From the IMG/VR virus record IMGVR_UViG_3300035698_010625, positions 1 to 64,000 of that record: a stretch of 64,000 nucleotides of DNA; one strand, given 5' to 3'. Origin of the DNA: a virus. Positions 1-64,000 of the stretch are shown in pieces; the stretch's first letter is position 1; every line of letters starts with the position of its first letter. Made by a program: the position numbers and the translations under genes. The notes beneath the pieces were generated by a model. The model saw nothing but the letters and a program-made list of their open reading frames with translations, was not told where the DNA came from and made no database searches.

Positions 1-1029
1 ACTTTAGATGTTGTTGGAGTTGCTACATTTTCAAATACGATTAATGTTAGAAATAATAGTGCTGGAATTATACTTGAACAAGCTAATAATACTGTTGATG
101 CACAAGTCTGGAAAATGGAAGTTGAAGATGGTGCCTTAAAGATAAGGTCTTATGAGGATGATGAAACAACACTCGTAGCAACTGCTCTTGACATTGCACA
201 TAGTGGCGCTATTACATCTGCGGCGAGTAATTTAATCACCCAAGGTAATTATGGGTTTGCAATAACACGAGCTAGTACTACTACATTAACTATTGGTGCT
301 GGAGGGTGTTGGGATAGTACAGAATCTTATTACTTTACTGTCTCTGAACTCACTGGATGTTCTGGATCAGCTGGTGCTTGGGTAGCTGGAAGTACCCAAG
401 ATAAAATGGATAGTGGTCTTGTAATGCCAGTAAATGCTGTTCTTTATTTATATGCGATGATGAAAGATAGTGATGAAAGTGGAGATGTTATTTTTAGTGC
501 ATCTACTACATGGGCTGGAGTAACTAAACCTTCTGGATATACTTATGGCCGGCGCATTGGCGCAGTTGCAACAAGTGGTACACCGACTTTTCTTGATTTT
601 CATGAAGTAGCTGGTGTTTATTCGTTCAGATCGTCACAGACCCAATGGTATTATACAGGGTTTCCATACGAAAATCCAACGCTACCAATTATGGTATCTG
701 TAAACATACCAGCAGCACCCGCAGATTCACTTGCTTTTCTTACAGCTAATCACTTTGAAGCAACCCCCAACTTTCAAATGCGCATATATTTAGGAACATC
801 AGATACTATAGCTACAGTTGCTGCAGGCGGGGATTTAATAGCTTGGCTATATCAAAGCACTAATGTGTTATATACCAATTGTGGTACAAAAAATATATTA
901 GTTGATTCAAATTCTAACGTTGGCTCACAAATATGGGTATATGCAGCTACGAGTTCTACCAATACACAGTGGGCTATAGCTATATCAGGTTATGACCTTA
1001 TTGATAGATTTCAGGAGTTAAACGCATAA
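1..1029 (+). CDS. tail fibre / virion structural protein, C-terminal part (frame is open from base 1)
   Basis: Frame open from window start; Thr/Ser/Gly/Ala-rich beta composition; GYTYGRRIG segment resembles phage fibre tips; late-gene context. Confidence 0.6.
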   Translation, partial: TLDVVGVATFSNTINVRNNSAGIILEQANNTVDAQVWKMEVEDGALKIRSYEDDETTLVATALDIAHSGAITSAASNLITQGNYGFAITRASTTTLTIGAGGCWDSTESYYFTVSELTGCSGSAGAWVAGSTQDKMDSGLVMPVNAVLYLYAMMKDSDESGDVIFSASTTWAGVTKPSGYTYGRRIGAVATSGTPTFLDFHEVAGVYSFRSSQTQWYYTGFPYENPTLPIMVSVNIPAAPADSLAFLTANHFEATPNFQMRIYLGTSDTIATVAAGGDLIAWLYQSTNVLYTNCGTKNILVDSNSNVGSQIWVYAATSSTNTQWAIAISGYDLIDRFQELNA

Positions 1030-1517
1030 TGAGTACTAAAGCATATCTTGACGCGGATGATTTTTTAATAGAATTTGGATCAAGTAAAAATGATATACCT
1101 ACGGGAGCAGTGACTACACTTAATGATCCACCATCGCCACCATGGATTATTGAATTTGGTTTATCTCATAAATGGAATGGTACTGACTGGGATCAAGCTA
1201 ATCGAAACCCACCAGTCGATCAGCGAATTCAATTAGTTAAAGATAGCAAAACAGAAGCATACAATCGCATCATTGCAGTTTATCCAGAATGGAAACAGCG
1301 TAATCTAACAGCAGAAGCATTAGAACTTGTAGACATTGGTGGAAGTCGAACTTCTGCTCAAACAACTAGATTAAATGAAATACGGGCTGTATGGGCATGG
1401 GTTGAAACTGTGCGTGATGCGTCAGATACTATTCAAGCTGAAATTGCTTTTCTTAGTGATGCTGCTCTTGCTTCATATGATATTTCTGGACACGTAAGTT
1501 GGCCCAATAATCCGTAA
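1029..1517 (+). CDS. putative tail fibre assembly/chaperone protein
   Basis: Coupled (TAATG) to fibre gene; KWNGTDW motif, helical C-terminus ending WP, typical of fibre-assembly proteins. Confidence 0.5.
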   Translation: MSTKAYLDADDFLIEFGSSKNDIPTGAVTTLNDPPSPPWIIEFGLSHKWNGTDWDQANRNPPVDQRIQLVKDSKTEAYNRIIAVYPEWKQRNLTAEALELVDIGGSRTSAQTTRLNEIRAVWAWVETVRDASDTIQAEIAFLSDAALASYDISGHVSWPNNP

Positions 1518-1533
1518 AACCAGAGTTCTAACT

Positions 1534-1541
1534 TATAAATA
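1534..1541 (+). promoter_or_regulatory. T4-type late promoter TATAAATA
   Basis: Exact consensus in intergenic gap; gp55 encoded in window. Confidence 0.85.
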
Positions 1542-1574
1542 AACTATACCTTTAAACATATAAGCGACTGCCAA

Positions 1575-1883
1575 ATGCCTGAAGAACACATCCAAACAGC
1601 AGCGATTGATATGAATAGGCAGTTAGACTTAATTGCGTCAGTGTCGAAAATTGAAGAACGTACAGGAAGTATGCAAGAAGATGTCCGGAAACTCGGACAC
1701 TCAATAGAAATTCTAAGAATAGACATTGAGAAAAACTTTGTTACTAGAGATGAATTCGCACCTATTAAAGAAAAATTTGTATCTAAAGATCAATTCGAAC
1801 CAGTAAGAAATCTAGTTTATGGTGGTGCAATTCTTCTTCTCACAGCAGTTGTAACAGCTATAGTAGGTTTAATCATTCCATGA
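1575..1883 (+). CDS. coiled-coil protein with C-terminal TM helix (holin/XhlA-like?)
   Basis: Hydrophobic C-terminus LVYGGAILLLTAVVTAIVGLII; late promoter upstream. Confidence 0.4.
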   Translation: MPEEHIQTAAIDMNRQLDLIASVSKIEERTGSMQEDVRKLGHSIEILRIDIEKNFVTRDEFAPIKEKFVSKDQFEPVRNLVYGGAILLLTAVVTAIVGLIIP

Positions 1884-2359
1884 AAATACTAGATAAGTTA
1901 CTACACCCAAGAGTTGCTACATCTTTTGCATATGTAACTTTAATGGTTTTAACAATTGTTATTGGATCATTTCTCTGGATATTAGAACAAGATATAAATT
2001 TTGTCCCTATTCAAGATGTTACTACCCAAGCAGTAACTGTTAAACCTGGTGAAATCGCAAGAATAATATTCACCTATACTAGAATGCAAATACCGCGTAA
2101 ATTAGTTATTGATAGTAGAACTCTAGTGTGTGATGATGGTACGCAATGGAATGTTGAATCTCTAGTAGAATTAAATTCTTCTTGGCCAAGTGGAGTTAAT
2201 CAAAAAGCTACTGTAGCTATAGATATTCCAACAAATGTCAGTAGTCCCCAAACCTGTTATTATTCTTCACAGGTTTGGTATTATCGCTACATACTTCCAC
2301 CATTGCTAGTTAAAATGCCACCTAGTAGTACACTTATATTCATTGAAGAGACTGACTAA
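1880..2359 (+). CDS. membrane-anchored hypothetical protein (N-terminal TM, two Cys)
   Basis: ATGA overlap with previous gene; one TM helix then beta-rich domain. Confidence 0.5.
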   Translation: MKILDKLLHPRVATSFAYVTLMVLTIVIGSFLWILEQDINFVPIQDVTTQAVTVKPGEIARIIFTYTRMQIPRKLVIDSRTLVCDDGTQWNVESLVELNSSWPSGVNQKATVAIDIPTNVSSPQTCYYSSQVWYYRYILPPLLVKMPPSSTLIFIEETD

Positions 2360-3093
2360 TGTTTGCACATCAATTTGATCATTCTTTAGTTCGCAAATAT
2401 GTGATTGCTTTTGGAAATCTATTTAACGATATCATTATCCAGCGATACAATCAAGCTGGTGTGAAACAGGATACTATTGCAGTACCGTTATCATATTCCC
2501 CTAAAGAAAAGGCTCTAGCAAGGTTAAACGCAGATCCAGATTTGGATCAAGCAGTAGCGATTACATTACCACGTATCAGTTTTGAAATGAATGGATGGAC
2601 ACCAGATCCAGAAAGACAACTTCCAGCATCTCTTAGAAATTTCAGTGTAAACCCACTAAAGCAAAATACTGTGCAGTCACAATTCGTTGCTGTACCTTAT
2701 GATATTTCATTTTCTATGTCAGTGTTTGCTAAATATTCTAGAGATGGAAATCAAATCATCGAACAGATTCTACCATACTTTAGACCTGAGTTTACTACTA
2801 CACTGAATCTCATTCCAGAAATGGGTATGGTAATAGATTGCCCAGTTATTTTACAGAGTGCTATACCATCTGAAATTTATGAAGGTGATTTTGAATCTCG
2901 CCAAGCATGGACATTCGATATTGAATTTCTCATGAAAGCATACTTCTTCGGGCCTGTTACGACCAAAGGTGTCATAAATAGAGTAATAGTCGATGTTCAT
3001 GATGGTCTTATAGATGGTTCGCCAATAGCCCAAAGAATGACTATTGATTCTTCTAACAACGTTTCCATTAACGCATACGGGTACGGATACTAA
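2359..3093 (+). CDS. gp15: tail sheath stabilizer/terminator protein (T4 gp15-like)
   Basis: RKYVIAFGNLFNDI, VPLSYSPKEK, LPRISFE, QIIEQILPYF motifs. Confidence 0.9.
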   Translation: MFAHQFDHSLVRKYVIAFGNLFNDIIIQRYNQAGVKQDTIAVPLSYSPKEKALARLNADPDLDQAVAITLPRISFEMNGWTPDPERQLPASLRNFSVNPLKQNTVQSQFVAVPYDISFSMSVFAKYSRDGNQIIEQILPYFRPEFTTTLNLIPEMGMVIDCPVILQSAIPSEIYEGDFESRQAWTFDIEFLMKAYFFGPVTTKGVINRVIVDVHDGLIDGSPIAQRMTIDSSNNVSINAYGYGY

Positions 3094-3842
3094 TGGCTAC
3101 ACCTACAACACGAATTCAATTTCGCGAATATATCCTTCGTAGACTAGGTAAGCCAGTCCTCGAGGTTAATGTAAGTCCGGAACAAATTGACGATCGTATC
3201 GACGACGCACTAAGATTCTGGCAAGATTATCACTATAACGGTAGTTCACGTGTACTATATAAGCATGTAGTATTAGCAGCTGACATTACCAATGGATACT
3301 TAACACTCCCTGATACCTTCGTAGGTGTAGTACGCGTAGTCCCATTTTCATCTTCATGGAGTGGTGCGGGCGGAGTCTTTAGTGCTCAATATCAGTTACA
3401 TTTAAATGAAGCATTCTATCAAGTACAATCTTCAATGTTACCTTACTATGTTGCACAGCTTCATATGGCAAATGTTGATGAAATGTTTAACACTGAACCA
3501 ATGCATGAGTACAAACGCCACAGTAATCAGCTTACCGTTCACATGGATTGGGTTACAAAACAAACAGCTGGACAGTATATGATCATTGATGGATATACTA
3601 AAACATCTCCAGATACAGTAACTGATGCAGAAGGTTGGAGTGATCATGACCTCCAGCGCCTTGCTACAGCATACACGAAGCGTCAATGGGGAGAAAATCT
3701 TTCAAAATTTAGTGGTGTTCAATTGCTTGGTGGAATGACAATGAATGGAGAAAGAATTTTCCAAGAAGCACAAAATGAAATCGAATTACTTGAGAAAGAA
3801 TTCAAAGAAAACTATAACATTCCTGGGGACTTCATAGGATAA
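3093..3842 (+). CDS. gp13: neck protein (T4 gp13-like)
   Basis: YILRRLGKPVLEVNV, QWGENLSKFSGVQLLGG motifs. Confidence 0.92.
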   Translation: MATPTTRIQFREYILRRLGKPVLEVNVSPEQIDDRIDDALRFWQDYHYNGSSRVLYKHVVLAADITNGYLTLPDTFVGVVRVVPFSSSWSGAGGVFSAQYQLHLNEAFYQVQSSMLPYYVAQLHMANVDEMFNTEPMHEYKRHSNQLTVHMDWVTKQTAGQYMIIDGYTKTSPDTVTDAEGWSDHDLQRLATAYTKRQWGENLSKFSGVQLLGGMTMNGERIFQEAQNEIELLEKEFKENYNIPGDFIG

Positions 3843-4633
3843 TGCCTCTTAATCCGTGGTTTTCAAATCATTCTCATGAAGGACAGCAAAGTCTTATTGA
3901 GGATCTAGTGATTGAGTCTATCAAAATTCATGGGCAAGAGATTAGATATCTTCCACGCACTATAGTAGATGAAGATAAGATTTTTGGTGAAGATAGATTC
4001 TCAACATTTGATGCAGCTTCATCTATTGAAATGTATCCACGAAACATCGATGGTTTTGAAGGTGAGGGTGATTTCTTATCTCGCTTTGACATTGAAATCA
4101 GAGACACTATAACATTCACTGTTTCAAAGAAAAGATTCTTACAGCATCGTACAGAAGGTGTACTACAACAGAGTGGTTATAACCTTCTGCAGCAGGATGG
4201 CGCAAAAGTTCTACTTCAGGGTAACAATGGTGATGGATATAACATTACATCATCTCGTCCATTAGAAGGTGATCTGATTTATTGGCCACGACTTGATAAA
4301 GTGTATGAAATCAAATTCGTTGAGCATGAGAGCATATTCTATCAAGGTGGCGCACTTCAGACGTATGACGTACGCTGCGAATTATTCGAATATAGTAATG
4401 AAGGTATTAATACTGGTGTGGCAGAGATTGATGACATTGAAACTGAGAATACACAAGATATTCTGTTATATGAGATTCTACAACAAGACGGATCAAAAAT
4501 CTTACAGCAGTCTGGTGGATCAATTCTTATGGAACTCGGATTTAGTAAGAACGCCCAAAACAATGAAATTGAAGCAGCTACAGTGGGTTTGGTCGACTTC
4601 AGTGAAGATAATCCTTTTGCAGAGGACTTTTAA
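3842..4633 (+). CDS. gp14: neck protein (T4 gp14-like)
   Basis: LIEDLVIESIKIHG, YLPR, RPLEGDLIY, C-terminal DFSEDNPF. Confidence 0.92.
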   Translation: MPLNPWFSNHSHEGQQSLIEDLVIESIKIHGQEIRYLPRTIVDEDKIFGEDRFSTFDAASSIEMYPRNIDGFEGEGDFLSRFDIEIRDTITFTVSKKRFLQHRTEGVLQQSGYNLLQQDGAKVLLQGNNGDGYNITSSRPLEGDLIYWPRLDKVYEIKFVEHESIFYQGGALQTYDVRCELFEYSNEGINTGVAEIDDIETENTQDILLYEILQQDGSKILQQSGGSILMELGFSKNAQNNEIEAATVGLVDFSEDNPFAEDF

Positions 4634-4704
4634 AGCATATAAGGTATCATTGACAGTGATTATAGTGTAAAATAGTTATATGGTACTCCATTAAAGAGAA
4701 TATT

Positions 4705-5835
4705 ATGCAAACAATTGATTTTTTCATGGATCTCCCAGATGATCTATTTCCAATTTTTGAAATGTTTAAAGATGCTGATGCAGAACTCTATGTAGTTGGT
4801 GGTGCTGTACGAGACGCTCTTCTTGGTGAAACACCAAAGGACTTCGATCTCGTCACAAACGTTGAACCTGACGTAGTGCTTGAAATGGCACGAAAAGAAG
4901 GTATACACACAACTGCAGTAGGTAAAGCATTTGGAGTTGTCATTGTAAACGGCCATGAGATTGCTACTTTCAGAAAAGATATTGGAAGTGGTAGGCGCCC
5001 AGATTCAGTAGAATTTACTGATATTAACGGCGACGTCTCACGTAGGGATTTAACGATTAATGCACTCTTCTATGACACTGTTAAATGTCAGATTGTTGAC
5101 TTAGTTGGTGGGCTGGATGACCTTCTGGGCGTGGATAACGCAGATAGTCCACTCATCCGAACGGTGGGTGACCCCGCTGAAAGATTTGGGGAAGATCATC
5201 TTCGTAAGCTGCGCGCTGTGCGCTTTACTGCTTCTCTTGCAGGGAAGATGGATGATGACACGTTTACTGCAATCTGCAATAATCCGATGCTCGAAGGCGT
5301 TTCGCCAGAACGTATACGAGATGAGTTCATTAAAGGTTACATTAAAGCAGATAATAAAACAGTATATTTGAAATTGCTTCATTCAACTAGGTTAATGAAT
5401 TATATTTGGCCTACTCTGTGGGAAGTAAATTGGAATTGGGTGTTTGATGCCCTTTTCAATGTAGTCTTCGAAGATTGGAGATTACAACTTGCTGCAATGT
5501 TTGTTGGTACACCAGCAGATATGTTGAAGGACGAACTATTAAAGCTGAAATACAGTAAAGCTGAAGTATACGATATTTGCTTATTGCAGAGCCTTGACCG
5601 TTATGATTACAAAGATATTGTATCAATGAAAAAACGGTTGTCCCACACAACTCTTAGTAATGAGGATATCCTTCTATATGTGCATGACAAAAAGAAACTC
5701 AACAACTTACTGAATTTCGTGCTTACTGTAAAGGGTGGAGATGTAATGGCAGAAGGCTTTGTTGGCCCTGCAATTGCAACAGAAGTTAACCGAAGAGAAT
5801 TAGAACTATTTAGGAAAATGGATGAAGACTTTTAA
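4705..5835 (+). CDS. cca: class II tRNA nucleotidyltransferase (CCA-adding enzyme)
   Basis: VGGAVRD..KDFD catalytic motif, RRDLTINAL, EDHLRKLRAVRF (EDxxR templating motif), SPERIRDE. Confidence 0.85.
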   Translation: MQTIDFFMDLPDDLFPIFEMFKDADAELYVVGGAVRDALLGETPKDFDLVTNVEPDVVLEMARKEGIHTTAVGKAFGVVIVNGHEIATFRKDIGSGRRPDSVEFTDINGDVSRRDLTINALFYDTVKCQIVDLVGGLDDLLGVDNADSPLIRTVGDPAERFGEDHLRKLRAVRFTASLAGKMDDDTFTAICNNPMLEGVSPERIRDEFIKGYIKADNKTVYLKLLHSTRLMNYIWPTLWEVNWNWVFDALFNVVFEDWRLQLAAMFVGTPADMLKDELLKLKYSKAEVYDICLLQSLDRYDYKDIVSMKKRLSHTTLSNEDILLYVHDKKKLNNLLNFVLTVKGGDVMAEGFVGPAIATEVNRRELELFRKMDEDF

Positions 5836-6232
5836 GCAACTAAACGAATCAAAGAAGCAGGGCTACTTCGCAGTAATCCTCGATAAGCCAAGTCAAAAGA
5901 AAGTTCGTGCTTATGCTTCTTTTGAAGTCATTGATAGTAATCATATGACAGTTGCTTTTACTCCACCTTTAGAAGTATATGAAAATCTCATTAAGAATCA
6001 GGGGACTATTGTCGAGTTACGTTCACAGAGTTATTTAGAAAATGACAACATTGGAGCACTGATGATTTCACGCTCATCAGTAACACGATACGACGATAGT
6101 CCCGCTCACATAACCGTATCTAGAAAGGCTGGAGTGAGTGGAAAAGACGCTAAGAAATTACCAAGTACACACACAAAGAAACAACAAGCTGCTCATAATT
6201 TGCGTGGCAAACTACAATGGATCACGTTATGA
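5822..6232 (+). CDS. 2H phosphoesterase (cyclic phosphodiesterase fold) with capsid-targeting-like N-terminus
   Basis: Two HxT motifs (HMTVAF, HITVS); starts MKTFKQLNE. Confidence 0.65.
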   Translation: MKTFKQLNESKKQGYFAVILDKPSQKKVRAYASFEVIDSNHMTVAFTPPLEVYENLIKNQGTIVELRSQSYLENDNIGALMISRSSVTRYDDSPAHITVSRKAGVSGKDAKKLPSTHTKKQQAAHNLRGKLQWITL

Positions 6233-6777
6233 AGTCGTTTGATGAGTACATTACCGAATCACCACTGAAAGCTCTGCGATACGCTAAGAAACAACACAGT
6301 GGACAGACAAGATCTGATGGATCACCTTACATTAAACACCCTATGCGTGTTGCTAGATATTTACGTGATTTCAAAGCGTCAAAACAGTTGGATAAGTTGA
6401 TACAAGCAGCGTGGTTGCATGACACTATTGAAGACACTGACACGACCCATGAAGATTTAGAAAAGATGTTCGGAGGGCTTGTTGCTTCACTTGTTAAAGA
6501 ACTTACTTCTGATAGTGCTCGCATTAAAGAAATCGGAAAAACTGCTTACATGCAGGACAAGATGAAGCATATGTCTTCTTGGGCGCTTGCTATTAAGCTT
6601 GTAGATAGGCTTGATAACGTTCAAGATATCGCTACTGCGCGTACACCTGAATGGCGGGCTAAATATAAGAAACAAACACTCGATGTTATGGCTACACTAG
6701 AGAAGGATAGAACCCTTAGTGGAACTCATACACGAATCATTACTGCTATCAAGAAAAAATTAAGTGAAGTTGATTGA
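6229..6777 (+). CDS. HD-domain hydrolase, SpoT/Mesh1 ((p)ppGpp hydrolase)-like, capsid-targeting-like N-terminus
   Basis: HSGQTRSDGSPYIKHP, AAWLHDTIEDT, IKLVDRLDN; ATGA-coupled start at 6229 (MKSFDEYITE). Confidence 0.85.
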   Translation: MKSFDEYITESPLKALRYAKKQHSGQTRSDGSPYIKHPMRVARYLRDFKASKQLDKLIQAAWLHDTIEDTDTTHEDLEKMFGGLVASLVKELTSDSARIKEIGKTAYMQDKMKHMSSWALAIKLVDRLDNVQDIATARTPEWRAKYKKQTLDVMATLEKDRTLSGTHTRIITAIKKKLSEVD

Positions 6778-7295
6778 AAACTTTTACTACATTTATGGAA
6801 GGAAAGAAAATGAAAAACTTGGGATATCTCTACTTTGATATGGATGGCGTACTCTGTAATTTTGAGAAGCGCGCTAATGAACTCCTACCTGGAGATTCTT
6901 TCAACTACATTGGTGATAAGGAATGGAAAGTTCTCAATCAAGCAAAAGGTTTTTGGTCTGATTTAGAGTGGATACCTGGTGCTAAAGGTATGATTGAAAA
7001 GATGAAACGGTACAGTCCTAGAATCCTATCAGCATACACTAAGAGCAATCCTTCAGTGTCACAAGATGGCAAAATGAAATGGTTAGCGAAAAACATCCCA
7101 TGGATCAAAAAAGGTAATATCAACCTTGTAGTAAGGCGTGATAAGAAACTTCATGCTATGACTGATGGAAAGGTAAATATACTTATTGACGATGTTGGTG
7201 GAAACATCAAAGAATGGAATGCTGCTGGCGGTATCGGAATTTTGCATACAGAAGTACGCATCACAATGAACACATTAAAGAGGTTGGGTTACTAA
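6774..7295 (+). CDS. HAD-family 5'(3')-deoxyribonucleotidase (NT5C-like)
   Basis: DMDGVL motif I, ILIDD, W..AGGIGILH; starts MKTFTTFME. Confidence 0.8.
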   Translation: MKTFTTFMEGKKMKNLGYLYFDMDGVLCNFEKRANELLPGDSFNYIGDKEWKVLNQAKGFWSDLEWIPGAKGMIEKMKRYSPRILSAYTKSNPSVSQDGKMKWLAKNIPWIKKGNINLVVRRDKKLHAMTDGKVNILIDDVGGNIKEWNAAGGIGILHTEVRITMNTLKRLGY

Positions 7296-7354
7296 TGAAA
7301 ACATTTTCTAATTTTATAAGTGATACTGGTTATGGGAATGCTGGTGAAATTTGA
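7295..7354 (+). CDS. 19-aa micro-ORF MKTFSNFISDTGYGNAGEI (capsid-targeting-like peptide or gene remnant)
   Basis: TAATG-coupled upstream and TGATG-coupled downstream; same MKTF..F motif as neighbours. Confidence 0.45.
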   Translation: MKTFSNFISDTGYGNAGEI

Positions 7355-7779
7355 TGTATGAATATAATTGCACCATAACTAGGCATATCGATGGAGATAG
7401 TGTTGAAGTAGCTATAGATTTAGGTTTTGGTGTATGGCTACTTGAGCAATCAATAAGAGTACACGGATTAGATACACCTGAGTCTAGAACTTCTGACGCT
7501 GAAGAAAAAGTCTTCGGATTGATAGCAAAAGATAAAGCAAAAGTATTACTTCCAATTGGCTCGTCACAAACACTTGTCTCGAAGGCGTTTAAGAAAGGAA
7601 AATTTGGTAGGATTTTGGGTGACTTCAAGTTTACAGAAACCACTTATGCAGAATTCATGATAGAAAATCACTACGGTGTTGCATACTTCGGTCAAAGTAA
7701 AGATGATGTTGCTACAGAACATTTGAAAAACAGAGTTACTCTTTTGAGTAAACCAAAGGATGATGATGGCGAAATTTAA
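7354..7779 (+). CDS. thermonuclease (SNase-like) family protein
   Basis: IDGDS..IDLGF, IRVHGLDTPESRT, GKFGRILG. Confidence 0.85.
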   Translation: MYEYNCTITRHIDGDSVEVAIDLGFGVWLLEQSIRVHGLDTPESRTSDAEEKVFGLIAKDKAKVLLPIGSSQTLVSKAFKKGKFGRILGDFKFTETTYAEFMIENHYGVAYFGQSKDDVATEHLKNRVTLLSKPKDDDGEI

Positions 7780-8215
7780 AGATAACATGACTGAGATATT
7801 CGATCTTCCAGTTGATGATTTTGAAAGTATTGGGAATTTACCAGCAGTTCCAGAAAAACCTGCTACAGAACTAGTTGCTATTAACTCCCGCGATGCCGAT
7901 ATGGAAACGGATTATAAGTTCGCGCGTGAAGTTCTTATTAACACAATCAATGACGCAAGACTCCAATTAGATGAGATTTCACGAGTAGCAGAAGCTACTG
8001 AGCAACCCCGCGCATATGAAGTTGTCGCTAAACTTATAGATACTATTACAAATACTCAAAAAGAGTTAATGGAACTACATAAGAGTATGAACAACCTTAC
8101 TGGTATGTCTAAGTCAGCAAATGAGTCCGGACCTAAATCGATCACTAACAATGCTGTGTTCGTAGGGTCTACAAAGGATCTTGCTGATGCTCTTAAAAGG
8201 CTCCAACAAAGCTAA
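7760..8215 (+). CDS. gp16: terminase small subunit (gp16-like)
   Basis: DYKFARE, PRAYEV, NNAVFVGST; precedes gp17. Confidence 0.88.
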   Translation: MMMAKFKDNMTEIFDLPVDDFESIGNLPAVPEKPATELVAINSRDADMETDYKFAREVLINTINDARLQLDEISRVAEATEQPRAYEVVAKLIDTITNTQKELMELHKSMNNLTGMSKSANESGPKSITNNAVFVGSTKDLADALKRLQQS

Positions 8216-8289
8216 GCATATGCAGGAGGTACAGTATATTATACCAAATTTGGGAAGGCTCTGAAAGGTATATTGCTGACAAAGTATAA

Positions 8290-9990
8290 ATGATTGAAGA
8301 AGATTTAGTTCCAAAGTCGGACATGTTCCGATCTAACCCGCTTTTAAAGAGGGCTAATGTACCTATCTCGTGGACTGACGAGATGTTTCAAGAATATGTT
8401 AAATGCTCTGAAAGTGTTACATATTTCATCAATAATCACATCACCATTATTAACCTTGATGAAGGTCTCATAAAATTTAAGTTATGGGATTTCCAAGATA
8501 AAATGGCGAACACGATTGTTGATAATCGTTTCACTATAATCAAAACTCCACGACAGGCTGGAAAGACTACTACTTCAGCTGCTGTAATTCTTTGGCATGT
8601 ACTGTTTAACTCAAATTACACATGCGCTATTCTAGCTAACAAACTCGCAACATCCATCGAAATCCTTTCTAGAGTGCAGCGCGCTTTTGAAAACTTACCG
8701 AAATGGTTGCAAATTGGTGTAGTTGAATGGAATAAAGGAAGTGTTACACTAGAAAATGGAAGTAGAATTCTAGCATCTGCTACAGCTTCTACTGCTATCC
8801 GTGGATACTCAATCAACTTCCTTTATCTTGACGAATTTGCATTCGTACAACGTGGTCTTCAAGACGACTTCTTCACATCAGTATATCCTACAATTATTTC
8901 TGGTAAAAAGACAAAAGTTGTTATCACTTCAACACCAAACGGTTTCGACCTTTTCTACAAACTCTGGACAGATGCTTCAGAAGGTAGAAACGATTACGTT
9001 CCAGTTCCTGTTTACTGGTCAGACATTCCTGGGCGTGATGAAGAATGGAAAAGGAAGACTATCGCTAATACTAGTGAGAGTCAATTCCGCCAAGAATTTG
9101 AAGCAGAATTTATTGGATCAAGTAACACATTAATTTCTCCAGATGTTCTACGCCGACTTGCTTTTACTACACCTATGCTTGAAGAGTATAAAGGTGCACT
9201 GAGAATCTATGAAGAACCCGAAGTAGGGCGGACATATTTCTGCACTGTTGATACATCACGAGGAGTGGGTATCGATAACTCAGCCTTCATAGTGTATGAT
9301 TTAACGGAATATCCTTTCAGAGTAGTTGCTGCTTATTCAGATAATCTCATTGATCCTTTACTATATCCAGACATTATTTTCCAAGTAGTGAAGTGGTACA
9401 ATCAAGCATTTACTCTCATAGAAATAAATGACAACGGCCAACAAATTGCTGACATTCTCCATAACGATCTAGAATATGAGTACGTAGTATTCACATCTAC
9501 TAAAGGTCGAGCAGGACAAGTTATCGGTGGTGGTTTCTCTGGATCATCTCAAAAAGGCGTAAGAACAACCAAAGCAGTTAAACGAATTGGTTGTGCTAAC
9601 GTTAGATCAATGATTGAAAACGATCAGCTAATGTTGCATGACTATGAATTGATCCGAGAATTTTCAACGTTTATTGTTAGTAAAGATTCTTATGAAGCAG
9701 AAGAAGGAGCTAAAGACGATTTAGTAATCTGCTGTGTACTCCTTGCTTGGGCTTCTGAACAGGAATTCTTTAAAGATATTACGAACACAAACTTTAGACA
9801 GAAGCTTCTAGAGCAACGTGCAGATTCAATTTATGATTCAAGTACTCCTTTTGGATTCATGCCAGATCACGCTGATTATTTTGAACAACAATTAGAATCT
9901 GAGCAGCTTATGCAGAAATTTGGACTTGGTGGATTTAGTACTGGTGATGATGGAGACGGATTTAATGGTAGTGGGTTTGAACAATGGTAA
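8290..9990 (+). CDS. gp17: terminase large subunit (gp17-like)
   Basis: RQAGKTT Walker A, YLDEFAF Walker B, STPNG, DDLV nuclease motif. Confidence 0.97.
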   Translation: MIEEDLVPKSDMFRSNPLLKRANVPISWTDEMFQEYVKCSESVTYFINNHITIINLDEGLIKFKLWDFQDKMANTIVDNRFTIIKTPRQAGKTTTSAAVILWHVLFNSNYTCAILANKLATSIEILSRVQRAFENLPKWLQIGVVEWNKGSVTLENGSRILASATASTAIRGYSINFLYLDEFAFVQRGLQDDFFTSVYPTIISGKKTKVVITSTPNGFDLFYKLWTDASEGRNDYVPVPVYWSDIPGRDEEWKRKTIANTSESQFRQEFEAEFIGSSNTLISPDVLRRLAFTTPMLEEYKGALRIYEEPEVGRTYFCTVDTSRGVGIDNSAFIVYDLTEYPFRVVAAYSDNLIDPLLYPDIIFQVVKWYNQAFTLIEINDNGQQIADILHNDLEYEYVVFTSTKGRAGQVIGGGFSGSSQKGVRTTKAVKRIGCANVRSMIENDQLMLHDYELIREFSTFIVSKDSYEAEEGAKDDLVICCVLLAWASEQEFFKDITNTNFRQKLLEQRADSIYDSSTPFGFMPDHADYFEQQLESEQLMQKFGLGGFSTGDDGDGFNGSGFEQW

Positions 9991-10001
9991 ATCACTTTTC
10001 T

Positions 10002-10009
10002 TATAAATA
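10002..10009 (+). promoter_or_regulatory. T4-type late promoter
   Basis: TATAAATA upstream of gp18. Confidence 0.85.
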
Positions 10010-10070
10010 CAATTAAAGCTACTAACCGCTTTCAATAACAACAAAAATAATCACCACGGGGAGATGAATT

Positions 10071-12035
10071 ATGCCATTTCAACTATCAGCAGGCGTTAAT
10101 ACCAGCGAAATTGACCTTACCGGTATTGTACCTGCAGTGTCAGTCTCAGTTGGTGCATTAGCTGGACAATATCATTGGGGGCCAATGAAAAAACGCGTAC
10201 TTGTTACTGACGAGGAAGTATATGCTGCACAATTTGGAAAGCCAAACAATGATAATTATCAAGAATGGTTCACTGGAGCAGATTTCCTAGCTTATGCTAA
10301 TCAGCTATATATTACACGTCTTGATAACGGTGCTAATAATGCTACCAGCTCTGGTACCTCTGTTCGCGTACTTAATGACGACGATTACGAAACAAAAGAT
10401 GGTCTTACTTCTCTTAGTACTGCTGGTACTTGGGTTGCTAAGTGGCCAGGTGCCCTGGGTAATTCTTTAAAAGTAGCTGTCTGCCAAGGCGCTAACACTT
10501 ATGAATCTACACCAGCTGTTGCTTGGGTAATTCAAGCTGCTAACACTACAATGAAGACTACTGCAGTAGCTAACGTTGCTTTAACAGTTTCCGCCGGAGA
10601 CAAACTAAGTTACGCAAACAGCACTGTACGTATTGATGTTAAAGTTGCTTCGATTACATCGAACGCTCTTTCTTCAGTAGTAATTCTAGAAGCTGCTCCA
10701 ACAAGCTATCAGTTAGGTGGTACTACTGCCGTGACTACTGTATCTGGAGTTGTTAAGCGTCGTTGGGAATACTTCGATAACTTTAATAGTGCTCCAGGAA
10801 CATCTTCATATGCTACAGTTAAATCTGGTGCTAATGATGAAATGCACGTTATCGTTATTGATGAAGATGGCGAATGGACTGGTGTGAAAGGTTCTGCTCT
10901 TGAAATATACCCATTTGTTTCTCGTGCATCTGATGCAAGAAACACAGATGGTAGTTCGAATTATTACAAGACAATACTTAACACAAAGTCATCCTTTGTA
11001 TGGTGGGCACAACACCCTCACACAACTCTTGGCCTTGCTTCTGCAACCGCAGCTGCTGCCGCTTCATTAACATTCGCGAATGCTAGTGATCTTGGTGCAA
11101 CTCTTTCTAACAGTCTATCTGATGGTACTGACGGTAATGCTCCTTCAGAAGCAGAAGTAATTGATGCTTATGACCTTTACGTAGATGCTGAAGAAGTTGA
11201 TGTATCTCTTGTAATGGGCGCTGATGCGACTGCTACAATTGCACAACATCTGATTCAAGATATTGCTGAAGTTCGTAAGGACTGTGTTGCTATCATCTCT
11301 CCAGAACGAGCAGATGTTGTAGATAACGCTGTTTATGTTGGTGCTGAAGCAGATGATGTTGTTGCATTCAAGGATTCTATCAATGTATCAAGCTCATACG
11401 GTTTCATGGATTCCGGTTGGAAGTACCGCTACGACAAGTACAATGACGTTTACCGTTATGTACCTCTGAACGGTTCTGTTGCTGGTACAATGGCACTAAC
11501 TGATAACGTTCGTGACGCTTGGTGGTCTCCTGCTGGTTTCAATCGCGGTAAGATTCGCGATATTGCTAAGCTTGCATATAACCCACGTAAAGCACATCGC
11601 GACCTTCTATACAAGAACAACATTAACCCTGTTGTATCTTTCCCTGGTGAAGGTACCGTACTTTACGGTGACAAGACAATGTTAACACGTCCGTCTGCAT
11701 TCGATAGAATCAACGTACGTCGTCTATTCATCGTTATGGAAAAGGCAATTGCAACTGCTGCTAAGTACGCTCTATTCGAGTTCAACGATGCATTTACAAG
11801 AGCTCAGTTCCGTAACCTAATCGAACCTTACCTTCGTGATATCCAAGGCCGTCGTGGAATTTACGATTTCCGTGTTGTATGTGATGAGTCAAACAACACT
11901 CCAGAAATTATCGATAGAAATGAATTCGTTGGTGACATCTACGTTAAACCAGCACGCAGCATTAACTTCATTCAATTGAACTTTGTCGCTGTCAGAACTG
12001 GTGTAGAATTCGAAGAAGTCATTGGAAAGTTCTGA
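10071..12035 (+). CDS. gp18: tail sheath protein (gp18-like)
   Basis: WWSPAGFNRG, FDRINVRRLF, KPARSINFIQLNF. Confidence 0.97.
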   Translation: MPFQLSAGVNTSEIDLTGIVPAVSVSVGALAGQYHWGPMKKRVLVTDEEVYAAQFGKPNNDNYQEWFTGADFLAYANQLYITRLDNGANNATSSGTSVRVLNDDDYETKDGLTSLSTAGTWVAKWPGALGNSLKVAVCQGANTYESTPAVAWVIQAANTTMKTTAVANVALTVSAGDKLSYANSTVRIDVKVASITSNALSSVVILEAAPTSYQLGGTTAVTTVSGVVKRRWEYFDNFNSAPGTSSYATVKSGANDEMHVIVIDEDGEWTGVKGSALEIYPFVSRASDARNTDGSSNYYKTILNTKSSFVWWAQHPHTTLGLASATAAAAASLTFANASDLGATLSNSLSDGTDGNAPSEAEVIDAYDLYVDAEEVDVSLVMGADATATIAQHLIQDIAEVRKDCVAIISPERADVVDNAVYVGAEADDVVAFKDSINVSSSYGFMDSGWKYRYDKYNDVYRYVPLNGSVAGTMALTDNVRDAWWSPAGFNRGKIRDIAKLAYNPRKAHRDLLYKNNINPVVSFPGEGTVLYGDKTMLTRPSAFDRINVRRLFIVMEKAIATAAKYALFEFNDAFTRAQFRNLIEPYLRDIQGRRGIYDFRVVCDESNNTPEIIDRNEFVGDIYVKPARSINFIQLNFVAVRTGVEFEEVIGKF

Positions 12036-12066
12036 TAAATATAGCAAACAATAGGAGAACTATATA

Positions 12067-12645
12067 GTGGCATTCTCAATTAACGAATTTTACAGCGCAC
12101 TAGAGTTCGGTGGATCTCGTTCAAATCTCTTCGACGTGATTATCACGTGGCCGGGTGGCGAGCTACCAGAAATCAACTTTATGGCAAGAGCGACTCAGAT
12201 CCCTGGGGCGACTCTTAACACTGTAACACAACCGTATTTCGGCCGTGAACTTAAGTTCGCAGGTAACCGTACCTTTGAAGATTGGACGGTAACAATTATC
12301 AATGATGAAGACTATCTAATTAGAGACGGTCTAGAAAGGTGGTCTGAAGCTCTTAACGGATTTGAATCTAACGTCCGTGATCCTGCTCGACTGCAGACTT
12401 CTCAGTACAAAGGAACTGGTACTGTAAATCATTATGGTAAAACTGGTAACATTCTAAGAACCTACGAAATTCGTGGAATTCTTCCAACTGCAATTGCACC
12501 TATCCAGCTTGACTGGGGTAATGATGAAATTGTAAACTTTGATACTACCTTCTCAATGGATTATTGGGTAGCTACCAGAACTAACCGAGCTAACATTACT
12601 GCACGATCAGCGTTCGCTACAGCTGTAGATCTAGCAACTTCATAA
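12067..12645 (+). CDS. gp19: tail tube protein (gp19-like)
   Basis: YFGRELKFAGNRTFEDWTVTIIND; follows sheath. Confidence 0.95.
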   Translation: MAFSINEFYSALEFGGSRSNLFDVIITWPGGELPEINFMARATQIPGATLNTVTQPYFGRELKFAGNRTFEDWTVTIINDEDYLIRDGLERWSEALNGFESNVRDPARLQTSQYKGTGTVNHYGKTGNILRTYEIRGILPTAIAPIQLDWGNDEIVNFDTTFSMDYWVATRTNRANITARSAFATAVDLATS

Positions 12646-12652
12646 TTATTAT

Positions 12653-12673
12653 AGGGGAGGCTCTCTCCCCTTT
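12653..12673 (+). terminator. probable intrinsic terminator
   Basis: AGGGGAG-GCTCT-CTCCCCT hairpin plus short T run after gp19. Confidence 0.55.
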
Positions 12674-12693
12674 GACCTAAGGATAACAACTGT

Positions 12694-14451
12694 ATGCGTC
12701 TTTTCGGATTTGAAATAAAGAAGTTAGATGAGCTTGAAGATCAAGCAGTTAATCTATCCTTCGTTCCACCAGATACTCAAGACGGTTCACTCGAAATCGC
12801 TACTGGTGGCGCGAGTGGTGCTTTCGTAGATTTTGAAGGAACCGCTACTAACGAAGGTGAGATGATCACGAAATATCGTGTGATGGCTCATAAATTCGAA
12901 GCTGATAATGCTATTCAAGACATTGTAAACGAAGCAATCATCTTAAGTGAAGATGGTGACATCGTAGAAATCAATACTGACAACGTTAAGTTTACACCAA
13001 GAATTAAAAAGAAGATTGGTGATGAATTTAGAAATGTACTGAAACTTTTGGATTTCAATAACAGAGGTTATGAAATTTTTAGATCTTGGTATGTTGATGG
13101 TAGAATGCATTATCACAAAATTGTTGATGTAGAAAAACCTACTGAAGGGCTTCAAGAATTACGGTACATTGATCCCCGCCGTATCAAAAAGGTTAAAGAA
13201 CACATCAAGCAAAAGGATCCCAACACTGGGATTTCTGTATATTTACGTACTAATGAATATTTCATGTACTCCCCAGCCGGTGCTTTCCAAGCAGCTGCTT
13301 CAGCTCCTACACATGCAGGAATTGGAGTTGGCTCATTTGCTATCGCTAAGGATTCAGTAGCATACATTCATTCTGGTCAAATCTGTCCTCTATCTGGTGT
13401 TCCATTATCTTGGCTAAGTAAGGCAACTAAAGCATTGAATATGCTTAACACGCTTGAAGATGCTATCGTAATTTATCGCCTTGCTAGAGCGCCAGAACGT
13501 AGAATCTTCTATATCGATACCGGTAACCTTCCTCGTGCACGTGCCGAAGAGCAAGTTAATAAGGAAATGAATAAGCATCGAAATAAAGTTGCTTATGACG
13601 CAAGTACTGGTGAAATCAAAGATCAAAAACGCTTCCTAACAATGATGGAAGATTACTGGTTCCCACGTCGTGAAGGTGGTAGAGGAACGGAAGTAACAAC
13701 ACTTACTGGTGCTCAGAATCTTGGTGAAATCGAAGATATTCTATACTTCAGAAAGAACCTTTATAAAGCGCTAGGAGTTCCAGTTGCTAGACAGGAATCT
13801 GAAAACACATTTAACTTAGGTCGAAGTCAAGAAATCTCAAGAGATGAAATCAAATTCGCTAAGTTTATTACTAGACTTCGTGCACAATTCTCAGAATTAT
13901 TCGATGATTTACTTGAAACTCAACTAGTTCTAAAAGGTGTAATCAATAGTGAAGAATGGGAATCTGTTCGCCAAGAAATCTCATATGATTGGCAGAATGA
14001 TAACTACTTCTCAGAACTTAAAGACACAGAAATCTGGAGAGAACGCCTTAGTATCCTGAACGATGTTGATGCATACGTTGGTAAATATTTTTCAAGCGAA
14101 TGGGTAAAGAAATATATCCTGAAGTTTAGTGAAGATGATATTGACCAAATTAATCGCGAAATGGATGAAAATGATGATGGGTTCGTTGATGATAATGAAG
14201 ATCCATCTAAACCATTTGATGATTGGGGTGGAGAAGAAGGTGGGCAGCCAGGACAACCTGGAGGTCAAGCAGCACAGGGAAGACCTGCACCACCAGGAGG
14301 ACCTAATGATGCTAGTCCCCGCGCAGGCGAACCAGCAAATCCACCAAAGAGAGAATCTTACAACACTGAATTAGCGCCTGAAGAAAAATTGTTTCTAGAA
14401 AGCGTAACAAACTATCTTGGGGATTTAACTGATGAAGATAGCGGAAGCTAA
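12694..14451 (+). CDS. gp20: portal protein (gp20-like)
   Basis: WYVDGR, IYRLARAPERRIFYIDTGN, EDYWFPRREGGRGTE. Confidence 0.97.
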   Translation: MRLFGFEIKKLDELEDQAVNLSFVPPDTQDGSLEIATGGASGAFVDFEGTATNEGEMITKYRVMAHKFEADNAIQDIVNEAIILSEDGDIVEINTDNVKFTPRIKKKIGDEFRNVLKLLDFNNRGYEIFRSWYVDGRMHYHKIVDVEKPTEGLQELRYIDPRRIKKVKEHIKQKDPNTGISVYLRTNEYFMYSPAGAFQAAASAPTHAGIGVGSFAIAKDSVAYIHSGQICPLSGVPLSWLSKATKALNMLNTLEDAIVIYRLARAPERRIFYIDTGNLPRARAEEQVNKEMNKHRNKVAYDASTGEIKDQKRFLTMMEDYWFPRREGGRGTEVTTLTGAQNLGEIEDILYFRKNLYKALGVPVARQESENTFNLGRSQEISRDEIKFAKFITRLRAQFSELFDDLLETQLVLKGVINSEEWESVRQEISYDWQNDNYFSELKDTEIWRERLSILNDVDAYVGKYFSSEWVKKYILKFSEDDIDQINREMDENDDGFVDDNEDPSKPFDDWGGEEGGQPGQPGGQAAQGRPAPPGGPNDASPRAGEPANPPKRESYNTELAPEEKLFLESVTNYLGDLTDEDSGS

Positions 14452-15313
14452 ATTATTTGGCGCGATAGTAAGCTTCGTTGAAAAGAGATTAGACAAATTC
14501 AAGAAAGATCTTTTAACAAGCATTCCTGAAGTATTACCCGAAAGCTTTTCTCAACCTGGCGTACCAGGACCCGCTGGTGAGAAAGGCGAGACTGGTGCAT
14601 CTGGAGGACCAAGAGGACTCCGTGGTCTTCCTGGTCGTGATGGTGTTAATATCATTGGTGAAGAAGGACCACCTGGAAGAGATGGTCGAGATGCACGTCC
14701 TGCGCGTAATGGAAGACCAGGTCTAAAAGGAAATATAGGCGATCCTGGCCGTGACGGTATAAATGGAACTGATGGAAATCATGGGTTACATGGAACTGAT
14801 GGAAAAGATGGTGCGCCTGGAAGAGATGGCAAAGATCACACTGGAAAAGAATATTCTAGATTAAGATTTGAGTTCGATGAATATAGAAGACTCACTCAAA
14901 CACAGATGTCTAGTTTAGGTGGCGGTGGTTCTACAAGAATTCTAGAAATGGATGATGTAGTACAAAATTATCGTGGGCAACTTGCTAATAACGATGTCCT
15001 TTTATGGGATGACTCAATTAATAAATTTCGCTCTTACAACATGGTAACTCTTATAAATACTGTGACAGATACCGTGACAACTAATGTGGAAACTATGTAT
15101 GATAAGCTTATAGATGATAGTACCGTTAATGGCGCTAACACCTTTACTTACATTGGCGAATCACTTCCGGGTGCTGTAACTGCAAATCCTGTTTGGAGAA
15201 TTAAAAGAATTGCAGCATATTCGGATGACACAACAAATATACTTTGGGCTAACAATCAAGCTACTTTCGTGCAAACTTGGGATGATAGAGCTAGCTACGT
15301 ATACGACGTTTAA
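14432..15313 (+). CDS. collagen triple-helix repeat protein (putative fibre)
   Basis: About 30 G-X-Y triplets; C-terminal YIGE..PG...VWRIKRI...WDDRASYVY domain. Confidence 0.75.
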   Translation: MKIAEAKLFGAIVSFVEKRLDKFKKDLLTSIPEVLPESFSQPGVPGPAGEKGETGASGGPRGLRGLPGRDGVNIIGEEGPPGRDGRDARPARNGRPGLKGNIGDPGRDGINGTDGNHGLHGTDGKDGAPGRDGKDHTGKEYSRLRFEFDEYRRLTQTQMSSLGGGGSTRILEMDDVVQNYRGQLANNDVLLWDDSINKFRSYNMVTLINTVTDTVTTNVETMYDKLIDDSTVNGANTFTYIGESLPGAVTANPVWRIKRIAAYSDDTTNILWANNQATFVQTWDDRASYVYDV

Positions 15314-15342
15314 AAATAATAATAATAAGAAAGGTGTAACCA

Positions 15343-17268
15343 ATGGCAATTGCTGATGACTTTACAATTGACCGTACAAATCGAAGAATTTATCACTCTT
15401 CTGGTACTACGGTTTATACAACAAATGCATTCTTCTCATGGATCATGGATGAAGCAGATGACGCGGATGATACTGATTTAGACATCACGAACGATGTACC
15501 AATGAAGTTTCTAACACCAACCGCTTATCGTGTTGGCTCAATTGAAGCTGATGCTGCTTCGCCGTGGTTTTTAGATCCAGAAGCTACTAAATATCTTAGT
15601 GGTGGTGGTATCGATACAACAGGCTGGAGTGGATTCATTCACAAGATCGCTTTTGGTTCAACTGCAGGTGCAGTATCTGGTGATATTGGTAAAGTGGTTA
15701 CTGATGGCACCAACAGCGGTACATTGGTAGGTTACAACAGTGCAGGTACAATTTGGTATGTCCGAACTGCAGCAACACAAAGCGCTGGATACTTCAGTAC
15801 TGGTGTTACTACATCTGTAACTGCAGGAACAGGAACAGGAACATCGACTGCTGCGTCTATCACTGGTGAAACAGTATGGCACAATATCTTCACTCTAGGT
15901 TCTGGTAACGATATTTCACAAATTAAATTAATGGTTGTGCAAAACGGCTCTACCATTACAAATGAAGTAACAGATGGTGGTGCAGCTTGGTGGACCCGTG
16001 GTCAAATTGATATTTTAGTTGCTACTGTAGATTCAGGCGCTACTATTGATTCTGGTGACCTTCGAGTACAGGCTAGAGAGCTTGGATTTTCTTATGACTA
16101 TTTCGATCAGCCTGCATTAACAGCTGTTGGTAGAACACCTTTCGCTATCGCGATCGCCGACGATGCTGATGACGATCAGGCGCAGGGTGCTCATACAGGT
16201 GGAACTCACGCAACTATCTTAACTGATTCTACAAAAGATTTCACAGCACTTGGTATTTTAACATCTGGATATACAGTAACAAATATTTCAGATGGATCTA
16301 GTGGTGTAATCACCGCAGTTGGTACTACAACTGTTACTGTAGGTGGTGGATTATCTGGTGGTTCTGGTGATAATTTTGTAACAGCAGATGAATACGAAAT
16401 TCACCAAACTTCTACTTCCGTAGTATTCAATTGGGGCGATACAACTGCCGATGTTGATGCTACTGGTGGATCTGAAAATTATAACATGACTGCTGATCTT
16501 AACACTGACACAATTGCTGAAGCATATATGTACTTTAAATATGTTACGCGTAGAGGCGGTGGTGCATTACCAGGAACTGCTTCACCTGGTAATGGTGAAC
16601 TATATACTTCTGAAAATGAAGCAACATATACCGTAGTCAAATCTGCACCAATAGGTACACTTGCTGGTGGTAAATTCTTCGGCGCGCAAGGCGTTCTTAT
16701 CATTGATATGGCTGGTGCCGATTCAAACAACTATGAACTTATCGATGCAGCTGGATTAACAAAAGTACCACCTTCTAGCGTAACAATTCTATTCGGATCT
16801 GTTGTTTCTGGTGACCAACTTCTTATCGCAAGATTAACTGGAATTGCTGGATCACTTGATAAAGCAGAATATACTCTTAATGGCGCTGCAAGTACTACTG
16901 ACGCAACAGTTGTTGTTAATGAAGCAATTTCATCTGATACACCAGCGACTGGAACAATTCGCTTAGGTGTCAATGAAAAGAGATATACATATTCATCATG
17001 GGCAACTTCTACATTTACTCTAGATGTGTCAGATCATGCAAGTGGATTAGATGAAAATCATTTAAATGCAGCCCAAGTTTATGTACCATTTATTGACTTA
17101 ACAGCAAGTACAACATCACACAGTACATCAATCATTTATAATGCTGATGTTCCAGTACTTGCTCGTTGCCGTAAGAAAGGTATTATTCCATTTGGTGCTG
17201 AAGGAACAATCACAAGTACTGGATTCACAGTATCAGCAGTGAGAACAACAGACGATATCGTAACCTAA
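15343..17268 (+). CDS. large Thr/Gly/Ser-rich virion structural protein
   Basis: 641 aa, beta-rich; TATAAATA at 15052-15059 upstream. Confidence 0.55.
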   Translation: MAIADDFTIDRTNRRIYHSSGTTVYTTNAFFSWIMDEADDADDTDLDITNDVPMKFLTPTAYRVGSIEADAASPWFLDPEATKYLSGGGIDTTGWSGFIHKIAFGSTAGAVSGDIGKVVTDGTNSGTLVGYNSAGTIWYVRTAATQSAGYFSTGVTTSVTAGTGTGTSTAASITGETVWHNIFTLGSGNDISQIKLMVVQNGSTITNEVTDGGAAWWTRGQIDILVATVDSGATIDSGDLRVQARELGFSYDYFDQPALTAVGRTPFAIAIADDADDDQAQGAHTGGTHATILTDSTKDFTALGILTSGYTVTNISDGSSGVITAVGTTTVTVGGGLSGGSGDNFVTADEYEIHQTSTSVVFNWGDTTADVDATGGSENYNMTADLNTDTIAEAYMYFKYVTRRGGGALPGTASPGNGELYTSENEATYTVVKSAPIGTLAGGKFFGAQGVLIIDMAGADSNNYELIDAAGLTKVPPSSVTILFGSVVSGDQLLIARLTGIAGSLDKAEYTLNGAASTTDATVVVNEAISSDTPATGTIRLGVNEKRYTYSSWATSTFTLDVSDHASGLDENHLNAAQVYVPFIDLTASTTSHSTSIIYNADVPVLARCRKKGIIPFGAEGTITSTGFTVSAVRTTDDIVT

Positions 17269-17281
17269 TAAAGGATATACA

Positions 17282-17740
17282 ATGGAAGACTCTACAACAT
17301 TTGCGGGGCGTACCATGCACGTAAATTATGCAACAAGAGTGTTAACAATAAGTGATGCAGGTGCTGGTGTGTTAGTGTTTGACACTGATAAAGAATATTA
17401 CTTTGCATTAAGAGAAGCTTGGTTAGATATGAATCCAGTAGCAGATGTTCAGTCTCAATTGTTAATCGCGAGAGGTGGCTGGACATTGACTCTCGAAGCA
17501 GTTACAGCAGGAAATGATTTCTTTATCGATGCTTTTATACATGGTAGACATGTACTACACGATACTGAATCTGGACAAATTTCAGTTACTTTTGGTGGCG
17601 TCCGATTTCCAGATCTAGTAGATCAACAGTATATTGATGGAGCAAATATGATTTGGGATGATTCTTCACCAATTCGCAAAGTTAATGATTTTGTTATAAA
17701 TGTACAAAAAGGCTGGACAGTAACGGATGATACGATTTAA
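17282..17740 (+). CDS. hypothetical (probably structural) protein
   Basis: RBS AAGGA; coupled to next gene. Confidence 0.55.
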   Translation: MEDSTTFAGRTMHVNYATRVLTISDAGAGVLVFDTDKEYYFALREAWLDMNPVADVQSQLLIARGGWTLTLEAVTAGNDFFIDAFIHGRHVLHDTESGQISVTFGGVRFPDLVDQQYIDGANMIWDDSSPIRKVNDFVINVQKGWTVTDDTI

Positions 17741-20706
17741 TGGCTACTAGATACATCGACAGCCTAACAACAGAAGCTACATTTGCTTTAATGGACGCGA
17801 ATGGAATCTTAACCGATACTGATCTTATATTAATAACTGGTCTTGACTTTGTTTGTGATGAAGAAGTTAATTGGTCATATGGGTTATCTATTAGTGGCCC
17901 ATGGGCCACTCAAGCTAGTACACAAGGATCTGTGACTTATGATTCCACCCGTACTCGATTAATCAAATACGATGGAGGTACCGGAACTCCAGTACCTGTT
18001 ATGTTTGACACTATAACTGGTGATGATTCTAGTGCAGTAGGTCAAATTATCCAATTCCTCGATTCATCTATGGTACCTAACGCTTCACATCAATCTTCAG
18101 CTGGATATTTAAAATTCAGAGAAGTTACTGGTACTTTCACAGACAACGAACTTATTCGTAAAACTGGAAGTACTGGTGAATGGGAAGCATCTGCTGATGG
18201 TGCAGACACAGTAGGATTTCTTGAAATTCTCCATCGTTCTAATGGTAACTGGACTACAAGCATCAATGTACCTATCACTATACAAGGTACTTGGTGGGAA
18301 CTTGGTACTAGTGATGGTACAGCTGACCAAACATTTACATCTTATACTTCTGGTAAAATTCCAATTATTTGGGTAGAAACTGCGGAAAGTTCTGGTGTAT
18401 TTGACATGTGGGTCAACGTGGAAGGTACTGGAGAAGGTCTTGGTATGGCTAATCATGAAGCGGGAGTTTTGGGCCGTATTTTTGAACAAGCAAATGCAAG
18501 TACTAGTATACTATTTGGTGATGATATCAATGGAGCTATTCCTCCTAATAATGCAATCATCAAGATCCCAAATATGTACATGGGAATTCATGATGAACCA
18601 ACTGATTACACAACACCATATTTTCCTACTCAAGCGTCGGATTCAAGTGCTATGCACCCAGACTGGACTGCGGGTGGTAACGGTGCTAGAGGTGAATTAT
18701 CCCTAGACACGGTTATATTTGGAGGCTGGGAAGGTAAATTCGATGATCTTAACAACATCTACGTAGACAATGTGGGTATGTTTGGTAAGTGCCAATGGAA
18801 CCTAATTCGAGGCATTCGTAAATTCGAAAATATTGGATCTGCACCAGTCACCAATCATTATAGTAACTCTGGACAATTTTTTATAGCTGGCGCTGGAGGT
18901 GGTTTAACAATTGGCCCAATTTTATCAGTTGCAGTAGATACTGGTAGGTTATCAAAGGGGTTCGTAATCACCTCATCAGATGGGGTGGTTATCAATGGGC
19001 TATATTGTGCATTTTTAAATCCGGGTTTTTTTGGAGAGTATCCTCTCTATATCATTAACGTCAATGACATTGTGATTAATGATGTGACTATGATTGGTGG
19101 GGGCAGTCCTCTGCACATGCGAAACTGCAACAATGTTAAGTTGACTAACATGACGATGGCTACAAAAACTAATACAGCCCACACTATTGCAGCGAGATAT
19201 ATGGCGGATATTAGTGCTTGCGCGGGCGTGACATTGGATGGATTAACTATATTAGGGCCATACATCCAATCGGTAGCTACTAACTATTACTTTATGCGGA
19301 TCTTTTCAAATTATGGTCCATTCAAGCTACAGAATTTTGGAACCAGAGCAGCACCCCTTGATCTAGGAACTATGAGCTCGAATGCAAACATTTTCCAGAT
19401 CTCTGATACCCCTAGTATACGACTAGCTAGAATCTGGTTTAAAAACCAACCCCAAGCAGCTTCTGCATATCACTTTGGAAACATGACTGGTTCTTCTCTC
19501 CACACAGTACAAGATGTTGGAAACCCAGAAGCGTACGACACTAGATATTACCCAACTGAAGGAGTTACCGTACTTAATTATTATGGTAGTAATGGAGTTG
19601 ATGCTTTCCAAGGATCGTTTTATCCGGGGTATGTATCGCCATGCAACGACCCATTCTCAACTAACTTCCGAAGTGATACTACCGGATACTTGCGTGTATT
19701 CCTAACGCAGAGTTTGGGAACGGTATCACCTTACGCTACGCTGGAAGGTGATACCGTATTGACGGGTGCAATATGGTTCTCTGCTAGTGCATCTGATAAA
19801 ATAACATTTACAGCTAGAACGCCTCTTTACGGGATCACCAGTTTCGATAGTGCCGAGCGAATTTCAGGATGGGTTGGTAGTTCTTCCTTCGCCTATTACA
19901 CAGATATGCCGACAAATGCTGCCAGCGGTTCTCAATATTCCATTGAGTATCAACTAGACAAGGGCGACGGTAATGGATGGGTCGCGGGTGGTGCGGATGA
20001 TACGTGGAGAGCATTGGACAACGGTGATACTTTCACCCAGTCCATGACGTTTGATGCCGCCGCTAAAACAATTGTACGTAGCTCTGGTAATTGGGCGGAC
20101 GACGATTTCGATGAACCTCTAATGCTGTATGCGAGTGCCGATACGATGATTCGTATTTCCGGTACTGCGAGTAATGATGGTTGGTATAAAGTAAGTGCGC
20201 TTTCAACTACAACTCTTACTGTTGATGCTGCTCACACTTTAACTAATGAAACCATCAGTTGTACTGCGTATTATGGAATATGTGGTGAGGAGGATATAAG
20301 TGACACTCTTGGTGTATTGTTTAAACTAAGAATTTCAAATCTTACTGCAGCAGTACCAAATCATCAACCACGTTTCTTAAACATTCCGTTCATAACATCT
20401 ACAACTGCACAAAACGCGGCATTGATATCGCTTAACGCTGCAACAATTAGTATTGATAATATTATCGATGGTAGTACGTATCGCGTGTACAATAGAACTA
20501 CATCAACTCAATTATCTAGTGGAGTGGTGTCTGGTACATCGTTAACATTAACTGATATGGACGCTGCAGATGATGATATCCTTTCTATTAGGGTGCGAAA
20601 GAGTACTACTGGAACAAGATACGTTCCATTCTATTCCGAAGCAACTGTCTCAAATGATGCAGCAAGTTTTTACATCATCCAAATTGAAGATGTGGTGGTA
20701 ATCTAA
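17740..20706 (+). CDS. large protein with probable right-handed beta-helix (spike/depolymerase-like)
   Basis: 988 aa; repeated xVxIxNx rungs (NDIVINDVT, NNVKLTNMT, AGVTLDGLT). Confidence 0.55.
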   Translation: MATRYIDSLTTEATFALMDANGILTDTDLILITGLDFVCDEEVNWSYGLSISGPWATQASTQGSVTYDSTRTRLIKYDGGTGTPVPVMFDTITGDDSSAVGQIIQFLDSSMVPNASHQSSAGYLKFREVTGTFTDNELIRKTGSTGEWEASADGADTVGFLEILHRSNGNWTTSINVPITIQGTWWELGTSDGTADQTFTSYTSGKIPIIWVETAESSGVFDMWVNVEGTGEGLGMANHEAGVLGRIFEQANASTSILFGDDINGAIPPNNAIIKIPNMYMGIHDEPTDYTTPYFPTQASDSSAMHPDWTAGGNGARGELSLDTVIFGGWEGKFDDLNNIYVDNVGMFGKCQWNLIRGIRKFENIGSAPVTNHYSNSGQFFIAGAGGGLTIGPILSVAVDTGRLSKGFVITSSDGVVINGLYCAFLNPGFFGEYPLYIINVNDIVINDVTMIGGGSPLHMRNCNNVKLTNMTMATKTNTAHTIAARYMADISACAGVTLDGLTILGPYIQSVATNYYFMRIFSNYGPFKLQNFGTRAAPLDLGTMSSNANIFQISDTPSIRLARIWFKNQPQAASAYHFGNMTGSSLHTVQDVGNPEAYDTRYYPTEGVTVLNYYGSNGVDAFQGSFYPGYVSPCNDPFSTNFRSDTTGYLRVFLTQSLGTVSPYATLEGDTVLTGAIWFSASASDKITFTARTPLYGITSFDSAERISGWVGSSSFAYYTDMPTNAASGSQYSIEYQLDKGDGNGWVAGGADDTWRALDNGDTFTQSMTFDAAAKTIVRSSGNWADDDFDEPLMLYASADTMIRISGTASNDGWYKVSALSTTTLTVDAAHTLTNETISCTAYYGICGEEDISDTLGVLFKLRISNLTAAVPNHQPRFLNIPFITSTTAQNAALISLNAATISIDNIIDGSTYRVYNRTTSTQLSSGVVSGTSLTLTDMDAADDDILSIRVRKSTTGTRYVPFYSEATVSNDAASFYIIQIEDVVVI

Positions 20707-21218
20707 TGTCATTTGTTTATGATCAATATACAAGGCGCTTTACTGTAGCGGGTGGGCAAAGTACTCTTGAAGTACAAGACATTGTGAATTTGGGTAGAAC
20801 TGAAGAATCATCTGAAGATGGTATAGTCCAAGATCCTATCTTTGCTGCTGCTTCTGGTAAGTTTACACTTGATACTGGAATCACAACTGGAATTGATTGT
20901 GAATTAGCAGATGATGTGGACATACTCTTTGAAGCTGGAACTTATTCTGCTGTAGTTAAAGGCGGAAATCTAGTTGGTGGTATATCAGGTGAACCCATCG
21001 CATATTCTGCTGGTGTTAGAGTTAAAAACATTCAAGCAGAAGGACATTCAATTTCAACAGCTGGCGCACCTTCATTATCTGATGCTGATAAAGAAGACAT
21101 TGCTGAGAGAGTCTTTAAACAACCATTTAGTGATGTTACATTACAAGCAACAGGAACTTGGGGTGAATATCTTGGTAAGAAAATTATGACAATATCTGAT
21201 TATTTCAAATTTAGTTAA
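20706..21218 (+). CDS. hypothetical structural protein
   Basis: Coupled to upstream gene; end of inserted operon. Confidence 0.5.
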   Translation: MSFVYDQYTRRFTVAGGQSTLEVQDIVNLGRTEESSEDGIVQDPIFAAASGKFTLDTGITTGIDCELADDVDILFEAGTYSAVVKGGNLVGGISGEPIAYSAGVRVKNIQAEGHSISTAGAPSLSDADKEDIAERVFKQPFSDVTLQATGTWGEYLGKKIMTISDYFKFS

Positions 21219-21232
21219 CCAAAACCCGAACT

Positions 21233-21240
21233 TATAAATA
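21233..21240 (+). promoter_or_regulatory. T4-type late promoter
   Basis: TATAAATA. Confidence 0.85.
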
Positions 21241-21262
21241 CATTTAAAGAAAGATATGGAGA

Positions 21263-21544
21263 ATGATTATGTCGACAAGAGATGCACTAGTTGCACTATT
21301 CAATGGCGAGAGCCACCAGTTCCGAACAATTATCGAAGATGAATTGCAGTCACGTTCAATGGAAGCAATTGAAGCAGATCGTTTTTCATTAGGCGCTAAC
21401 CTTTTTGCAGAAGGTTGTGACGATGAAGAGTCAGAAGATGACTACGGTAAAAAGAAGAAGAAAGAATCTGATTACGAAGAAGATGACGAATCTAGCGAAG
21501 ATGATTCTGATGAAGACGAGTATGAGGACGAGGAGGACGACTAA
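21263..21544 (+). CDS. prohead core protein (gp67-like)
   Basis: Small, highly acidic C-terminus; position between gp20 and gp21. Confidence 0.65.
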   Translation: MIMSTRDALVALFNGESHQFRTIIEDELQSRSMEAIEADRFSLGANLFAEGCDDEESEDDYGKKKKKESDYEEDDESSEDDSDEDEYEDEEDD

Positions 21545-21963
21545 TGAATTCTCTCCAATTAATGACAATCCTTAAAGAAGCGACGGATTACGATCCTAAG
21601 TATAAAAAGAAGTATGATGATGAAAAAGGACCACCTGTTACGTCTAAGGGCGATGAGGATTTTCGCGCTATCCACAAAGTTGAAACTACTAGCGAAGACG
21701 ATTTCGATGCCGCAAGTGGCGGAAAGACTAAGAAGCAATCACGTAAAAAGTTCGAAGGTGGAAGCCCAGACGAAAAGTTAAACGCTGTAAAAGATACTTC
21801 TGGTAAAATGCCTGGACCACGTGCTGGTAAAAGACCTACAGATAGTAACCAAGGCGATTGGAAAACTCCTACAGTTAAAGAGAATACTACACCTGGTATT
21901 AGTGAATCTACTTCTCTCACTTCATTAAAGAGCGCTCTAAGTTCTATGAGTAAAAGAGGCTAA
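21544..21963 (+). CDS. hypothetical charged prohead-region protein
   Basis: Coupled; in head assembly operon. Confidence 0.5.
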   Translation: MNSLQLMTILKEATDYDPKYKKKYDDEKGPPVTSKGDEDFRAIHKVETTSEDDFDAASGGKTKKQSRKKFEGGSPDEKLNAVKDTSGKMPGPRAGKRPTDSNQGDWKTPTVKENTTPGISESTSLTSLKSALSSMSKRG

Positions 21964-21966
21964 ATC

Positions 21967-22338
21967 ATGGCACAACAATTTACATTTAATCAAAATCACG
22001 GCAGCCGAGGAACTAGTGTTGTTGTAGTTCGTGCTACATCAAACGGCCATATTCGAATGAACGATACACTCAATGGCGCTAACGTTATTGGTGAAACTGT
22101 TGTTGATATGACTATTGCTGATATTGCTTGGTCTACGCCTTCTGGTGTATACTGGTCTGTTAAACGCGGCGATCACGAAATGTGGCGCGCCCATGGTAAT
22201 GGACATCTGAATTGTGCAGATAATCAAATGCGTTTAGAATCAAATTCTATGCATATGACTTCCAATTGTGTATTTGAATTATCAGGATCTGGTAACGCTA
22301 GTATCTTGATTAAACTTCACAAACGTTCAGGAGCATAA
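21967..22338 (+). CDS. small head-region protein
   Basis: Directly upstream of gp21. Confidence 0.5.
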   Translation: MAQQFTFNQNHGSRGTSVVVVRATSNGHIRMNDTLNGANVIGETVVDMTIADIAWSTPSGVYWSVKRGDHEMWRAHGNGHLNCADNQMRLESNSMHMTSNCVFELSGSGNASILIKLHKRSGA

Positions 22339-22339
22339 T

Positions 22340-22987
22340 ATGAAACTGATTACCGAAGTACGTTTTACTGATGTCGAAACATTTTCGGAGTCAGTTAAAA
22401 GTGGTGGAAAGAATTACTATATTGAAGGTGTGTTCATGCAGGGCGATATTAAGAATCGCAATGGCAGATCATATCCAATGGGTATTCTTGAAAGAGAAGT
22501 TAACAAAATTAATGAATCTCAAATTCAACATAATGCTGGATATGGAGAACTTGGTCACCCAGACGGTCCAACCATTAACCTTGAGAGAGTGTCGCATTTA
22601 ACACAATCACTTGTTAAAGAAGGTAATAACTTCATCGGTAAAGCAAAAATTATTGCTACGCCTTATGGAGAAATTGCTAAGACATTTGTCGACGAAGGTT
22701 CTAGACTTGGTGTATCATCACGTGGTATGGGTTCACTGCGTGATAGAGATGGAGCTAGTGAAGTTCAAGAAGATTTCACATTAGCAACACCAGCAGATAT
22801 CGTTTCTGATCCTTCTGCTCCAGATGCCTTCGTTAAAGGTATTATGGAAGGTAGAGAGTTCTATTATGATTCTGATCGCAAGACTTGGATTTCAGAAGAA
22901 ATCAAACACCAAATCAATGGAATGAGCAAGAGCAAACTTCAAGAAACTAAACTTGCTCTATTTCATAGGTTCTTACGTAACCTGTAA
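22340..22987 (+). CDS. gp21: prohead core protease (gp21-like)
   Basis: MKLITE, GELGHP, GVSSRGMGSL, DIVSDPSAPDAF. Confidence 0.96.
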   Translation: MKLITEVRFTDVETFSESVKSGGKNYYIEGVFMQGDIKNRNGRSYPMGILEREVNKINESQIQHNAGYGELGHPDGPTINLERVSHLTQSLVKEGNNFIGKAKIIATPYGEIAKTFVDEGSRLGVSSRGMGSLRDRDGASEVQEDFTLATPADIVSDPSAPDAFVKGIMEGREFYYDSDRKTWISEEIKHQINGMSKSKLQETKLALFHRFLRNL

Positions 22988-22998
22988 GAACACATTCT

Positions 22999-23006
22999 TA
23001 TAAATA
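22999..23006 (+). promoter_or_regulatory. T4-type late promoter
   Basis: TATAAATA upstream of gp22. Confidence 0.85.
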
Positions 23007-23052
23007 CTTTTATAGTTACAAACTAAATATTTCCTAAGAGGGAGAAGCGGTT

Positions 23053-24207
23053 ATGCCAGACAAAAATATCATTGACGAGCTTGAGGAAGAAATTGCAGCA
23101 GAGTTAGATGATGACGATAATGAGCTCGAAGATAAAACACCTCGGCGTAAGCGTAAGAAGGCTTCTGCTGAAGATTCGGATGATCTAGGAGAAGGTAAAG
23201 CATCTATGGGTGATCCATCTGAAGATGCTACTATTATTGCTATGTCCGATAAAAAGAACAAAGCTTCAATTAAGATGAAGGGTAAGGCTACTGCAGCTAA
23301 ACTCAAGGGCGTTGAAACCCGTGGTGGAAAGATGGAAAGCAAGTTTGCTATCATCAACAACATCATTTCTGAAATGCAGGGAATGGATAAAAGTGAAATC
23401 GCTGCCGTTTACTCTAACATGTTCGAAGGAGCAGGAGTAGAAGGTTCTGAAGACGAAGTTGATTTCTCAGTAGAAATTGATGGCTTGTTTGAAGGCGAAG
23501 AGTTAACAGAAGAATTCCGTGTAAAAGCATCCACAATTTTTGAAGCTGCAGTTGCTGCAAAGGCTAACGAACGAATTGAAGAATTCGTAGTAGAAGCTAA
23601 TGCAAATATTGAAGTTGAAAAAGAAGAAATGCTTGACCAGCTCACAGAGCAACTAGACACATATCTTGACTATGTTGTTGAACAGTGGAGCGACGAGAAC
23701 AAACTAGCAATTACATCTGGAATCAAATCAGAAGTTGTTGAATCTTTCCTTGGTGGCCTGAAAGAACTATTCGTAGAACATTACGTTGATATTCCAGAAG
23801 ACCAAGTAGATGCAGTTACTGCTCTCGGTGATAAGGTCGCATCTCTTGAAGAAGATCTAAACAGTCTTACTTCAGAAAACGTACATCTTCGCGAATCTGT
23901 TAAAGGTTTCGAAAAGACTGCTGTGCTAGAAGAAGTTGGTGAAGATCTTTCTGACTCCGATTTCGAAAAGCTAAGAGTGTTTGCAGAATCTGTAGATGCT
24001 GGATCAGCTGGTGATTACCGCAAGAAGTTGGTTACTATTAGTGAGCACTACTTCGATGTTAATCCTAACAAGAAGACTCTAAGCGAAAGCAAGAAGACTC
24101 TTAACGAAGACGTAAATCCTTACACTCAATTAGATGAAGACGCTAATAAAGCTCGTTCTGCAAATAGAGTTAAAGGTGTAGCGGAAGCTATCTCAAGAAT
24201 CGTATAA
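23053..24207 (+). CDS. gp22: prohead scaffold protein (gp22-like)
   Basis: EEFRVKASTIFEAAV, LDTYLDYVVEQW, LKELFVEHY. Confidence 0.93.
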   Translation: MPDKNIIDELEEEIAAELDDDDNELEDKTPRRKRKKASAEDSDDLGEGKASMGDPSEDATIIAMSDKKNKASIKMKGKATAAKLKGVETRGGKMESKFAIINNIISEMQGMDKSEIAAVYSNMFEGAGVEGSEDEVDFSVEIDGLFEGEELTEEFRVKASTIFEAAVAAKANERIEEFVVEANANIEVEKEEMLDQLTEQLDTYLDYVVEQWSDENKLAITSGIKSEVVESFLGGLKELFVEHYVDIPEDQVDAVTALGDKVASLEEDLNSLTSENVHLRESVKGFEKTAVLEEVGEDLSDSDFEKLRVFAESVDAGSAGDYRKKLVTISEHYFDVNPNKKTLSESKKTLNEDVNPYTQLDEDANKARSANRVKGVAEAISRIV

Positions 24208-24229
24208 CATCACTTAAAATAAACTAACT

Positions 24230-24237
24230 TATAAATA
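24230..24237 (+). promoter_or_regulatory. T4-type late promoter
   Basis: TATAAATA upstream of gp23. Confidence 0.85.
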
Positions 24238-24278
24238 ACTTAAAATAAACCATATTAGGTTATCTAGGAGAACTCACA

Positions 24279-25700
24279 ATGGCACAACAATTTCAGGGTC
24301 TAACTGAAGCGATGAAAGCTCGTTGGGACGATGTAATCAATCATCCTGACCTTCCACCGATTACAGATCAGCACCGAAGAGAAGTAACAATTCGTCTACT
24401 GGAAAACCAGTTAGAAGATACGGCAAGTACGCCTGCACACATGCTACCAACATTGCTTGGTGAAGCAGCACCTTCAAACGCTGTCGTTGACGCGGCTGGT
24501 GGTGGTCAGATGGATACATACGATCCTGTCCTAATCGGCATGATTCGACGTTCCGCTCCTCAGATGATGGCTTATGATATCTGTGGTGTTCAGCCAATGT
24601 CCGGACCTTCTGGTCTTATCTTTGCAATGCGCTCACAGTACATTGTTGATGCTATTCCAGCTGGAACAGTACAGCCTGGCTCGACTGCTGCATCTCGTCA
24701 AGAAACTTTCTATAACGAAGTTGATACTAGATTCTCAGCTCTTGCTAACAACGTTATTGGTGGCGTTTATGACGTTACAGATAACTTCCCAGCATCTTCT
24801 AACCCAGCGCTAAACGATCCACATGATACTTCGGGTACATATGGTGTTCGTCAAGCAATGGCAACAGCTCTTGCTGAAGCACTTGGTGATACTACATCCA
24901 ATCCTTTCTCAGAAATGGGATTCAGTATTGAGAAGTTCACCGTATCTGTTAAGAGTCGTGCTCTTAAAGCTGAATACACAACAGAACTTGCACAGGATCT
25001 TAAAGCCGTTCACGGTTTGGATGCTGAAAAAGAACTTGCTAATATCCTTGCTACAGAAACTCTAGCAGAAGTTAACCGCGAAATTGTTCGTCTTATCAAC
25101 ATTATCGCTAAGACTGGTGCTCAAGAGAACGTAGCAACTGCAGGTACTTTCGATCTTGACTTAGACGCTAACGGCCGTTGGTCGGTAGAACGTTTCAAGG
25201 GCCTTATGTTCCAGCTAGAACGTGAAGCTAACAAGATTGCTAAGGATACAAGACGTGGTAAGGGTAACATCCTAATCTGTTCATCTGATGTAGCTTCGGC
25301 TCTTCGCATGGCTGGTGTACTGGATTATACTCCTGCTTTGAATAACGATCTTAAGGTTGACGATACTGGTAACACATTCGTTGGAGTACTTAACGGTCAG
25401 TTCAAGGTCTATGTTGATCCTTACTTCGCATCTGCTCAGGGTCTGCAGTACGCAAACGTTGGCTTCAAGGGAAGCAACAAGTACGACGCTGGTCTATTCT
25501 ACTGCCCATACGTTCCATTACAGATGGTTCGCTCAATCGGTGAACAGACATTCCAGCCAAAGATCGCTTTCAAGACTCGTTACGCAATTGCTGTCAATCC
25601 TTTCTCGAAAGGTGCTGCTGTTCTATCCAACCCGGATGCACGACCAGAAGCTGACGCAAACGTATACTACCGTCTGTTTGCTATCAAGAACCTTATGTAA
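24279..25700 (+). CDS. gp23: major capsid protein (gp23-like)
   Basis: DICGVQPMSGPSGLIFAMR, KSRALKAEYTTELAQDLKAVHGLDAE, FQPKIAFKTRY. Confidence 0.98.
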   Translation: MAQQFQGLTEAMKARWDDVINHPDLPPITDQHRREVTIRLLENQLEDTASTPAHMLPTLLGEAAPSNAVVDAAGGGQMDTYDPVLIGMIRRSAPQMMAYDICGVQPMSGPSGLIFAMRSQYIVDAIPAGTVQPGSTAASRQETFYNEVDTRFSALANNVIGGVYDVTDNFPASSNPALNDPHDTSGTYGVRQAMATALAEALGDTTSNPFSEMGFSIEKFTVSVKSRALKAEYTTELAQDLKAVHGLDAEKELANILATETLAEVNREIVRLINIIAKTGAQENVATAGTFDLDLDANGRWSVERFKGLMFQLEREANKIAKDTRRGKGNILICSSDVASALRMAGVLDYTPALNNDLKVDDTGNTFVGVLNGQFKVYVDPYFASAQGLQYANVGFKGSNKYDAGLFYCPYVPLQMVRSIGEQTFQPKIAFKTRYAIAVNPFSKGAAVLSNPDARPEADANVYYRLFAIKNLM

Positions 25701-25744
25701 AACTGGTTCGACAAAAATAAGAGCTTCTGTCAGGGGCCAATTTC

Positions 25745-25770
25745 AGGGGAGTCTTCGGGCTCCCTTTTTT
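25745..25770 (+). terminator. intrinsic terminator
   Basis: GGGAGTC-TTCG-GGCTCCC followed by TTTTTT after gp23. Confidence 0.9.
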
Positions 25771-25802
25771 GTGTGTATAGATACATAAAAGAGGAATCAG
25801 TA

Positions 25803-26291
25803 ATGCCAGTAAATCCAAGCCAAAATTTTCTTTCCGATAAAGGTTTCCGCTTTATACTTGAAAGAACTCCAAACGTACAATACTTTACTCAAGAGGTATC
25901 GTTACCATCGATAAGTTTGGGTGGTGTTGAATCTGTTATGCCTTTCCACAGACACCAACGGCATGGAAGTAAACTGACTTGGAGCCCACTAGTACTCAAT
26001 TTTGCTGTTGATGAAAATCTCATTAATTACAAAGAAATCCATAATTGGATGTTCGGATTAGCTCCAGCAACACCAAGTGAAAGTAATACAATTCTGAATG
26101 ATAAAGGTCCAGTTTCTGATGGCACATTATTCATCCTAAATTCAAATCATTCAGACGGCCTTCAAATTACTTTTGAAAACCTTTGGCCAACAGATTTATC
26201 AGAACTCAGTTTTTCATCAACAAGTGGTGACCTGCGATATCTGAAAGCAACGGTAACCTTTGAGTATATGCAATACACCTTTAAAGAGTGA
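25803..26291 (+). CDS. gp3: tail tube terminator/completion protein (gp3-like)
   Basis: NFLS..GFRF..PNVQYF.Q, VDENLINYKEIHNW, SDGTL; follows gp23. Confidence 0.85.
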   Translation: MPVNPSQNFLSDKGFRFILERTPNVQYFTQEVSLPSISLGGVESVMPFHRHQRHGSKLTWSPLVLNFAVDENLINYKEIHNWMFGLAPATPSESNTILNDKGPVSDGTLFILNSNHSDGLQITFENLWPTDLSELSFSSTSGDLRYLKATVTFEYMQYTFKE

Positions 26292-26375
26292 TTTAAACCT
26301 TTACAGAAAGGTAGAAGCATGGTATAATAATCTTGCTGCTTCTGCATATACTAGTAGTAACTAGAAGAGGTAGTA

Positions 26376-26819
26376 ATGACAATTGATGAAGTAATTGCAA
26401 TGTGGATTATAGATGCTCCACTGAATGAATTAGATCTACAACGTTCCATATACGATATCCCTAAAATGTTATCTAAGTATTTGAAACTACTTGCTAGATC
26501 ACGTAAACAAAGAATTCTGCTACAACGCAAAAGAAAACTACTCCAGATAAAACTAATGGAGTACTATTCCGGAGATTTGAATAATCCGAAGGATCTCGAA
26601 GAGATCAAAAGACAGCCATTTGAAAAGTCTATACTCAACTCTCAAATCAAAGATTATATCGAAGCAGACAAAGAGATGATAGATCTCAATCTGAGTAATG
26701 GATATAATAATGAGCTAATTGCCATTCTTGAAGACATAATGAAGTCTCTCCACAACAGAAATTTCTTAATCAAGAATTCAATCGATTACCAAAAATTCAT
26801 TTCTGGGTCGCAATACTAA
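26376..26819 (+). CDS. uvsY: recombination mediator UvsY
   Basis: IP..SKYL, EYYSG, RNFLIKNSIDYQKF; precedes uvsW. Confidence 0.85.
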   Translation: MTIDEVIAMWIIDAPLNELDLQRSIYDIPKMLSKYLKLLARSRKQRILLQRKRKLLQIKLMEYYSGDLNNPKDLEEIKRQPFEKSILNSQIKDYIEADKEMIDLNLSNGYNNELIAILEDIMKSLHNRNFLIKNSIDYQKFISGSQY

Positions 26820-26918
26820 GATATATACACTATAGGAAGGATTATGGAAGACAAACAATTAAACATTACAGAAGCATCTCAGTTAGTAAATTCAGATGTA
26901 GAATTTTTTGGATAAAAT

Positions 26919-28355
26919 ATGACGGATATAAGCATCAGAAAATATAATGAAGTTCACATGTATATTGACTGTGAACCTGGCATTGCTATGGAGCTTTCTG
27001 ATGCTTTTTCCTTTGAGATTGCTAATGCTAAGTTCAACCCAAAAGTGCGTAACGGTATCTGGGATGGAAGGATTCGTCTATTTAATCGAATGACTCATTT
27101 GATGTATATCGGCCTTCTAGATAGGGTTAAGACCTTTGCTCACGCTCGTGACTACACGTACGATGTAATGGGTGAACTTGCAAATGATATCAATTTTTCT
27201 TTATCGGATGCAGATGAGTTTGTTAAAAATCTCAAAGCACCTTTTGAAGCAAGACGGTATCAATTAGAATCTTTTGCTGAGTGTATACGCCGCGATAGAA
27301 GTTTGGTAGTATCACCAACAGGATCTGGTAAATCATTTATTATCTATACCGTCTTACAATATTACAGAAAGACATCATTAATCATTGTTCCAACTAGAGG
27401 TCTTCTCACCCAAATGGAGAAGGATCTATGTGATTATGGCATGGCACCATCTCATATTCAGATAGGACCATCTGATAAAATTACTAAGGGTGTTACTATA
27501 TGCACGTGGCAGTCTATCTACAAGAAAAAGAAAGATTGGTTCGCGCAATTTGATGTTGTTGTAGGTGATGAGGTTCATCTGTTTGCTGCTAAAAGTTTAG
27601 TAGGAATCATGGAGAAACTCGTACACTGTCAATATCGTTTTGGATTTACTGGAACACTGGGTGAAACAAAGACAAATGAACTAGTGCTTGCTGGATTATT
27701 TGGGCCAGTTAAACAGTTCGTGAAAACAAAAGATCTGATTAAAGAAAAGCATCTATCAGACTTCCGGATTCGCTGTTTGATCCTTGATCATAAGGATAAA
27801 CCAAAGGGTAAGATGGATTACCCAAATGAAATGGCGTATCTAGTAAGTAATGCAAAACGTAATGCGTTCATTGCTAAATTAGTCATGTCATTAGAAGGAA
27901 ACACACTAGTACTATTCCAATACGTAGAAAAACACGGTAAAATATTACATGACTTATTTGAAGAAAAAATCGCTCGTGATGGAACAGATAGAACTCTATC
28001 ATTTATACACGGAGGCGTCAAAGCAGAAGTTCGGGAAGACACTAGGAACAATATTGAGTCTGTTTCTAACGGTATCATTATTGCCTCTTATGGTACTTTC
28101 TCTACTGGTATTAATATTAGGAATCTCCATAACCTTGTGTTCGCTTCTCCTAGTAAGTCTCGCATACGAAACCTTCAAAGCATTGGGCGTGTACTCCGCA
28201 CCGGAGACAACAAATCCAAAGCCGTATTATACGACATCAGCGACAAAACTTCTAGAACAAAGAAACCCAACTACACATATCTCCACTTTCGAGAAAGAAT
28301 GAAAGCTTACGTCGAAGAAGAATTCGACTACAAAATATATAACATTAACCTTTAA
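26919..28355 (+). CDS. uvsW: UvsW SF2 DNA helicase
   Basis: WDGRIRLF, SPTGSGKS, DEVH, TGT, QSIGRVLR. Confidence 0.95.
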   Translation: MTDISIRKYNEVHMYIDCEPGIAMELSDAFSFEIANAKFNPKVRNGIWDGRIRLFNRMTHLMYIGLLDRVKTFAHARDYTYDVMGELANDINFSLSDADEFVKNLKAPFEARRYQLESFAECIRRDRSLVVSPTGSGKSFIIYTVLQYYRKTSLIIVPTRGLLTQMEKDLCDYGMAPSHIQIGPSDKITKGVTICTWQSIYKKKKDWFAQFDVVVGDEVHLFAAKSLVGIMEKLVHCQYRFGFTGTLGETKTNELVLAGLFGPVKQFVKTKDLIKEKHLSDFRIRCLILDHKDKPKGKMDYPNEMAYLVSNAKRNAFIAKLVMSLEGNTLVLFQYVEKHGKILHDLFEEKIARDGTDRTLSFIHGGVKAEVREDTRNNIESVSNGIIIASYGTFSTGINIRNLHNLVFASPSKSRIRNLQSIGRVLRTGDNKSKAVLYDISDKTSRTKKPNYTYLHFRERMKAYVEEEFDYKIYNINL

Positions 28356-28418
28356 AGAGATATGTGTTAACTGTTATACTGGAATAGTGTATAATTGATC
28401 TATAATAAAGGATAATCT

Positions 28419-28784
28419 ATGCACGTTTTTATGAAACTATTAACCGGAGAGGACGTAATCGGTACTGTCCACTCTCAATCAAACTCCGATACATCTGCGC
28501 CATCTCTTCTTGTTACAAACCCTTACGTTGTAAGCCTTGTTCGTGACAGTGAAGGGTATGAATGTAACGCTCATAAATGGATGCCGTTTGCAGAGAAGGT
28601 TCCAGATGAAATAGAAAGTTATTGGATTCCAAAGAAAATCATCATTGTTACAGCTAAAGCTGACCCTGATATCATCGATATGTATAAATCTTGGATTGAA
28701 GAAGATGATGACGAAACTGATGAAGAATTTCATGGGCGTATATTGGAATCCTTAGAACCCGAAGAAGAGGGTAATTTACACTAA
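28419..28784 (+). CDS. conserved T4-like hypothetical protein (Sm-like)
   Basis: KLLTGEDVIG, KWMPF; usual position before gp55. Confidence 0.6.
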   Translation: MHVFMKLLTGEDVIGTVHSQSNSDTSAPSLLVTNPYVVSLVRDSEGYECNAHKWMPFAEKVPDEIESYWIPKKIIIVTAKADPDIIDMYKSWIEEDDDETDEEFHGRILESLEPEEEGNLH

Positions 28785-29449
28785 TGGAAAAGAAAAAAAG
28801 AACAAGAGTCAAAAATAGAGATAAATCCAGAGATTATGTAGATAACGTTTTACTCTGCGAAGAAGTAGTAAAATTCCGAGATAGAGTTATTGCTGCTAAA
28901 GAATTAGGACACTATCTAGACGACGATCCAGAAGAAGAAAATCTCGTTTATGATCGCCCTAAAATTCCGGAATATATTGGCAAATCTATTATGGACATTG
29001 CCAAACGTAGATCAATGGAACGTGGATTCATTAATTATCCATATCGCGATGAAATGGTTTGTGACGGTATTGAAAACTGCTTACGGTATATTGACAATTT
29101 CAATCCAGCGGTTACTACAAACCCATTCGCATATTTTTCTCAAATCATTTACTTTGCCTTTATCAGAAGGATCTTAAAAGAAGAAAAGCAAAAGTATGTG
29201 AAATTCAAAGCTATGGTCGACACTTCTTGGGTTACACAATCTGAAGATGGTATTAGTACACACGCTAAAGCTGCACCTGATGATCATTCTATGGAATACA
29301 TCAACCAGTTTATCAAGAAATTTGAAGATTCAAAGCGTAAGCCTCTAAAGAAAAAGAAACCTAAGAAAGTAATCGATACATCAAATACTGTGTTTGACAG
29401 TGTAGTTAACGTACTAGAAACAACCTATGAAGATAGCACTAATAACTGA
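28784..29449 (+). CDS. gp55: late transcription sigma factor (gp55-like)
   Basis: YVDN, FINYPYRDEMVCDGIEN, NPFAYFSQIIYFAFIRRI. Confidence 0.95.
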   Translation: MEKKKRTRVKNRDKSRDYVDNVLLCEEVVKFRDRVIAAKELGHYLDDDPEEENLVYDRPKIPEYIGKSIMDIAKRRSMERGFINYPYRDEMVCDGIENCLRYIDNFNPAVTTNPFAYFSQIIYFAFIRRILKEEKQKYVKFKAMVDTSWVTQSEDGISTHAKAAPDDHSMEYINQFIKKFEDSKRKPLKKKKPKKVIDTSNTVFDSVVNVLETTYEDSTNN

Positions 29450-30503
29450 TACGCACTTTGGTGCGCGTAGTGATAGCCAAACCTTTATAAGAGCATTCGA
29501 TAGATTTTACAGTAACATCTTCTTTCCAACTCTTAAAGAACGCGACATTGATACAATCTTTCACTTGGGTGACATTGTAGATAAACGTAAACACATCAGT
29601 TATGTTACACTTAAATCCTTCCGAGAGCAGTTTGTTGATGTATGCGTAGACCAAAAGATTAACCTTCATGTAATCGTAGGTAATCATGACATCCCATATC
29701 GTAACACTAATTCTGTTAACGCGATGACTGAATTGTTTAGAGGTTATGGAACTGATTGGTTAAACTTTTATGCTGATCCAACTGAAGTTTCATTTGATGG
29801 TCTGGACATTGCTATAAGTCCGTGGATTAACAGTGAAAACTATCTTGATACTCTTGAATTTATAGCAAAGACTAATGCTGAAGTTTGCTTCGGACATTTT
29901 GATTTTAACGGATTTGAAATGCATCGTGGAATGGTGCAAGAAAACGGTATGGACACCACAGCTTTCCAGAAATTCGATATTGTTTATTCTGGTCATTTTC
30001 ATCATAAATCACAGAAGGGGAACATCACGTACCTCGGGAATCCTTACGAGTTAACATGGAGTGACTACGGAGATTCCCGCGGATTTCATATTTTTGATAC
30101 TAATACTCGTGAATTAGAATTCATTGAAAATCCTTACAGAATGTTCTATAAGGTAGTCTACAATGATTTAGATGCTGAATACAATGATGTAGTAAATCGC
30201 AACTTTGCTGGATTTAAAGACACATACGTTAAAGTTATAGTCCAAGAAAAAACTAATCCTTATTGGTTTGATTTGATGTTGGATAATCTATACGCTGCAA
30301 ATCCTTCTAACGTCACTATTGTTGATGATAATCGCAATATGGATAAGTTGTCTGAAACAGAAATCATTGATGAGGCAGAAGACACATTAACAATAATGAA
30401 TAAGTACGTGGATACTACAGTAAATAATGTAGATGTCACTAAACTTAAGAAATTGTTACATACTCTATATATTGATGCACAGTCGGTGGAAATCGTTGAA
30501 TGA
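29427..30503 (+). CDS. gp47: recombination endonuclease subunit (gp47, Mre11-like)
   Basis: ITDTHFG, HLGD, GNHD, SGHFH. Confidence 0.95.
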   Translation: MKIALITDTHFGARSDSQTFIRAFDRFYSNIFFPTLKERDIDTIFHLGDIVDKRKHISYVTLKSFREQFVDVCVDQKINLHVIVGNHDIPYRNTNSVNAMTELFRGYGTDWLNFYADPTEVSFDGLDIAISPWINSENYLDTLEFIAKTNAEVCFGHFDFNGFEMHRGMVQENGMDTTAFQKFDIVYSGHFHHKSQKGNITYLGNPYELTWSDYGDSRGFHIFDTNTRELEFIENPYRMFYKVVYNDLDAEYNDVVNRNFAGFKDTYVKVIVQEKTNPYWFDLMLDNLYAANPSNVTIVDDNRNMDKLSETEIIDEAEDTLTIMNKYVDTTVNNVDVTKLKKLLHTLYIDAQSVEIVE

Positions 30504-32203
30504 TACTCTTCAAAAAAATAAAGTACAAAAACTTCCTTTCTACAGGGAACAACTTTACTGAGATCCAGTTAAATAGAAGTCCAACAACTTTAATCGTTGG
30601 AGAAAATGGATCTGGTAAAAGTACTATGCTTGATGCATTGTGCTACGTTCTTTTTGGTAAACCATTTAGAAAAATCAACAAACCTCAACTGTTAAATAGT
30701 GTCAACAAGCGTAACTGCATTGTGGAAATTGATTTTGATATTGGCCCTAATAGTTACAAAATTACTAGAGGTATGAAGCCTGGCATATTTGAGATTCTAT
30801 ACAATGGTAAATTGATTGACCAAGATGCTGCTTCAAAGGATTACCAAGAACATCTAGAAAAGAACATTTTGAAATTGAATCACACTTCATTTACTCAAAT
30901 TGTTATCTTGGGTTCTTCTACTTTTATACCGTTTATGCAACTACGTGCACGGGATCGTCGTGAGATTATTGAAGACCTTCTAGATATTAAGATCTTCACG
31001 ATCATGAATACACTCCTTAAAGCAAAGGTTCAAAAGAACCGAGATGCTTTGAATGACTTGAAAACAAAATTGGATTTCGAACGTGAAAAATCTGCATTTG
31101 TTAAGAAGCAAATTGAAAGTATCCTCAATAAACAAGAAGAAAAGAAAGGCAAATTTGACGATCAAATAGCAGATGTTCAAGAACAGGTTACTCAATTAGA
31201 AGCATTACGATATACTGTTTTAGATCAACAGCAAGATCTTGCTATAGATAAAGTACCTTCTGTAGCAGCTGATATCGACCAGCGTTATAGAACAATGACG
31301 ATACATTCTAAGAGTATAAAGACACATCAAGAACTGAGTAATTTTTATATCGATAATCCAGTCTGTCCTACATGTACTCAAAATATTGATAAAGAACACC
31401 GTGATGAAAAACTCACTGCACATAAGACAGAAATATCTAACATTCAAGAAGAACTTCTTAGAATTCAAAAAGAAATTGAAATATTGGTAGCACAGGAAGA
31501 AGCATCTAAAAAACTAGAATCTGAATACCAACTCCTTGTATCGCGCGAAACTTCAATTCGTTTGGAAATCTTTAATCTTACTACGCGTATAACAATGCTG
31601 ACTGAGCAACATGCTAGTGTAGATAATAGTAGTGAAATCCACGAAGCACAAGCTAAGCTGAAAGAAATTAATGAGAAAGCGAAGAAACTCCAAAGCCTTC
31701 GTGAAAGGTCTATTATTCAGCGTGAAATGTTCGCAGCTGCTGGAATTCTATTAAAAGATAGTGGAATCAAAACTCAAATTGTTAAGCAATACATTCCAGT
31801 TATGAATAAGCTTATCAATAAATATTTGGCTCAAATGGAATTCTTTGTTAAATTTGAACTAGATGAAAACTTCAATGAATGTATCCGTTCTAGATTCCGT
31901 GATGACTTTAGTTACGCATCCTTCTCAGAAGGTGAAAAGTCCCGATTAGATTTAGCATTGATGTTAACATGGCGTGCTGTTGCAAAGATGAAAAACTCAG
32001 CACACACAAATCTCTTGATTCTCGATGAAGTATTCGATGGATCACTTGACATCGTTGGACTTGACACACTAATGGAAATCCTTGGTGAAATGTATGAGAC
32101 TAACATATTCGTAATTTCACATAAGGGTGAGCACTTACAAGACAAAATGCAATCTGTTGTGAAATTTGAGAAAGTTAAGAATTTTTCGAGGATGGTTACA
32201 TGA
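30500..32203 (+). CDS. gp46: recombination endonuclease ATPase subunit (gp46, Rad50-like)
   Basis: GENGSGKS, CPTC hook, FSEGEK, LILDE. Confidence 0.96.
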   Translation: MILFKKIKYKNFLSTGNNFTEIQLNRSPTTLIVGENGSGKSTMLDALCYVLFGKPFRKINKPQLLNSVNKRNCIVEIDFDIGPNSYKITRGMKPGIFEILYNGKLIDQDAASKDYQEHLEKNILKLNHTSFTQIVILGSSTFIPFMQLRARDRREIIEDLLDIKIFTIMNTLLKAKVQKNRDALNDLKTKLDFEREKSAFVKKQIESILNKQEEKKGKFDDQIADVQEQVTQLEALRYTVLDQQQDLAIDKVPSVAADIDQRYRTMTIHSKSIKTHQELSNFYIDNPVCPTCTQNIDKEHRDEKLTAHKTEISNIQEELLRIQKEIEILVAQEEASKKLESEYQLLVSRETSIRLEIFNLTTRITMLTEQHASVDNSSEIHEAQAKLKEINEKAKKLQSLRERSIIQREMFAAAGILLKDSGIKTQIVKQYIPVMNKLINKYLAQMEFFVKFELDENFNECIRSRFRDDFSYASFSEGEKSRLDLALMLTWRAVAKMKNSAHTNLLILDEVFDGSLDIVGLDTLMEILGEMYETNIFVISHKGEHLQDKMQSVVKFEKVKNFSRMVT

Positions 32204-32412
32204 AAAATCAAAAATGGGGTATCAAATTAAGCACCGCTGGCCGATCTTTATTTGTTATAGATATAAAGGAGGTCGCTGGTCGAGCTATCATATCGGTAGA
32301 TGCTAGTGAAGAAAACAAAAACAACGAAGTATTATCATTTGATAGTCAAGAATTAGCAACTAATTACGCGGAGAGAATGGGATGGATACTGTACAGGATC
32401 GCACCGATCTAG
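32200..32412 (+). CDS. hypothetical protein
   Basis: ATGA-coupled short ORF. Confidence 0.5.
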   Translation: MKNQKWGIKLSTAGRSLFVIDIKEVAGRAIISVDASEENKNNEVLSFDSQELATNYAERMGWILYRIAPI

Positions 32413-32924
32413 AAACAATGGATCGTAATATTGTAAAACATGACCACGCTAGCCTTCGTAGAGTGTGCCGATACTTTAACTTTGAAAATCCACCAGCCGA
32501 TCCTATGTACATAGCAGAGGTTATGATATATAATCTTATTAAGCACCGCGGCCTTGGTCTTGCAGCACCACAAATTGGATTTCCGTATAACGTTTTTGCA
32601 GTAGGTAATCCAGACCTTCCAGATAAGGTTATGGTTTTCTTTAATTCAACAATCGTACATTTCTCGGAAAATGTTATACTCTTAGATGAAGGTTGCTTAT
32701 CATTTCCAAGTCTATTTATGAAAATTAAAAGACCAGATTCTATCCGAATGAGATTTACTGATCCAGATGGGGTTAAGAAAACAGAAAAATTTGATGGAAT
32801 ATTAGGGCGTGTAATTCAACATGAGTACGATCATATCAATGGCAAACTATTCACATCTCGAGTTAACCCAATTGAATACGATCGAGCAAAACGTCGTCAA
32901 AAAAAAATATTGAGAAAGGTATAA
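32382..32924 (+). CDS. def: peptide deformylase
   Basis: GLGLAAPQ, EGCLS, QHEYDH motifs. Confidence 0.93.
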   Translation: MDTVQDRTDLETMDRNIVKHDHASLRRVCRYFNFENPPADPMYIAEVMIYNLIKHRGLGLAAPQIGFPYNVFAVGNPDLPDKVMVFFNSTIVHFSENVILLDEGCLSFPSLFMKIKRPDSIRMRFTDPDGVKKTEKFDGILGRVIQHEYDHINGKLFTSRVNPIEYDRAKRRQKKILRKV

Positions 32925-32927
32925 AGT

Positions 32928-33365
32928 ATGTCTAGTAACTGGGTTAATGATATTCGTCTAATGCACGAACACTTTGGTGTTACTGATTGGATGGATGATC
33001 TTAAAAATGAAACGAAGTTCGATGAATTTTTAGCATTTAGATTAAGGTTTCTCCAAGAAGAACTGGATGAAACAATGAAAGCTTGGAAAGAAGGTGATTG
33101 TGAAGAAATTGTTGATGGTTTAATAGATCTTTGTGTAGTAGCTATTGGAACACTTGATGCTTTCAATATTGACTCTAATAAAGCATGGAATAATGTATTA
33201 AAAGCAAATATGAGTAAAAATACAGGCGTAAATAAAACTCGCCCTAATGCACTTGGTCTTCCAGATTTGATTAAACCTATAGATTGGGAAGCACCTACAC
33301 ATAAAGAAAATCATGGATTGTTACTTGCGTGGCGTAATATTTCATCATTAGGTGAAGGCACATGA
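32928..33365 (+). CDS. MazG-like/all-alpha NTP pyrophosphohydrolase
   Basis: EELDE..EIVDGLID, V.KANMSK, DLIKP..W.AP. Confidence 0.75.
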   Translation: MSSNWVNDIRLMHEHFGVTDWMDDLKNETKFDEFLAFRLRFLQEELDETMKAWKEGDCEEIVDGLIDLCVVAIGTLDAFNIDSNKAWNNVLKANMSKNTGVNKTRPNALGLPDLIKPIDWEAPTHKENHGLLLAWRNISSLGEGT

Positions 33366-33733
33366 AGCCCGAACTACCAAAAATGCCAGATGCTACATTA
33401 CCTATGCCATCACAATCTGCTTCTTTAGATGTTTTAATGGAATGTGCTGGTCTTCAGAGACGCAAATCTAACGATTATCAAAATCCGAATTCTAACATCA
33501 AGCAAGCAATGCATTACCGTCGTGGTATAGATACTATTCATGACATGATTGCACAAAAACTCCTTCGGGCCCAATCTTTACTAGAATCTAAAGAAGATCC
33601 AAATAACGAATCATTAGAAGATACATATAAAGATATGATTAACTATTGCTCATTCGCAGTAGTATATTTGAGAAAACAGATGGATGGACAGGATCCTTCC
33701 AGGGATATTTTTAATGCACCAGAACGTACGTGA
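33362..33733 (+). CDS. nucleotide-modification-associated domain protein (DUF1599/Nmad1-like)
   Basis: RKSNDY, K..R, ESLEDTYKDMINY. Confidence 0.7.
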   Translation: MKPELPKMPDATLPMPSQSASLDVLMECAGLQRRKSNDYQNPNSNIKQAMHYRRGIDTIHDMIAQKLLRAQSLLESKEDPNNESLEDTYKDMINYCSFAVVYLRKQMDGQDPSRDIFNAPERT

Positions 33734-34409
33734 TATACGCGATAGATTTCGTGATGAACTGAAAAACGCTAGATACATTACAGATAAAAGTGGTGTAAAA
33801 ACTATTGAATTAATGTCTGTCAATTTCAAAGCAGATGAGACAAGTATCTTCGGTAAGGTTGATGAAAATTTTGTAAAGAGAGAAACTAATTGGTATTTAA
33901 GTCAATCGTTAAATGTTAATGATTTAGTAGATGCTCCTGCGATATGGAAATCTGTTGCATCACGCCATGGTGCAATCAATTCAAATTACGGATGGTGTGT
34001 ATACAGTAGAGAAAATGGTGACCAATACGGGTTTGTTTGTAATGAACTTTGGACTAATCCAGATTCACGTAGAGCTATCATGATTTACACTCGCCCTGAT
34101 ATGCACACTGCAGCTTTTAAAGAAAATATGAATGATTTTATGTGCACGAACACTGTACAGTATCTCATTCGTGATAGCAAACTTCATGCACATGTAAGTA
34201 TGAGAAGTAATGATGCAGTCTTTGGATATAAAAATGATTTTGCTTGGCAGCACCGTGTTTTTAGTCGGGTGTTAGAACTTATAAATCACCGCCGTGCTGT
34301 ATACGATGAAGATCCATTAATAGCTGGCGACATTATCTGGAATGTTGGTTCACTTCACATATACGAAAGACATTTTCATATAGTAGATTCACAGCAGGTA
34401 CTTTTATGA
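33714..34409 (+). CDS. dCMP hydroxymethylase-like (thymidylate synthase superfamily, T4 gp42-like)
   Basis: INSNYGW, DFMCT catalytic Cys, MRSNDAVFGYKND (Asp at the dCMP-specificity position), SLHIYERHF. Confidence 0.85.
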   Translation: MHQNVRDIRDRFRDELKNARYITDKSGVKTIELMSVNFKADETSIFGKVDENFVKRETNWYLSQSLNVNDLVDAPAIWKSVASRHGAINSNYGWCVYSRENGDQYGFVCNELWTNPDSRRAIMIYTRPDMHTAAFKENMNDFMCTNTVQYLIRDSKLHAHVSMRSNDAVFGYKNDFAWQHRVFSRVLELINHRRAVYDEDPLIAGDIIWNVGSLHIYERHFHIVDSQQVLL

Positions 34410-35284
34410 TTAAAAGAATTTACATCCCTACATATGGACGTGTAGACAAACAAGAAACGTATGATTATCTTCCAAAGAAATGGCAGAAGCGCTGTCTTCT
34501 AGTAATTGCTGAAAAAGAAAGAGAAGCATTTGAGAAAACAGATTATCCGTTTGTTGTTTCACCATGTCAAGGACCTGCACCAGAAGGCGCTGACCCATTA
34601 GATTATGGTTTGAGTCCTACAAGAAAATGGATTGCTTATCACGCGGGTGATATGAAGTATGGTGTGCTGGATGATGACATTAACGAATTTGTGTATACAC
34701 CAAGACCTTCTGAAGTTGACTATCACGAATACACAAATGCTCAAATCAATGAACACAATAAGAAACTAGGGTATGGTGGTTATTTTGATGATATGATGAC
34801 AATGCTCGACGAGTGGCTTGAAGATTTTGTTACTGTTGGACTTGAAGTATCATGGAATCCACCTTTTGAAGAAGATCATACAGAATGCTGGAGACAAACA
34901 ACTAATCACTTTTACAATGGAGCTAATTTTCCAAAAGATGACATCGATTTCACATCTCTGAAATGTGCTCAGGATTACTTTATCCTTCTCCAGTTGCTAG
35001 TTATGGGATATAAAAATCGAATCAGTTTGAGATATCGCGTACGTCCTGCTATGACACAAGAAAAAGGTGGTTGTGAAGTATACAGAACTATTCAAGTCCA
35101 TAATGACTCGATGGAAAAATTACGAGATGCTTTTCCAGATTTCGTAAATCTGAATACTAAAATCACAAAGACTGGACCTTGGGCAGGACAGGAAAAATTC
35201 AGCGCTTCTATCCAATGGAAAAAGGCGTATAAATCTAGTATAGGAAAGACAAAACCAACTAACTCTTTAGCAGATTTCTTTTAG
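34406..35284 (+). CDS. TET/JBP-associated-type (TAGT/GREB1-like) glycosyltransferase
   Basis: IYIPTYGR, LDDDI, late GGC motif; coupled to the hydroxymethylase. Confidence 0.65.
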   Translation: MIKRIYIPTYGRVDKQETYDYLPKKWQKRCLLVIAEKEREAFEKTDYPFVVSPCQGPAPEGADPLDYGLSPTRKWIAYHAGDMKYGVLDDDINEFVYTPRPSEVDYHEYTNAQINEHNKKLGYGGYFDDMMTMLDEWLEDFVTVGLEVSWNPPFEEDHTECWRQTTNHFYNGANFPKDDIDFTSLKCAQDYFILLQLLVMGYKNRISLRYRVRPAMTQEKGGCEVYRTIQVHNDSMEKLRDAFPDFVNLNTKITKTGPWAGQEKFSASIQWKKAYKSSIGKTKPTNSLADFF

Positions 35285-35293
35285 AGGTATATA

Positions 35294-36082
35294 ATGAACG
35301 ATTACATAATGAAATTCCTTGGAACTGGTAACGCATTCCCTTACGATCTTAACCTTCCACCAGAGGATCAAAACTTCCAGTCAAACGCTATGTTGATTGC
35401 ACCTAGTGGTAGAAAGTTACTCATTGATGCTGGTGGATTGATTCAAAATGCATTAGGTTTTTACCAAATGTCTTCAGCGGATCTTGACAGTGTCTATATT
35501 TCTCATCCACACGGTGATCATATCGGTGGATTGGAGTATATTGCATTCACTACTTATTTCAATCCAACACTCCCGAAACCACGTCTAATTGCAAATAAGA
35601 AACTTGTTCGTGAATTATGGAACAATAGTCTATCTGGTGGACTTGGTAGCATTCAAGGACAAATCACTGACTTAGATACTTTCTTCAATGTCGATGCTGT
35701 TGGAAAGAATCAAACATTTCGTTGGTCAAATATCGATTTTCAGCCAGTACAAGTAGTACACTATATGGATGGATTTGATATTGTGCCTTCTTATGGCTTG
35801 TTCTGGGAAGTTAACGATAAGAAATATTTCTTCACCAGTGATACACAACATTGCCCAAATCAAATTAAAGATTTCTACAATGTTGCTGATTTGATTTTCC
35901 AAGATTGTGAAACAGCACCATTTCCTTCTGGTGTACACGCTCACTATACAGAACTTGTTACTTTGCCAGATGACATTAAAGCAAAAATGCATCTATATCA
36001 TTATCACCCAGGTGAAAAGCCAGACTGTGTTACTGATGGTTTTGCAGGATGGATCACACGAGGTCAGGAATTTATTCTATGA
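35294..36082 (+). CDS. metallo-beta-lactamase-fold hydrolase, Apyc1 (anti-Pycsar)-like
   Basis: FLGTGNAF, LLIDAG, SHPHGDHIGGLE, FTSDT, VHAHY..L..LP..IK.KM.LYHY. Confidence 0.7.
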   Translation: MNDYIMKFLGTGNAFPYDLNLPPEDQNFQSNAMLIAPSGRKLLIDAGGLIQNALGFYQMSSADLDSVYISHPHGDHIGGLEYIAFTTYFNPTLPKPRLIANKKLVRELWNNSLSGGLGSIQGQITDLDTFFNVDAVGKNQTFRWSNIDFQPVQVVHYMDGFDIVPSYGLFWEVNDKKYFFTSDTQHCPNQIKDFYNVADLIFQDCETAPFPSGVHAHYTELVTLPDDIKAKMHLYHYHPGEKPDCVTDGFAGWITRGQEFIL

Positions 36083-37296
36083 TTACCCATGCGAGTATAG
36101 TCCCACTGATGGGCAGTGCTACATTAGCAGCTGATGAAGTTTTTGAAAATGATTCAAAATATCTCTTATCTTATAGTGATTATGAAGTCAATGATTCACA
36201 CTTAGTCCATTACTATAAGCAAACAAATAAAGATGTACCGTACACTTTTGTTACAGGAGACACTGTTCCAGAGTATGTGGATGTTGTTACTACACAATGC
36301 TATCCAGGCGCTCTAGCTAGTTTTAGTGATGATGTTTATCCGGGTAATCACCAGAACAATGAAATTGAAAAAGTAACAACTTTTGTTCTTAACAAAATTA
36401 AGCCAAAGGTTTTTTGGGGTGAAGCAGCACCTTCATTCTCACATACAATTGGTAAGAGAATTCGAATGAAATTAGCAGCACTTGCCACTGCTAATGGATA
36501 TTCAATGTCAGTGTTTCGATCTAAAGCAACATTTCATGGATCACCACAAGTTAGACAAAGATCGTTTTTCATATTCTGGAAAGAAGTTAGAAATGTACCA
36601 ATTCTAAAATTCTTCGAAACAGTATGTGTGCCAGTTAAGGATTTAATTCCTTCTCTCAAAGGTGATACACAGCATCATTTAGTCAACTCTCAAGATCCTA
36701 TAGATAATCCTTATTACCACTATCTAATGGATCAAATTCATCCTAATACTACACACGAAGATTTCATCGATAGTTTGCTACAATCCTACGATGTAATTCA
36801 GTATATGAGAGAACAAGGAGTTGAATATAGGGAAATGACATTGTGGTTTAATTCTAACGGATATGAATCTGAATCTATAAAAATCAAAGAACAGTACATT
36901 TCTACGAATAAGAAATTAGATTCTAGTGGAGTACTTTTACCTCGCTCAGTGTTCGCTCCTAAGCAACATATAAATGGCTTTGTAAAGCACTTTCCACGAA
37001 CGATGATGCACCCAGTGATACGACGTCATTTAACATATCGTGAATGTATGGGTTTCATGGGATTCCCAGAAGATTTTGAAATGTTAAACCCTGAAAAAAA
37101 TCTCGATCATGTCTGTGAAAATATTATTGGTGATGTAGCAAAAGATATTCTCGGTGAAATTAAAGCCTATCTAGAAGGTAATCGTGAAATGGTTCGTTGC
37201 GATATGGTAATACAGTATAATGAAATTAAGAAAACGAAATTGATTAATCCTGATACTACGGGTGATGTTGGTGGGTTAAGTAACTTTTTAACATAG
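36079..37296 (+). CDS. C5-cytosine methyltransferase-like protein, catalytically degenerate paralog
   Basis: Paralog of 37310-38512 (KPKVFWGE, PQ.RQRSF, TYRECMG.MG.PEDFE.LNP); PC motif replaced (QCYPGA), EN replaced (GEAAP). Confidence 0.7.
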   Translation: MITHASIVPLMGSATLAADEVFENDSKYLLSYSDYEVNDSHLVHYYKQTNKDVPYTFVTGDTVPEYVDVVTTQCYPGALASFSDDVYPGNHQNNEIEKVTTFVLNKIKPKVFWGEAAPSFSHTIGKRIRMKLAALATANGYSMSVFRSKATFHGSPQVRQRSFFIFWKEVRNVPILKFFETVCVPVKDLIPSLKGDTQHHLVNSQDPIDNPYYHYLMDQIHPNTTHEDFIDSLLQSYDVIQYMREQGVEYREMTLWFNSNGYESESIKIKEQYISTNKKLDSSGVLLPRSVFAPKQHINGFVKHFPRTMMHPVIRRHLTYRECMGFMGFPEDFEMLNPEKNLDHVCENIIGDVAKDILGEIKAYLEGNREMVRCDMVIQYNEIKKTKLINPDTTGDVGGLSNFLT

Positions 37297-37309
37297 GCAA
37301 ATAACAATA

Positions 37310-38512
37310 ATGAAACACGCGACTATTATCCCTCTTATCGGTGGAATTTCACTAGCATCTGACCAAGTGTACGGAACCAAACCAAAGTGGATTGCATCCT
37401 ACGATGTATTCAAAGGCAATGACGCCCATCTTCGTAATTATTACGAATTCCAGAATCATGATGTACCGTATAAATTGCTTGACGTTGAAGCACATAATGG
37501 TATTAAATTAGAGCAAGGAATGGATGTCATCTCAACAGTATGCCCGTGCGCTGGCCTTTCCACAATGAGTCTTACATCTGGTGCTGATAATCCTCTGAAT
37601 GAATGGATGGCTCATAGTGCTGAATATGTGTTGACTAACCTTAAGCCAAAGGTTTTCTGGGGTGAGAACGCCCCAACTTTTGCTGGAAACACTGGTAAGA
37701 AAATCCGCGATCGTATCTATGAAATCGGTAGAAAGAATGGTTATACAATGACAGTTTATAGAACTAAATCATTGTTACATGGTCTTCCACAAATTCGCCA
37801 ACGCTCATTCTACTTTTTCTGGAAAGAGAAAAATCACGTACCTATGATGGAATATTTCCGGCGCCCTAATATTGACATCAAAGATTTCATTGAAGGAATG
37901 GGTGGTAACTCTCAACAGGAATTGGTTAACCCTAAAATTCCAACTGATAATCCTTATTACAAATTCATCCTTGAGAAGATGCATCCAGGAATGCAGCACC
38001 ATGAATTTGTTGAGCAACTCGATAAATCATATGAGCTTACACGTTACATCAGAAAAAATGGAATTCAATTTCCAGAATTAGGAGAATACTTTTATGGTCT
38101 TGGCCTTGAGAAAGAAGGTGATAAGTGTTACCGCCGCCAAGCAAAACTAGATAGTGGTGGAGGAATCATGACCCGCGCCCTATATATTCCAAAGGATTAT
38201 ACTGGAGCATTTGTTGGTCATCTTCCACGTGACATGACTCACCCTGTTGAAAATCGCTTTTTGACTTATCGTGAATGTATGGGTATGATGGGATTGCCAG
38301 AAGATTTTGAATTGTTAAATCCTAATAAAAATCTCAATCACGTTTGTCAGAATGTTCCAGTAACAACTGCTAAGGATATGGCAACTGAAGTTAAAGCTTA
38401 TCTAGAAGGCAACCGCCCTATGGTAAAAGCGACTCAACTATTTCAACGTAATGATCCACGCACCCATGAAATTATGGAAGCAGATCATAGTACTCTTGGA
38501 GATTTTATATAA
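37310..38512 (+). CDS. C5-cytosine methyltransferase-like protein
   Basis: VCPCAGLS (motif IV), GENAP (VI), PQIRQR (VIII), RFLTYRE (IX); SAM motif atypical (IPLIGG). Confidence 0.75.
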   Translation: MKHATIIPLIGGISLASDQVYGTKPKWIASYDVFKGNDAHLRNYYEFQNHDVPYKLLDVEAHNGIKLEQGMDVISTVCPCAGLSTMSLTSGADNPLNEWMAHSAEYVLTNLKPKVFWGENAPTFAGNTGKKIRDRIYEIGRKNGYTMTVYRTKSLLHGLPQIRQRSFYFFWKEKNHVPMMEYFRRPNIDIKDFIEGMGGNSQQELVNPKIPTDNPYYKFILEKMHPGMQHHEFVEQLDKSYELTRYIRKNGIQFPELGEYFYGLGLEKEGDKCYRRQAKLDSGGGIMTRALYIPKDYTGAFVGHLPRDMTHPVENRFLTYRECMGMMGLPEDFELLNPNKNLNHVCQNVPVTTAKDMATEVKAYLEGNRPMVKATQLFQRNDPRTHEIMEADHSTLGDFI

Positions 38513-38958
38513 TGCCTGGTGAAAGTGATCGTGAAAAAATACTACTTGATGATTATTTCTCAAGTTTAAACACCGCCCGTGGTGCTACTACTCAAAAATT
38601 AGTTAAAGCATTTAATGACTTACAAAAAGGCGACGTAAATGAAATGGTGAATTCTAGTCCTCTCCCAGCAGGTATAAAGAACGATAAAGGTAAAGATCGT
38701 TGGGATTTGTTACCTATAGGACCTGTACGTGAAATTGTTAAAGTACTCACATTTGGCGCAGAAAAATACTCTCCAGATAATTGGAAATATGTTGATAATC
38801 ACAAAGCCCGCTACTTTGCAGCAATGCAGAGACATATAACTAGTTGGTGGGAAGACGATGAAATGTTCGACCCTGAAACTGGCATCCATCATTTAGCTCA
38901 TGCTGGATGCTGTATGCTTTTCGCAATTTGGCATGATATGAATCCTGGTAAAAAGTAA
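38512..38958 (+). CDS. dATP/dGTP diphosphohydrolase domain protein (DUF5664-like)
   Basis: GIKNDKGKDRWDLLP, LTFGAEKY..DNW, A..RH, DPETG.HHLAHA. Confidence 0.8.
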   Translation: MPGESDREKILLDDYFSSLNTARGATTQKLVKAFNDLQKGDVNEMVNSSPLPAGIKNDKGKDRWDLLPIGPVREIVKVLTFGAEKYSPDNWKYVDNHKARYFAAMQRHITSWWEDDEMFDPETGIHHLAHAGCCMLFAIWHDMNPGKK

Positions 38959-39834
38959 ATGAATGAAGAATCAATTGCAGAAATTTCTCTTAGTGAACTA
39001 CGTAAAAGAAAGATCTTTGTAGCAACACCAATGTATGGCGGAATGTGTACTGGGCAATTCACAAAATCCTGTACTGATTTAGCAAAAATGGGAGCATTGA
39101 ATGGAATTGAAATTGAATTCTTTTCACTGTTTAATGAAAGCCTTATCACACGCGCACGTAACTATTGTGTTGATGAGTTCCTTCGTAGAGAGGAATTTAC
39201 TCACCTTATGTTCATCGATGCTGACATTGGATTTAATCCAAAAGATGTAATCGATCTAGCAATTCTATCAGATCCAGAAAGTGATTACGATATTCTTTGT
39301 GGTCCTTATCCAAAGAAAACTATCTCTTGGGAAAAGATTGCTGCTGCTGTAGACCAGGGATTCGCTGATGAAAATCCAGAAAATCTATCACGTTTTGTTG
39401 GTGATTATGTTTTCAATCCAGTAGATACTAAAGATGGTAAAATTCATCTGGATCGGCCAGCAGAAGTTCTAGAAGGTGGTACTGGATTCATGATGATTCA
39501 GCGTAAAGTATTTGCAAAATTTGCTGAAGGTTATCCTGAACTTAAGTACAAACCAGATCATGTAAGAACAAAACACTTCGATGGTTCCCGATATATTCAT
39601 GCTTATTTTGAAACGGTAATTGATCGTGATGAAAATGGAGAAGGCTCTGAAAGGTATCTCTCTGAAGATTATATGTTCTGTCAGTATTCTAGAAAACTTG
39701 GGATGAAAGTTTGGATGTGCCCTTGGATGAAGATGATGCATATCGGGACTTACTTCTTTGGAGGAAGTTTGATGGACCTCGCGCAAATTGGAGCACATGC
39801 TACTGCCGATCCTTCTAAATTAAAGAAAAAGTGA
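38959..39834 (+). CDS. GT-A fold glycosyltransferase-like protein
   Basis: FVATPMYGG, ESLITRARN, FIDADI, GTGFMMI, LSEDY. Confidence 0.7.
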   Translation: MNEESIAEISLSELRKRKIFVATPMYGGMCTGQFTKSCTDLAKMGALNGIEIEFFSLFNESLITRARNYCVDEFLRREEFTHLMFIDADIGFNPKDVIDLAILSDPESDYDILCGPYPKKTISWEKIAAAVDQGFADENPENLSRFVGDYVFNPVDTKDGKIHLDRPAEVLEGGTGFMMIQRKVFAKFAEGYPELKYKPDHVRTKHFDGSRYIHAYFETVIDRDENGEGSERYLSEDYMFCQYSRKLGMKVWMCPWMKMMHIGTYFFGGSLMDLAQIGAHATADPSKLKKK

Positions 39835-39889
39835 TGTACGTATACCGTCTAGAATGTTATAATAATCCTTTATATACAGGAAATAAACT

Positions 39890-40540
39890 ATGAATATTTC
39901 GAAAGAAACCTTGGCATACCTGAAAAGTTTCGCGCAAATTAACCCTTCAATCTGGGTTAATTCTGGAAGCACACTCCGGACTATGTCGACGAATAAGACA
40001 ATTGTCGCCTCGGCTAAAGTACCAGAAGAGTTCCCAATTGATTTTGGTATCTATGACCTTAATACTTTCCTAAGTGTTATTAGTCTTATGGAACAACCAG
40101 AATTTGAGTTCAGCCCAAATCACGTTGAAATCTCTGCAGGCAAAACGAAGGTTCAATATCGTTATGTCTCGAAGAAAGTTATTGTTACTCCTCCAGAAAA
40201 GGAACTAACTATTCCTGATGAAGCACTTGCATTCTTGCTTACTAATGAAGATATGCAGCGTGTCATGCGTGCTGCTAAAGTAATGAGTCTTCCTAACATT
40301 GTTGTTGATACTCGAAATAATGAACTGTTTCTAGTTGCAACTGATGATTCAAATAATGACAGTAATGAATATCGAATTGTTGTTGGCGAAACATCTCCAG
40401 ATGAGCAGTCATTTACTTTCCGTGAAGAGAACCTTAAACTTATTGAGGGTGATTATGAAGTCATTATCTCCAGTAAGGGTATTGCACAATTCACGGGCAA
40501 ATCACAGGATGTAACATACTTTATCGCTACTGAGTCTTGA
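39890..40540 (+). CDS. gp45: sliding clamp (gp45-like)
   Basis: LKSFAQIN, FGIYDLNTFL, ENLKLIEGDY. Confidence 0.93.
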   Translation: MNISKETLAYLKSFAQINPSIWVNSGSTLRTMSTNKTIVASAKVPEEFPIDFGIYDLNTFLSVISLMEQPEFEFSPNHVEISAGKTKVQYRYVSKKVIVTPPEKELTIPDEALAFLLTNEDMQRVMRAAKVMSLPNIVVDTRNNELFLVATDDSNNDSNEYRIVVGETSPDEQSFTFREENLKLIEGDYEVIISSKGIAQFTGKSQDVTYFIATES

Positions 40541-40660
40541 TATGAAACGCAGATAATACTCCATTTCTGGAGTATTACGTCTTAATGTACAGTATAAACC
40601 CCATTCAATTTCCTATATTGTTATTGAAGCAAAACTAGGTCCACAAGGATACACTATATA

Positions 40661-41593
40661 ATGAATCAACTTTGGGTAGAAAAATACCGTCCAGGAACTG
40701 TTGGAGAATGTATCCTCCCAGCAGCAACGAAAGCAGCATTTCAAACTTTCGTTGATAAAAAATATGTACCAAATCTTCTTTTATCTGGAGGACCGGGAAT
40801 TGGCAAAACCACTATCGCTAAAGCAATGCTTGCTGAGTGTGATTTCGACTCTATTGTTATCAATAGTTCCATGGATGGTAACATCGACATATTACGCACT
40901 CGTATTCGTGACTACGCATCTACCGTATCTTTCAGCGGCAGTCGCAAGTATGTTATTCTAGATGAAGCTGATCATCTGAATCCACAATCGACTCAGCCTG
41001 CTCTACGTAACTTTATGGAAGAGTATAGTGAGAACTGTGGGTTTATCATGACCTGCAATTACAAGAAACGTATCATTGAACCTTTGCACTCCAGATGCTC
41101 TGTTGTTGATTTTAAGATTGGTACGAAAGAACGTGCTGAAGTCGCAAAGCAAATGATGGCGCGTATTCAATATATTCTAGATGAAGAAAAAGTACCTTAT
41201 GAGAAGCCTGTATTAGCACAATTGCTACTCCAGCATTTTGGTGATTGGCGTCGTCTTATCAATGAACTCCAGAGATATTCTGCATCTGGAACTATTGACG
41301 CTGGAATTTTGGTAAATCTTGGTGATGATAATTTCAAGAAACTCATTAAGAGCCTTAAAGGAAAGGATTTTAAAGCAGCTCGTGTATGGGTAGGTACGAA
41401 CACTGATCTGGATTCTTCTGAGATTTTTCGTGCACTTTACGATCAATCGGTGGAAATTATGACACCACCTAGTATCCCACAGTTAGTTCTGATTCTTGCT
41501 GATTACTCTTATAAAGCAGCTTTCGTTGCTGACCAAGAGATTAATCTGATTGCATGTTTAACTGAAGTGATGACATCTTGTGAGTTTAAATAA
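40661..41593 (+). CDS. gp44: clamp loader large subunit (gp44-like)
   Basis: LWVEKYRP, GPGIGKTT, ILDEAD, SRC. Confidence 0.96.
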   Translation: MNQLWVEKYRPGTVGECILPAATKAAFQTFVDKKYVPNLLLSGGPGIGKTTIAKAMLAECDFDSIVINSSMDGNIDILRTRIRDYASTVSFSGSRKYVILDEADHLNPQSTQPALRNFMEEYSENCGFIMTCNYKKRIIEPLHSRCSVVDFKIGTKERAEVAKQMMARIQYILDEEKVPYEKPVLAQLLLQHFGDWRRLINELQRYSASGTIDAGILVNLGDDNFKKLIKSLKGKDFKAARVWVGTNTDLDSSEIFRALYDQSVEIMTPPSIPQLVLILADYSYKAAFVADQEINLIACLTEVMTSCEFK

Positions 41594-41949
41594 TGAAATT
41601 ACTAGTATGTGGCGGGAGAGATTATAAGGATAGGCACCGAATCTATAGGTCTCTCGATAAAGTATTAAAAGCTCAAAATGGTGATTTAACAATCATCGCT
41701 GGTGGCGCTAACGGTGTAGATACTATTGCTGAAGAATGGGCAGTAGAAAATAATCTGGAGACAGATATCTACCCTGCTGACTGGGATAATCTAGGGAAGA
41801 AAGCTGGATATGTCAGAAACGCACAAATGCTTGAAGAAGGTAAACCCGATTATGTCCTAGCCTTTCCCGGAGGTCCAGGGACTAAAATGATGAAAAATCT
41901 AGCACGCAAGAAAAAGATTGGTGTTCTTGTAGTATCTAGTAAAGGATAG
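41593..41949 (+). CDS. SLOG/YspA-family (DUF2493-like) protein
   Basis: LVCGGRDY, GGANGVD, ADW..GK.AG..RN, AFPGGPGT. Confidence 0.8.
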   Translation: MKLLVCGGRDYKDRHRIYRSLDKVLKAQNGDLTIIAGGANGVDTIAEEWAVENNLETDIYPADWDNLGKKAGYVRNAQMLEEGKPDYVLAFPGGPGTKMMKNLARKKKIGVLVVSSKG

Positions 41950-41952
41950 ATA

Positions 41953-42321
41953 ATGAAATTATGGGATCACGTAAACGCAATTAATAGCGGTAAAGGTACT
42001 CTTGCCGATGATCTGTCAGAATACAAACCCTTTCTCATTAACCGTCAGTTATCGTATTTCAAAGATACAGTCTTCATAGCAGCAGAAATGAATTCTCATG
42101 CAAATCTCGATAAAGATATGCAACATGCTTTTCTTATAAATATTGTGAGGCCGAGGAAACGTTTTTCTAAATGGGCGAAAGCTCCGAAGGACGCTGATTT
42201 TTCTGCTGTTATGGAGTACTTTGGTTATGGACCCGTGAAAGCCAAGGAAGCTCTTAAAATCCTTACCGATGATGATCTACGCGATCTGAAAAAAGAATTA
42301 GAAAAAGGCGGTAAACAATGA
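41953..42321 (+). CDS. gp62: clamp loader small subunit (gp62-like)
   Basis: YKPFLINRQLSYF.D, RKRFSKW, YFGY. Confidence 0.92.
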   Translation: MKLWDHVNAINSGKGTLADDLSEYKPFLINRQLSYFKDTVFIAAEMNSHANLDKDMQHAFLINIVRPRKRFSKWAKAPKDADFSAVMEYFGYGPVKAKEALKILTDDDLRDLKKELEKGGKQ

Positions 42322-42719
42322 ACTTTGATATTAACGATTTAGTGGAGGTGTCTTTAAAAACTGACGATGATTTTCTGAAGATTAAAGAGACACTAACTAG
42401 AATTGGAATTGCTTCTAAGAAAGATAATGTACTATACCAATCGTGCCACATCCTACACAAACGTGGACGATACTTTATCATTCATTTTAAGGAATTATTT
42501 GCTTTAGACGGTAAGCCATTTAACATGACAGAGGATGACATTGGAAGGCGTAATACCATCTCTAGCCTTATCGCAGAGTGGGGTTTAGCTGCAATTGTAA
42601 ATCCGGAATCTATGGAGCAACCACGCGCTCCTATGGCGAAAATCAAAATCCTACCTTGGAAAGAAAAGGACGACTGGGACCTAGTAGCCAAGTACGATAT
42701 CGGTAAAAAGCGTACATAA
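42318..42719 (+). CDS. regA: translational repressor RegA
   Basis: DDFLKIKETLTRIGIAS, QSCHILHKRGRYFIIHFKELF. Confidence 0.96.
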   Translation: MNFDINDLVEVSLKTDDDFLKIKETLTRIGIASKKDNVLYQSCHILHKRGRYFIIHFKELFALDGKPFNMTEDDIGRRNTISSLIAEWGLAAIVNPESMEQPRAPMAKIKILPWKEKDDWDLVAKYDIGKKRT

Positions 42720-42723
42720 GAAA

Positions 42724-42740
42724 GGGGCCATGTCGGCCCC
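42724..42740. terminator. hairpin at convergence of regA and minus-strand genes
   Basis: GGGGCC-ATGTC-GGCCCC. Confidence 0.55.
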
Positions 42741-42772
42741 CGATCCCTCCATAAACGGTCAATCATGGCCGC

Positions 42773-43111
42773 TTAATTATTGATTTCCACCTGCACTTTA
42801 GTAGTTACCACCACAGGTTCTACTTTAAATGCACGATATTTTGGTGGCCCTCCTGAGCGTTTTTCCATTTCAGAAATCGCTAGAACAAAATCTTCTTTAT
42901 CTGTGTATGCAACATAATCTAGATTAGGCTCATTGCTAGCAGGATAACCATGCCCTAGATTACTCCTCGAGCGCTCATCACCGGGAACATATCTAGTAGT
43001 GAAGTGCATGATTCCCCAATGTGGACCTTTAGGACAATCCCTTTCTCGGCGAACATAAAACGTATTACTATTTTTCATGATGCTAATTTTCCATTGTAAA
43101 CGTGTTTCCAA
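42773..43111 (-). CDS. hypothetical protein
   Basis: Part of tightly packed minus-strand run. Confidence 0.55.
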   Translation of the reverse strand: METRLQWKISIMKNSNTFYVRRERDCPKGPHWGIMHFTTRYVPGDERSRSNLGHGYPASNEPNLDYVAYTDKEDFVLAISEMEKRSGGPPKYRAFKVEPVVVTTKVQVEINN

Positions 43112-43461
43112 ATATCGTCTTCATTAAATGAGCTTCTAAATCCAGCGCGTACTAAATCAAAACTCTCCATATGATGATCATGTGCTAACACAGCAACTGC
43201 CGTGTGCATACCTTCCATACTATCTTCATCTTCATAAAAATCAGCGTATTGTTCTCCACTGTTAAATAGAAGATTTGTTAGATAAATCATTCGGGCACTA
43301 TTACCACCTTCCAAAATAATGAGGGTTTTGTGATCTTCACACCACTGATTTACATATTCATTATTTTGATGAACCAATTCTGCTACTGCATGAGCGCTCT
43401 GGATGCCTTTCTGCAAAGGACTCAACCACGTATGGGCAAACACATATACTCTCATTACCAT
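43075..43461 (-). CDS. peptidyl-tRNA hydrolase type II (Pth2)-like protein
   Basis: LSPLQKGIQSAHAV, W...HKTLIIL, F.E....TAVA pattern. Confidence 0.6.
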   Translation of the reverse strand: MVMRVYVFAHTWLSPLQKGIQSAHAVAELVHQNNEYVNQWCEDHKTLIILEGGNSARMIYLTNLLFNSGEQYADFYEDEDSMEGMHTAVAVLAHDHHMESFDLVRAGFRSSFNEDDIWKHVYNGKLAS

Positions 43462-43862
43462 TCTCCCCCAAATTCATTATTTGGATCAGTATCAATTCTG
43501 ATATCACCAAAGTAAATAGTACTCTCATCCATTCCAACTTCAAATGGCTCTTTAAAAGTAATTACAGCACCAGATCCTCTTTCGACGAGTTTAGCAAGAT
43601 CAACACCATTAATGTCCCCAACAGTGAAATCGTCGAAGTGGATGCAACCGATAGTACCGGAATCCACAGAGTACTTCCGGCCGAAATCATCTTCGAAACG
43701 TCCATCCCCATAAGTTGTATTGAAAGCAGCCATGTGCGCATTGTTTCTCTCCTTTACTTTAAAGTCATTATTTTCAATTACATATTCACACATATAATCC
43801 CAATCATTATCATCAATCACGTAGCAAAGATCACCTACGTAATATCGTCCAGGTTTCATCAT
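43455..43862 (-). CDS. conserved phage hypothetical protein
   Basis: YYVGDLCYV, T.YGDG, VDSGTIG. Confidence 0.65.
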   Translation of the reverse strand: MMKPGRYYVGDLCYVIDDNDWDYMCEYVIENNDFKVKERNNAHMAAFNTTYGDGRFEDDFGRKYSVDSGTIGCIHFDDFTVGDINGVDLAKLVERGSGAVITFKEPFEVGMDESTIYFGDIRIDTDPNNEFGGEW

Positions 43863-44185
43863 TATTCAAATTCTCTCTTAAGTTCTTCAAATTCCCGTAG
43901 TCGCGCTGCTTTAGCAACAACCTCCCGCTCAGTAATTCGGTCATGTTTACGATTAGAAACCCTTACAATAACATCTGTCATAGCTTCACTGGATTGTTCA
44001 ATAATTTCAAATGTTATTAGTTTACAATCTTTATAAACATTCTCCGCAGCATATGTACCCATCATTACAATATGATTAGATATATGTCCCAATGCAGCCC
44101 AAGTTTTTCCTCTTGGATTGAATTTAGGGTGACTTGTTCCAGTAGAAAAGTTACCATTCTTATCGCGTATTTTAAAGACTAACAT
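43862..44185 (-). CDS. hypothetical protein
   Basis: Coupled ORF. Confidence 0.6.
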   Translation of the reverse strand: MLVFKIRDKNGNFSTGTSHPKFNPRGKTWAALGHISNHIVMMGTYAAENVYKDCKLITFEIIEQSSEAMTDVIVRVSNRKHDRITEREVVAKAARLREFEELKREFE

Positions 44186-44741
44186 CTTTGATTGTTATCT
44201 CCCCTTTCCATGGCTGAATGAAATCTACCCAAGACTCGTGATCCAAAGTAATAGGATATTTTCTACGCAGTGAAACTAGCTTTGAATAGGACGGTGTATA
44301 TGGTTTGTGCCGTGGCTTTTTGTTTTTCGCATCTGTGTCACCATAATTATGATTACAAGGACCACACGACGCGAGATAATTGTTCCAACCATCTCGCCCT
44401 CCTTTTGCTTTCGGAATGTAATGATCATAAGTAAGTGTATCAATTGAAAGCGGACAACTGCAGTATACACACTTGTAGTTGTCTCTCAGAAGGATATATT
44501 GCTTATTGTAAGGAACTGTCTCAGGTCTCTTAAAGTATTTAGTTCGCGCCATCACTGACGGTACAGGGATATGGTGTTTCCCACCTGCAGTACTAAAGAC
44601 ACGATCATATGTCGCAACAGTAAAGCACGTCCCATTAAGTACGCGTACAATAGCTTGTTCTACCTGATTAGCACGCATAGTCAGTGCATTCACTGGCATC
44701 ATGTCAGCATTTAATACAAGTGTCTTTAGTCCAATACTCAT
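44172..44741 (-). CDS. HNH endonuclease (McrA-like)
   Basis: RD..CVYC, LTYDH.IP..GG...W.N....C..CN. Confidence 0.85.
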   Translation of the reverse strand: MSIGLKTLVLNADMMPVNALTMRANQVEQAIVRVLNGTCFTVATYDRVFSTAGGKHHIPVPSVMARTKYFKRPETVPYNKQYILLRDNYKCVYCSCPLSIDTLTYDHYIPKAKGGRDGWNNYLASCGPCNHNYGDTDAKNKKPRHKPYTPSYSKLVSLRRKYPITLDHESWVDFIQPWKGEITIKDVSL

Positions 44742-44875
44742 TTACTTTCTTCTCTTAACTTGAAACGTAATTCTCCAGTAAAGTTTAACTTTACACCAAA
44801 ACTCTTGGGGAATGCCAGCAGCGCAAAATAGCATCACTAGCATCGCTGCTACAGATATATATGCTACCCACTCCA

Positions 44876-45259
44876 TTAGAGAGCTTCCCAAGCTGCATTA
44901 CCAGTACAACGTGGCTTTCCATCTGAACCTAGTAGAGGTGTTAGAAAATCACTAACGCGAATGTACGTACACCCAGTTTCTAGATCTTTGTACAATCTGA
45001 AATTATCTGCTGGTTTATCTACTCGTGGAAATCTATCAACGCTACTAGTAGTTTTTGTTGTTTCTCCTCTTGCTTCTGCCATCGCTTCTTGTTTTCCTTC
45101 AACAATTGCTATTACAGAGAGCATAAGGAACACAATCAGAGAACAGAAAGAGAGAGTCCAAGCTTCATCTCCAATCTTGCTTCGCACAAAATAAGAATGC
45201 ATTATATAGCATACTGTACAAAGAAAAATAAGTGCTGATAGAAATATAAAAAAGTCCAT
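44876..45259 (-). CDS. membrane protein with C-terminal D.ETGC.Y...LTPL..DGKP domain
   Basis: Two TM helices plus small Cys-containing domain. Confidence 0.6.
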   Translation of the reverse strand: MDFFIFLSALIFLCTVCYIMHSYFVRSKIGDEAWTLSFCSLIVFLMLSVIAIVEGKQEAMAEARGETTKTTSSVDRFPRVDKPADNFRLYKDLETGCTYIRVSDFLTPLLGSDGKPRCTGNAAWEAL

Positions 45260-45261
45260 AA

Positions 45262-46020
45262 TTAAATCTCCAGTAGAAGTTCGGGATTATGGTCAGTTTC
45301 TTCTGCCCATGTTGATGTTACATATCCAAAAGCATTACAAACGACGCGCGTATCACCAATGGTATAGTTACTAGGAGAATGAATGTGCCCGTGGAACCAA
45401 TACTTCGCTCGGGAAATTCGGACTACTTCATCAAGATTAGATGCAAAGTAACAATTTGATGTTTCTCCTGCATACTTAGCACCAATTGATCGTTCACTTG
45501 GAGCATGATGTGTAACAATCACTCGAGGAAGGTCTGTCTCCTTTTCCATCTCAGACAGTAACCAAGCAAGGTCCCGTTTGTGACGGTCAAGAATCTCCCA
45601 CCCTGTAGTTTTACTATGTTTTGCATCATTAAGAACTCGGTGATACATTTTCTCCATGAATATACCGTCACCGTAAAGATTAAAGTCAGTCCATAGCGTG
45701 CAGCCAATGAACTGAACTCCTTCAACAGTAACTACATCACGATTCAAAAAGTAAACGTCATCATAAAACTCAGCTGCTTCTTTCATTGCAAAGTAGTTAG
45801 GTGCTAACCCCGCTTTGTTGTAATGTTCATGGTTCCCAGCAACCAAGATAACTGGCACCCCTCCAGATCGTGCTCCAATTTGCGCTCCAACATCTACCAT
45901 CGTTGGGTTATCAAAGAGATCCCCTGCAATGACAATGATGTCAGTACCTTCTGGTGCTTTATACTCAGCACCAGGTGTAAATTCATGGTGAAGGTCACTC
46001 ACTAAATGTATATTTGTCAT
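45262..46020 (-). CDS. calcineurin-like metallophosphoesterase
   Basis: SDLH, AGD, GNHE, THHAP, HGHIH. Confidence 0.9.
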   Translation of the reverse strand: MTNIHLVSDLHHEFTPGAEYKAPEGTDIIVIAGDLFDNPTMVDVGAQIGARSGGVPVILVAGNHEHYNKAGLAPNYFAMKEAAEFYDDVYFLNRDVVTVEGVQFIGCTLWTDFNLYGDGIFMEKMYHRVLNDAKHSKTTGWEILDRHKRDLAWLLSEMEKETDLPRVIVTHHAPSERSIGAKYAGETSNCYFASNLDEVVRISRAKYWFHGHIHSPSNYTIGDTRVVCNAFGYVTSTWAEETDHNPELLLEI

Positions 46021-46023
46021 AAG

Positions 46024-46227
46024 TTAAGGTCTCGTTAATCCAAGGATCGAATCAACATAGAGCTTCCATGCTGGTTCGTTTAAAGGTTCTGGCTGTCGCA
46101 CTCCCATTTTTCGAAGCGCATCGGGATTGCGTACTTCCATGAATTCATGTCTTATAAACCCATCTGCGTTTTTGAAATAAGAGTAAATAAAACCGCGATA
46201 TGAATATGTAAGAACGTGAATTTTCAT
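46024..46227 (-). CDS. hypothetical protein
   Basis: In minus-strand run. Confidence 0.45.
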   Translation of the reverse strand: MKIHVLTYSYRGFIYSYFKNADGFIRHEFMEVRNPDALRKMGVRQPEPLNEPAWKLYVDSILGLTRP

Positions 46228-46604
46228 GAAATATCAAATCTCCTTTGGATTGCAGTATCCATAATATATATTGCGGTTATGTTATCAGCATCCAAAGATA
46301 TCGCACCTAGCGCTGCTTCAAGAAATAGTTTTTCACTCCCAACAATGCGGTGTTCGCCACCTTCAACCACAATATTAATCGTATACTGTTTATGCATCAG
46401 TCAGGCGTCCAGATCCAGCCGCCGCGTTTCTCCGGTTCGATGCTCCCATGTATTGCTTCAAGGTCAGCGATTTTTCTGCCCAGTCTTCAGCATTTTCCAA
46501 CGTACCACATATAAAAGCATGGTGTTGGATAGAAGTAAATCCAACGTGCCCACAAGGTGAAATTTTCAAATATTTCATACTTTCAATTTCGTAAATGATA
46601 AACA

Positions 46605-46982
46605 TCAAACCAAATCTCCATGTTTTTCAATGAGATAAGCAAGTCGCTCACGTAAAGCTTTTATTTCTTCAAGTGCTTCATATCGAGCTCGCGTTCTTTT
46701 ATTCGTTGCGATCGCTTGAACAACCTTGGGATAATCACGAATCATTAAACTACGTTTGGGTACGAATGCATCACCAACCCACATTACAACAAATCCACCA
46801 TCCAATTCAAGAGCGAGTGAATGATAGTTGTTGCGAATGATAATGTCAGCAACCCGTCCAGCATCGAGAATTGAGTTATAACGCTCGGCTTCCCACATTG
46901 AACCCGTAAGTGACATTGTTTTGTCATCGTCTAATTTGAAATAACGCAAGCTAGTAGCTTCTTTGATAACGTAATAAGCCAT
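46605..46982 (-). CDS. hypothetical protein
   Basis: RBS-like GGAGA before MAYYVIKE. Confidence 0.55.
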   Translation of the reverse strand: MAYYVIKEATSLRYFKLDDDKTMSLTGSMWEAERYNSILDAGRVADIIIRNNYHSLALELDGGFVVMWVGDAFVPKRSLMIRDYPKVVQAIATNKRTRARYEALEEIKALRERLAYLIEKHGDLV

Positions 46983-47031
46983 AAAAATTCTCCAATGCTG
47001 GGTGAGACAGCGCCCCACCCAGTAAGGTTAA

Positions 47032-47280
47032 TTAGAAGAGAGGGCATTCCAGTGCAACCGCCCGGACAACGCCTTGCCAGCTGTGTTTGGAGACGAGTGC
47101 AGAGACTGCTTCATCTGCTGCTTTGTCATCCCCGTAAAGCCAGAGTCGATTAGCGTCAAGACAAGCTTCGACCGCTTCATGATTATCGCTGATACCCTCC
47201 ATGCAGTCGGGGCCGATGCAGTTCCAAGTAGTGTACACTGCAGTTTTGATAGCGTCAGAGATTTCAATGTCCATGTTCAC
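47032..47280 (-). CDS. hypothetical early protein (GC-rich)
   Basis: Coupled to upstream ORF; GC-rich codons. Confidence 0.55.
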   Translation of the reverse strand: MNMDIEISDAIKTAVYTTWNCIGPDCMEGISDNHEAVEACLDANRLWLYGDDKAADEAVSALVSKHSWQGVVRAVALECPLF

Positions 47281-47474
47281 CAGCCCAGTTGTTTTTCGAG
47301 AAGTTCAATCCGCGCAGCAGCTACGGTGGCGCGTTCATTGAGGTCGAACGCTTTCTTTTCATCGCCAGCAGTGATAGCGTCATCACGGTCCAAGATGAGA
47401 ATGTCGTACCCAGCGTTTTCACTGAGAAGTTGGAGGCCGTTGCGGACGTCGCGCATCAATTGAGTGTCTGGCAT
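47277..47474 (-). CDS. hypothetical early protein (GC-rich)
   Basis: MPDTQLMR start after AAGAAGG. Confidence 0.5.
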   Translation of the reverse strand: MPDTQLMRDVRNGLQLLSENAGYDILILDRDDAITAGDEKKAFDLNERATVAAARIELLEKQLGW

Positions 47475-47822
47475 GTTATTAAACCTTCTTGGATTTGTAG
47501 ATGAAAGGCAGTTCGCGTTTTGGGGTGATGCGACAGTTGTGCACTTTCCATTTTCCAGAGCGACAAGCTTCGATGCGGCGTTTGCGCGAGATTTTCTTCG
47601 CTGGGAGGATTTCAATGACTCCGCCTGCAGCGTAGAAGTGAGCCATTTCGCGTTCAGTAGCGTTCATAAGAGTAACCAAGTCAGAGGGAGAGAGCGCCCC
47701 GAGTGTAATTTTTCTCGGCCCAAGCTTTCATTTTAGTGACCACTTGGTCCTGGCGCCGTGTCATCGTGTAAGGCGCAGATGGCATGTGGTTGGCCGTTTT
47801 TGCTGTTGGAGTTGATAAGTCC

Positions 47823-48329
47823 ATTCTATATGGTTGAGCCAAATGTTACACATATAAAACCTTAATAAAATCAGCCACTTACGGGCCGGTTGCGCTAAGT
47901 GATTGATTCTATTAGGAAATCATTTGAACTTGTCGTTCGTTCACGCCTATATAAAGGACTAAAAAATATAGTGTAGAATCAGGCACTTAGAGCACATCAC
48001 TCTAGAGGAAATATAGTGTAAAGACAGGCACTTAGAGACCAAAAGGGCACTAGAGTTAGGTAACCAAGGTTGACACCTTAATGACCGTCTCAGAAATGAC
48101 ACTAGAGTGAATCCACGAAAAACGTAACGAAATCAGGCACTTAGAGCCGAATTTCGTGGTTATTTTCTTACCACAAATGGTCATTTTATGTGCAATTGTA
48201 TCAAAATCAATCACTTACGTCACACTCTGGCTTTTTAGTGTAGAATCAATCACTTAGATCATCAGGCTGCTAAGTGCCTGATTTCGTTAACAATTTAGGT
48301 ATGTTTTTTATTACCACACTGTATATAAT
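47823..48329. repeat. divergent-promoter region with 8 copies of a 13-bp AATCA(G/A)(G/T/C)CACTTA-type motif (candidate origin/early control region)
   Basis: Copies at 47869(+), 47896(-), 47977, 48022 (variant), 48131, 48205, 48244(+), 48271(-); -10 boxes at 47823-28 (-) and 48324-29 (+); coding strand switches here. Confidence 0.75.
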
Positions 48330-48402
48330 GGTCCTTGTCAACACAACAACCTAAACCACGCACTGCACTGACACGCACTGCACTCGACACTAGGAGATAC
48401 GA

Positions 48403-49374
48403 ATGGCACGCCGCTTTCGTATGACTGCAAAACGAAAAGCCCGCCTCGATTTTTTGGGCCTTTCGCTTGATGACCTCGACACTGACGTTCAAGGGATTCG
48501 CGTAACACGCGACGCCATCGACGCCATGGAAGAACTGATGGACGCCGCTGAGTCTGACATGCATCGCCAGCGCTTTTCAGCTGCGACGCTCGCTGAAGAC
48601 ACGCAGGAAACTGACGACGAAATCTTGGAGCGCTTGAACGACCGCTTCGAAATTTTGCAGGAACTGACTTCACTGGCCATCAAGGGTACCGCCAAGGGAC
48701 TCATCGTCTCTGGCCCACCCGGCCTTGGAAAATCGCACACCATCATGGAGATGGTTGCTGCTCTCGAACTCGAAGGCAAAGCTGAAGTCATCTCTGGGAA
48801 AGTCAAGACCACCGGCTTGTACAAAGTTCTGCACCGCCACCGCAAGCCCGGCCACGTGGTTGTCTTTGACGACTGCGACTCCATCTTCAGCGATGAAGAT
48901 TCGCTCAACATGCTGAAGAAGGTTTGCGACTCCACCAAGACGCGCCGCTTGTCATATCTTTCTGAATACCAGATTGTCGACGAGACCACACTCGAAGTCT
49001 GCCCTAACACTTTCGACTTCGAAGGCGCCGTGATTTTCATCACCAACTACAACTTCGATGATATGATCGAACGCGCCCATCGCCTTTCGCCACATCTCGA
49101 AGCCATGGTTTCACGCTCGCACTACATCGACTTGGCGATGCGCACCAAGCGCGACTACATGCTCCGCATCAAGCATGTAGTCGCGCATGGGATGCTACGC
49201 GACAACGGCCTCAACGCTGAACAAGAAGCAGATGTCATGGATTTCATCGCTGAAAACACCGACAATCTCCGTGAGCTTTCACTCCGCATCGCCCTCAAAA
49301 TTGGCGCCCTGCGGCTGACAAATGGAAATTGGCAGAAAACGGCCCGGGTCACCTGCTGCAGAAACCTAGCATAA
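48403..49374 (+). CDS. AAA+ family P-loop ATPase, early gene
   Basis: GPPGLGKS Walker A, VVVFDDCD Walker B, IFITN; RBS AGGAG; GC-rich. Confidence 0.8.
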   Translation: MARRFRMTAKRKARLDFLGLSLDDLDTDVQGIRVTRDAIDAMEELMDAAESDMHRQRFSAATLAEDTQETDDEILERLNDRFEILQELTSLAIKGTAKGLIVSGPPGLGKSHTIMEMVAALELEGKAEVISGKVKTTGLYKVLHRHRKPGHVVVFDDCDSIFSDEDSLNMLKKVCDSTKTRRLSYLSEYQIVDETTLEVCPNTFDFEGAVIFITNYNFDDMIERAHRLSPHLEAMVSRSHYIDLAMRTKRDYMLRIKHVVAHGMLRDNGLNAEQEADVMDFIAENTDNLRELSLRIALKIGALRLTNGNWQKTARVTCCRNLA

Positions 49375-50142
49375 TCACTGAGGGCGTGGTTGCACCGGGT
49401 CACTCTGGTCCGGTTGCACCACACTCTACAAAGGCTGAACTACAATGCACCCAACACTGACTGAAAATCTCAACCGCGGTTGCACCATCGCTTTTCGCAT
49501 TGCAATCGCCATCACTCTCATCAAAATTATGGGAGTCGAGTGGAGTATCGATAGCGCCTTGGTTACTTTCGCCGCCGTCTTCGCTTCAGGGTTAAATGTC
49601 ACTTGGATAGAAGAGGTGTAACCCATGGAATGGTTTGGATTTTGGATTTTTCTCACTGCACTCGTTTCAGCTGAATATATAGATAGAATGTACAGCAATT
49701 ATTGTAAGAAGCGAATTGCTGAAGTTAAACTTTTACTCACAACAAAGGCACAAGATAATGAATGAACAGACCAAGCGTAAGACCGGTAAGCGTCGTTCTG
49801 CACTACGCAAAGCGGTTGCTGATCCCAACGGTATGTTCACTACGCGTAAGCATGCTGACCGCTCCAAATATGAGCGTAAAGCACGCTACAAAAATGATGG
49901 CTACCACAACGACGAGAGTTAAACAATGGACATCACAGTATACCGTTGGTGCGCTTCGAATGAAAGTGGCTGGTCGACTACTATTTACGGGTCAACACAA
50001 AAACGGTATACTGTGAGATGGGAGAACACCCCACCCCTGCCCTCGATGTAATGAAGCTCTCAAACCCGTAGCAGTTTCCGTTTAACTTTAAGTGAGGTTG
50101 CACAGATGCCTTCAACAGATACATACATGAAAAAAACTCCGC

Positions 50143-50472
50143 GTGTCCGTTAATGACATGCTTGTAGTTATCCCAGAAAATATCAACAGTATGAAGTTTG
50201 ATGTTGATATAAATGGCAATCAATTGTCACTGAGCGCTAGTGACATTATTGAAGCAGTAGTTGAATCGGCAGTTAATCTCCGTGCAGGTGCTGAACTTGG
50301 TGGTGACAATACAGATGGTGGGTGTCGCAAAGCTATCACTGCGCTGAACTTGTGGTTGATTGGACTCATGGGAGAAATGCCAATGCAATTTTCAGCAAAT
50401 GTTTATGCAATGCGCCACCATCATCCTGAGTATAAAGAGTATTTGAGATTGAAGAAACTTTTTGAGAAATAA
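50143..50472 (+). CDS. hypothetical protein
   Basis: C-terminal EYKEYLRLKKLFE, a common phage small-protein tail. Confidence 0.5.
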   Translation: MSVNDMLVVIPENINSMKFDVDINGNQLSLSASDIIEAVVESAVNLRAGAELGGDNTDGGCRKAITALNLWLIGLMGEMPMQFSANVYAMRHHHPEYKEYLRLKKLFEK

Positions 50473-50876
50473 TCTCTAAAACATCTCCGGTGTGTATATA
50501 TAATAGTACAAAAGGAACGGTACATCTGTTCCTATTAACCTTTGCTTTAAAAGTTAATCATGTGTTATCCACCTTGCATCTAAGGTATAATTGATACATC
50601 GATTGGAACAAAATGGCTTGCGCCATTACACTGATTAACTTTTACTTTAAGTGTTAACTGTATGTTTTCTGATCGGTAGCTGATATACAATAGCTACTTG
50701 ATTGGAGGAAAGGAAACGGTAATTACTGCTTCTGATTACTTCAATATCGAATTTAAGTGTAATGCGAAACGAGCTCGCCGGGACACTCTAAAATCCTAAA
50801 AGGGGCGGAACCGAGGATGGCGTATTTTTACAATACTCAAAAATCCGGATTTCAACAATAATAAGTTTTCATTGGT

Positions 50877-50951
50877 GTGGCCGTGGCCGAATGGTTTAGG
50901 TGCCTGACTGTGAATCAGATTATATGGGTTCAATTCCCATCGGTCACCCCA
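50877..50951 (+). tRNA. tRNA-His(GUG)
   Basis: Cloverleaf, CT-GTG-AA loop, C73, CCA. Confidence 0.9.
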
Positions 50952-50966
50952 ATGAAAATTTACAAT

Positions 50967-51043
50967 GCCCTTCTAGCTAAACTGGACAAGGCCCTCGGCT
51001 ACGAACTGAGAGATTGAAGGTTCGAATCCTTCGGAGGGTACCA
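50967..51043 (+). tRNA. tRNA-Arg(ACG)
   Basis: Cloverleaf, CCA. Confidence 0.9.
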
Positions 51044-51223
51044 TATTAAGGAGTTTGTTATGAGTAAATGGGATTACCCCAAGACTAAGAAGAATTCTGA
51101 TGGAGCAAAACTGACTGCTGCTGAATTACGCGCACAAAGAAAAGCTCATCGGAAAGCAATTAAAGCTACTGCTCATACTGAACTCAAGACGAAGAAAAAT
51201 AAAGATCAAATTAAGTAACAATT

Positions 51224-51300
51224 GGGTGCTTCGTATAACGGCACATTATGTCGGACTCTTAATCCGAACGATCTGGGTTCGAATCCCAGGGTACCCACCA
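51224..51300 (+). tRNA. tRNA-Lys(CUU)
   Basis: Cloverleaf, CCA. Confidence 0.9.
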
Positions 51301-51315
51301 AACAAAGGTATTATT

Positions 51316-51588
51316 ATGGAATTCACTGCTGAACTTGCTAAACAAATAGTTGAAGAAGATCATGATGATTGGGAACAAGTTAATGAAGAATCTTCTAATT
51401 CTTCCCGATGGCATACTCATTACAGTGGTGTTTATAAAAATACATTAACTGGAAAATACTATGAATTTATTTGGCAGCGTGGTTCTACTGAATATCAAGA
51501 TGAAGGTACAGAATTTTACACTGACCCAATAGAAGCTGTAGAAGTTATTGAAAAATCAGTAACTGTAATGCGCTGGGTTGCTGTTTAG
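51316..51588 (+). CDS. hypothetical protein
   Basis: SRW..HY..V.K, W.RGSTEYQD phage motif. Confidence 0.65.
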   Translation: MEFTAELAKQIVEEDHDDWEQVNEESSNSSRWHTHYSGVYKNTLTGKYYEFIWQRGSTEYQDEGTEFYTDPIEAVEVIEKSVTVMRWVAV

Positions 51589-51683
51589 TTTGTACGCGGA
51601 CGGTACTGCTTGGCAGTCCACTTGAATATCTTGTGGGTCACTGCACAGTCCGGGTTGAAGAACCTTAAACTTAACTAACAATT

Positions 51684-51759
51684 GCCGGTGAAGCAATCAG
51701 GGTATTGCAACTCGTTGTCTGCGAGAGATAGGAGGGTTCGAGTCCCTTCATCGGCGCCA
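51684..51759 (+). tRNA. tRNA-Asp(GUC)
   Basis: Cloverleaf, TT-GTC-TG loop, GCCA. Confidence 0.8.
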
Positions 51760-51765
51760 ATTTTT

Positions 51766-51841
51766 GGGGGATTAGCTCATCTGGGAGAGCGTCTGTTTTG
51801 CAAGCAGAAGGTGATCGGTTCGAGTCCGATATCTTCCACCA
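51766..51841 (+). tRNA. tRNA-Ala(UGC)
   Basis: G3:U70, CCA. Confidence 0.93.
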
Positions 51842-51876
51842 TTTTACTAGAAAGATTCATATACTTTCTAGACATT

Positions 51877-51954
51877 CGTTCGGTAGCTCAGCCTGGTTAG
51901 AGCACCCGTCTGATACGCGGTAGGTCGAAGGTTCAACTCCTTCTCGAACGACCA
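51877..51954 (+). tRNA. tRNA-Ile(GAU)
   Basis: Cloverleaf, CCA. Confidence 0.88.
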
Positions 51955-52211
51955 ATTTAAAGAGCTTAGGTGTAGAAACGAGAATGCACCTTTAAGAAAA
52001 CCTTGTTGCTGGGCTACCCGATAAATCATCTTCTCAGATGTATGCAACACAAACTTCAGCTCTTCCTTTTGTACTGTCATGCGGGGTCGCCTCGGTGACG
52101 AAAGTGCTAGCGGGTACCGTCTTAGTAACGGTTTCACGAGGTGCAGGACCTCGGGGGTTTTCAGTTTCCACAATCGGGCTAGCTAAAACTGAAGTACAAT
52201 TTTATTACAAT

Positions 52212-52288
52212 GCTACGTTCGTCTAATGGACTAGGACTCTGGGTTTTCACTTCAGATAATATCGGTTCGAATCCGATACGTAGTACCA
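52212..52288 (+). tRNA. tRNA-Glu(UUC)
   Basis: Cloverleaf, CCA. Confidence 0.88.
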
Positions 52289-52296
52289 ATTTCAAT

Positions 52297-52372
52297 TCCT
52301 AGTTAGTATTCTTGGTGAGCACGGGTGACTGTTAATCACTTCAGGTAGGTTCGAATCCTACACTAGGAGCCA
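52297..52372 (+). tRNA. tRNA-Asn(GUU)
   Basis: Cloverleaf, GCCA. Confidence 0.88.
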
Positions 52373-52460
52373 AATCAATGAGAGTTTAGTTCAAGTTAGA
52401 ACATCTGGCGCAATAGTCAGAAGATGCTGGTATCGAATCCAGTCCCTTTCACCGAATAAT

Positions 52461-52546
52461 GGATGTGATGTACCGGTGGTGGTATAGCGGGCTGTAACCC
52501 CGTGGCTCTTATGGGCGAGTAGGTTCGACTCCTTCCACATCCACCA
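52461..52546 (+). tRNA. tRNA-Tyr(GUA)
   Basis: Long variable arm, CCA. Confidence 0.85.
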
Positions 52547-52634
52547 ATTTCGTTGGCAGTAAGGTCACGCATTGAGATTGACCTCCTAGTAATAGGTACC
52601 TGATGGGTAAATTAAAAAGTGCGATTTCAAATTC

Positions 52635-52712
52635 CGGTGATTAGCTCAGCCTGGTTAGAGCTCTCCGTTTGGGGCGGAGTTGCCAGAGGTTCGAATCCTC
52701 TATCACCGACCA
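52635..52712 (+). tRNA. tRNA-Pro(UGG)
   Basis: Cloverleaf, CCA. Confidence 0.92.
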
Positions 52713-52885
52713 ATAACTAATTATCTAATGTGCTTGCCGGCATATGCGGATGATTGCACGAACTTCTATTGATAACAAGCGGTAACTTGTAATCATAAGA
52801 TGAGTTAATTAGTAGTTTAACGGTAGATCGCCTGGCTGGAAGATGCGGGTTCGAATCCTGTCTAATTACTTTCGTGATTTACAAC

Positions 52886-52960
52886 AGTTCCTTAACTCAG
52901 AGGCAGAGTATCGCTTTTACACAGCGAAGGTCGAGATTTCGAAATTCTCAGGAACTACCA
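52886..52960 (+). tRNA. tRNA-Val(UAC)
   Basis: Cloverleaf, CCA. Confidence 0.88.
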
Positions 52961-53148
52961 GTAACTAATCAACAGCTCGATGGGAGTCTTGCTATTTGAT
53001 TGCACAGCGTCTTACTCCCATAAGATTTATTGATAGTGTAATGGATGCACACTGGGGTTTAAACCTGGAAGTACGGTTCGATTCCGTGATTAATAACTTG
53101 GGCTGTGATTTACAAATCGCTTGAGCAACTGCTCGCGTACAATACAAT

Positions 53149-53236
53149 GGGAGTGTGGTGGAATTGGTATACACATTGGTCTTAGAAACCAACGACTGTA
53201 ATGGTCACGCAGGTTCGACTCCTGTCACTCCTACCA
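53149..53236 (+). tRNA. tRNA-Leu(UAG)
   Basis: Long variable arm, CCA. Confidence 0.92.
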
Positions 53237-53319
53237 ATCAATGTTCGATTAGCATAATGCAATGCGGCAAGTACTTGTAGAAGAAAGCTCGAATCTTTCA
53301 TCGAACTCCAAATTTAAAC

Positions 53320-53393
53320 GCTCAATTAGTTCAATGGTAGAACAACGGCCCGGTAAGTCGTTAACGTAAGTTCGATTCTTACATTGAGCACCA
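53320..53393 (+). tRNA. tRNA-Thr(GGU)
   Basis: Cloverleaf, CCA; C at position 33 (atypical). Confidence 0.85.
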
Positions 53394-53561
53394 ATTAATG
53401 CCCGGTTCGTCTAAATATTAGGACCTCTGCCATATTTGAGCAGAAAATAAAAGTGAGATTCTTTTACCGGACACCAAACAATGCCAAGGTCGTCTAATAA
53501 TCTAAGACCCTCTCGTGATAGAGAGAAATGAGGTGTAAATCCCCCCGAGGCACCAAACAAT

Positions 53562-53637
53562 GCTGGAGTCGTCTAACGGCTAGGACTTTACATTCTCAGT
53601 GTAAACAATGCGAGTTCGAATCTCGTCTCCAGTACCA
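53562..53637 (+). tRNA. tRNA-Glu(CUC)
   Basis: Cloverleaf, CCA. Confidence 0.88.
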
Positions 53638-53642
53638 AATCT

Positions 53643-53729
53643 GGATTGATCCGCTGGGTAGGCCGGCAGCACGGTTTGAACCCGTGGGTGACCGAAAGGT
53701 TAGGGGTTCGACTCCTCATCTCTCCGCCA
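53643..53729 (+). tRNA. tRNA-Ser(UGA)
   Basis: Long variable arm, GCCA; acceptor mismatches. Confidence 0.8.
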
Positions 53730-53965
53730 ATTTTATCCTTCGCTCGTCTAATGTTAAGACACCAAACCGTGGAGGTTTGGGGATAGAGGTTTGATTCCTT
53801 TGCTTAGGACCAATTTTAATGACTACTTCCTATACGTAGGTTAATAACTGAAAAGTTAAGAGTGGTCACCAAGTTATCCCACACTCATCGAATGGTACGG
53901 TAAACGTTAAGAAACGTTTCGTGGGGAGTTTATCAGAAAGCCGTGACAGATAGACAACTAACAAT

Positions 53966-54039
53966 AGCTGCATAGCATAGTGGTAATGCGGGGGTCTTTG
54001 AAACCTCTCAGTAAGGTTCGATTCCTTATGCGGCTGCCA
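53966..54039 (+). tRNA. tRNA-Gln(UUG)
   Basis: Cloverleaf, GCCA. Confidence 0.88.
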
Positions 54040-54125
54040 ATTTTGATGTGGATATAATCTATCCCTTGTGCGGGTGCCCCTAGTAATAGGTCAAGGCAGC
54101 AAACTGCTCACATCAGATTTAATAT

Positions 54126-54212
54126 GGAAGATTAACTAGACAGGGTTCTAGAGCTGTTTGCTAAACAGATGGTACCGCAAGGTATGAGTTTCGAATACTC
54201 AATTTTCCGCCA
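54126..54212 (+). tRNA. tRNA-Ser(GCU)
   Basis: Long variable arm, GCCA. Confidence 0.87.
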
Positions 54213-54241
54213 AACATAAAGAAAAATTAAGTATTAACAAT

Positions 54242-54316
54242 GGGACTCAGGTGTAACTGGGTGCACGGCGGACTTTTAATCCGTAAGGACAGGGTTCAAG
54301 CCCTGGGGTCCCACCA
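54242..54316 (+). tRNA. tRNA-Lys(UUU)
   Basis: Cloverleaf, CCA. Confidence 0.88.
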
Positions 54317-54403
54317 AATGTAAATGGAAATGCTTCGGCATTGTAAAACTCACCGAAAGGTTTCCACCCAAGTGTGGATATAAAGAAGTTCCGATTAGTC
54401 AAT

Positions 54404-54477
54404 GCGTCTAAGTACAAGGTGTATCCTCGGGTTTCCAACCCGTAGTGAGTGGGTTTCGATTACCCCTAGTCGCTCCA
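54404..54477 (+). tRNA. tRNA-Gly(UCC)
   Basis: GCG start, U73, CCA; atypical D arm. Confidence 0.75.
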
Positions 54478-54482
54478 ACAAT

Positions 54483-54555
54483 AGTTATCTAGCTCAACTG
54501 GCAGAGCACTAGCTTCATACGTTAGGGAATCTCGGTTCAAATCCGAGGGTAACTA
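54483..54555 (+). tRNA. tRNA with CAU anticodon (Met elongator or Ile2); no encoded CCA
   Basis: Cloverleaf; ends A-CAA. Confidence 0.85.
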
Positions 54556-54561
54556 CAATCT

Positions 54562-54569
54562 TATAAATA
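54562..54569 (+). promoter_or_regulatory. T4-type late promoter inside the tRNA island
   Basis: TATAAATA upstream of the MQTFKSFTE ORF. Confidence 0.8.
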
Positions 54570-54595
54570 CTCTTTTAATAAACGAGTATCAGAAA

Positions 54596-54850
54596 ATGCA
54601 AACTTTTAAAAGTTTCACCGAAGGAAATGTCGTTAAATTTCCTAAGAAGAAAAAACAAACCCACGATGAAATTACTGGATTGCCAATTGATTCACGTCTT
54701 CCAGATACCCCAGACGAATGGATGGTTGTATCAAAGGATGAGAGTGTAGCATATAGCACTTCACCAACTCGTCAAGAAGCACAGAAAAAACTTAAGACGT
54801 ATATGATGAAGACAGGTAAGAGAGATCTTAAAGTCATCAAATTTGGCTAA
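54596..54850 (+). CDS. small late protein with capsid-targeting-like N-terminus (internal protein candidate)
   Basis: MQTFKSFTEG; own late promoter. Confidence 0.6.
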   Translation: MQTFKSFTEGNVVKFPKKKKQTHDEITGLPIDSRLPDTPDEWMVVSKDESVAYSTSPTRQEAQKKLKTYMMKTGKRDLKVIKFG

Positions 54851-54859
54851 GATAATCCT

Positions 54860-54888
54860 CGCCAAGAAGGTCTAAACCATATATAATG
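54860..54888 (+). promoter_or_regulatory. phage early/middle promoter GCCAAGAAGGTCNAAACCATATATAAT
   Basis: Near-identical copy at 61427-61453; TATAAT -10. Confidence 0.7.
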
Positions 54889-54898
54889 ATATAACAAA

Positions 54899-54970
54899 GC
54901 GGGTATAGCTCAGTGGTAGAGCGGAACGTTGCCAACGTCCAGGTCGAGAGTTCGAATCTCTCTACCCGCT
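54899..54970 (+). tRNA. tRNA-Gly(GCC); no encoded CCA
   Basis: Canonical cloverleaf; ends U-CUA. Confidence 0.9.
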
Positions 54971-55180
54971 CTAATTTAGGATTATATGATGAATTTGGGA
55001 CTAACAAGTGATTGTGAGGCAGAAGCATATTTTGATAGCGCTGATACTTACATCAAACAATACAACGCTACTTATATGTTTGAGAATAGTTCTGCGAGAG
55101 TCCGAACTATCATTGCTGAATATTTTGCTAATCTAGATAATAAAACTATTTGGCTTTGGAAAACTAAGAGTGATTGAATC

Positions 55181-55399
55181 ATGCGCCTTATCATTTCGCG
55201 GACTAACAATGACAGCACTTTGGACTTCGAAGTTCATGATGCACGTTGGGTTACTTTTAGTGATAAAATGAAAGCATTTGCTTGGACTCGTCCGGGTAAT
55301 AAGCTTGGAATTTACTTCTCCGAGGAATATGTCAATCGCCGCTTTGTGAACATCTTTTGCATTAGCGCGCTTGAGAACATGCACTGGCAGGTTAAGTGA
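55181..55399 (+). CDS. hypothetical protein
   Basis: Short ORF in small-gene run. Confidence 0.45.
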   Translation: MRLIISRTNNDSTLDFEVHDARWVTFSDKMKAFAWTRPGNKLGIYFSEEYVNRRFVNIFCISALENMHWQVK

Positions 55400-55409
55400 G
55401 GATTACATT

Positions 55410-55601
55410 ATGTGGATTCGATTTGAAGAGAAACAACCCAAACAAGATAAAGACCTTTATTACTTCTTCGATGTAGTAGGTGTTCACTCAGGGCGCTATT
55501 ACGGCGGTGATACATTTCAAGGCCGAAGAGGTTTTCTCAATGGTGACGTTACTCATTGGCAATATGATAAAGGGCAGGGAAAACCTGCTGAACCAAAATG
55601 A
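55410..55601 (+). CDS. DUF551-like small protein
   Basis: MWIRFEEKQP...VTHWQ pattern. Confidence 0.55.
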   Translation: MWIRFEEKQPKQDKDLYYFFDVVGVHSGRYYGGDTFQGRRGFLNGDVTHWQYDKGQGKPAEPK

Positions 55602-55606
55602 ATAAT

Positions 55607-55683
55607 GCAAGAGTGGCTCGACTGGTGAAGGCCGGCGTCTTATATGCGTCTATATGTGGGTTCGAATCCCGCCTCTTGTACCA
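55607..55683 (+). tRNA. tRNA-Ile(UAU)
   Basis: GGCGT-CT-TAT-AT-GCGTC arm, CCA. Confidence 0.85.
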
Positions 55684-55691
55684 AAATATTT

Positions 55692-55768
55692 CAGGGTATA
55701 AGTCAGTCTGGTAGACACCCCGGTTTGGAACTGGGAAGCCGTTGGTTCGAATCCAACTACCCTGACCA
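55692..55768 (+). tRNA. tRNA-Pro(UGG), second copy
   Basis: Cloverleaf, CCA. Confidence 0.9.
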
Positions 55769-55785
55769 TTTAAAGAGAGTACATT

Positions 55786-56046
55786 ATGCTTACATTCAAT
55801 ATTAAAGATTTCTTTTGTTGGCATAGTATTCAAAAAGAAGAGTCATTTGAAGCTTTTCATGCAAGAGCAGAAGCACTGCATGAAACTTATCAACATTGGA
55901 CTCCTGTAAATGAAATTGAAAGAACAAATAGAGCAGTATGTTTTGTATCTTTTATTAACAATCACCCAAAAATCGTAAATCCATATACTGGTAAAACAAA
56001 AAAACAATTTTCTTTAACGGAATATCCTATATCTACCTTGTCTTAA
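55786..56046 (+). CDS. hypothetical protein
   Basis: ORF between tRNAs. Confidence 0.45.
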   Translation: MLTFNIKDFFCWHSIQKEESFEAFHARAEALHETYQHWTPVNEIERTNRAVCFVSFINNHPKIVNPYTGKTKKQFSLTEYPISTLS

Positions 56047-56069
56047 AGGTTGTATAATGATTATTCAAT

Positions 56070-56145
56070 ACACGGTAAGCAATTATGGTTAATGCGCTGG
56101 CTTGAAGTCCCAGATAACTAAGTTCGATTCTTAGACCGTGTACCA
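56070..56145 (+). tRNA. tRNA-Phe(GAA)
   Basis: Cloverleaf, CCA. Confidence 0.85.
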
Positions 56146-56168
56146 ATTTATTATGGAGTGACTGTGAT

Positions 56169-56870
56169 ATGTTTGCTGATTTTTGCACTGATCATTTCTC
56201 GACGAGTAACAATGCACATTACAGAAATCCGCGAACTGTTGACCAAAATGTAATTGCTAATGAGACAATGCTATTTAGCGCATCTCCAGAATTTGCTACT
56301 GCAAATGGTGGCCCACTTACTGCTTACTTTCTCTCCAAGCTTTTTGATGGTGGATTTGAAAGCATTGATACTCGAGGAATGCATTGGGTCATTGATACTC
56401 GCTCGCACATGCTGATGCCAGGTCAATTTCCTTCTATTCCAGGTTGGCATTGTGATGCTTGGGAGCGAGATCCAAAGACACAACAACCACTTTTATGGCA
56501 GCACCCACATGGTACCGCTATGCATTTTGTAATGACACTTGGTACTAATGATGATGGTGTATCACTTACAAAATTCATACTTCCTTTTGGTGTGCCGATT
56601 CGTGTATCTTACGATCCATCCAAAGTTTGGGGTTCTGTAAACGAATCAATTGAACACCAAATTGAAGATCTCGTTATATCACCAGATAGAATTATTAGTG
56701 CGCCTTCAGGGACACTCATTTCGTTTGGACAAAACATATTACATACGGCTAGTGTAGCTACCAGTAAAGGCTGGCGCTTCTTTGCTCGTATAAGTTTAAT
56801 GACAAATCCACCACTCAACAAAATTCGAAAACAGGTACAAGTTTACGCTGATTCAAATGTTGGTTGGTAA
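56169..56870 (+). CDS. 2OG-Fe(II) dioxygenase-like protein
   Basis: PGWHCD (HxD), distal LHTA, R.F.R end motif. Confidence 0.65.
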   Translation: MFADFCTDHFSTSNNAHYRNPRTVDQNVIANETMLFSASPEFATANGGPLTAYFLSKLFDGGFESIDTRGMHWVIDTRSHMLMPGQFPSIPGWHCDAWERDPKTQQPLLWQHPHGTAMHFVMTLGTNDDGVSLTKFILPFGVPIRVSYDPSKVWGSVNESIEHQIEDLVISPDRIISAPSGTLISFGQNILHTASVATSKGWRFFARISLMTNPPLNKIRKQVQVYADSNVGW

Positions 56871-56954
56871 ATGAATTAAGGGAAACGTTGGTTCGAGTCC
56901 AACTCCTGCGCTGGTGCAAAGGATCGTAATTGATGGCCAAGACACCCTTACGTT
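56870..56954 (+). ncRNA. circularly permuted tRNA-like RNA (YrlA/Y-RNA-like order)
   Basis: TAAGGG/CCCTTA stem enclosing T arm, then closed acceptor-like hairpin, then D-like arm. Confidence 0.55.
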
Positions 56955-56959
56955 ACAAT

Positions 56960-57033
56960 GTTGATATGGCAGAATGGTTATGCCGTGGCTTGCAAACCCA
57001 CTTACTCTGGTTCGATTCCGGATATCAACTCCA
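56960..57033 (+). tRNA. tRNA-Cys(GCA)
   Basis: U73, CCA. Confidence 0.88.
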
Positions 57034-57285
57034 AGATAAGGCTTTAGCCGCAGCAGAGTAGTCAGGCATGACATAAAAGGTCGAAATGAAAAAGTTTAGC
57101 CGGCTCGACCAGCTTTATTTCTGAGTTCAAAGGTGGTCCTGAGCACGATGGATATGCACCAATTGTAAAAAATGTCTGTGATGGTGATTATACCGAATTC
57201 TCAGTTTGTTTGGAATGTGGTACTCTGAAAGGTACTTTCCCGGTTGATGATCCTGTTTGGAATGATGAAGAAGAAGATTAACAAT

Positions 57286-57358
57286 GCGCCGCGCTCTGGG
57301 TAAGCAGTATGGTTTCCAATGCCTCGCGTGTGGAGTTCGATTCTCTGGCGGCGTGCAC
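57286..57358 (+). tRNA. atypical tRNA, probably Trp(CCA)
   Basis: Acceptor and T arm good; weak D and anticodon stems; TT-CCA-AT loop; no CCA. Confidence 0.5.
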
Positions 57359-57380
57359 CTGTAATAGATTAAAGAATAAT

Positions 57381-57456
57381 AAGAGTATAGTATAATGGCT
57401 CATTACCCCGGGCTCTGAACTCGGTAATCTAGGTTCGAATCCTAGTACTCTTGCCA
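57381..57456 (+). tRNA. tRNA-Gln(CUG)
   Basis: Cloverleaf, GCCA. Confidence 0.9.
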
Positions 57457-57463
57457 AATATAC

Positions 57464-57538
57464 GCCTGCTAAGCATTAATGGTGATGCACTGGTTTTGTA
57501 ATCCAGAGAAGAGGGATCGTTACCTTCAGTCGGCACCA
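57464..57538 (+). tRNA. tRNA-Thr(UGU)
   Basis: Cloverleaf, CCA. Confidence 0.82.
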
Positions 57539-57541
57539 AAT

Positions 57542-57615
57542 CGCGAGATGTTGAAATGGCATCCTGCTGGGCTCATAACCCTTCGTTGGCGGTTCAACTC
57601 CGTCTTTCGCTACCA
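57542..57615 (+). tRNA. initiator tRNA-fMet(CAU)
   Basis: C1:72 mismatch, GGG/CCC in anticodon stem, CCA. Confidence 0.8.
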
Positions 57616-57729
57616 ACTTTGTGAGATCGTCAAGTGTAATTATGTTAAAGCCCGAGATGATGACATTACAAAATGTACGAATCGGTTAATCTTTAACTAG
57701 CACAAGGGACATCTCACAAACTTTTTTAT

Positions 57730-57868
57730 GTTGTAACTGCAAGGATAATGCAGGGTGGTTGGAGAGCTTGTGAGGGTGTACAACCTTTTATCCACAGGTA
57801 TAAAGTTAGCTTTAACAAATCGAGGCGCTTTATAAATCTCTAGTGAAGTTCGATTCTTCATTACAACA
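57730..57868 (+). ncRNA. tRNA-like RNA with ~85-nt insert replacing the anticodon region
   Basis: GTTGTAA/TTACAAC acceptor, CTGCA/TGCAG D-like arm, TGAAG-TTCGATT-CTTCA T arm. Confidence 0.55.
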
Positions 57869-57876
57869 CTTTCAAT

Positions 57877-57964
57877 GGGAGTATGGTGGAATTGGTATAC
57901 ACAGCAGACTTAAAATCTGCCGCCTGTAATGGGCTCGGGGGTTCGAATCCCTCTACTCCTACCA
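57877..57964 (+). tRNA. tRNA-Leu(UAA)
   Basis: Long variable arm, CCA. Confidence 0.92.
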
Positions 57965-58404
57965 AATTAAGGTAAATATGATGCAGGAAACAAGCACTAA
58001 AACTATAGCAGATAAAGAAGCATTGATTCTGTCTGCTGGTGAATGTTATCCAGATACATCTAGTTTTATACGAGATGAAGTTGTGAAAGACATTAATTTT
58101 AAGCTAGTTGATAAGATGTGGGGCAAATAACGAGTGTTGCTCATGCTCCAACCTTCATATACAATGGTGAATGTAAACCTTGTGTAAGTAGGTTGTACCG
58201 TAGCTATTTGAGATACACTTATATAACTGCTGCACACATTAATGCACTGGTGTATGACATGGTAGTGGAATTAGATGATTTACTTATAGATGCTTCTGAA
58301 TTTCACCCATATATGATGGCGATACCACAATTAGCTGAAGAAGAATATATTGAATTTAATCGAATTGCATTCAAACTTCGATTTGCATTTTAAAGATTAA
58401 CAAT

Positions 58405-58479
58405 GCCCCGGGTGTTGGATACACAGCAGAGGTTTCTACCCTCAGCCTTCTGGGTTCGACTCCTAGTCGGGGTACACCA
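58405..58479 (+). tRNA. tRNA-Arg(UCU)
   Basis: GAGG-TT-TCT-AC-CCTC arm; T arm; atypical D arm and 3' end (ACACCA). Confidence 0.7.
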
Positions 58480-58492
58480 TTTAAGGTTCATT

Positions 58493-58771
58493 ATGAAATA
58501 TCTTCTTGAGTTGTATTGGATGTGGAGGGACCGCCAAAGAGCAGAAGCTGAACTCGATAAATTCATAGCTGTTAAAAAGTGGGATGCTAGCATTCGTTGG
58601 AATAATGACAAATCGGTTGAAAACATTCTTTATATTGGTCTTGAAAATGGCCGTGGTGAACGTAAAATACAAATTCATGATTATGGATTAACCCGTACTT
58701 ATTCTAAGTCGAAGGCCCATCTCATTTATACAAAGTACGTTTTGCCATGGCAGCATAAAATAAATGAATAA
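58493..58771 (+). CDS. hypothetical protein
   Basis: Start moved downstream of tRNA. Confidence 0.5.
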   Translation: MKYLLELYWMWRDRQRAEAELDKFIAVKKWDASIRWNNDKSVENILYIGLENGRGERKIQIHDYGLTRTYSKSKAHLIYTKYVLPWQHKINE

Positions 58772-58877
58772 TAACCTTTATCTTAAGGTCCTATATTGAT
58801 ATAATATACTTATTGGAACGCACCTATTTTGCTGTCAACGCAATGTTGGCTTTTTTGTAATTAAACGGGGATACATT

Positions 58878-59702
58878 ATGATTACGCGAAACAAATTGGC
58901 TGTTGCTATTCTTGCTGCAGTTTCCATTACTACCGCAGCACACGCATCTGAAGTTACTACAATCACCGCTGGCTCCAAGGGCGGTGCATACGCTACTTAT
59001 GGCAACAATCTTGCAACTATGCTCACCCAGAATGATTGGAAGAGTAAGGTTATTCGCAGTAAGGGTTCAATTCAGAATATTGCCCGTCTTGTAGATGGCT
59101 CAGCACAAATTGGTTTCACCCAGGGCGATGCTTTGCAGCTCTCAAAGGCTGGTGGTAAGATTGATATTCTTGGAGCACTTGGAATGGAATGTGCTTTCAT
59201 TGTTTACAGTAAGAAGGGTAAGGTCACTGACGAAGATCATCTTCAGAATGAGGGTGTGAAAATTGCTGTTGGTAAGAAAGGTACTGGTTCACAAGCAACG
59301 TGGTCTTACATGGTTCAGCTAGAACCTGCATACGGTAATGCATCTGCACAGTATACTGGCGGAGCTCGCGCACTTGGCGCACTCAAAGCAGGCACTGTTG
59401 ACGCTGTTCTCTTTGTCACCGATCCCACTAATCTGAGTCATAAGCTTATTCAAGCAGTAAATGGTGATCCAGACCTCGATTTTCTAGACGTTGATGACAG
59501 TGACTTGAATGATGATCTACCTAATGGCACGCCTGTCTATGAATTCAAAGAAGTTGACACTGAAACGGGTGCTTTCGCGGATGACGTAGATACTATCTGT
59601 ACGCCTTTGCTAGTAATTGCTAGTGCAGATGCTGACGAAGACATGCTTGATGATGCTGCAGGAATTATGCTAAGCAATCGCAATGCGGTGCTTGGTAAGT
59701 AA
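58878..59702 (+). CDS. TAXI-family TRAP transporter solute-binding protein
   Basis: Signal peptide (AHA), GSKGGAY, SKGSIQNI, AQIGFTQGD, VGKKGTGS. Confidence 0.8.
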   Translation: MITRNKLAVAILAAVSITTAAHASEVTTITAGSKGGAYATYGNNLATMLTQNDWKSKVIRSKGSIQNIARLVDGSAQIGFTQGDALQLSKAGGKIDILGALGMECAFIVYSKKGKVTDEDHLQNEGVKIAVGKKGTGSQATWSYMVQLEPAYGNASAQYTGGARALGALKAGTVDAVLFVTDPTNLSHKLIQAVNGDPDLDFLDVDDSDLNDDLPNGTPVYEFKEVDTETGAFADDVDTICTPLLVIASADADEDMLDDAAGIMLSNRNAVLGK

Positions 59703-59725
59703 CAATGCAAAAGATAGTCGTTCCC

Positions 59726-59923
59726 AAGTTAGTACTTAATCGCTCTACGGAGAGGAAAGTCGGGACAAGCGGCATGATCGTGTGGGAGGAGTTAACTCCG
59801 CTTTACCACCGTGACATAGCTTGCAACACAAACAGGATTAGACAAATTGTGCATCAATGATATCCGGGTTGTGGCCAATAGACGAATGATAGCATAGAAC
59901 AGGATCCCGCTTACGGATTACTT
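59726..59923 (+). ncRNA. minimal RNase P RNA (rnpB-like)
   Basis: GAGGAAAGTCGGGA (CR-I) pairs with AACAGGATCCCGCTTA (CR-V) as P4 with bulged U; AGACGAATGAT (CR-IV); P5, P15 and L15 GGU can be drawn. Confidence 0.8.
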
Positions 59924-60212
59924 ACTACTTACAAGGAGCAAATGATGAGCAAGGTATACCCTCACTCAAGCACTAAGCAACGCGAACGATACGTGAAACA
60001 AAACGCTATTAAAGGCGAACGCTCTATCGGGCAAACTGATGCTTCAGTAGGCTGGTATGGACTTACAGTAAATTGGAAAGCTATTGTGCGTGGTGCACCG
60101 TGTTACATTACAACTAACTAAAAGGAGCAAGATATGCGCTTGATGAATTTAGAGCACCTCCTTAAATTGTGATTTTTGGTAAAACACTAATTCACACTTA
60201 AGGAAACATCTA

Positions 60213-60590
60213 ATGAAAATCACTTATCTCAAAATTAAAGTAAAGTCACTAGCAGCAGAGTCACGCATGATCCGCCAAGAGGAGTTGAAACTCAAACGTC
60301 GATACCAGGCGATTAAACTGTTGGACAATCAGTATGACACTGCAGCAGAAGAGGGAGACATAAGGTCTACTCGTTTAGGTCTTTATGAACACCGTACAGA
60401 TGATGTACGTCGAGAGTCGCGTGTAGCTAATATTGCTTACGGTCTACTTCGAGGAAGAGAGTATAGCAAAATTGAGCGAGGAGTTCGGGAGTTTAATCAA
60501 CCGAAATGGACACGCGTTACAAAGTTGATTGAGAAGTATTCAAACAGTGAGGAGCAGAAGGTTAAAGCTTTTCAACTGATTGAGCAGTAA
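60213..60590 (+). CDS. conserved phage hypothetical protein
   Basis: LKIKVKSLAAESRMIR..R...IAYGLLRGREY. Confidence 0.65.
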   Translation: MKITYLKIKVKSLAAESRMIRQEELKLKRRYQAIKLLDNQYDTAAEEGDIRSTRLGLYEHRTDDVRRESRVANIAYGLLRGREYSKIERGVREFNQPKWTRVTKLIEKYSNSEEQKVKAFQLIEQ

Positions 60591-60597
60591 ATATCAT

Positions 60598-60624
60598 GAC
60601 GGAGCGCTTCGGCGCTCTCGTTTT
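60598..60624 (+). terminator. UUCG hairpin terminator
   Basis: GAGCGC-TTCG-GCGCTC followed by TCGTTTT. Confidence 0.6.
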
Positions 60625-60838
60625 GGCTGACACGGTGACTACCTGGCTTTCAATCCAAAGGAGTTTAGGGTTCGATTCCCTTATCAGCCACCAAATTTTA
60701 GGAGAGGCATTATGAGTATATTTGCTTGGATTGTTTTTCCATTTTTATTCCCCGTGGTTGTCGCAATGTTTTGGGTGCTGACACATGTGGATCCATACAC
60801 TGGTAAGGTTCATTGGAATCTTACGTGGTAAACGATAT

Positions 60839-61128
60839 CATGTAGTAGTTTAAATGTTGGCATTATGAGGAAAGGTGAAGATTATTTGAAAGTAAAATTA
60901 AGTTAGTAGCAATTCTGTAGTGGTGATGTAACGAGACGTGTAGGTAAAAACGTGAGCCAAATGAAAGATTGGACAGGCATCATCATCGAGGGCGTTGCGA
61001 ATTCTTCTTTTGAACCCTTTAATTAGTAACCTTTACTTACGTGTCACACGGAAAAACGCTAGGAACCCCCCCGCTTACGCGTCTCTTAATCCTGGATATC
61101 CACGGTTCAATACCGGGCTACATGGCCA
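60839..61128 (+). ncRNA. ~290-nt tRNA-scaffolded RNA
   Basis: CATGTAG/CTACATG-GCCA acceptor, T arm, D stem GTTT/AAAC around ~195-nt insert, enlarged anticodon loop. Confidence 0.6.
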
Positions 61129-61152
61129 ATTTCTTGAAACGGAGTTTATAAT

Positions 61153-61398
61153 ATGAATGATTATTTTAATGCGTTTATTATGATTTTGGTTATAGCGATA
61201 GTAACAAATGTTGGTTGGATTATTAATTATGATGATCTTAAAACACTTCATGAAAAGGCGTTAAGTATTCATAAGATTGAAGTCATGCAACATAGACAAG
61301 CTATTTGTCGTAGTGCAACAGCTGAACACGCAACTAATACTGCTACACTCTTCGAAGCAATCAATAAGCTCAATTCTGCTGCTAAGGCTGCAGAATAA
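61153..61398 (+). CDS. small membrane-anchored protein
   Basis: N-terminal TM; RBS GGAG. Confidence 0.5.
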   Translation: MNDYFNAFIMILVIAIVTNVGWIINYDDLKTLHEKALSIHKIEVMQHRQAICRSATAEHATNTATLFEAINKLNSAAKAAE

Positions 61399-61459
61399 TT
61401 TACTTTAATGGCATAAGATATACCTTGCCAAGAAGGTCGAAACCATATATAATGGTACT

Positions 61460-62347
61460 ATAATCTGAACACAAACTAATAGATTGGGTCGCGTGGGATC
61501 CATAAGATAAGTAGCAGTAATGTTACGAAAGGCTATCTCATTTACGGATAGCGCCACTTTTATGAAGGTGGACATCTACGCAAGCCAAGCTCTTTACGGG
61601 TACCTCCGGGTGCTCTGGAAGATAAGTTGTGACCGACAAACACATCCAGGCCAACGGTGAGGATGATAGATTCCGCAAGAATCTCGGGTCAAGCAAAAGC
61701 AACGAACTTCAATGAGCAAAGGGTAGATTGAAAAGTTAAGCTTGCAGGTAAGGCTTTCAATCAATACGATAGGTGAAAGAAGATACAGCCTTCTGGAATC
61801 TAGAAATATTGCTAAGTAGCTCGCAAGGCGAAAGGTACGAGGTGGGTGGTATTTGGTAACTCAAAGGTTATTGAGCCACAGGCATTCGCTCATCTTAAAA
61901 TGTAAATATGTAAACGGAATAGGGGAATAGGTACACCCGCCCGGCCGCCAAAGCCAGGATCTGTTGGTTCGAATCCAACTTTCGTTATCAACTTTGTATT
62001 GATAACAAATCTTAAATGCAAAGACGAATGCCACCGTGAAGTGGAAATTGCTTAATCCTCAAACCCATAGGGTAATTGAGGTTCAGGATGCTCGCAAGGC
62101 GGATTGAATTAGTTGGAGTCACAGGTAAATTCTTAGCGGAGTTACACAGCCCAGCAAGGCTGACCGGTCGATGAATGCTGAAAAGCTCGCGGATAGAGGA
62201 ATCGCTACCTCTTTAAACAAAGCAGCAATGGTTGATTACTATGCCGCTCTTCGGAGGGTAAAGTGGAAAAGAGAAGAACCTAGCGGATCGCACCGTGTGG
62301 ATAATTTCTCGAAGGATCAACTGCATATGAGTATATTCTCAACTCAT
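61460..62347 (+). ncRNA. large structured ncRNA, GOLLD-like, with embedded tRNA-like element (61913-61990)
   Basis: Own promoter (-10 at 61448-53); ~890 nt without credible ORF; many GCAA/GNRA hairpins; GGCATTCG/CGAATGCC helix flanking the insert; terminal TGAG-TATATTCTCAA-CTCA hairpin. Confidence 0.65.
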
Positions 62348-62557
62348 CTGTTTACTTATGGCAGGTTGTACGTTCTCTGCCTTAAACGTACTGGCTTTCT
62401 GGGGAGGCTCAGATAACCGGGTAGTTCACCTAACTACCTGCCATAAGTAAATAGGAAGATAATATGAACATTGATAAAGTTGAACTTCAGAAGATCTTTC
62501 TTGAAGTTTTTACTAAACACCCAGAAGCTGCAAAGATTTTTCTAAAGGGTAATAACT

Positions 62558-62857
62558 ATGAGCACGACCCCTACAAGAAGTTTGAGAGTTGAAAGATCAT
62601 ATACAAATAAGTTTAACCAAGTAATTGAAGTTGGTGATGAAGTAGTATTTGTTGCAACTTCTTGGGGTGGTACTGATATTCGCCAAGGTGTTTATCTTGG
62701 ATATTACCCACGCACTGGTTGGGATGGTCGCCCTGCACTTCATGCTGCTAGTGTATCATACATTGGTAAGGAGTGGGATGGAAGAAAATGGATTGACGAT
62801 GCAGTACTTCATTCTGTTCTTGAACTCGGTCGTGTTTTCAAAATTGAGAAAGTATAA
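62558..62857 (+). CDS. hypothetical protein (paralog of next ORF)
   Basis: N...Q.IEVGD.V...R.G.Y.G...R.FKI pattern. Confidence 0.6.
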   Translation: MSTTPTRSLRVERSYTNKFNQVIEVGDEVVFVATSWGGTDIRQGVYLGYYPRTGWDGRPALHAASVSYIGKEWDGRKWIDDAVLHSVLELGRVFKIEKV

Positions 62858-63174
62858 TGGCATTCCTCGAAGAGTCATTTGTCAATGAAATCGGGCAACG
62901 TATTGAAGTTGGGGATCGTGTAATAGCGGTCGCACATGGATACAATCTCAACTGCCGTCCTGGTATCTATGAAGGTTATCACAGTCATGGCGAACAATAT
63001 TATACTATCTCACAACTTGTAGAAACTGCAGATGGTGGGTTTAAGAAAGATGAACGTGGTAATTATGTGAGATATACGAAAAAACATTATTACATTCGAA
63101 TGTTACATCGCGTATTGTACGATGAAGGTTGGCGTGGAATACTTCAGAATGGTAACATTTTCAAAATTGCATAA
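62857..63174 (+). CDS. hypothetical protein (paralog of previous ORF)
   Basis: NEIGQRIEVGDRV...RPGIYEG...IFKI. Confidence 0.6.
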   Translation: MAFLEESFVNEIGQRIEVGDRVIAVAHGYNLNCRPGIYEGYHSHGEQYYTISQLVETADGGFKKDERGNYVRYTKKHYYIRMLHRVLYDEGWRGILQNGNIFKIA

Positions 63175-63178
63175 CAAT

Positions 63179-63268
63179 GGCATTGTGGTGGAACTAAGGT
63201 ATACACAGCGTCTTCAAAAGCCGCCGGTCTTTGAGACTATGAGGGTTCGACTCCCTCCGATGCTACCA
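63179..63268 (+). tRNA. tRNA-Leu(CAA)
   Basis: Long variable arm, CCA. Confidence 0.88.
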
Positions 63269-63381
63269 AGTTTAGGTTAACGAGTAACAGGCTTATAAGA
63301 AGTCGCGGTTCTTAGGTTCCTCTCCATACTGTTAATTTGGAGGAAAAGTTACTCACTCACACTATACAAAGGATCTTTATT

Positions 63382-63831
63382 ATGGGTATTATTAAACGTG
63401 ATAGTATGCTTGGCCGTTGGATCTTTTCACCCAATACTTTTATCTATCAAGATGCTAAACTCTCTAGTGTTGAAACTATTAATTCTTGTCAAATTGTGCA
63501 AATGATTCTTTGGCGGTGCTTTGTAACTGTCGCAGTACTTTTTCTTGGATTTGTACTTGGTACACTAACCATCGGCTTGGTTACTGGGTTAGGCACTATG
63601 GTTGGTTTTTTCGACTTTGCTGCAATTTTCTTGTATGATTCATATTTTGGTGGTGCAGTAATGCTAGCTGGATTGATGTCAGTAATGGGATTAGTTATCG
63701 CTGGTTCATATTATTTTGAAGAATGGAAGATAGCCCGTCAGCACAAGCCCCGTGATGTTGACTCTGTTGTTGAAATCATGTATGATGGTTTCAAAAATAA
63801 GTTCTGCCCAATTTTTAAGGTAGTCGATTAA
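63382..63831 (+). CDS. membrane protein
   Basis: Hydrophobic segments; C-terminal K.KFCP motif. Confidence 0.6.
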   Translation: MGIIKRDSMLGRWIFSPNTFIYQDAKLSSVETINSCQIVQMILWRCFVTVAVLFLGFVLGTLTIGLVTGLGTMVGFFDFAAIFLYDSYFGGAVMLAGLMSVMGLVIAGSYYFEEWKIARQHKPRDVDSVVEIMYDGFKNKFCPIFKVVD

Positions 63832-64000
63832 ATGAAGTATTATGTAGATTCTATGAGACATTTGGTATGTGTGCCTTACAGTATATCTAATCTACATAAA
63901 TGGCAGAAGTGTTAGAAATTAATCGTTGTTGGTTTCACAAAAATCATTACGACGTACCTAAAAGAAGAATCAAAGAAATCCAAGCAAAAGCTACATTAGT

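Follow-up and report, generated by a model that had tools for sequence, protein, structure and literature searches.

Separable tRNA-supply and putative tRNA 3′-end-healing modules in a divergent T4-like phage

Do the tRNA genes, the RNase P-like RNA and the tRNA-directed enzymes of an uncultured phage belong to a single system? The 64,000-nucleotide stretch of DNA analyzed here (the window) comes from a divergent T4-like phage and covers about 60% of its genome; the completeness of the record is 59%. A first-pass annotation had proposed a coordinated system that makes the phage independent of host tRNA processing and counters tRNA-targeting immunity. We favor, with a probability of roughly 0.6, a looser arrangement, in which three kinds of translation-support genes evolve as separable modules. 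Module A (50.9–63.3 kb) would supply a nearly full set of tRNAs together with a miniature RNase P RNA; module B (4705–7779), whose genes are translationally coupled, would complete and heal tRNA 3′ ends; and module C would consist of single auxiliary genes (Table 1).

Table 1. Features of the window, in order of position.
Feature	Position	Strand	Remarks
Class II nucleotidyltransferase (cca)	4705..5835	+	Pfam PolyA_pol and PolyA_pol_RNAbd
2H phosphoesterase (P0001), CNPase / tRNA-ligase-CPD type	5822..6232	+	overlaps cca end by 14 nt
SpoT/Mesh1-like HD hydrolase, small alarmone hydrolase type	6217..6777	+	Pfam HD_4, 70.1 bits
HAD-family nucleotidase (NT5C-like)	6774..7295	+	Pfam NT5C, E 4.2e-11; DMDGV motif
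Staphylococcal-nuclease-like protein, last cassette gene	7351..7779	+	Pfam SNase
Peptide deformylase	32382..32924	+	Pfam E 6e-36; TIGR00079 112.2 bits (cut-off 103.95)
Candidate divergent Pth2-like protein (weak)	43075..43461	-	PF01981 12.9 bits, under cut-off
RNA island	50877..63268	+	31–33 tRNA genes, all 20 amino acids; small ORFs interspersed
tRNA-CAU, elongator Met or Ile2 type	54483..54556	+	Rfam 60.5 bits; CCA not encoded
tRNA-Gly-GCC	54899..54971	+	Rfam 66.7 bits; CCA not encoded
PhyH-like cupin, possible 2OG-Fe(II) oxygenase	56169..56870	+	phrog_1843 (function unknown), E 7e-35
Initiator-like tRNA-CAU	57542..57615	+	Rfam 34 bits; relaxed ARAGORN drawing; CCA encoded
RNase P RNA-like element, 202 nt	59728..59929	+	RF00010 end-to-end match
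GOLLD RNA 3′ domain	61839..62345	+	RF02032 151.6 bits (gathering score 150)

The tRNA island is much as first described, with about 32 genes for all 20 amino acids, fMet included. ARAGORN places 29 tRNAs in it, all on the plus strand; Rfam and a relaxed ARAGORN run add a Thr-UGU gene (57464–57538) and the initiator-like tRNA-CAU, and two or three aberrant tRNA-like elements are also present in the window. This tRNA-CAU is considered fMet-like because it combines a mismatch at 1:72 (C1xU72) with three G-C pairs in the anticodon stem. Most tRNAs of the window encode CCA, T occupies position −1 in 24 of 30, and CAAT precedes 13 of 30. The two good tRNAs reported to lack an encoded CCA, the other tRNA-CAU and tRNA-Gly-GCC, do lack it, their 3′ ends reading A followed by CAA and U followed by CUA, respectively; it is also absent from some weaker elements and from a Trp-like tRNA (61913–61987) that sits in the linker of the GOLLD RNA. 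The GOLLD RNA, like the SpoT-like HD hydrolase and the HAD nucleotidase, was not part of the earlier finding. With its linker tRNA it is a known companion of tRNA islands, and tRNAs in GOLLD linkers have been described (bioRxiv 10.1101/2024.12.08.627333).

Module B lies 45 kb from the island. Its genes follow one another in the order cca, 2H, SpoT-like HD, HAD nucleotidase and SNase, with start and stop codons overlapping along the cassette. The assignment of a 2H phosphoesterase directly after cca is borne out by the overlap of the two genes, by two HxT motifs (at H41 and H96, conserved in 20 homologues) and by an AlphaFold model (pLDDT 94.8) for which the top Foldseek rows are the CNPase catalytic domain (probability 1.0). 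The HD protein has a TIGR00691 match in the hydrolase region and an HD...ED motif. Homologues of the 2H protein are fused to PolyA_pol, RNAbd and tRNA_NucTran2_2 domains (P0005), to HD_4 (P0026), to HAD (P0011, whose N-terminal half is homologous to the HAD protein of the window) and to an AAA_33 kinase (record G010), and the fused partners are homologous at full length to the cca, HD and HAD genes of the window itself. Because the 2H domain is fused elsewhere to homologues of these genes, sequence comparison supports a functional tie among cca, 2H and their neighbors, and the fusions point to a cassette for tRNA 3′-end healing and CCA addition. In such a cassette, the nucleotidyltransferase would supply CCA to phage tRNAs without it and rebuild trimmed ends, the 2H enzyme would open 2′,3′-cyclic phosphates, and the HD and HAD enzymes could strip remaining 3′-pyrophosphate or 2′/3′-phosphate groups. 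The usual substrate of HD_4 enzymes is (p)ppGpp, and NT5C-type HADs are usually deoxynucleotidases. Small alarmone hydrolases undo the pyrophosphorylation of the tRNA CCA end by toxSAS (bioRxiv 10.1101/2021.04.30.441581).

The 2H, HD, HAD and SNase proteins could instead form a counter-nucleotide payload, possibly packaged and injected, that degrades alarmones, cyclic nucleotide immune signals and host nucleotides, the adjacency of cca being incidental. In jumbo phages, HD-alarmone phosphodiesterases and 2H enzymes have been assigned to counter-nucleotide defense (Iyer et al. 2021, PMC7824862). The N-termini of the 2H, HD and HAD proteins (MKTFKQLNE, MKSFDEYITE and LKTFTTFME, the last from a TTG start that the frame reads as L) resemble T4 capsid-targeting peptides in their MKTF/MKSF...E or LKTF...E starts, three more proteins with such N-termini are encoded at 85223–86651 of the record, and such starts may indicate that nucleotide-acting enzymes are injected. 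The phage anti-CBASS enzyme Acb1 also has a 2H fold, and the window contains an Apyc1-like gene. The nearest folds of the 2H protein, however, are those of CNPase, whose substrate is an RNA 2′,3′-cyclic phosphate, and not of Acb1; a phage phosphodiesterase first appears at rank 48 of the structural matches. The 2H homologues also carry the Pfam domain tRNA_lig_CPD, and they are joined to a tRNA nucleotidyltransferase with tRNA_NucTran2_2 and, as in tRNA-ligase healing modules, to an AAA_33 kinase. We therefore consider a payload improbable, if still worth weighing, and prefer the reading of the cassette as a tRNA 3′-end module.

How firmly are the modules held together? The reduced RNase P RNA architecture of the window is found in 30 other viral contigs of IMG/VR, and a tRNA lies on the same strand within 100 nt in 24 of the 30 loci, which supports a tie between the mini RNA and tRNA arrays. 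All nine records of the first mini-RNA set hold 10–47 tRNAs. Homologues of the cassette genes recur within the mini-RNase P/tRNA loci of other phages (cca in two, HD in one and SNase in five of 30 loci), and 3 of the approximately 10 window genes with any match in such loci are cassette genes. Together, the fusions, the tRNA adjacency and the recurrence in islands point to two or more modules, each functionally coupled. They weigh against the view that we are looking at a loose set of independently acquired auxiliary genes with unlinked parts and no anti-defense role, which only raise translation capacity through codon supply, extra CCA addition and deformylation. The kit does vary strongly in composition among relatives, each of its parts has been seen singly in phages (many have an annotated cca, and GOLLD is known near tRNA islands), and the deformylase, Pth2-like and oxygenase genes are scattered over the genome; even so, such an unlinked set seems unlikely to us.

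Of the coordinated system first envisaged, the link between mini RNA and tRNAs and the cca-2H-HD-HAD fusions stand, but a single coordinated or obligatory kit is not supported by the relatives. The parts are loose modules, not one fixed or obligatory system, because both cca and 2H are missing from G001, a complete 183.6-kb genome that contains the mini RNA and 47 tRNAs, the deformylase is present in 1 of 11 relatives, and the mini RNA is absent from 10 of 11 genomes of cultured or very large phages, chosen for their large tRNA complement, a homologue of cca or a related capsid protein. The expected co-occurrence of mini RNA, cca and large tRNA arrays is partial: cca occurs in 12 of the 31 mini-RNase P records and in four of the six that are at least 89% complete, G001 being a counterexample, compared with 296 of the 50,697 phage records as a whole. 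The cultured Stenotrophomonas phage DLP6 has the mini RNA, but no 2H and just a weak PolyA_pol match were found in it. Independence from host tRNA processing was overstated, as neither RnpA nor an RNA ligase was found in the 59% complete record; with no ligase or kinase found there, anticodon breaks could not be resealed. A candidate AAA_33 kinase was rejected, the weak AAA_33 matches falling on clamp-loader and AAA ATPase genes. The parts may play a role against tRNA-targeting immunity.

Module C consists of isolated auxiliary genes that appear unconnected to A or B. The deformylase was correctly recognized; it scores above the TIGR00079 cut-off with all three motifs intact (GLGLAAPQ, EGCLS and HEYDH). 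The Pth2-like hydrolase of the first-pass annotation is probably the minus-strand candidate in Table 1, which has just two homologues. Pth2 occupies all of its top Foldseek rows (E 0.04–0.3), but the underlying model is poor (pLDDT 49) and the Pfam PTH2 match is below threshold. Similarly, the proposed oxygenase within the island resembles the PhyH fold (TM 0.55 to a PhyH cluster in the Atlas) and has an HxD...H pattern, read as HCD...H, but has no Pfam match.

The call of an RNase P-like RNA holds up, with a score (38.3 bits, E 2.4e-10) under the RF00010 gathering score of 100. The catalytic domain is kept, with CR-I, CR-IV, CR-V and the L15 GGU, whereas the S-domain is almost absent. RF00010 is matched by eight of the nine members of the first mini-RNA set at 28–118 bits, and two of these, of about 200 nt, exceed the gathering score. 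At the free position of P4, 29 of 30 sequences form a Watson-Crick pair, with three pair types in use, and P5 and the P15/16 hairpin covary among 10 sequences of the 110–140 class, the window's included. In DLP6, an unannotated mini RNase P RNA lies 3 nt upstream of tRNA-Arg. Because helix P4, the core conserved regions and the CCA-pairing L15 GGU are kept, we predict that the mini RNA cleaves the 5′ leaders of phage pre-tRNAs, probably with host RnpA. Pairing of L15 with the 3′ CCA would fit the fact that most of the phage tRNAs encode CCA and have U at −1. RNase P prefers CCA, and the T4 tRNAPro-Ser precursor is without it (PMC11143913). Alternatively, the RNA might be non-working, either a captured host gene in decay or a sponge for host RnpA that shuts down host tRNA maturation. 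The score below the Rfam threshold, the lack of RnpA in the phage record and the missing specificity domain, whose usual task is to bind the T and D loops of the tRNA, would fit such a state. RNase P RNAs that lack an S-domain can nevertheless be active, as in archaeal type T and engineered C-domain RNAs, and conservation of the catalytic core across the 31 or more viral records and the cultured phage that have the RNA, covariation of P4, P5 and P15/16 and the two members above the gathering score make decay or a sponge quite doubtful.

The nucleotidyltransferase is, as first annotated, most likely a CCA-adding enzyme, but the family models do not separate such enzymes from poly(A) polymerases. 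Both the PolyA_pol head and the RNA-binding domains are present, motifs A–D and the flexible loop are intact, and its closest solved structure is the CCA-adding enzyme 6ibp (E 1.7e-29, motifs aligned). We see little prospect of its being a poly(A) polymerase that tags host or phage RNAs for decay: the pcnB model (147 bits) nearly equals the CCA model (155 bits), each under its own cut-off, and poly(A) polymerases are the third-best solved match, but the best solved relatives are CCA-adding (106 versus 87 bits), the RRPD flexible loop and the RRD and EDxxR motifs are present, PHROG 2244, which the protein matches, is named tRNA nucleotidyltransferase, and cca is carried both here, alongside good tRNAs without CCA, and by relatives whose tRNAs all lack it.

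Phages with large tRNA arrays, such as KVP40, are without the mini RNase P RNA. We found neither the phage RNase P RNA nor the 2H fusions reported in the literature, whereas the concept of a tRNA-repair kit that counters immunity is already known, having been published for jumbo phages (Iyer 2021, PMC7824862).

An RNase P-like RNA had been proposed in the tRNA island of the window, and the Rfam model of bacterial type A RNase P RNA (RF00010) supports this assignment, aligning end-to-end to a 202-nt element, although the score of this copy (38.3 bits) is under the gathering score of 100 bits. In the cmscan alignment, the catalytic core shared with the bacterial type A RNA is kept, including CR-I GAGGAAAGUC, CR-IV, CR-V (ACAGNAxCCxGCUUA), P4 with its bulged U, and the GGU of L15. 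The specificity domain (P7-P14) has collapsed, with ~140 model positions replaced by ~52 nt. RNase P RNAs that dispense with the S-domain have precedents in the archaeal type T RNA and in the engineered C-domain M1 RNA. A guide function, in which AUUGU of this mini RNA would pair with an ACAAU leader, was considered and dropped because the stretch is not conserved in other mini RNAs.

Coordinates and identifying features of the genes, RNAs, and related loci discussed in the text (window numbering unless another accession or locus is given)
Feature	Coordinates	Strand	Identifying features
cca, class II nucleotidyltransferase (P0002)	4705-5835	+	GGxVRD, DxD, flexible loop, RRD, and EDxxR all present (translation; alignment to 6ibp)
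2H protein (P0001)	5822-6232	+	Start overlaps cca end; AlphaFold pLDDT 94.8
HD, SpoT/Mesh1-type hydrolase	6217-6777	+	Follows 2H with overlapping codons; HD_4 70.1 bits vs 27.2
HAD nucleotidase	6774-7295	+	Follows HD with overlapping codons
SNase-like protein	7351-7779	+	Follows HAD; end of cassette
Peptide deformylase	32382-32924		TIGR00079 112.2 vs cut-off 103.95; GLGLAAPQ, EGCLS, HEYDH
DNA hypermodification cluster	32928-39834		MazG-like, DUF1599, thymidylate-synthase-family enzyme, TAGT-like glycosyltransferase, two C5-methyltransferase-fold genes, dATP/dGTP diphosphohydrolase-like protein
MBL-fold protein	35294-36082		Pfam Anti-Pycsar Apyc1 69 bits vs cut-off 50
YAcAr/SLOG-family protein	41593-41949		Between clamp-loader genes; mini-RNase P loci L039 and L048 also have homologues
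Pth2-like candidate	43075-43461	-	PF01981 12.9 bits vs cut-off 23
tRNAs	50877-63268	+	29 by ARAGORN
tRNA-like elements	52380-52453, 52806-52869, 53028-53097		Aberrant anticodon arms
PhyH-like ORF	56169-56870		phrog_1843; HCD...H pattern by eye
tRNA Thr-UGU	57464-57538		Added by Rfam and relaxed ARAGORN
CAU tRNA	57542-57615		Added by Rfam and relaxed ARAGORN
TAXI/TRAP-type solute-binding-protein homologue	58878-59702		phrog_6856, 199 bits
Mini RNA	59728-59929		RF00010, E 2.4e-10
GOLLD RNA	61839-62345		RF02032 151.6 bits vs gathering score 150, model positions 1-416; Trp-like tRNA in linker
DLP6 mini RNA (L036)	KU682439.2 105774-106022		249 nt; RF00010 54.7 bits, E 3e-17
Fused nucleotidyltransferase of viral record G024	L059:2195-5392	-	1065 aa; PolyA_pol, RNA-binding, HD, and tRNA_NucTran2_2

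Mini RNAs of this kind recur in other phages. IMG/VR was scanned for CR-I and CR-V only 79-171 nt apart, compared with ~280 nt between them in full-length bacterial RNAs, and 30 other viral contigs with a mini RNA were recovered in three size classes. One position on either strand of P4 was unconstrained by the scan pattern, and P4 covaries there across the 30 viral homologues, with a Watson-Crick pair in 29 (A-T in 17, C-G in 7, and G-C in 5). RNAalifold, run on ten of these sequences, recovered the bulged P4 as well as covarying pairs in P5 and in a P15/16 hairpin. RF00010 matched eight of the first nine contigs, and two homologues of ~200 nt exceed its gathering score (106.8 and 118.5 bits). 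Each of the first nine mini-RNA records holds 10-47 tRNAs, and in 24 of the 30 loci a tRNA gene lies at most 100 nt away on the same strand. The cultured Stenotrophomonas phage DLP6 has its mini RNA inside a 30-tRNA island, in an unannotated gap between CDS AAY80_165 and tRNA-Arg-CCG, 3 nt 5' of the tRNA-Arg; RNase P is unmentioned in the DLP6 paper. The mini RNA is thus tied to tRNA arrays, but the reverse does not hold because RF00010 had no match in ten other genomes (D482, Kikimora, Myrna, CcrColossus, Melnitz-3, S-SKS1, LR745206, S-CRM01, KVP40, and phiM12), all cultured or very large phages that had been selected on one of three grounds: a homologue of cca, a capsid protein related to that of the window, or a large set of tRNAs.

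The tRNA supply described in the first-pass annotation, covering all 20 amino acids, is borne out by ARAGORN and Rfam. No tRNAs were found by ARAGORN elsewhere in the record. The initiator-like CAU tRNA at 57542 shows two hallmarks of initiators, a C1xU72 mismatch and an anticodon stem with three G-C pairs. CCA is encoded in most window tRNAs; as had been noticed, it is absent from the CAU tRNA at 54483 and from Gly-GCC at 54899, both among the three best-scoring tRNAs, and a Trp-like tRNA at 61913 lacks it as well. A T is found at -1 in 24 of 30 window tRNAs, and the leader (50961-63179) reads CAAT directly 5' of 13 and ACAAT directly 5' of 10 of the 30, for a CAAT background of 0.7% per position. 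The tRNAs of relatives with a mini RNA mostly have ...AT at -2/-1, with the full CAAT/ACAAT motif absent. In our small sample, cca tends to be present where all tRNAs lack CCA (records G002, G007, G010, and, more weakly, G008) and is less frequent in relatives whose tRNAs encode it. Encoded CCA is itself nearly all-or-none for each phage (24/26, 12/13, and 8/8 vs 0/11, 0/11, 0/10, and 1/13 tRNAs in loci L005-L013 and L002).

Other elements share the island. The three tRNA-like elements (the first has an 8-nt loop, another is vestigial, and the third is a UUA "suppressor-like" element whose D stem has 3 bp) mostly lack a proper CCA and may be pseudo-tRNAs or mimics; annotated pseudo-tRNAs are also present in the DLP6 island. 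The GOLLD RNA, which was not among the parts first named, is an ordinary member of RF02032, and a tRNA in the GOLLD linker is an arrangement already described (bioRxiv 10.1101/2024.12.08.627333). The TAXI/TRAP-type homologue, an odd gene for such an island, lies immediately 5' of the mini RNA.

At the other end of the window, cca opens a cassette of five genes. Its head motifs and its closest solved relatives, which are CCA-adding enzymes (106 bits, compared with 87 bits for poly(A) polymerase), support the proposed CCA-adding enzyme, but NCBIfam does not separate it from PcnB, with NF009814 at 155 bits against an equivalog cut-off of 290 and pcnB TIGR01942 at 147 bits. The 2H phosphoesterase called directly after cca is secure by its HxT motifs (residue 41, HMTV; residue 96, HITV) and its predicted 2H fold. 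All of 20 homologues keep H41, and at least 90% of them keep T43, H96, and T98. In Foldseek, the model matches the CNPase catalytic domain best (prob 1.0, TM 0.58-0.69), with LigT-like proteins next; P0001 itself reaches no Pfam threshold, those of tRNA_lig_CPD and LigT_PEase included, and only some of its homologues reach tRNA_lig_CPD. In the HD protein the catalytic HD...ED motif is intact (HPMRVA, LHDTIEDT, DRLDN).

The SNase-like protein is the window gene found most often in the mini-RNase P/tRNA loci of other phages, with homologues in 5 of 30 loci (L005, L052, L055, L057, and L058; E 1e-16 to 1e-39); it may act as a nuclease in tRNA processing or on host RNA. The three proteins between cca and this gene (5822-7295) begin alike, with MKTFKQLNE in 2H, MKSFDEYITE in HD, and LKTFTTFME in the HAD frame (TTG start), as do three further ORFs of the record outside the window (85223-86651), starting at 85223 (MKTFNQLHE), 85642 (MKTFIQLHE), and 86070 (MKSFKHFNE). 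Capsid-targeting sequences of T4 are cleaved after Glu by the prohead protease. By sequence, these N-termini resemble them, so the six proteins may be packaged and injected.

Fusions link the cassette genes. An exhaustive HMMER search found 25 relatives of P0001; four of the longer relatives, and a protein of the related viral record G010, carry 2H joined to another domain. The fusions include P0005 (545 aa), which joins 2H to PolyA_pol, RNAbd, and tRNA_NucTran2_2; P0026, 2H with HD_4; P0011, 2H with a HAD; and a 312-aa ORF of G010, 2H with an AAA_33 kinase, a pairing found in tRNA-ligase healing modules. The partners show homology along their length to the window cca, HD, and HAD (E 2e-24, 9e-11, and 3e-17), and so each neighbor of the window 2H gene is joined to a homologous 2H domain elsewhere. 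A comparison of all 352 frames of the record with mini-RNase P loci totaling 291 kb gave homologues for only about ten genes, of which three belong to the cassette: cca (two loci), HD (one), and SNase (five). Two records, G004 and G017, have cca 2-4 kb from the mini RNA, within the tRNA array. The phage of G024, which is 93% complete with a mini RNA and 37 tRNAs in the locus, encodes a single protein in which nucleotidyltransferase and HD domains are fused, flanked by an unknown 387-aa N-terminal region and an unknown C-terminal region.

Other genes assigned to the same kit are scattered through the window. The peptide deformylase is a full family member by equivalog cut-off and three metal/substrate motifs and is ordinary among phage peptide deformylases. 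The Pth2-like gene is probably the candidate listed in the table; its Pfam and Foldseek hints converge (the top seven Foldseek rows are all Pth2, E 0.04-0.3, for a poor model of pLDDT 49), but all are sub-threshold, and this identity rests on them because Pth2 and Pth1 motif searches returned nothing and a profile search of PDB sequences returned no Pth2. The putative 2OG-Fe(II) oxygenase of the island resembles PhyH-type cupins in fold only (Atlas TM 0.55 to a PhyH cluster and 0.49 to a 2OG-FeII_Oxy_5 cluster) and has no Pfam or NCBIfam match. Searches of the record for Rnl2-type and Rnl1-type RNA ligases, an AAA_33 kinase, and RnpA found nothing credible. The best NCBIfam matches of the MBL-fold protein are to RNase Z, in its N-terminal part, at 46 bits (far under cut-off); the protein could be an anti-Pycsar enzyme or else a nuclease that removes 3' trailers from the tRNAs without CCA.

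The genome in which these genes reside is that of a divergent T4-like phage. The window covers the opening 64 kb of an IMG/VR record of 105.6 kb, with an estimated completeness of 59%. Among its products are neck, terminase, and major capsid proteins of T4 type, a sliding clamp, a clamp loader, and RegA. The major capsid protein is at most 58% identical to those of Stenotrophomonas phage DLP6, Melnitz, Mosig, and cyanophages. The tail-tube (gp19) match is weak, and long frames occupy the places that the sheath and portal genes have in T4. No close DNA relative is on record among phages: near-identity searches of 50,697 phage records, run with the island and with the cca region, returned only single tRNAs or nothing.

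The first-pass annotation had presented the parts that it named as one coordinated kit for tRNA supply, maturation, and repair, which is overstated. Co-occurrence holds in part: the mini RNA is found with tRNAs, and 12 of the 31 viral records with a mini RNase P RNA, including four of the six that are at least 89% complete, have a Pfam PolyA_pol match. However, G001, a complete genome of 183.6 kb with 47 tRNAs and a mini RNA, has neither cca nor a 2H gene, and among 11 relatives a P0001-like 2H domain occurs in two, GOLLD in two, and deformylase in one. P0002 matches in 296 of 50,697 INPHARED records, and the related-locus search with this protein gave only three loci. The data, including the ten phages without a mini RNA, fit a pair of coupled modules, with further single genes scattered through the genome, rather than a single coordinated system.

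Phage tRNA arrays have been a puzzle for more than 50 years, and recent work ties them to tRNA-targeting defenses. We propose that, in the first module, the mini RNA processes the leaders of phage pre-tRNAs from the co-located tRNA array. Its protein partner would probably be host RnpA, since none is encoded. In the second, cca, 2H, the SpoT-like HD, and HAD would form a tRNA 3'-end healing cassette. The logic of this cassette parallels that of the E. coli CCA enzyme, the kinase-CPD healing module of tRNA ligases, and the small alarmone hydrolases. A further reading, tentative and given a probability of roughly 0.3, is that some large-tRNA-array phages run their own line of tRNA end maturation and end repair, such that phage translation could continue while the tRNA pool or tRNA processing of the host is under attack. 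The mini RNA would then be co-transcribed with the tRNAs and would recognize them via the 3' CCA and a conserved leader instead of the T and D loops, and the cassette would restore 3' ends after cyclic-phosphate cleavage or after pyrophosphorylation of the CCA by defenses such as CapRel-type toxSAS.

In the main rival reading, the function of the 2H-HD-HAD trio would be counter-nucleotide, and the trio may be a payload that is injected. The capsid-targeting-like N-termini of the trio favor it, as does the way in which Iyer et al. read such enzymes (PMC7824862). A simpler function for one member, that the HD protein hydrolyzes (p)ppGpp and nothing more, may also apply. A phage RNase P RNA within tRNA arrays would be both a virus-borne copy of a universal ribozyme and a natural minimal RNase P, and it is directly testable, as one mini RNA is in a cultured phage. 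With the fusions, the adjacency of cca and 2H becomes a specific proposal, open to testing, for how tRNA 3' ends are healed, and antiphage toxSAS enzymes are now known to inflict damage of this type.

The general repair-kit interpretation is not new, because the 2021 survey by Iyer lists 2H, HAD, CCA-adding enzyme, PTH2, and HD-alarmone phosphodiesterase in the RNA-repair and counter-nucleotide sets of jumbo phages and reads their 2H enzymes as acting on 2',3'-cyclic phosphates from tRNA cleavage (PMC7824862). The parts list and the counter-defense reading are thus the same, but that survey connects 2H with RNA ligases, for which the searches of this record found no credible candidate. RNase P has no occurrence in PMC7824862, nor were the mini RNA or the cca-2H, HD-2H, and HAD-2H fusions found there; a phage-encoded RNase P RNA is likewise absent from a 2024 RNase P review (PMC11143913), and searches of the available literature returned no report of one. 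What is new is the mini RNase P RNA, as an element that recurs among phages, together with the fusions of 2H. Unlike bacterial type A RNA, the phage RNAs are ~150-250 nt, lie in tRNA arrays, and almost lack P7-P14. A precedent for coupling the two tRNA ends is the T4 tRNAPro-Ser precursor, which has no CCA, together with the preference of RNase P for CCA (PMC11143913).

The cassette has counterparts in several known systems. Like the multifunctional E. coli CCA enzyme, it would combine CCA addition with 3'-end healing. The HD domain of that enzyme is said, in work by Yakunin from 2004, to be a 2',3'-cyclic phosphodiesterase, 2'-nucleotidase, and phosphatase, whereas here the activities are split over coupled genes and the predicted cyclic phosphodiesterase is 2H, not HD. 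P0001 belongs with the kinase-CPD module of fungal and plant Trl1 and with CNPase in the same 2H subfamily, judged by fold and by the Pfam family of its homologues, but it is short (136 aa compared with ~210 aa for CNPase) and has no ligase domain or gene alongside. In T4, Pnkp and Rnl1, a kinase-phosphatase and a ligase, reseal anticodon-loop breaks in PrrC-cleaved tRNA-Lys. That system is likewise phage-encoded repair of host-inflicted tRNA damage; its kinase-phosphatase and ligase were not found in the window, and the cassette appears aimed at the 3' end instead. CapRel-type enzymes pyrophosphorylate tRNA and are implicated in anti-phage immunity (PMC9712102), and small alarmone hydrolases remove the pyrophosphate that toxSAS put on tRNA CCA ends (bioRxiv 10.1101/2021.04.30.441581). 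With its HD_4 domain and HD...ED motif, the window HD protein resembles the hydrolases that reverse toxSAS/CapRel modification.

Follow-up and report, generated by a model that had tools for sequence, protein, structure and literature searches.

The DNA analysed is a 64,000-nt stretch (the window) of a 105,618-bp (105.6 kb) contig from an uncultured marine T4-like phage, and all genes described below are on its + strand. The cassette is bordered upstream by a gp14-like neck protein gene in the late structural operon (3842..4633; PF11649 T4_neck-protein, 2e-30) and downstream by the gp16 small terminase gene (7760-8215), which is followed by the gp17 large terminase gene (8290-9990; gp16 and gp17 together match PF11053, PF03237 and PF17289). 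An earlier note on this DNA had placed four translationally coupled ORFs between gp14 and gp16, and the ORFs and their first residues are as claimed. These overlapping ORFs occupy 5822-7354 and encode a 2H phosphoesterase of the CNPase/Trl1-CPD type (5822..6232; leader MKTFKQLNE/S coded 5822-5848, the slash marking the putative cut), a Mesh1/SpoT-type small alarmone hydrolase of the HD_4 family (6229..6777; leader MKSFDEYITE/S coded 6229-6258), an NT5C-family HAD 5'(3')-nucleotidase with a TTG start (6774..7295; leader MKTFTTFME/G coded 6774-6800; phrog_2643, 5e-25) and a 19-aa leader-only peptide starting MKTFSNFISD, with Asp at position 10 (7295..7354). Two further genes belong to the block and are absent from that note: a CCA-adding tRNA nucleotidyltransferase gene (4705..5835; PF01743 1e-26, PF12627 6e-7, phrog_2244 2e-47) and a gene for a staphylococcal-nuclease-family (SNase) endonuclease that lacks the leader (7354..7779; PF00565 1e-5, phrog_452 2e-22). 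Searched at nucleotide level against 50,697 phage records, the region gave no match.

The genes are tightly joined. The 2H ORF starts 14 nt inside the CCA gene, the four junctions that follow it are ATGA, TTGA, TAATG and TGATG overlaps, and the first 20 nt of gp16 lie within the SNase gene. For the HD ORF, an in-frame ATG at 6217 is a less likely start than 6229. The leader of the HAD protein depends on the TTG start, since an alternative ATG at 6810, 36 nt downstream and preceded by GGAAGGAAAG (a good SD), would yield a leaderless protein. A programmed frameshift joining the 19-aa ORF to the SNase gene was considered and rejected: no X XXY YYZ heptamer is present in the zero frame, a plain UGAUG stop/start overlap forms the junction, and SNase orthologues have neither a leader nor any counterpart of the mini-ORF upstream. 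The nearest late-promoter-like box upstream of the cassette on its strand (TATAAATA) is at 1534..1541, and no convincing terminator was found between the two. Boxes of this kind show a 12:1 strand bias and sit 30-70 nt upstream of gp18, gp22 and gp23. Since the late neck/terminase operon encloses the cassette, the cassette's enzymes are expected to be made late.

The common starts were searched for over the whole contig with the pattern ^M[KQ][TS][FYI]x2-3[FLYIM]x[ED], using 30 third-order Markov shuffles as background. This genome-wide scan, which the earlier note had proposed, returned 11 matches on the + strand, all at gene or ORF starts, versus a shuffle mean of 0.63; the − strand of the 105,618-bp contig gave 0. 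(With a looser regular expression the background was too high to be useful.) Leader codons vary (AAG or AAA for Lys; ACT, ACA, TCG or TCA for Thr/Ser; TTT or TTC for Phe), so that it is the peptide that is conserved; a repeat, promoter or recombination box in the DNA was ruled out as the cause of the common starts because synonymous positions vary. The general form is M-K-(T/S)-F-x-x-(F/Y/L)-(I/x)-x-E followed by a small residue. Position 4 is F in 10 of the 11 leaders and I in the CCA enzyme, and position 7 is always F, Y or L. Three leaders (MKSFDEYITE, MKSFKSYITE and MKTFNKFIAE) show exact I-x-E at positions 8-10, in the other six of the Glu type [LF]-x-E stands at positions 7-9, and two leaders, those of the 19-aa ORF and the CCA enzyme, carry Asp in place of Glu. 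Within the cassette, three of four leaders are 9-mers ending in [LF]-x-E rather than the canonical I/L-x-E at 8-10, and the CCA enzyme's leader is degenerate (MQTIDFFMD, with Ile4 and Asp9 for Glu). Glu is followed by S, G or A in 10/10 Glu-type leaders. Elsewhere in the window, an 84-aa leader-bearing ORF (MQTFKSFTE/G; 54596..54850) lies inside the tRNA island, 34 nt downstream of a T4-type late-promoter box, TATAAATA, at 54562-54569. Beyond the window, a second leader cluster adjoins the endolysin gene at 84.5-86.7 kb of the contig. Catalytic folds start at residues 11-16, placing the leader at the extreme N-terminus; by these alignments and models, in which pLDDT exceeds 90 for the folds but is 62 and 50 for the leaders, it is an add-on outside the catalytic folds.

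In the T4 record, IPII and IPIII start MKTYQEFIAE and IPI starts MKTFKEF...ITE/A. The internal proteins IPI, IPII and IPIII and the capsid-targeting sequence of T4 were reportedly the subject of work by Mullaney and Black in 1996. Mutations in IPIII define positions 4 and 7 of that sequence as targeting and positions 8 and 10 as directing cleavage (PMC9026906), and its ten residues suffice for packaging foreign enzymes (PMC9026906; PMC3012670). The leader studied here agrees with T4 at positions 4 and 7 and, in part, at positions 8 and 10. The earlier note's appeal to the T4 internal proteins holds. The window also encodes a T4-type prohead protease gp21 (S77) that begins MKLITE (22340..22987; PF03420 1.6e-33, phrog_207 8e-72), which would be the leader-processing enzyme, and the gp22 scaffolding core protein (23053..24207; phrog_237 6e-69), presumably the leader's docking partner. 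The gp23 major capsid protein (24279..25700) has a leader-like N-terminus of its own, MAQQFQGLTE/A. In T4, the Alt ADP-ribosyltransferase is an enzyme packaged in the head, processed by gp21 and delivered on infection, where it modifies host RNA polymerase.

Loss of the motif in homologues had been named as grounds against packaging. HD, HAD, CCA and kinase orthologues in T4-like marine contigs and the cultured phage Melnitz keep the leader, and cellular and non-T4-like phage homologues are without it. CCA orthologues at 17 viral loci start M..F..[FY][ILV].E; those in a 92%-complete phage without gp21 and Gp23 have no leader, nor do the HD homologues in Vibrio phiKT1024 and BcepSauron. HAD orthologues have leaders; in many 2H homologues the domain begins at once, with nothing ahead of it. 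The Melnitz genome gave no hit to a strict MK[ST]Fxx[FY] DNA pattern; among its annotated genes, that for the P-loop kinase has the variant leader MKTFAELQE. Leader-bearing families in the contigs studied comprise the CCA-adding enzyme, cyclic phosphodiesterase, Mesh1-type hydrolase, nucleotidase and P-loop kinase, and further a SAM lyase, a non-specific endonuclease, a cytidylyltransferase-like protein, DUF5824 and DUF6267 (no match to the last in a PDB sequence search). Purified virions of the cultured Synechococcus cyanophage S-SM1 yielded 25 peptides of gp190 (MKKFSAFLNE/A) and 7 of gp192 (MLSFKELQE/K). S-SM1 gp190 (cytidylyltransferase-like, T4-GC190) is 45% identical to a leader-bearing protein of contig L004, which also has a leader-bearing orthologue of the HD enzyme. 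S-SM1 resembles the present phage in being a marine T4-like phage with leader-like starts on virion proteins; it differs in that gp190 and gp192 belong to families other than the cassette's, and the leader went unnoticed in that study.

These data bear on whether the leader is a packaging signal at all. It could be a common N-terminal helix that serves translation initiation, regulated proteolysis or activation, or a cytoplasmic complex, with the enzymes working only in the producing cell. This we consider unlikely: the leader is conserved as amino acids while its codons vary, it coincides with the T4 targeting positions and in part with those for cleavage, Glu being followed by a small residue, it is restricted to T4-like, gp21-bearing genomes, leader-bearing S-SM1 proteins are present in virions, and none of the contig's genes for replication or core metabolism has it. 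Against these points stand the M-K start, which is a common high-expression context, the existence of leader-only mini-ORFs, and the CCA enzyme together with the possible leaderless HAD isoform (ATG 6810), which suggest cytoplasmic use. Because the enzymes bear the same N-terminal tag as T4 head proteins, packaging in the virion and injection with the DNA are probable.

The 2H protein gave nothing in Pfam, PHROGs or PDB sequence searches, and for the 2H and HAD proteins word-based protein searches and viral-contig scans found nothing; relatives were obtained by exhaustive HMMER search. Its HMTV and HITV motifs (both HxT) are conserved in 21 aligned relatives (family alignment A1), and members of the family match PF08302 tRNA_lig_CPD. 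The AF2 model (pLDDT 94.6; 62 for the first 10 residues) matches CNPase with a VIA Z of 13.1 and an rmsd of 2.3 Å over 125 residues, the fungal Trl1 CPD domain (6u05) with Z 10.9 and Acb1 (7t26) with only Z 7.8. From the model, the 2H protein is predicted to be CNPase/tRNA-ligase-CPD-like and not Acb1-like; the earlier analogy to Acb1 is not supported. Acb1 (T4 gene 57B, an anti-CBASS 2H nuclease) is likewise a small phage-encoded member of the 2H superfamily; it differs in fold similarity as given, in having no sequence-level relation and in its domain partners. Fusions place the 2H domain with CCA (P0002, L020, L021-24), with HD_4 (P0023) and with HAD (P0008). Among the viral contigs examined, the same 2H family is fused to CCA only in L020 and L021-24; the tails of L030/31/33/41 show HITL...HVSI motifs only, with no Pfam call. 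The CCA enzyme itself is of class II, with a PolyA_pol head domain and an RNA-binding domain. Since 24/29 phage tRNA genes already encode CCA, it looks like a repair enzyme and not one of maturation.

The HD protein is a single-domain HD_4 protein in which the motifs H...HD...ED...D..N are present. It matches PF13328 at 2e-19 and human MESH1 (PDB 3nr1) at 1e-21, in an alignment that spans residues 13-175 and retains the HD...ED and DRLxN motifs, in agreement with its earlier description as a SpoT/Mesh1-like hydrolase. MESH1 and other small alarmone hydrolases (SAHs) strip pyrophosphate from toxSAS-modified tRNA CCA ends (Kurata 2021). A Mesh1-like HD enzyme equally could act on (p)ppGpp or (p)ppApp. 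HD orthologues elsewhere have no neighbouring CCA or 2H genes, and the link of HD to 2H rests on adjacency in this phage and one fusion. The HAD protein is, as had been noted, an NT5C-like nucleotidase: it matches PF06941 at 4e-11, carries the DMDGV nucleophile motif, and its AF2 model (pLDDT 89; leader 50) aligns from residue ~14 with 3bwv (Z 15.5) and with cdN/mdN (Z about 14), the fold being that of mononucleotide 5'(3')-nucleotidases. The match to phrog_415 'polynucleotide kinase' is only 3e-6. T4 Pnkp was not among the matches, the T4 genome gave no match, and neither did a PDB sequence search. HAD relatives occur fused to a Zeta/AAA_33 P-loop kinase (kinase::HAD) in a Pnkp-like architecture.

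The 2H protein is CNPase/CPD-like, and it occurs in fusions with CCA enzymes, with a Mesh1-type HD domain and with the HAD; for these reasons the cassette is read mainly as a tRNA/RNA 3'-end healing kit. The earlier note had favoured destruction of cyclic nucleotides and alarmones, with healing of RNA ends as a secondary option. The 2H fusions to CCA, HD_4 and HAD favour the latter, and the part concerning cyclic-oligonucleotide signals is not upheld. Were the packaged enzymes to destroy immune signals without any RNA repair, CBASS cyclic oligonucleotides would be the target of an Acb1-like activity of the 2H enzyme, and (p)ppGpp/(p)ppApp would be hydrolysed by the HD enzyme. Acb1 is indeed a 2H enzyme and among the structural matches, T4 acb1 (57B) adjoins ipI, the HD protein is a genuine hydrolase of the Mesh1/SpoT type, and there is a proposal that polyvalent proteins with signal-degrading domains are injected (PMC7824862). 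We nevertheless judge this improbable, as the 2H model is far closer to CNPase and tRNA-ligase CPD than to Acb1, its family matches tRNA_lig_CPD and is fused to CCA-adding enzymes, and its gene is translationally coupled to cca.

Our preferred reading, for which we put the chances slightly above even, is drawn by analogy with T4: the leader would be a portable T4-type capsid-targeting propeptide, and the late-made enzymes, packaged and injected, would repair tRNA 3' ends. For this phage, we infer packaging, cleavage, injection and substrates as follows. Through the leader, the enzymes would dock on the prohead's gp22 scaffolding core, and gp21 would cut the leader off after Glu. The mature enzymes would remain in the head until, together with the DNA, they reach the next host, ahead of phage gene expression. 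There, the cargo would act on phosphorylated 2'/3' ribose positions through a CNPase/Trl1-type cyclic phosphodiesterase, a Mesh1-type (pyro)phosphohydrolase and a 5'(3')-nucleotidase, all of which adjoin, and would be co-translated with, the CCA-adding enzyme. tRNA 3' ends bearing a 2',3'-cyclic phosphate, 2'/3'-phosphate or 3'-pyrophosphate could thus be unblocked and the CCA then rebuilt, a repair that may pre-empt tRNA-directed abortive infection by CapRel/FaRel2-type toxSAS and by tRNases leaving cyclic phosphate. Less likely than either alternative above is scavenging, in which the SNase would cut host RNA/DNA to 3'-phosphonucleotides, the 2H enzyme would open 2',3'-cyclic NMPs (CNPase-type enzymes act on 2',3'-cNMPs), and the nucleotidase and HD would free nucleosides and phosphate from which, in a nutrient-poor ocean, phage DNA could be made: the SNase gene within the coupled block, the mononucleotide 5'(3')-nucleotidase fold of HAD and the HAD::2H fusion speak for it, but it leaves the recurrent CCA::2H fusions and the leader unexplained, and the SNase is leaderless, with orthologues inconsistently linked to the other cassette genes.

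Extended beyond this phage, the 3'-end repair reading becomes more tentative, with chances we place just short of even: marine T4-like phages may use one portable N-terminal code to load a changeable enzyme set into the capsid, a tRNA-end repair and anti-defence toolkit delivered at injection, whose cargo could be swapped by recombination at the leader. Provided that it functions as in T4, the leader is a label, readable from sequence, on proteins injected along with the DNA of abundant ocean phages, and hence would offer a direct route to first-minute counter-defence factors in metagenomes. Enzymes, beyond small inhibitor proteins, would then be routine capsid cargo, and tRNA 3'-end damage (cyclic phosphate, pyrophosphorylation, CCA loss) would be a defence that marine phages counter before any gene expression. 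The recurrent fusions CCA::2H, HD::2H and HAD::2H outline a pathway of 3'-end healing that can be tested, and the natural leaders could be packaging tags for engineered T4-like heads.

Among known systems, T4 IPI-III share the N-terminal tag MKT(F/Y)xx(F)IxE, gp21 and gp22 in the same genome and a small residue after Glu. As T4 ipII/ipIII lie beside e, so one leader cluster here lies beside the endolysin gene, and in both cases the cargo set varies among related phages. Unlike the small basic inhibitor proteins of T4, the cargo here consists of recognisable enzymes of 136-376 aa (≤545 aa in relatives), many leaders are one residue shorter, and the clade is one of marine Kyanoviridae-like phages, for which no CTS was reported in the literature searched. 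As is proposed here, T4 Alt and the CTS fusions of Black's laboratory (beta-galactosidase, SNase, GFP) are enzymes inside a T4-type head, processed by gp21 and delivered on infection; those fusions are artificial and Alt targets host RNA polymerase, whereas the tag here is natural and on RNA/nucleotide-end hydrolases. RNA 3'-end healing systems (T4 Pnkp/Rnl1, fungal/plant Trl1 CPD, the HD domain of bacterial CCA-adding enzymes) have in common with the cassette a cyclic phosphodiesterase, a 2'/3'-phosphatase (putative in the cassette) and a CCA-adding enzyme, phage use against tRNA-directed defence (proposed for the cassette), and a 2H fold closest to CNPase/Trl1 CPD. They differ in that the cassette uses separate small proteins or new fusions (CCA::2H), that no RNA ligase was identified in it, and that its phosphatases are Mesh1-type HD and NT5C-type HAD, not Pnkp-type. 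The small alarmone hydrolases (MESH1, ATfaRel, PaSpo) share the HD_4 fold and catalytic motifs, and SAHs reverse toxSAS pyrophosphorylation; the HD enzyme here differs from them in being phage-encoded, with a 10-residue capsid-targeting-like leader, beside cca and a CPDase.

Six closely overlapping ORFs on the + strand are flanked by gp14 (3842-4633) and gp16 (7760-8215), and most begin with a short leader like the T4 capsid-targeting sequence (CTS). They encode a CCA-adding enzyme (4705-5835, starting MQTIDFFMD), a 2H protein (5822-6232, MKTFKQLNE), an HD protein (6229-6777, MKSFDEYITE), a HAD protein (6774-7295, TTG start, MKTFTTFME), a 19-aa peptide (7295-7354, MKTFSNFISD) and an SNase-family nuclease (7354-7779), the last having no leader-type start. 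Successive junctions are a 14-nt overlap, ATGA, TTGA, TAATG and TGATG, and the nuclease gene overlaps gp16 by 20 nt. With the ORFs re-read and these overlaps found, the coordinates, starts and translational coupling described in an earlier note for the four ORFs at 5822-7354 are correct. The T4 late-promoter box TATAAATA shows a 12:1 bias to the coding strand of the contig and precedes gp18, gp22, gp23 and a leader ORF at 54596 by 30-70 nt. Eight of the 12 + strand boxes are in the window (1534, 10002, 15052, 21233, 22999, 24230, 42135 and 54562). The cassette lacks its own box and no convincing terminator was found upstream, which most simply points to read-through from the late operon. Packaging requires late synthesis, and this setting fits.

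The whole IMG/VR contig (105,618 bp, ~59% complete by CheckV; the window is its first 64 kb) was scanned with ^M[KQ][TS][FYI]x2-3[FLYIM]x[ED]. All 11 + strand matches were at ORF starts and the - strand had none, versus 0.63 per strand expected by chance (Markov-3 shuffles). This genome-wide scan confirms the leaders noticed earlier, which are not due to chance. Outside the cassette, + strand leaders begin an 84-aa ORF within the tRNA island (54596), two mini-ORFs (76635 and 84575, the latter reading MKTFNKFIAEA) and three adjoining ORFs (85223, 85642 and 86070) beside an M15-type endolysin. Codons of conserved leader residues vary between copies, so the constraint acts on the peptide. In the window's leaders, position 4 is F and position 7 is F, Y or L; positions 8-10 read I-x-E in three leaders, a one-residue-shorter [LF]-x-E form occurs in six, and S, G or A follows the Glu in 10/10 Glu-type leaders. 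The HD protein aligns with human MESH1 from residue 13, and structural matches of the 2H and HAD AlphaFold models (pLDDT 94.6 and 89.2; first ten residues only 62 and 50) start at residues 10-16. Many 2H homologues start at the domain itself. On these alignments and models, the leader is read as an add-on to enzyme folds.

Three mini-ORFs are leader only (7295-7354, 19 aa; 76635-76721, 28 aa; 84575-84649, 24 aa), and an ORF in the -1 frame follows each. At 84575, a -1 shift at the run GCAAAAAGGG would extend MKTFNKFIAEA... into ~50 aa of very basic peptide, which we liken to a T4 internal protein. Genuine frameshifting could account for the arrangement, as could a misassembly or the decay of a cargo gene.

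The T4 record bears out the internal-protein premise of the earlier note: ipII and ipIII both start MKTYQEFIAE, and ipI starts MKTFKEF, its 19-residue propeptide ending ITE/A (slash, presumed gp21 cleavage point after Glu). Ten CTS residues are enough for packaging; targeting depends on residues 4 and 7 and processing on residues 8 and 10, and with Asp at position 10 the protein is still targeted but no longer cleaved (review of Black's work, PMC9026906). Foreign enzymes, including staphylococcal nuclease, have been packaged through the CTS (PMC3012670, PMC9026906). Note also that T4 gp61.1 (NC_000866 18966-19130, - strand; locus L018:1367-1531), a 54-aa hypothetical protein starting MKTFKEFIKE/D, appears to have a near-perfect CTS, though the annotation does not call it an internal protein.

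The source is a marine T4-like myovirus that has not been cultured. Its large terminase shares 55% identity with the one from Methylophilales phage Melnitz and ~51% with those of cyanophages and pelagiphages, and the + strand encodes gp14, gp16, gp17, gp21 (PF03420, 1.6e-33), gp22 and gp23. The N-termini of the major capsid protein (24279-24308, MAQQFQGLTE/A; relatives MYLSE/Q and MTKATYSE/L) and gp21 (22340-22357, MKLITE) suggest very short gp21-cleaved propeptides on both.

The leader is conserved in HD, CCA and HAD orthologues of T4-like contigs. HD orthologues start MKSFNQFREE, MIRFKAFISE, MLSFSHFIKE or MRSFKTFVDD; CCA-enzyme orthologues bear leaders in 17 loci; the HAD orthologues begin with MKSFSQHLVE or MKRFEQYLVE, or form the rear part of a fusion with a P-loop kinase starting MKSFDQFLTE. 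Cultured phage Melnitz has MKTFAELQE on the orthologous kinase. Unrelated neighbours in contigs L004 and L012 share each contig's own leader version, and leader identity is 0.49 within versus 0.41 between genomes (permutation p = 0.003). Leader-bearing contigs encode gp21 and Gp23 wherever long enough to judge. Six CCA loci from another phage group lack the leader, and their 92%-complete representative lacks gp21 and Gp23; HD homologues of Vibrio phage phiKT1024 and jumbo phage BcepSauron lack it, as do all SNase orthologues.

Several relatives have further variants. A related 117-kb contig (G001, source of locus L022) has leaders at 31934, 40035, 71266, 74926 and 76386, on an S-adenosylmethionine lyase-family protein, a DUF6267 protein, a DNA/RNA non-specific endonuclease, a 487-aa protein and a CCA::2H fusion. 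Our contig's DUF6267 protein (77057-78262; L079:2058-3263) starts MKTDNDHIEHLED and its L004 orthologue MKTFKQYIAEQKNVHMQHLED, a difference that looks like leader loss through a short deletion; we also read a K-W-D-G motif in DUF6267 as possibly akin to ligase motif I. In L038, a 591-aa CCA ORF holds an internal MLSFIQYITE/A ~150 residues from the C-terminus, which gives the impression of an in-frame fusion with a leader-bearing gene. Kinase::HAD fusions (L030:5388-6569, L031, L033; alignment A2) have the inter-domain linker L-K-E-F-D-x-P-Q, which aligns with the leader end LVE/FD.PQ of stand-alone HADs; they may be gp21-cleaved polyproteins. An HD orthologue (61% identity) occupies residues ~1345-1487 of an ORF of >2153 aa (L010:2-6460) in which a Pfam scan found no further domain; the product is perhaps a very large polyvalent protein that is injected.

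Leader-type proteins are present in virions of cultured cyanophage S-SM1: gp190 (cytidylyltransferase-like, MKKFSAFLNE/A, 45% identical to a leader-bearing L004 protein) and gp192 (MLSFKELQE/K) gave 25 and 7 peptide counts in purified virions, where neighbours gp188 and gp191 were likewise found (Sullivan et al. 2010, PMC3037559, text and Table S8). Neither internal proteins nor a targeting sequence is mentioned in that paper. Within the limits of sequence evidence, the packaging idea is supported; a non-packaging role for the leader is a possible alternative.

The 2H protein has no sequence match in Pfam, PHROG or PDB. An exhaustive HMMER search gave 25 family representatives sharing two HxT motifs, and two relatives match PF08302 (tRNA_lig_CPD). 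The model of the 2H protein scores Z 13.1 against the catalytic domain of CNPase (rmsd 2.3 Å over 125 residues), Z 10.9 against the fungal tRNA-ligase CPD domain and only Z 7.8 against Acb1; the proposed Acb1-like action on cyclic oligonucleotides is not supported. Domain fusions appear informative on function: CCA::2H (P0002, leader MRFSQFLRE; L020; L021-24), HD_4::2H (P0023) and HAD::2H (P0008). A second CCA-enzyme set has a different tail, recognized by HITL...HVSI motifs alone. The SpoT/Mesh1-type assignment of the HD protein stands, its motifs being intact. MESH1 and bacterial SAHs strip toxSAS (FaRel2, PhRel2, CapRel) pyrophosphate from tRNA CCA ends, and MESH1 in addition removes the 2'-phosphate of NADPH (Kurata et al. 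2021); alarmone hydrolysis is an open alternative for this enzyme. Family and structural matches agree with the HAD protein being an NT5C-type 5'(3')-nucleotidase, and no relation to T4 Pnkp was found; nucleotide scavenging is likewise open as the cassette's function. ARAGORN located 29 tRNA genes at 50877-63268, and with CCA already encoded in 24/29, the CCA-adding enzyme looks like a repair enzyme. One tRNA-like gene (53028-53097) has a TTA (stop) anticodon.

The best explanation is that the leader would be a T4-type capsid-targeting/gp21 propeptide loading late-made enzymes into the head, the cassette's cargo acting on ribose ends with 2'/3' phosphates, those of tRNA 3' ends being the most likely. 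The CTS and injected internal proteins are already known as a concept, T4 Alt is a naturally packaged enzyme, and the leader ORFs beside the endolysin resemble T4 ipII and ipIII, which adjoin e. Comparative genomics has already revealed phage RNA-repair kits that contain CCA-adding enzymes (PMC7824862). A full-text literature search for 'capsid targeting sequence' with 'internal protein' gave nothing on marine phages among the matches listed. What appears to be new is the natural use of the CTS on a broad enzyme set by T4-like phages of the sea, together with the linkage of CCA, 2H, HD and HAD.

Follow-up and report, generated by a model that had tools for sequence, protein, structure and literature searches.

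We analysed a 64,000-nucleotide stretch (the window) of IMG/VR record IMGVR_UViG_3300035698_010625, which belongs to an uncultured, T4-like phage. The record is only about 59% complete. At positions 32928-39834, nine co-directional genes lie on the + strand between T4 gp46 and gp45; the flanking genes are gp23, UvsW, gp55, gp47/46, and gp45/44/62. All of the genes that a preliminary description had named are present at the positions and on the strand that it gave, but its list omitted the ninth gene, which encodes an MBL-fold, Apyc1-like protein. The nine genes are:

32928..33365, + strand: MazG-like all-alpha NTP pyrophosphohydrolase (PF01503, 38.6 bits, cut-off 21.3; phrog_671, 2.5e-20)
33362..33733, + strand: Nmad1/DUF1599 (PF07659, 36.6 bits, cut-off 25; phrog_1485)
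33684..34409, + strand: gp42-type dCMP hydroxymethylase (PF00303; phrog_160, 5e-53)
34406..35284, + strand: TAGT-like glycosyltransferase (PF20691, 35.1 bits, cut-off 27.5; phrog_842, 1.8e-31)
35294..36082, + strand: MBL-fold hydrolase, Apyc1-like (PF23023, 69.1 bits, cut-off 50; PF00753)
36079..37296, + strand: MT1 (PF00145)
37310..38512, + strand: MT2 (PF00145, 65.5 bits, threshold 22)
38512..38958, + strand: MazZ-like dNTP diphosphohydrolase (PF18909, formerly DUF5664, 102.5 bits; phrog_801)
38959..39834, + strand: GT2, a GT-A-fold glycosyltransferase-like protein (AlphaFold model, pLDDT 83)

The gene order of this cluster is repeated in dozens of independent metagenomic phage contigs, so it is not a chance grouping.

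The TS-family enzyme had been assigned to the gp42 type, and this was borne out. It is 51% identical to gp42 from T4 and 56% identical to gp42 from Jiaodavirus. Its catalytic Cys (FMCTNT) and the Asp that specifies dCMP (GYKND) are invariant across its relatives, and the Asp aligns with the position of N177 in E. coli ThyA. The true start of the protein is probably at Met12 (position 33717).

Three of the other proteins might act on the nucleotide pool. The MazG-like gene is upstream of gp42 in 36 of 80 related loci, and we infer that its product clears dCTP and dCDP, as a functional analogue of T4 gp56. The Nmad1/DUF1599 protein is a constant neighbour of the hydroxymethylase: its gene is immediately upstream of gp42 in 41 of the 80 loci. 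In some relatives, a member of the MazZ-like family replaces Nmad1 directly upstream of gp42. The MazZ-like protein is a second candidate for clearing the pool. (PurZ was not found in the record.)

We propose that the cluster represents a T4-style module for the pre-replicative replacement of cytosine, inserted between gp46 and the GT2-gp45 block. First, the MazG-like protein, and perhaps also the MazZ-like protein or Nmad1, would cut dCTP and dCDP to dCMP. Second, the gp42 ortholog would convert dCMP to 5-hydroxymethyl-dCMP, which is strongly supported by its sequence. Third, a kinase and the phage polymerase would place 5hmC in the DNA. We consider these three steps, taken together, to be quite likely. 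Because we did not find homologs of either gp56 or the hm-dCMP kinase gp1 in the record or in its relatives, full replacement of cytosine is an assumption, and partial replacement is possible.

In the fourth step, the TAGT-like enzyme would glycosylate 5hmC in DNA. It is 20-27% identical to proteins annotated as "beta-glucosyl-HMC-alpha-glucosyltransferase" in T4-like enterobacterial phages, and in JD18, the gene with this annotation adjoins gp42. This homology and the position of the gene suggest that it is a likely 5hmC-DNA glycosyltransferase and make the step probable. The TAGT-like gene is present in only six of the 80 related loci, and others have T4-type AGT instead; in relatives, this slot also contains an epimerase and a UDP-glucose dehydrogenase. 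Pseudoalteromonas phage XG4 has a sugar nucleotidyltransferase and GT-like genes. As the preliminary description had anticipated, glycosylated 5hmC is the likely base, since a gene for a DNA glycosyltransferase adjoins the gp42-type gene. This part of the cluster, which would provide 5hmC and a sugar, is an ordinary pre-replicative module of a known kind.

The cluster had also been said to contain two glycosyltransferases. Both genes are there, and GT2 does have a GT-A fold: although GT2 had no match in a Pfam search, the best Foldseek matches of its model are STIV A197, LH3, and GalNAc-Ts, and its D87-x-D89 motif is invariant. What did not hold up is a specific tie of GT2 to the module. DLP6 has a homolog of GT2 (62% identity) at the same position beside gp45, and no TS-family gene was found in the DLP6 genome. 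Similarly, phiM12 has a GT2 homolog beside gp45 and has no hydroxymethylase. Because GT2 is a lineage gene that lies beside gp45 even without a hydroxymethylase, its role in the cytosine pathway is doubtful. The MBL gene was not found in any related locus that we examined, and it is probably an insertion that lies outside the base-modification pathway. Both GT2 and the MBL protein are probably bystanders.

The module resembles the T-even system in its gp42 ortholog (with the catalytic Cys and the equivalent of Asp179), in pre-replicative replacement followed by glycosylation of the DNA, and in its T4-like genome backbone; relatives of the cluster even have T4-type AGT. In contrast to the T-even system, homologs of beta-GT and Dam, as well as of gp56 and gp1, were not found in the record; we assign pool clearing to MazG-like, Nmad1, or MazZ-like proteins; and the glycosyltransferase is TAGT-like. 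Also, the module includes an enzyme with the C5-methyltransferase fold, which T-even phages do not have.

That enzyme, MT2, is the notable element of the cluster. It begins with MKHATIIPLIGG, which matches the IPLIGG motif that had been quoted for it. In its AlphaFold model (pLDDT 87.5), MT2 has the DNA C5-methyltransferase fold: across residues 1-368, the VIA Z is 23.4 to DNA-bound M.HaeIII and 23.2 to M.HhaI. Dnmt2 enzymes are also among the structural matches (Z 17.7-18.6). MT2 is only 12-19% identical to canonical C5-methyltransferases (M.HhaI, M.HaeIII, and E. coli Dcm), and it scores 37 bits against TIGR00675 from NCBIfam (cut-off 100.65), with an alignment that skips motifs I-II.

The motifs of MT2 are IPLIGG, VCPCAGLS, ENAP, QIRQR, and QNVP. 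Like M.HhaI, M.HaeIII, and Dcm, MT2 has the PC nucleophile, the Glu of motif VI, the QxRxR of motif VIII, and the Asn of motif X; PC, EN, QxRxR, and QN are kept in 87-89 of 89 unique sequences from the MT2 family. Unlike those enzymes, 87-89 of the 89 sequences have PL[IV]GG instead of FxGxG, PCA instead of PCQ, and ENA instead of ENV. In other words, motifs I, IV, and VI are changed, while the Cys, Glu, and Arg-x-Arg of covalent catalysis are kept. In an alignment with Dcm, Leu9 of MT2 is at the first Gly of FxGxG. MT2 could still plausibly use a SAM-type cofactor, since it retains D58, the adenine-contacting Asp at the motif III position, and Asn348 of motif X. Conservation is also strong from about residue 175 to 300, where target recognition is usually located.

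The preliminary description had listed two genes with this fold. Both belong to PF00145, but they are not equivalent: neither the Cys nucleophile nor the cofactor motifs survive in MT1. MT1 is 41% identical to MT2, and we found no relative of MT1 closer than 43% among 5.8 billion proteins. In a phylogenetic tree, MT1 falls within MT2's own subclade, on a branch that is about 8 times longer. It lacks G12, D58, the entire PCAGLS motif, N120, and QNVP. Of the 86 residues that are invariant in the family, it retains 55, among them E119 and QxRxR. From its sequence, MT1 appears to be a catalytically dead, one-off duplicate of MT2, and it may pair with MT2.

The MT2 family has at least 1,800 proteins, all from phages. 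In IMG/VR, a gp42-type gene is upstream of MT2 in 48 of the 54 loci whose sequence extends more than 3 kb in that direction, and in all 35 that extend 6 kb or more. Nine of 10 phage contigs that were binned into MAGs also have a gp42-type gene upstream of MT2, and in the exception, it is on another contig of the same bin. Across 185,579 species genomes, the MT2 family was found solely on MAG contigs, nearly all with the T4-like phage module. We also considered divergent relatives of MT2, which come from S-TIM5-like cyanophages, Bacillus phage G, and XG4. Their genes have an Asp-type TS homolog within a few kb in S-TIM54 and in each of the 10 loci from S-TIM5-like cyanophages with enough upstream sequence, at about 5 kb in XG4, and at about 14 kb in phage G (which also has an alpha-glucosyltransferase nearby). 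MT2 is a fixed member of the module. Within the main T4-like group, common ancestry may account for much of the co-occurrence of MT2 and gp42; about four or five independent lineages pair the MT2 family with an Asp-type TS homolog.

Clusters that combine TS homologs with glycosyltransferases have been described before in phage contigs from IMG/VR (Pyle et al., bioRxiv 10.1101/2023.12.21.572611). Those clusters contain GT-A or GT-B genes, often near gp45/clamp and sugar-nucleotide enzymes. In the parts of that preprint that we searched, methyltransferases are one neighbour annotation among several, and no ThyS-linked family of C5-methyltransferases is singled out, while the link between ThyS and a C5-methyltransferase is the main feature here.

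C5-methyltransferases, TET (5mYOX) enzymes, and TAGT form a post-replicative pathway in metaviromes, in which the sugar is attached to 5hmC (Burke et al. 2021, PMC8256090). The TAGT family (PF20691) itself was defined through its link to TET. As our record is incomplete, the TET gene might be located in the 41% of the genome that it lacks; MT2 would then be the methylase of such a pathway, and the TAGT-like enzyme would glycosylate the 5hmC made by TET. We consider this very improbable. We found no match to Tet_JBP in the record itself (about 59% complete), in three complete genomes of cultured phages with MT2-like genes (S-TIM54, XG4, and phage G), or in two large IMG/VR records (one with terminal repeats). 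Also, the gp42 ortholog already provides 5hmC, so no methylase is required for producing the substrate. Contigs with both ThyS and 5mYOX are very rare (six in about 25,000; bioRxiv 10.1101/2023.12.21.572611).

Instead, we favour a fifth step in which MT2 works on phage DNA at particular sites, with the C5-substituted cytosine as its substrate. MT2 would flip the base out and its Cys would attack C6, with the cofactor and C5 pockets remodelled. Rather than simply methylating C5, it would then either convert the hydroxymethyl group by way of a 5-methylene intermediate or rely on an altered co-substrate. C5-methyltransferases reportedly carry out SAM-independent chemistry on 5hmC in vitro (work from the Klimasauskas laboratory), and the Q82A variant of M.HhaI has a wider pocket that accepts bulkier groups. 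A change of cofactor within this fold has a precedent in CmoX, the DNA cytosine C5-carboxymethyltransferase of Synechococcus phage S-B43 (PDB 8YF3; PMC12783734). CmoX is similar to MT2 in structure (VIA Z 21.7), but it has an SPPC motif, has Arg at the position of N304 in HhaI, and usually occurs with CmoA (PMC12783734), while MT2 has CPCAGLS and keeps the Asn (QNVP). We did not find a conserved gene in the module that would supply MT2 with a nucleophile or a special cofactor, and the conservation of D58 and Asn348, which fits ordinary SAM binding, counts against novel chemistry. This fifth step is tentative. For the five steps as a whole, which is our best explanation of the cluster, we estimate a probability of roughly 0.4.

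A possible though somewhat doubtful alternative keeps the 5hmC and sugar module as we propose it but treats MT2 as an ordinary DNA cytosine-5 methyltransferase that depends on SAM and recognises a specific sequence. Its targets would be residual cytosines, if the phage DNA is only partly replaced, or host DNA, whose unsubstituted cytosine would be a "non-self" mark for the phage. Most proteins that share the fold and catalytic residues of MT2 are plain methylases, so the base rate favours this explanation, as do the full fold (Z 23), the conserved Cys, Glu, Arg-x-Arg, Asn, and Asp, and a Pfam score well above the threshold. The conserved residues at about 175-300 would fit a single fixed recognition site. 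However, the MazG-like, Nmad1, or MazZ-like genes beside gp42 suggest that dCTP is removed. A protective methylase would be expected in phages with ordinary DNA as well, but we saw the MT2 family only with Asp-type TS homologs. Also against an ordinary methylase are the low score against TIGR00675 and the invariant replacement of three residues: the first Gly in motif I, the Gln of PCQ, and the Val of ENV.

It is unlikely that MT2 does not modify DNA at all. It could be an RNA (tRNA) cytosine-5 methyltransferase of the Dnmt2 kind, which shares the fold, or a protein that flips bases without catalysis and serves to read or regulate modified DNA; MT1 and MT2 would then form a binding module, and MT1 does illustrate that loss of the catalytic residues need not eliminate the scaffold. 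But DNA-bound HaeIII and HhaI top the structural matches, ahead of Dnmt2, and the invariant Cys, Glu, and Arg point to catalysis. Neither role would explain why the family is tied to gp42 modules rather than to tRNA islands.

The preliminary description had pointed to a paradox, namely a C5-methylase fold in a genome with 5hmC. The paradox is real: within the phage's own genome, MT2 should meet no free cytosine to methylate. It is strengthened by the tie between MT2 and the Asp-type TS homologs and by the invariant changes in motifs I, IV, and VI.

The source record, an IMG/VR virus of 105.6 kb (estimated as about 59% complete), is a distant T4-like phage. Upstream of the cluster are the genes for the gp23 capsid protein, UvsW, gp55, gp47, and gp46, and downstream of it are those for gp45, gp44, gp62, and a RegA-like protein. 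Capsid proteins of cultured phages reach no more than 58% identity to this one (Stenotrophomonas DLP6, Methylophilales Melnitz, and Pelagibacter Mosig). We found no near DNA match to the cluster among 50,697 phage records, and no near-identical DNA in cultured phages. Further downstream, a small SLOG-family protein (window 41593-41949; PF10686 YAcAr, 71.5 bits; phrog_289) is encoded between the clamp-loader genes gp44 and gp62.

The cluster itself (32928-39834) consists of nine tightly packed genes on the + strand. Pfam and PHROG assignments bore out each of the gene calls in the preliminary description of this region.

Genes of the cluster at 32928-39834 (coordinates where needed, strand, and assignment)
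+ strand, MazG-like protein, PF01503
+ strand, Nmad1/DUF1599 protein, PF07659
33684-34409, + strand, TS-family enzyme of the gp42 type, PF00303
34406-35284, + strand, TAGT-like glycosyltransferase, PF20691; phrog_842
35294-36082, + strand, MBL-fold Apyc1-like protein, PF23023 (above threshold); the cluster's ninth gene
36079-37296, + strand, MT1, a divergent duplicate of MT2, PF00145
37310-38512, + strand, MT2, a protein with the C5-methyltransferase fold, PF00145
+ strand, MazZ-like protein, PF18909 (formerly DUF5664)
38959-39834, + strand, GT2, without a Pfam match; GT-A fold by AlphaFold model

Judging by its sequence, we take the TS-family gene to encode a true dCMP hydroxymethylase. The protein belongs to PF00303 (60.5 bits, with a cut-off of 24.3) and to phrog_160 (5e-53), and it shares 51% identity with T4 gp42 across residues 7-226 and 56% with gp42 from Jiaodavirus. 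It had been described as a hydroxymethylase with a dCMP-specifying Asp, and the alignment with T4 gp42 agrees: the catalytic Cys (in FMCTNT) and the Asp of GYKND, which corresponds to Asn177 of E. coli ThyA and Asp179 of the T4 protein, both align and are both invariant among the aligned relatives. Asp at the ThyA Asn177 position is an accepted marker for specificity for dCMP over dUMP, and it was used in this way in bioRxiv 10.1101/2024.12.05.627091. Also, the ThyA equivalog models give this protein 34-52 bits, against cut-offs of 108-405.

Homologs of T4 gp1 (the hm-dCMP kinase), gp56, Dam, and beta-GT are all missing from the phage's own record, and no gp1 homolog was found in four related records either, the complete XG4 and S-TIM54 genomes among them. 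We propose that dCTP would be cleared by the MazG-like and MazZ-like proteins, which are all-alpha NTP pyrophosphatases, from the superfamily that also contains gp56. The MazZ-like protein matches PF18909 at 102.5 bits. It is no evidence for a Z-genome (2-aminoadenine), because PurZ (PF00709, the adenylosuccinate-synthetase family) has no match in this phage's own, incomplete record; we rejected that reading.

To describe the conservation of the module, we compared 80 IMG/VR loci and 16 MAG-binned loci that contain a homolog of MT2, and we matched their ORFs against the window's proteins. The recurrent order is gp46, peptide deformylase, MazG, Nmad1 or MazZ-like, gp42, a variable stretch, MT2, GT2, and gp45. 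The variable stretch between gp42 and MT2 is 0.9-7.5 kb long and carries sugar genes, which in the relatives include a T4-type DNA alpha-glucosyltransferase (PF11440), an epimerase, and UDP-glucose dehydrogenase. In the window, the peptide deformylase (32382-32924; PF01327, 124 bits) is directly upstream of the module, a position that it also has in phage DLP6 and in many of the relatives. One group of MT2-carrying phages is more distant (locus extract L007, 3888-4901); there, the stretch between gp42 and MT2 encodes several proteins without a Pfam match and one with a weak match to PLP-dependent enzymes (PF00291, below threshold). These might be alternative tailoring genes.

Besides the window, 6 of the 80 loci have the TAGT-like gene. 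Its protein shares 20-27% identity with the products of the "beta-glucosyl-HMC-alpha-glucosyltransferase" genes of enterobacterial T4-like phages, and in JD18, this gene directly adjoins gp42. Since sugar genes recur in the variable stretch, and since the TAGT-like protein resembles a glucosyltransferase encoded beside gp42, the predicted sequence of pre-replicative 5hmC formation followed by glycosylation is well supported. A hydroxymethylcytosine-sugar module is of a familiar kind already, and this one is a new member: clusters of ThyS plus GT are already known as common in metaviromes (bioRxiv 10.1101/2023.12.21.572611).

The TAGT-like protein passes the Pfam threshold for the TET-associated glycosyltransferase family (PF20691, 35.1 bits vs. 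27.5, across residues 5-97 only; phrog_842 spans residues 4-278), but it lacks the association with TET/JBP. We found no match to TET/JBP (PF12851) in the phage's own record (59% complete), nor in five records of relatives, three of them complete genomes. This argues that the methylase is not feeding a dioxygenase here, and we consider a route via a methylase plus TET to be unlikely.

GT2, which adjoins gp45, was described as a second GT-A protein of the modification cluster. The fold stands: the AlphaFold model (pLDDT 83) matches GT-A glycosyltransferases, Foldseek gives STIV A197, LH3, and GalNAc-T at a probability of 1.00, and D87-x-D89 is invariant. The link to the module does not, since Stenotrophomonas phage DLP6 and Sinorhizobium phage phiM12 encode homologs between gp46 and gp45 (62% identity, L134 8968-9825, and 48% identity, L135 5971-6948, respectively). 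No TS-family gene was found in the complete genome of DLP6, and the only TS of phiM12 is a canonical ThyA, located elsewhere in the genome. We therefore rejected GT2 as a dedicated 5hmC transferase, as these two phages have it without an enzyme to make 5hmC. The hydroxymethylcytosine module was thus inserted upstream of a pre-existing GT2-gp45 block, and because GT2 sits beside gp45 in T4-like phages without a cytosine-modification module, its acceptor is probably another one. The preliminary interpretation is supported in part: the hydroxymethylcytosine-sugar module held up (51% identity to T4 gp42, with the Asp kept), but GT2 is not specific to it.

MT2 is tied to the hydroxymethylase. Where at least 6 kb of upstream sequence was available, a gp42-type gene was present in 35 of 35 IMG/VR loci and in 9 of 10 MAG loci. 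In the lone exception (L112), a different contig of the same bin carries a gp42-type gene (44% identity). The association extends to distant relatives. In S-TIM54 and in all 10 of the S-TIM5-like loci that reach far enough upstream, an Asp-type ThyA-like gene (GVPLD) is within a few kb of the MT2-like gene. The annotated "ThyA" of these cyanophages (5114-5956 of L001 for S-TIM54; also L116-L129) has Asp at the ThyA Asn177 position and is more likely to be a dCMP methylase or hydroxymethylase than a thymidylate synthase. XG4 has gp42, a sugar nucleotidyltransferase/kinase, two GT-like genes, and the MT2-like gene, in that order. Bacillus phage G (L131 and L132, at about 72 kb and 234 kb) encodes two TS homologs, a canonical Asn-type (GLPFN) and an Asp-type (GTPYD). 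The Asp-type TS is about 14 kb from the MT2-like gp301, and a 20-kb region holds both of these along with an alpha-glucosyltransferase and a sugar-1-phosphate nucleotidyltransferase. This gene content suggests that jumbo phage G has an uncharacterised cytosine modification.

The MT2 family comprises 1,832 proteins (E <=1e-5), with at least 590 matches in IMG/VR. Among 185,579 species genomes, it is found on just 16 contigs, all from MAGs, and nearly all of these carry the T4-like phage module. Its relatives in cultured phages are all distant: 32% identity for S-TIM5-group cyanophages and Pseudoalteromonas phage XG4, and 25% for Bacillus phage G.

MT2 matches PF00145 at 65.5 bits (threshold 22), and its predicted structure (pLDDT 87.5) is that of a two-domain DNA C5-methyltransferase. 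Over residues 1-368, the model superposes on DNA-bound M.HaeIII (Z 23.4; 272 aligned residues at an rmsd of 3.0 A) and on M.HhaI (Z 23.2). The Pro-Cys nucleophile, Glu-Asn of motif VI, QxRxR, and Gln-Asn of motif X are conserved in 87-89 of the 89 unique family sequences; for Pro-Cys of motif IV, Glu of motif VI, and QxRxR of motif VIII, which MT2 has too, this is 88-89 of 89.

Three departures are fixed in the family: PL[IV]GG in motif I, PCA instead of PCQ in motif IV, and ENA instead of ENV in motif VI. The first of these includes IPLIGG of MT2, which had been noted as an atypical SAM motif. The FxGxG of the motif I SAM loop is missing: IPLIGG aligns with FAGIGG of E. coli Dcm, so the first Gly of FxGxG is an invariant Leu (Leu9), in a MAFFT alignment whose motif II region looked unreliable. 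An alignment of the family profile to Dcm with hhalign covered motifs IV-VIII only, at low probability. Although MT2 passes the Pfam threshold, it falls below the cut-off of NCBIfam TIGR00675 (37.3 bits vs. 100.65), in an alignment that begins at residue 50, after motifs I-II.

We also considered carboxymethylation. CmoX enzymes are recognized by an SPPC motif and an Arg at the position of HhaI N304 (PMC12783734). In contrast, MT2 has CPCAGLS instead of SPPC, and its QNVP keeps Asn where CmoX needs Arg, so we rejected a CmoX-type activity. None of the nine cluster genes matches a CmoA-like (Cx-SAM synthase) family. MT2 is a distinct variant and an obligate partner of the module with the C5-methyltransferase fold. 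We found no description of a gp42 hydroxymethylase paired with a C5-methyltransferase in the literature available to us on DUF1599/Nmad1, on S-TIM5 methylases, or on hydroxymethylase plus methyltransferase.

MT1 is 41% identical to MT2, and among 5.8 billion proteins, its closest relative is 43% identical at most. It branches within MT2's own subclade (support 98/91; branch 2.17 vs. 0.26). Of 86 positions without variation in the other 22 sequences, it retains 55, among them E119 and Q161/R163/R165, and it has lost G12, D58, the entire PCAGLS motif, N120, and QNVP. This is the pattern of a pseudoenzyme, as judged from one sequence, and not of random decay. MT1 is possibly a partner of MT2. Two genes with the C5-methyltransferase fold had been described, and both do belong to PF00145, but MT1 lacks the Pro-Cys as well as QNVP. 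MT1 and the MBL gene are absent from every relative that we examined, which marks them as recent additions to this phage. The MBL-fold protein, whose gene separates the TAGT-like gene from MT1, scores above the Pfam cut-off for anti-Pycsar Apyc1 (69 bits vs. 50) and weakly resembles RNase Z.

What might MT2 do? It is well established that the mechanism of C5-methyltransferases cannot methylate and release a base already substituted at C5, since beta-elimination requires a proton there. If cytosine is completely replaced, MT2 has no cytosine substrate in the phage's DNA. Even without SAM, C5-methyltransferases are able to attach thiols to 5hmC or to strip off its hydroxymethyl group. A more speculative reading is that the MT2 family (PL[IV]GG, [CP]PCAGLS, ENAP, QNVP) consists of natural DNA enzymes acting on 5hmC instead of cytosine and yielding an undescribed cytosine derivative; we give this a probability of roughly 0.3. 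The Cys would add to C6 of 5hmC, loss of the hydroxyl would produce a 5-methylene intermediate, and at defined sequence sites a co-substrate would be attached or the group otherwise converted. The pocket would accept a C5-substituted base or a different co-substrate. Such a pocket fits with MT2's exclusive occurrence with dCMP-modifying TS homologs and with the smaller residues at its Gln and Val positions, which adjoin the target C5 and the group to be transferred. In M.HhaI, Q82A is among the substitutions that make room for bulky cofactor analogues.

For the broader idea of some role directed at 5hmC, we put the chances at a little below even. A serious rival, to which we would give a slightly smaller chance, is that MT2 is a conventional methylase of cytosines left unreplaced, either those of the host or a remainder in the phage's own DNA. 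Most members of the C5-methyltransferase fold are plain methylases, no conserved gene of the module would supply a special co-substrate, and the retention of D58 (at the motif III position) and of the motif X Asn counts against a 5hmC-directed role. The same exclusive pairing and reshaped pocket that fit an action on 5hmC are what this rival would have to accommodate. Roles in RNA modification or as a reader, or a hidden TET pathway, share the remaining probability.

Hypermodification of DNA is a main route by which phages escape restriction and CRISPR, and it is a source of enzymes for epigenome sequencing. The familiar part of this cluster is 5hmC plus sugar. The unexplained part is MT2: a large, phage-only, and strongly conserved family, encoded only beside dCMP-specific TS homologs, with a cofactor and C5 pocket that is remodelled in the same way throughout. 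As three cultured phages have relatives of MT2, its chemistry is directly testable. If MT2 is a plain methylase, then these phages replace cytosine only partly, or they deliberately methylate host DNA. Should 5hmC be its substrate, MT2 would be the first natural enzyme that elaborates 5hmC by methyltransferase-type covalent catalysis, as well as a candidate tool for labelling 5hmC. It would also imply a new base in abundant aquatic phages, with the undescribed derivative carried by hundreds of T4-like phages from the environment and by three cultured ones, S-TIM5, XG4, and Bacillus phage G.
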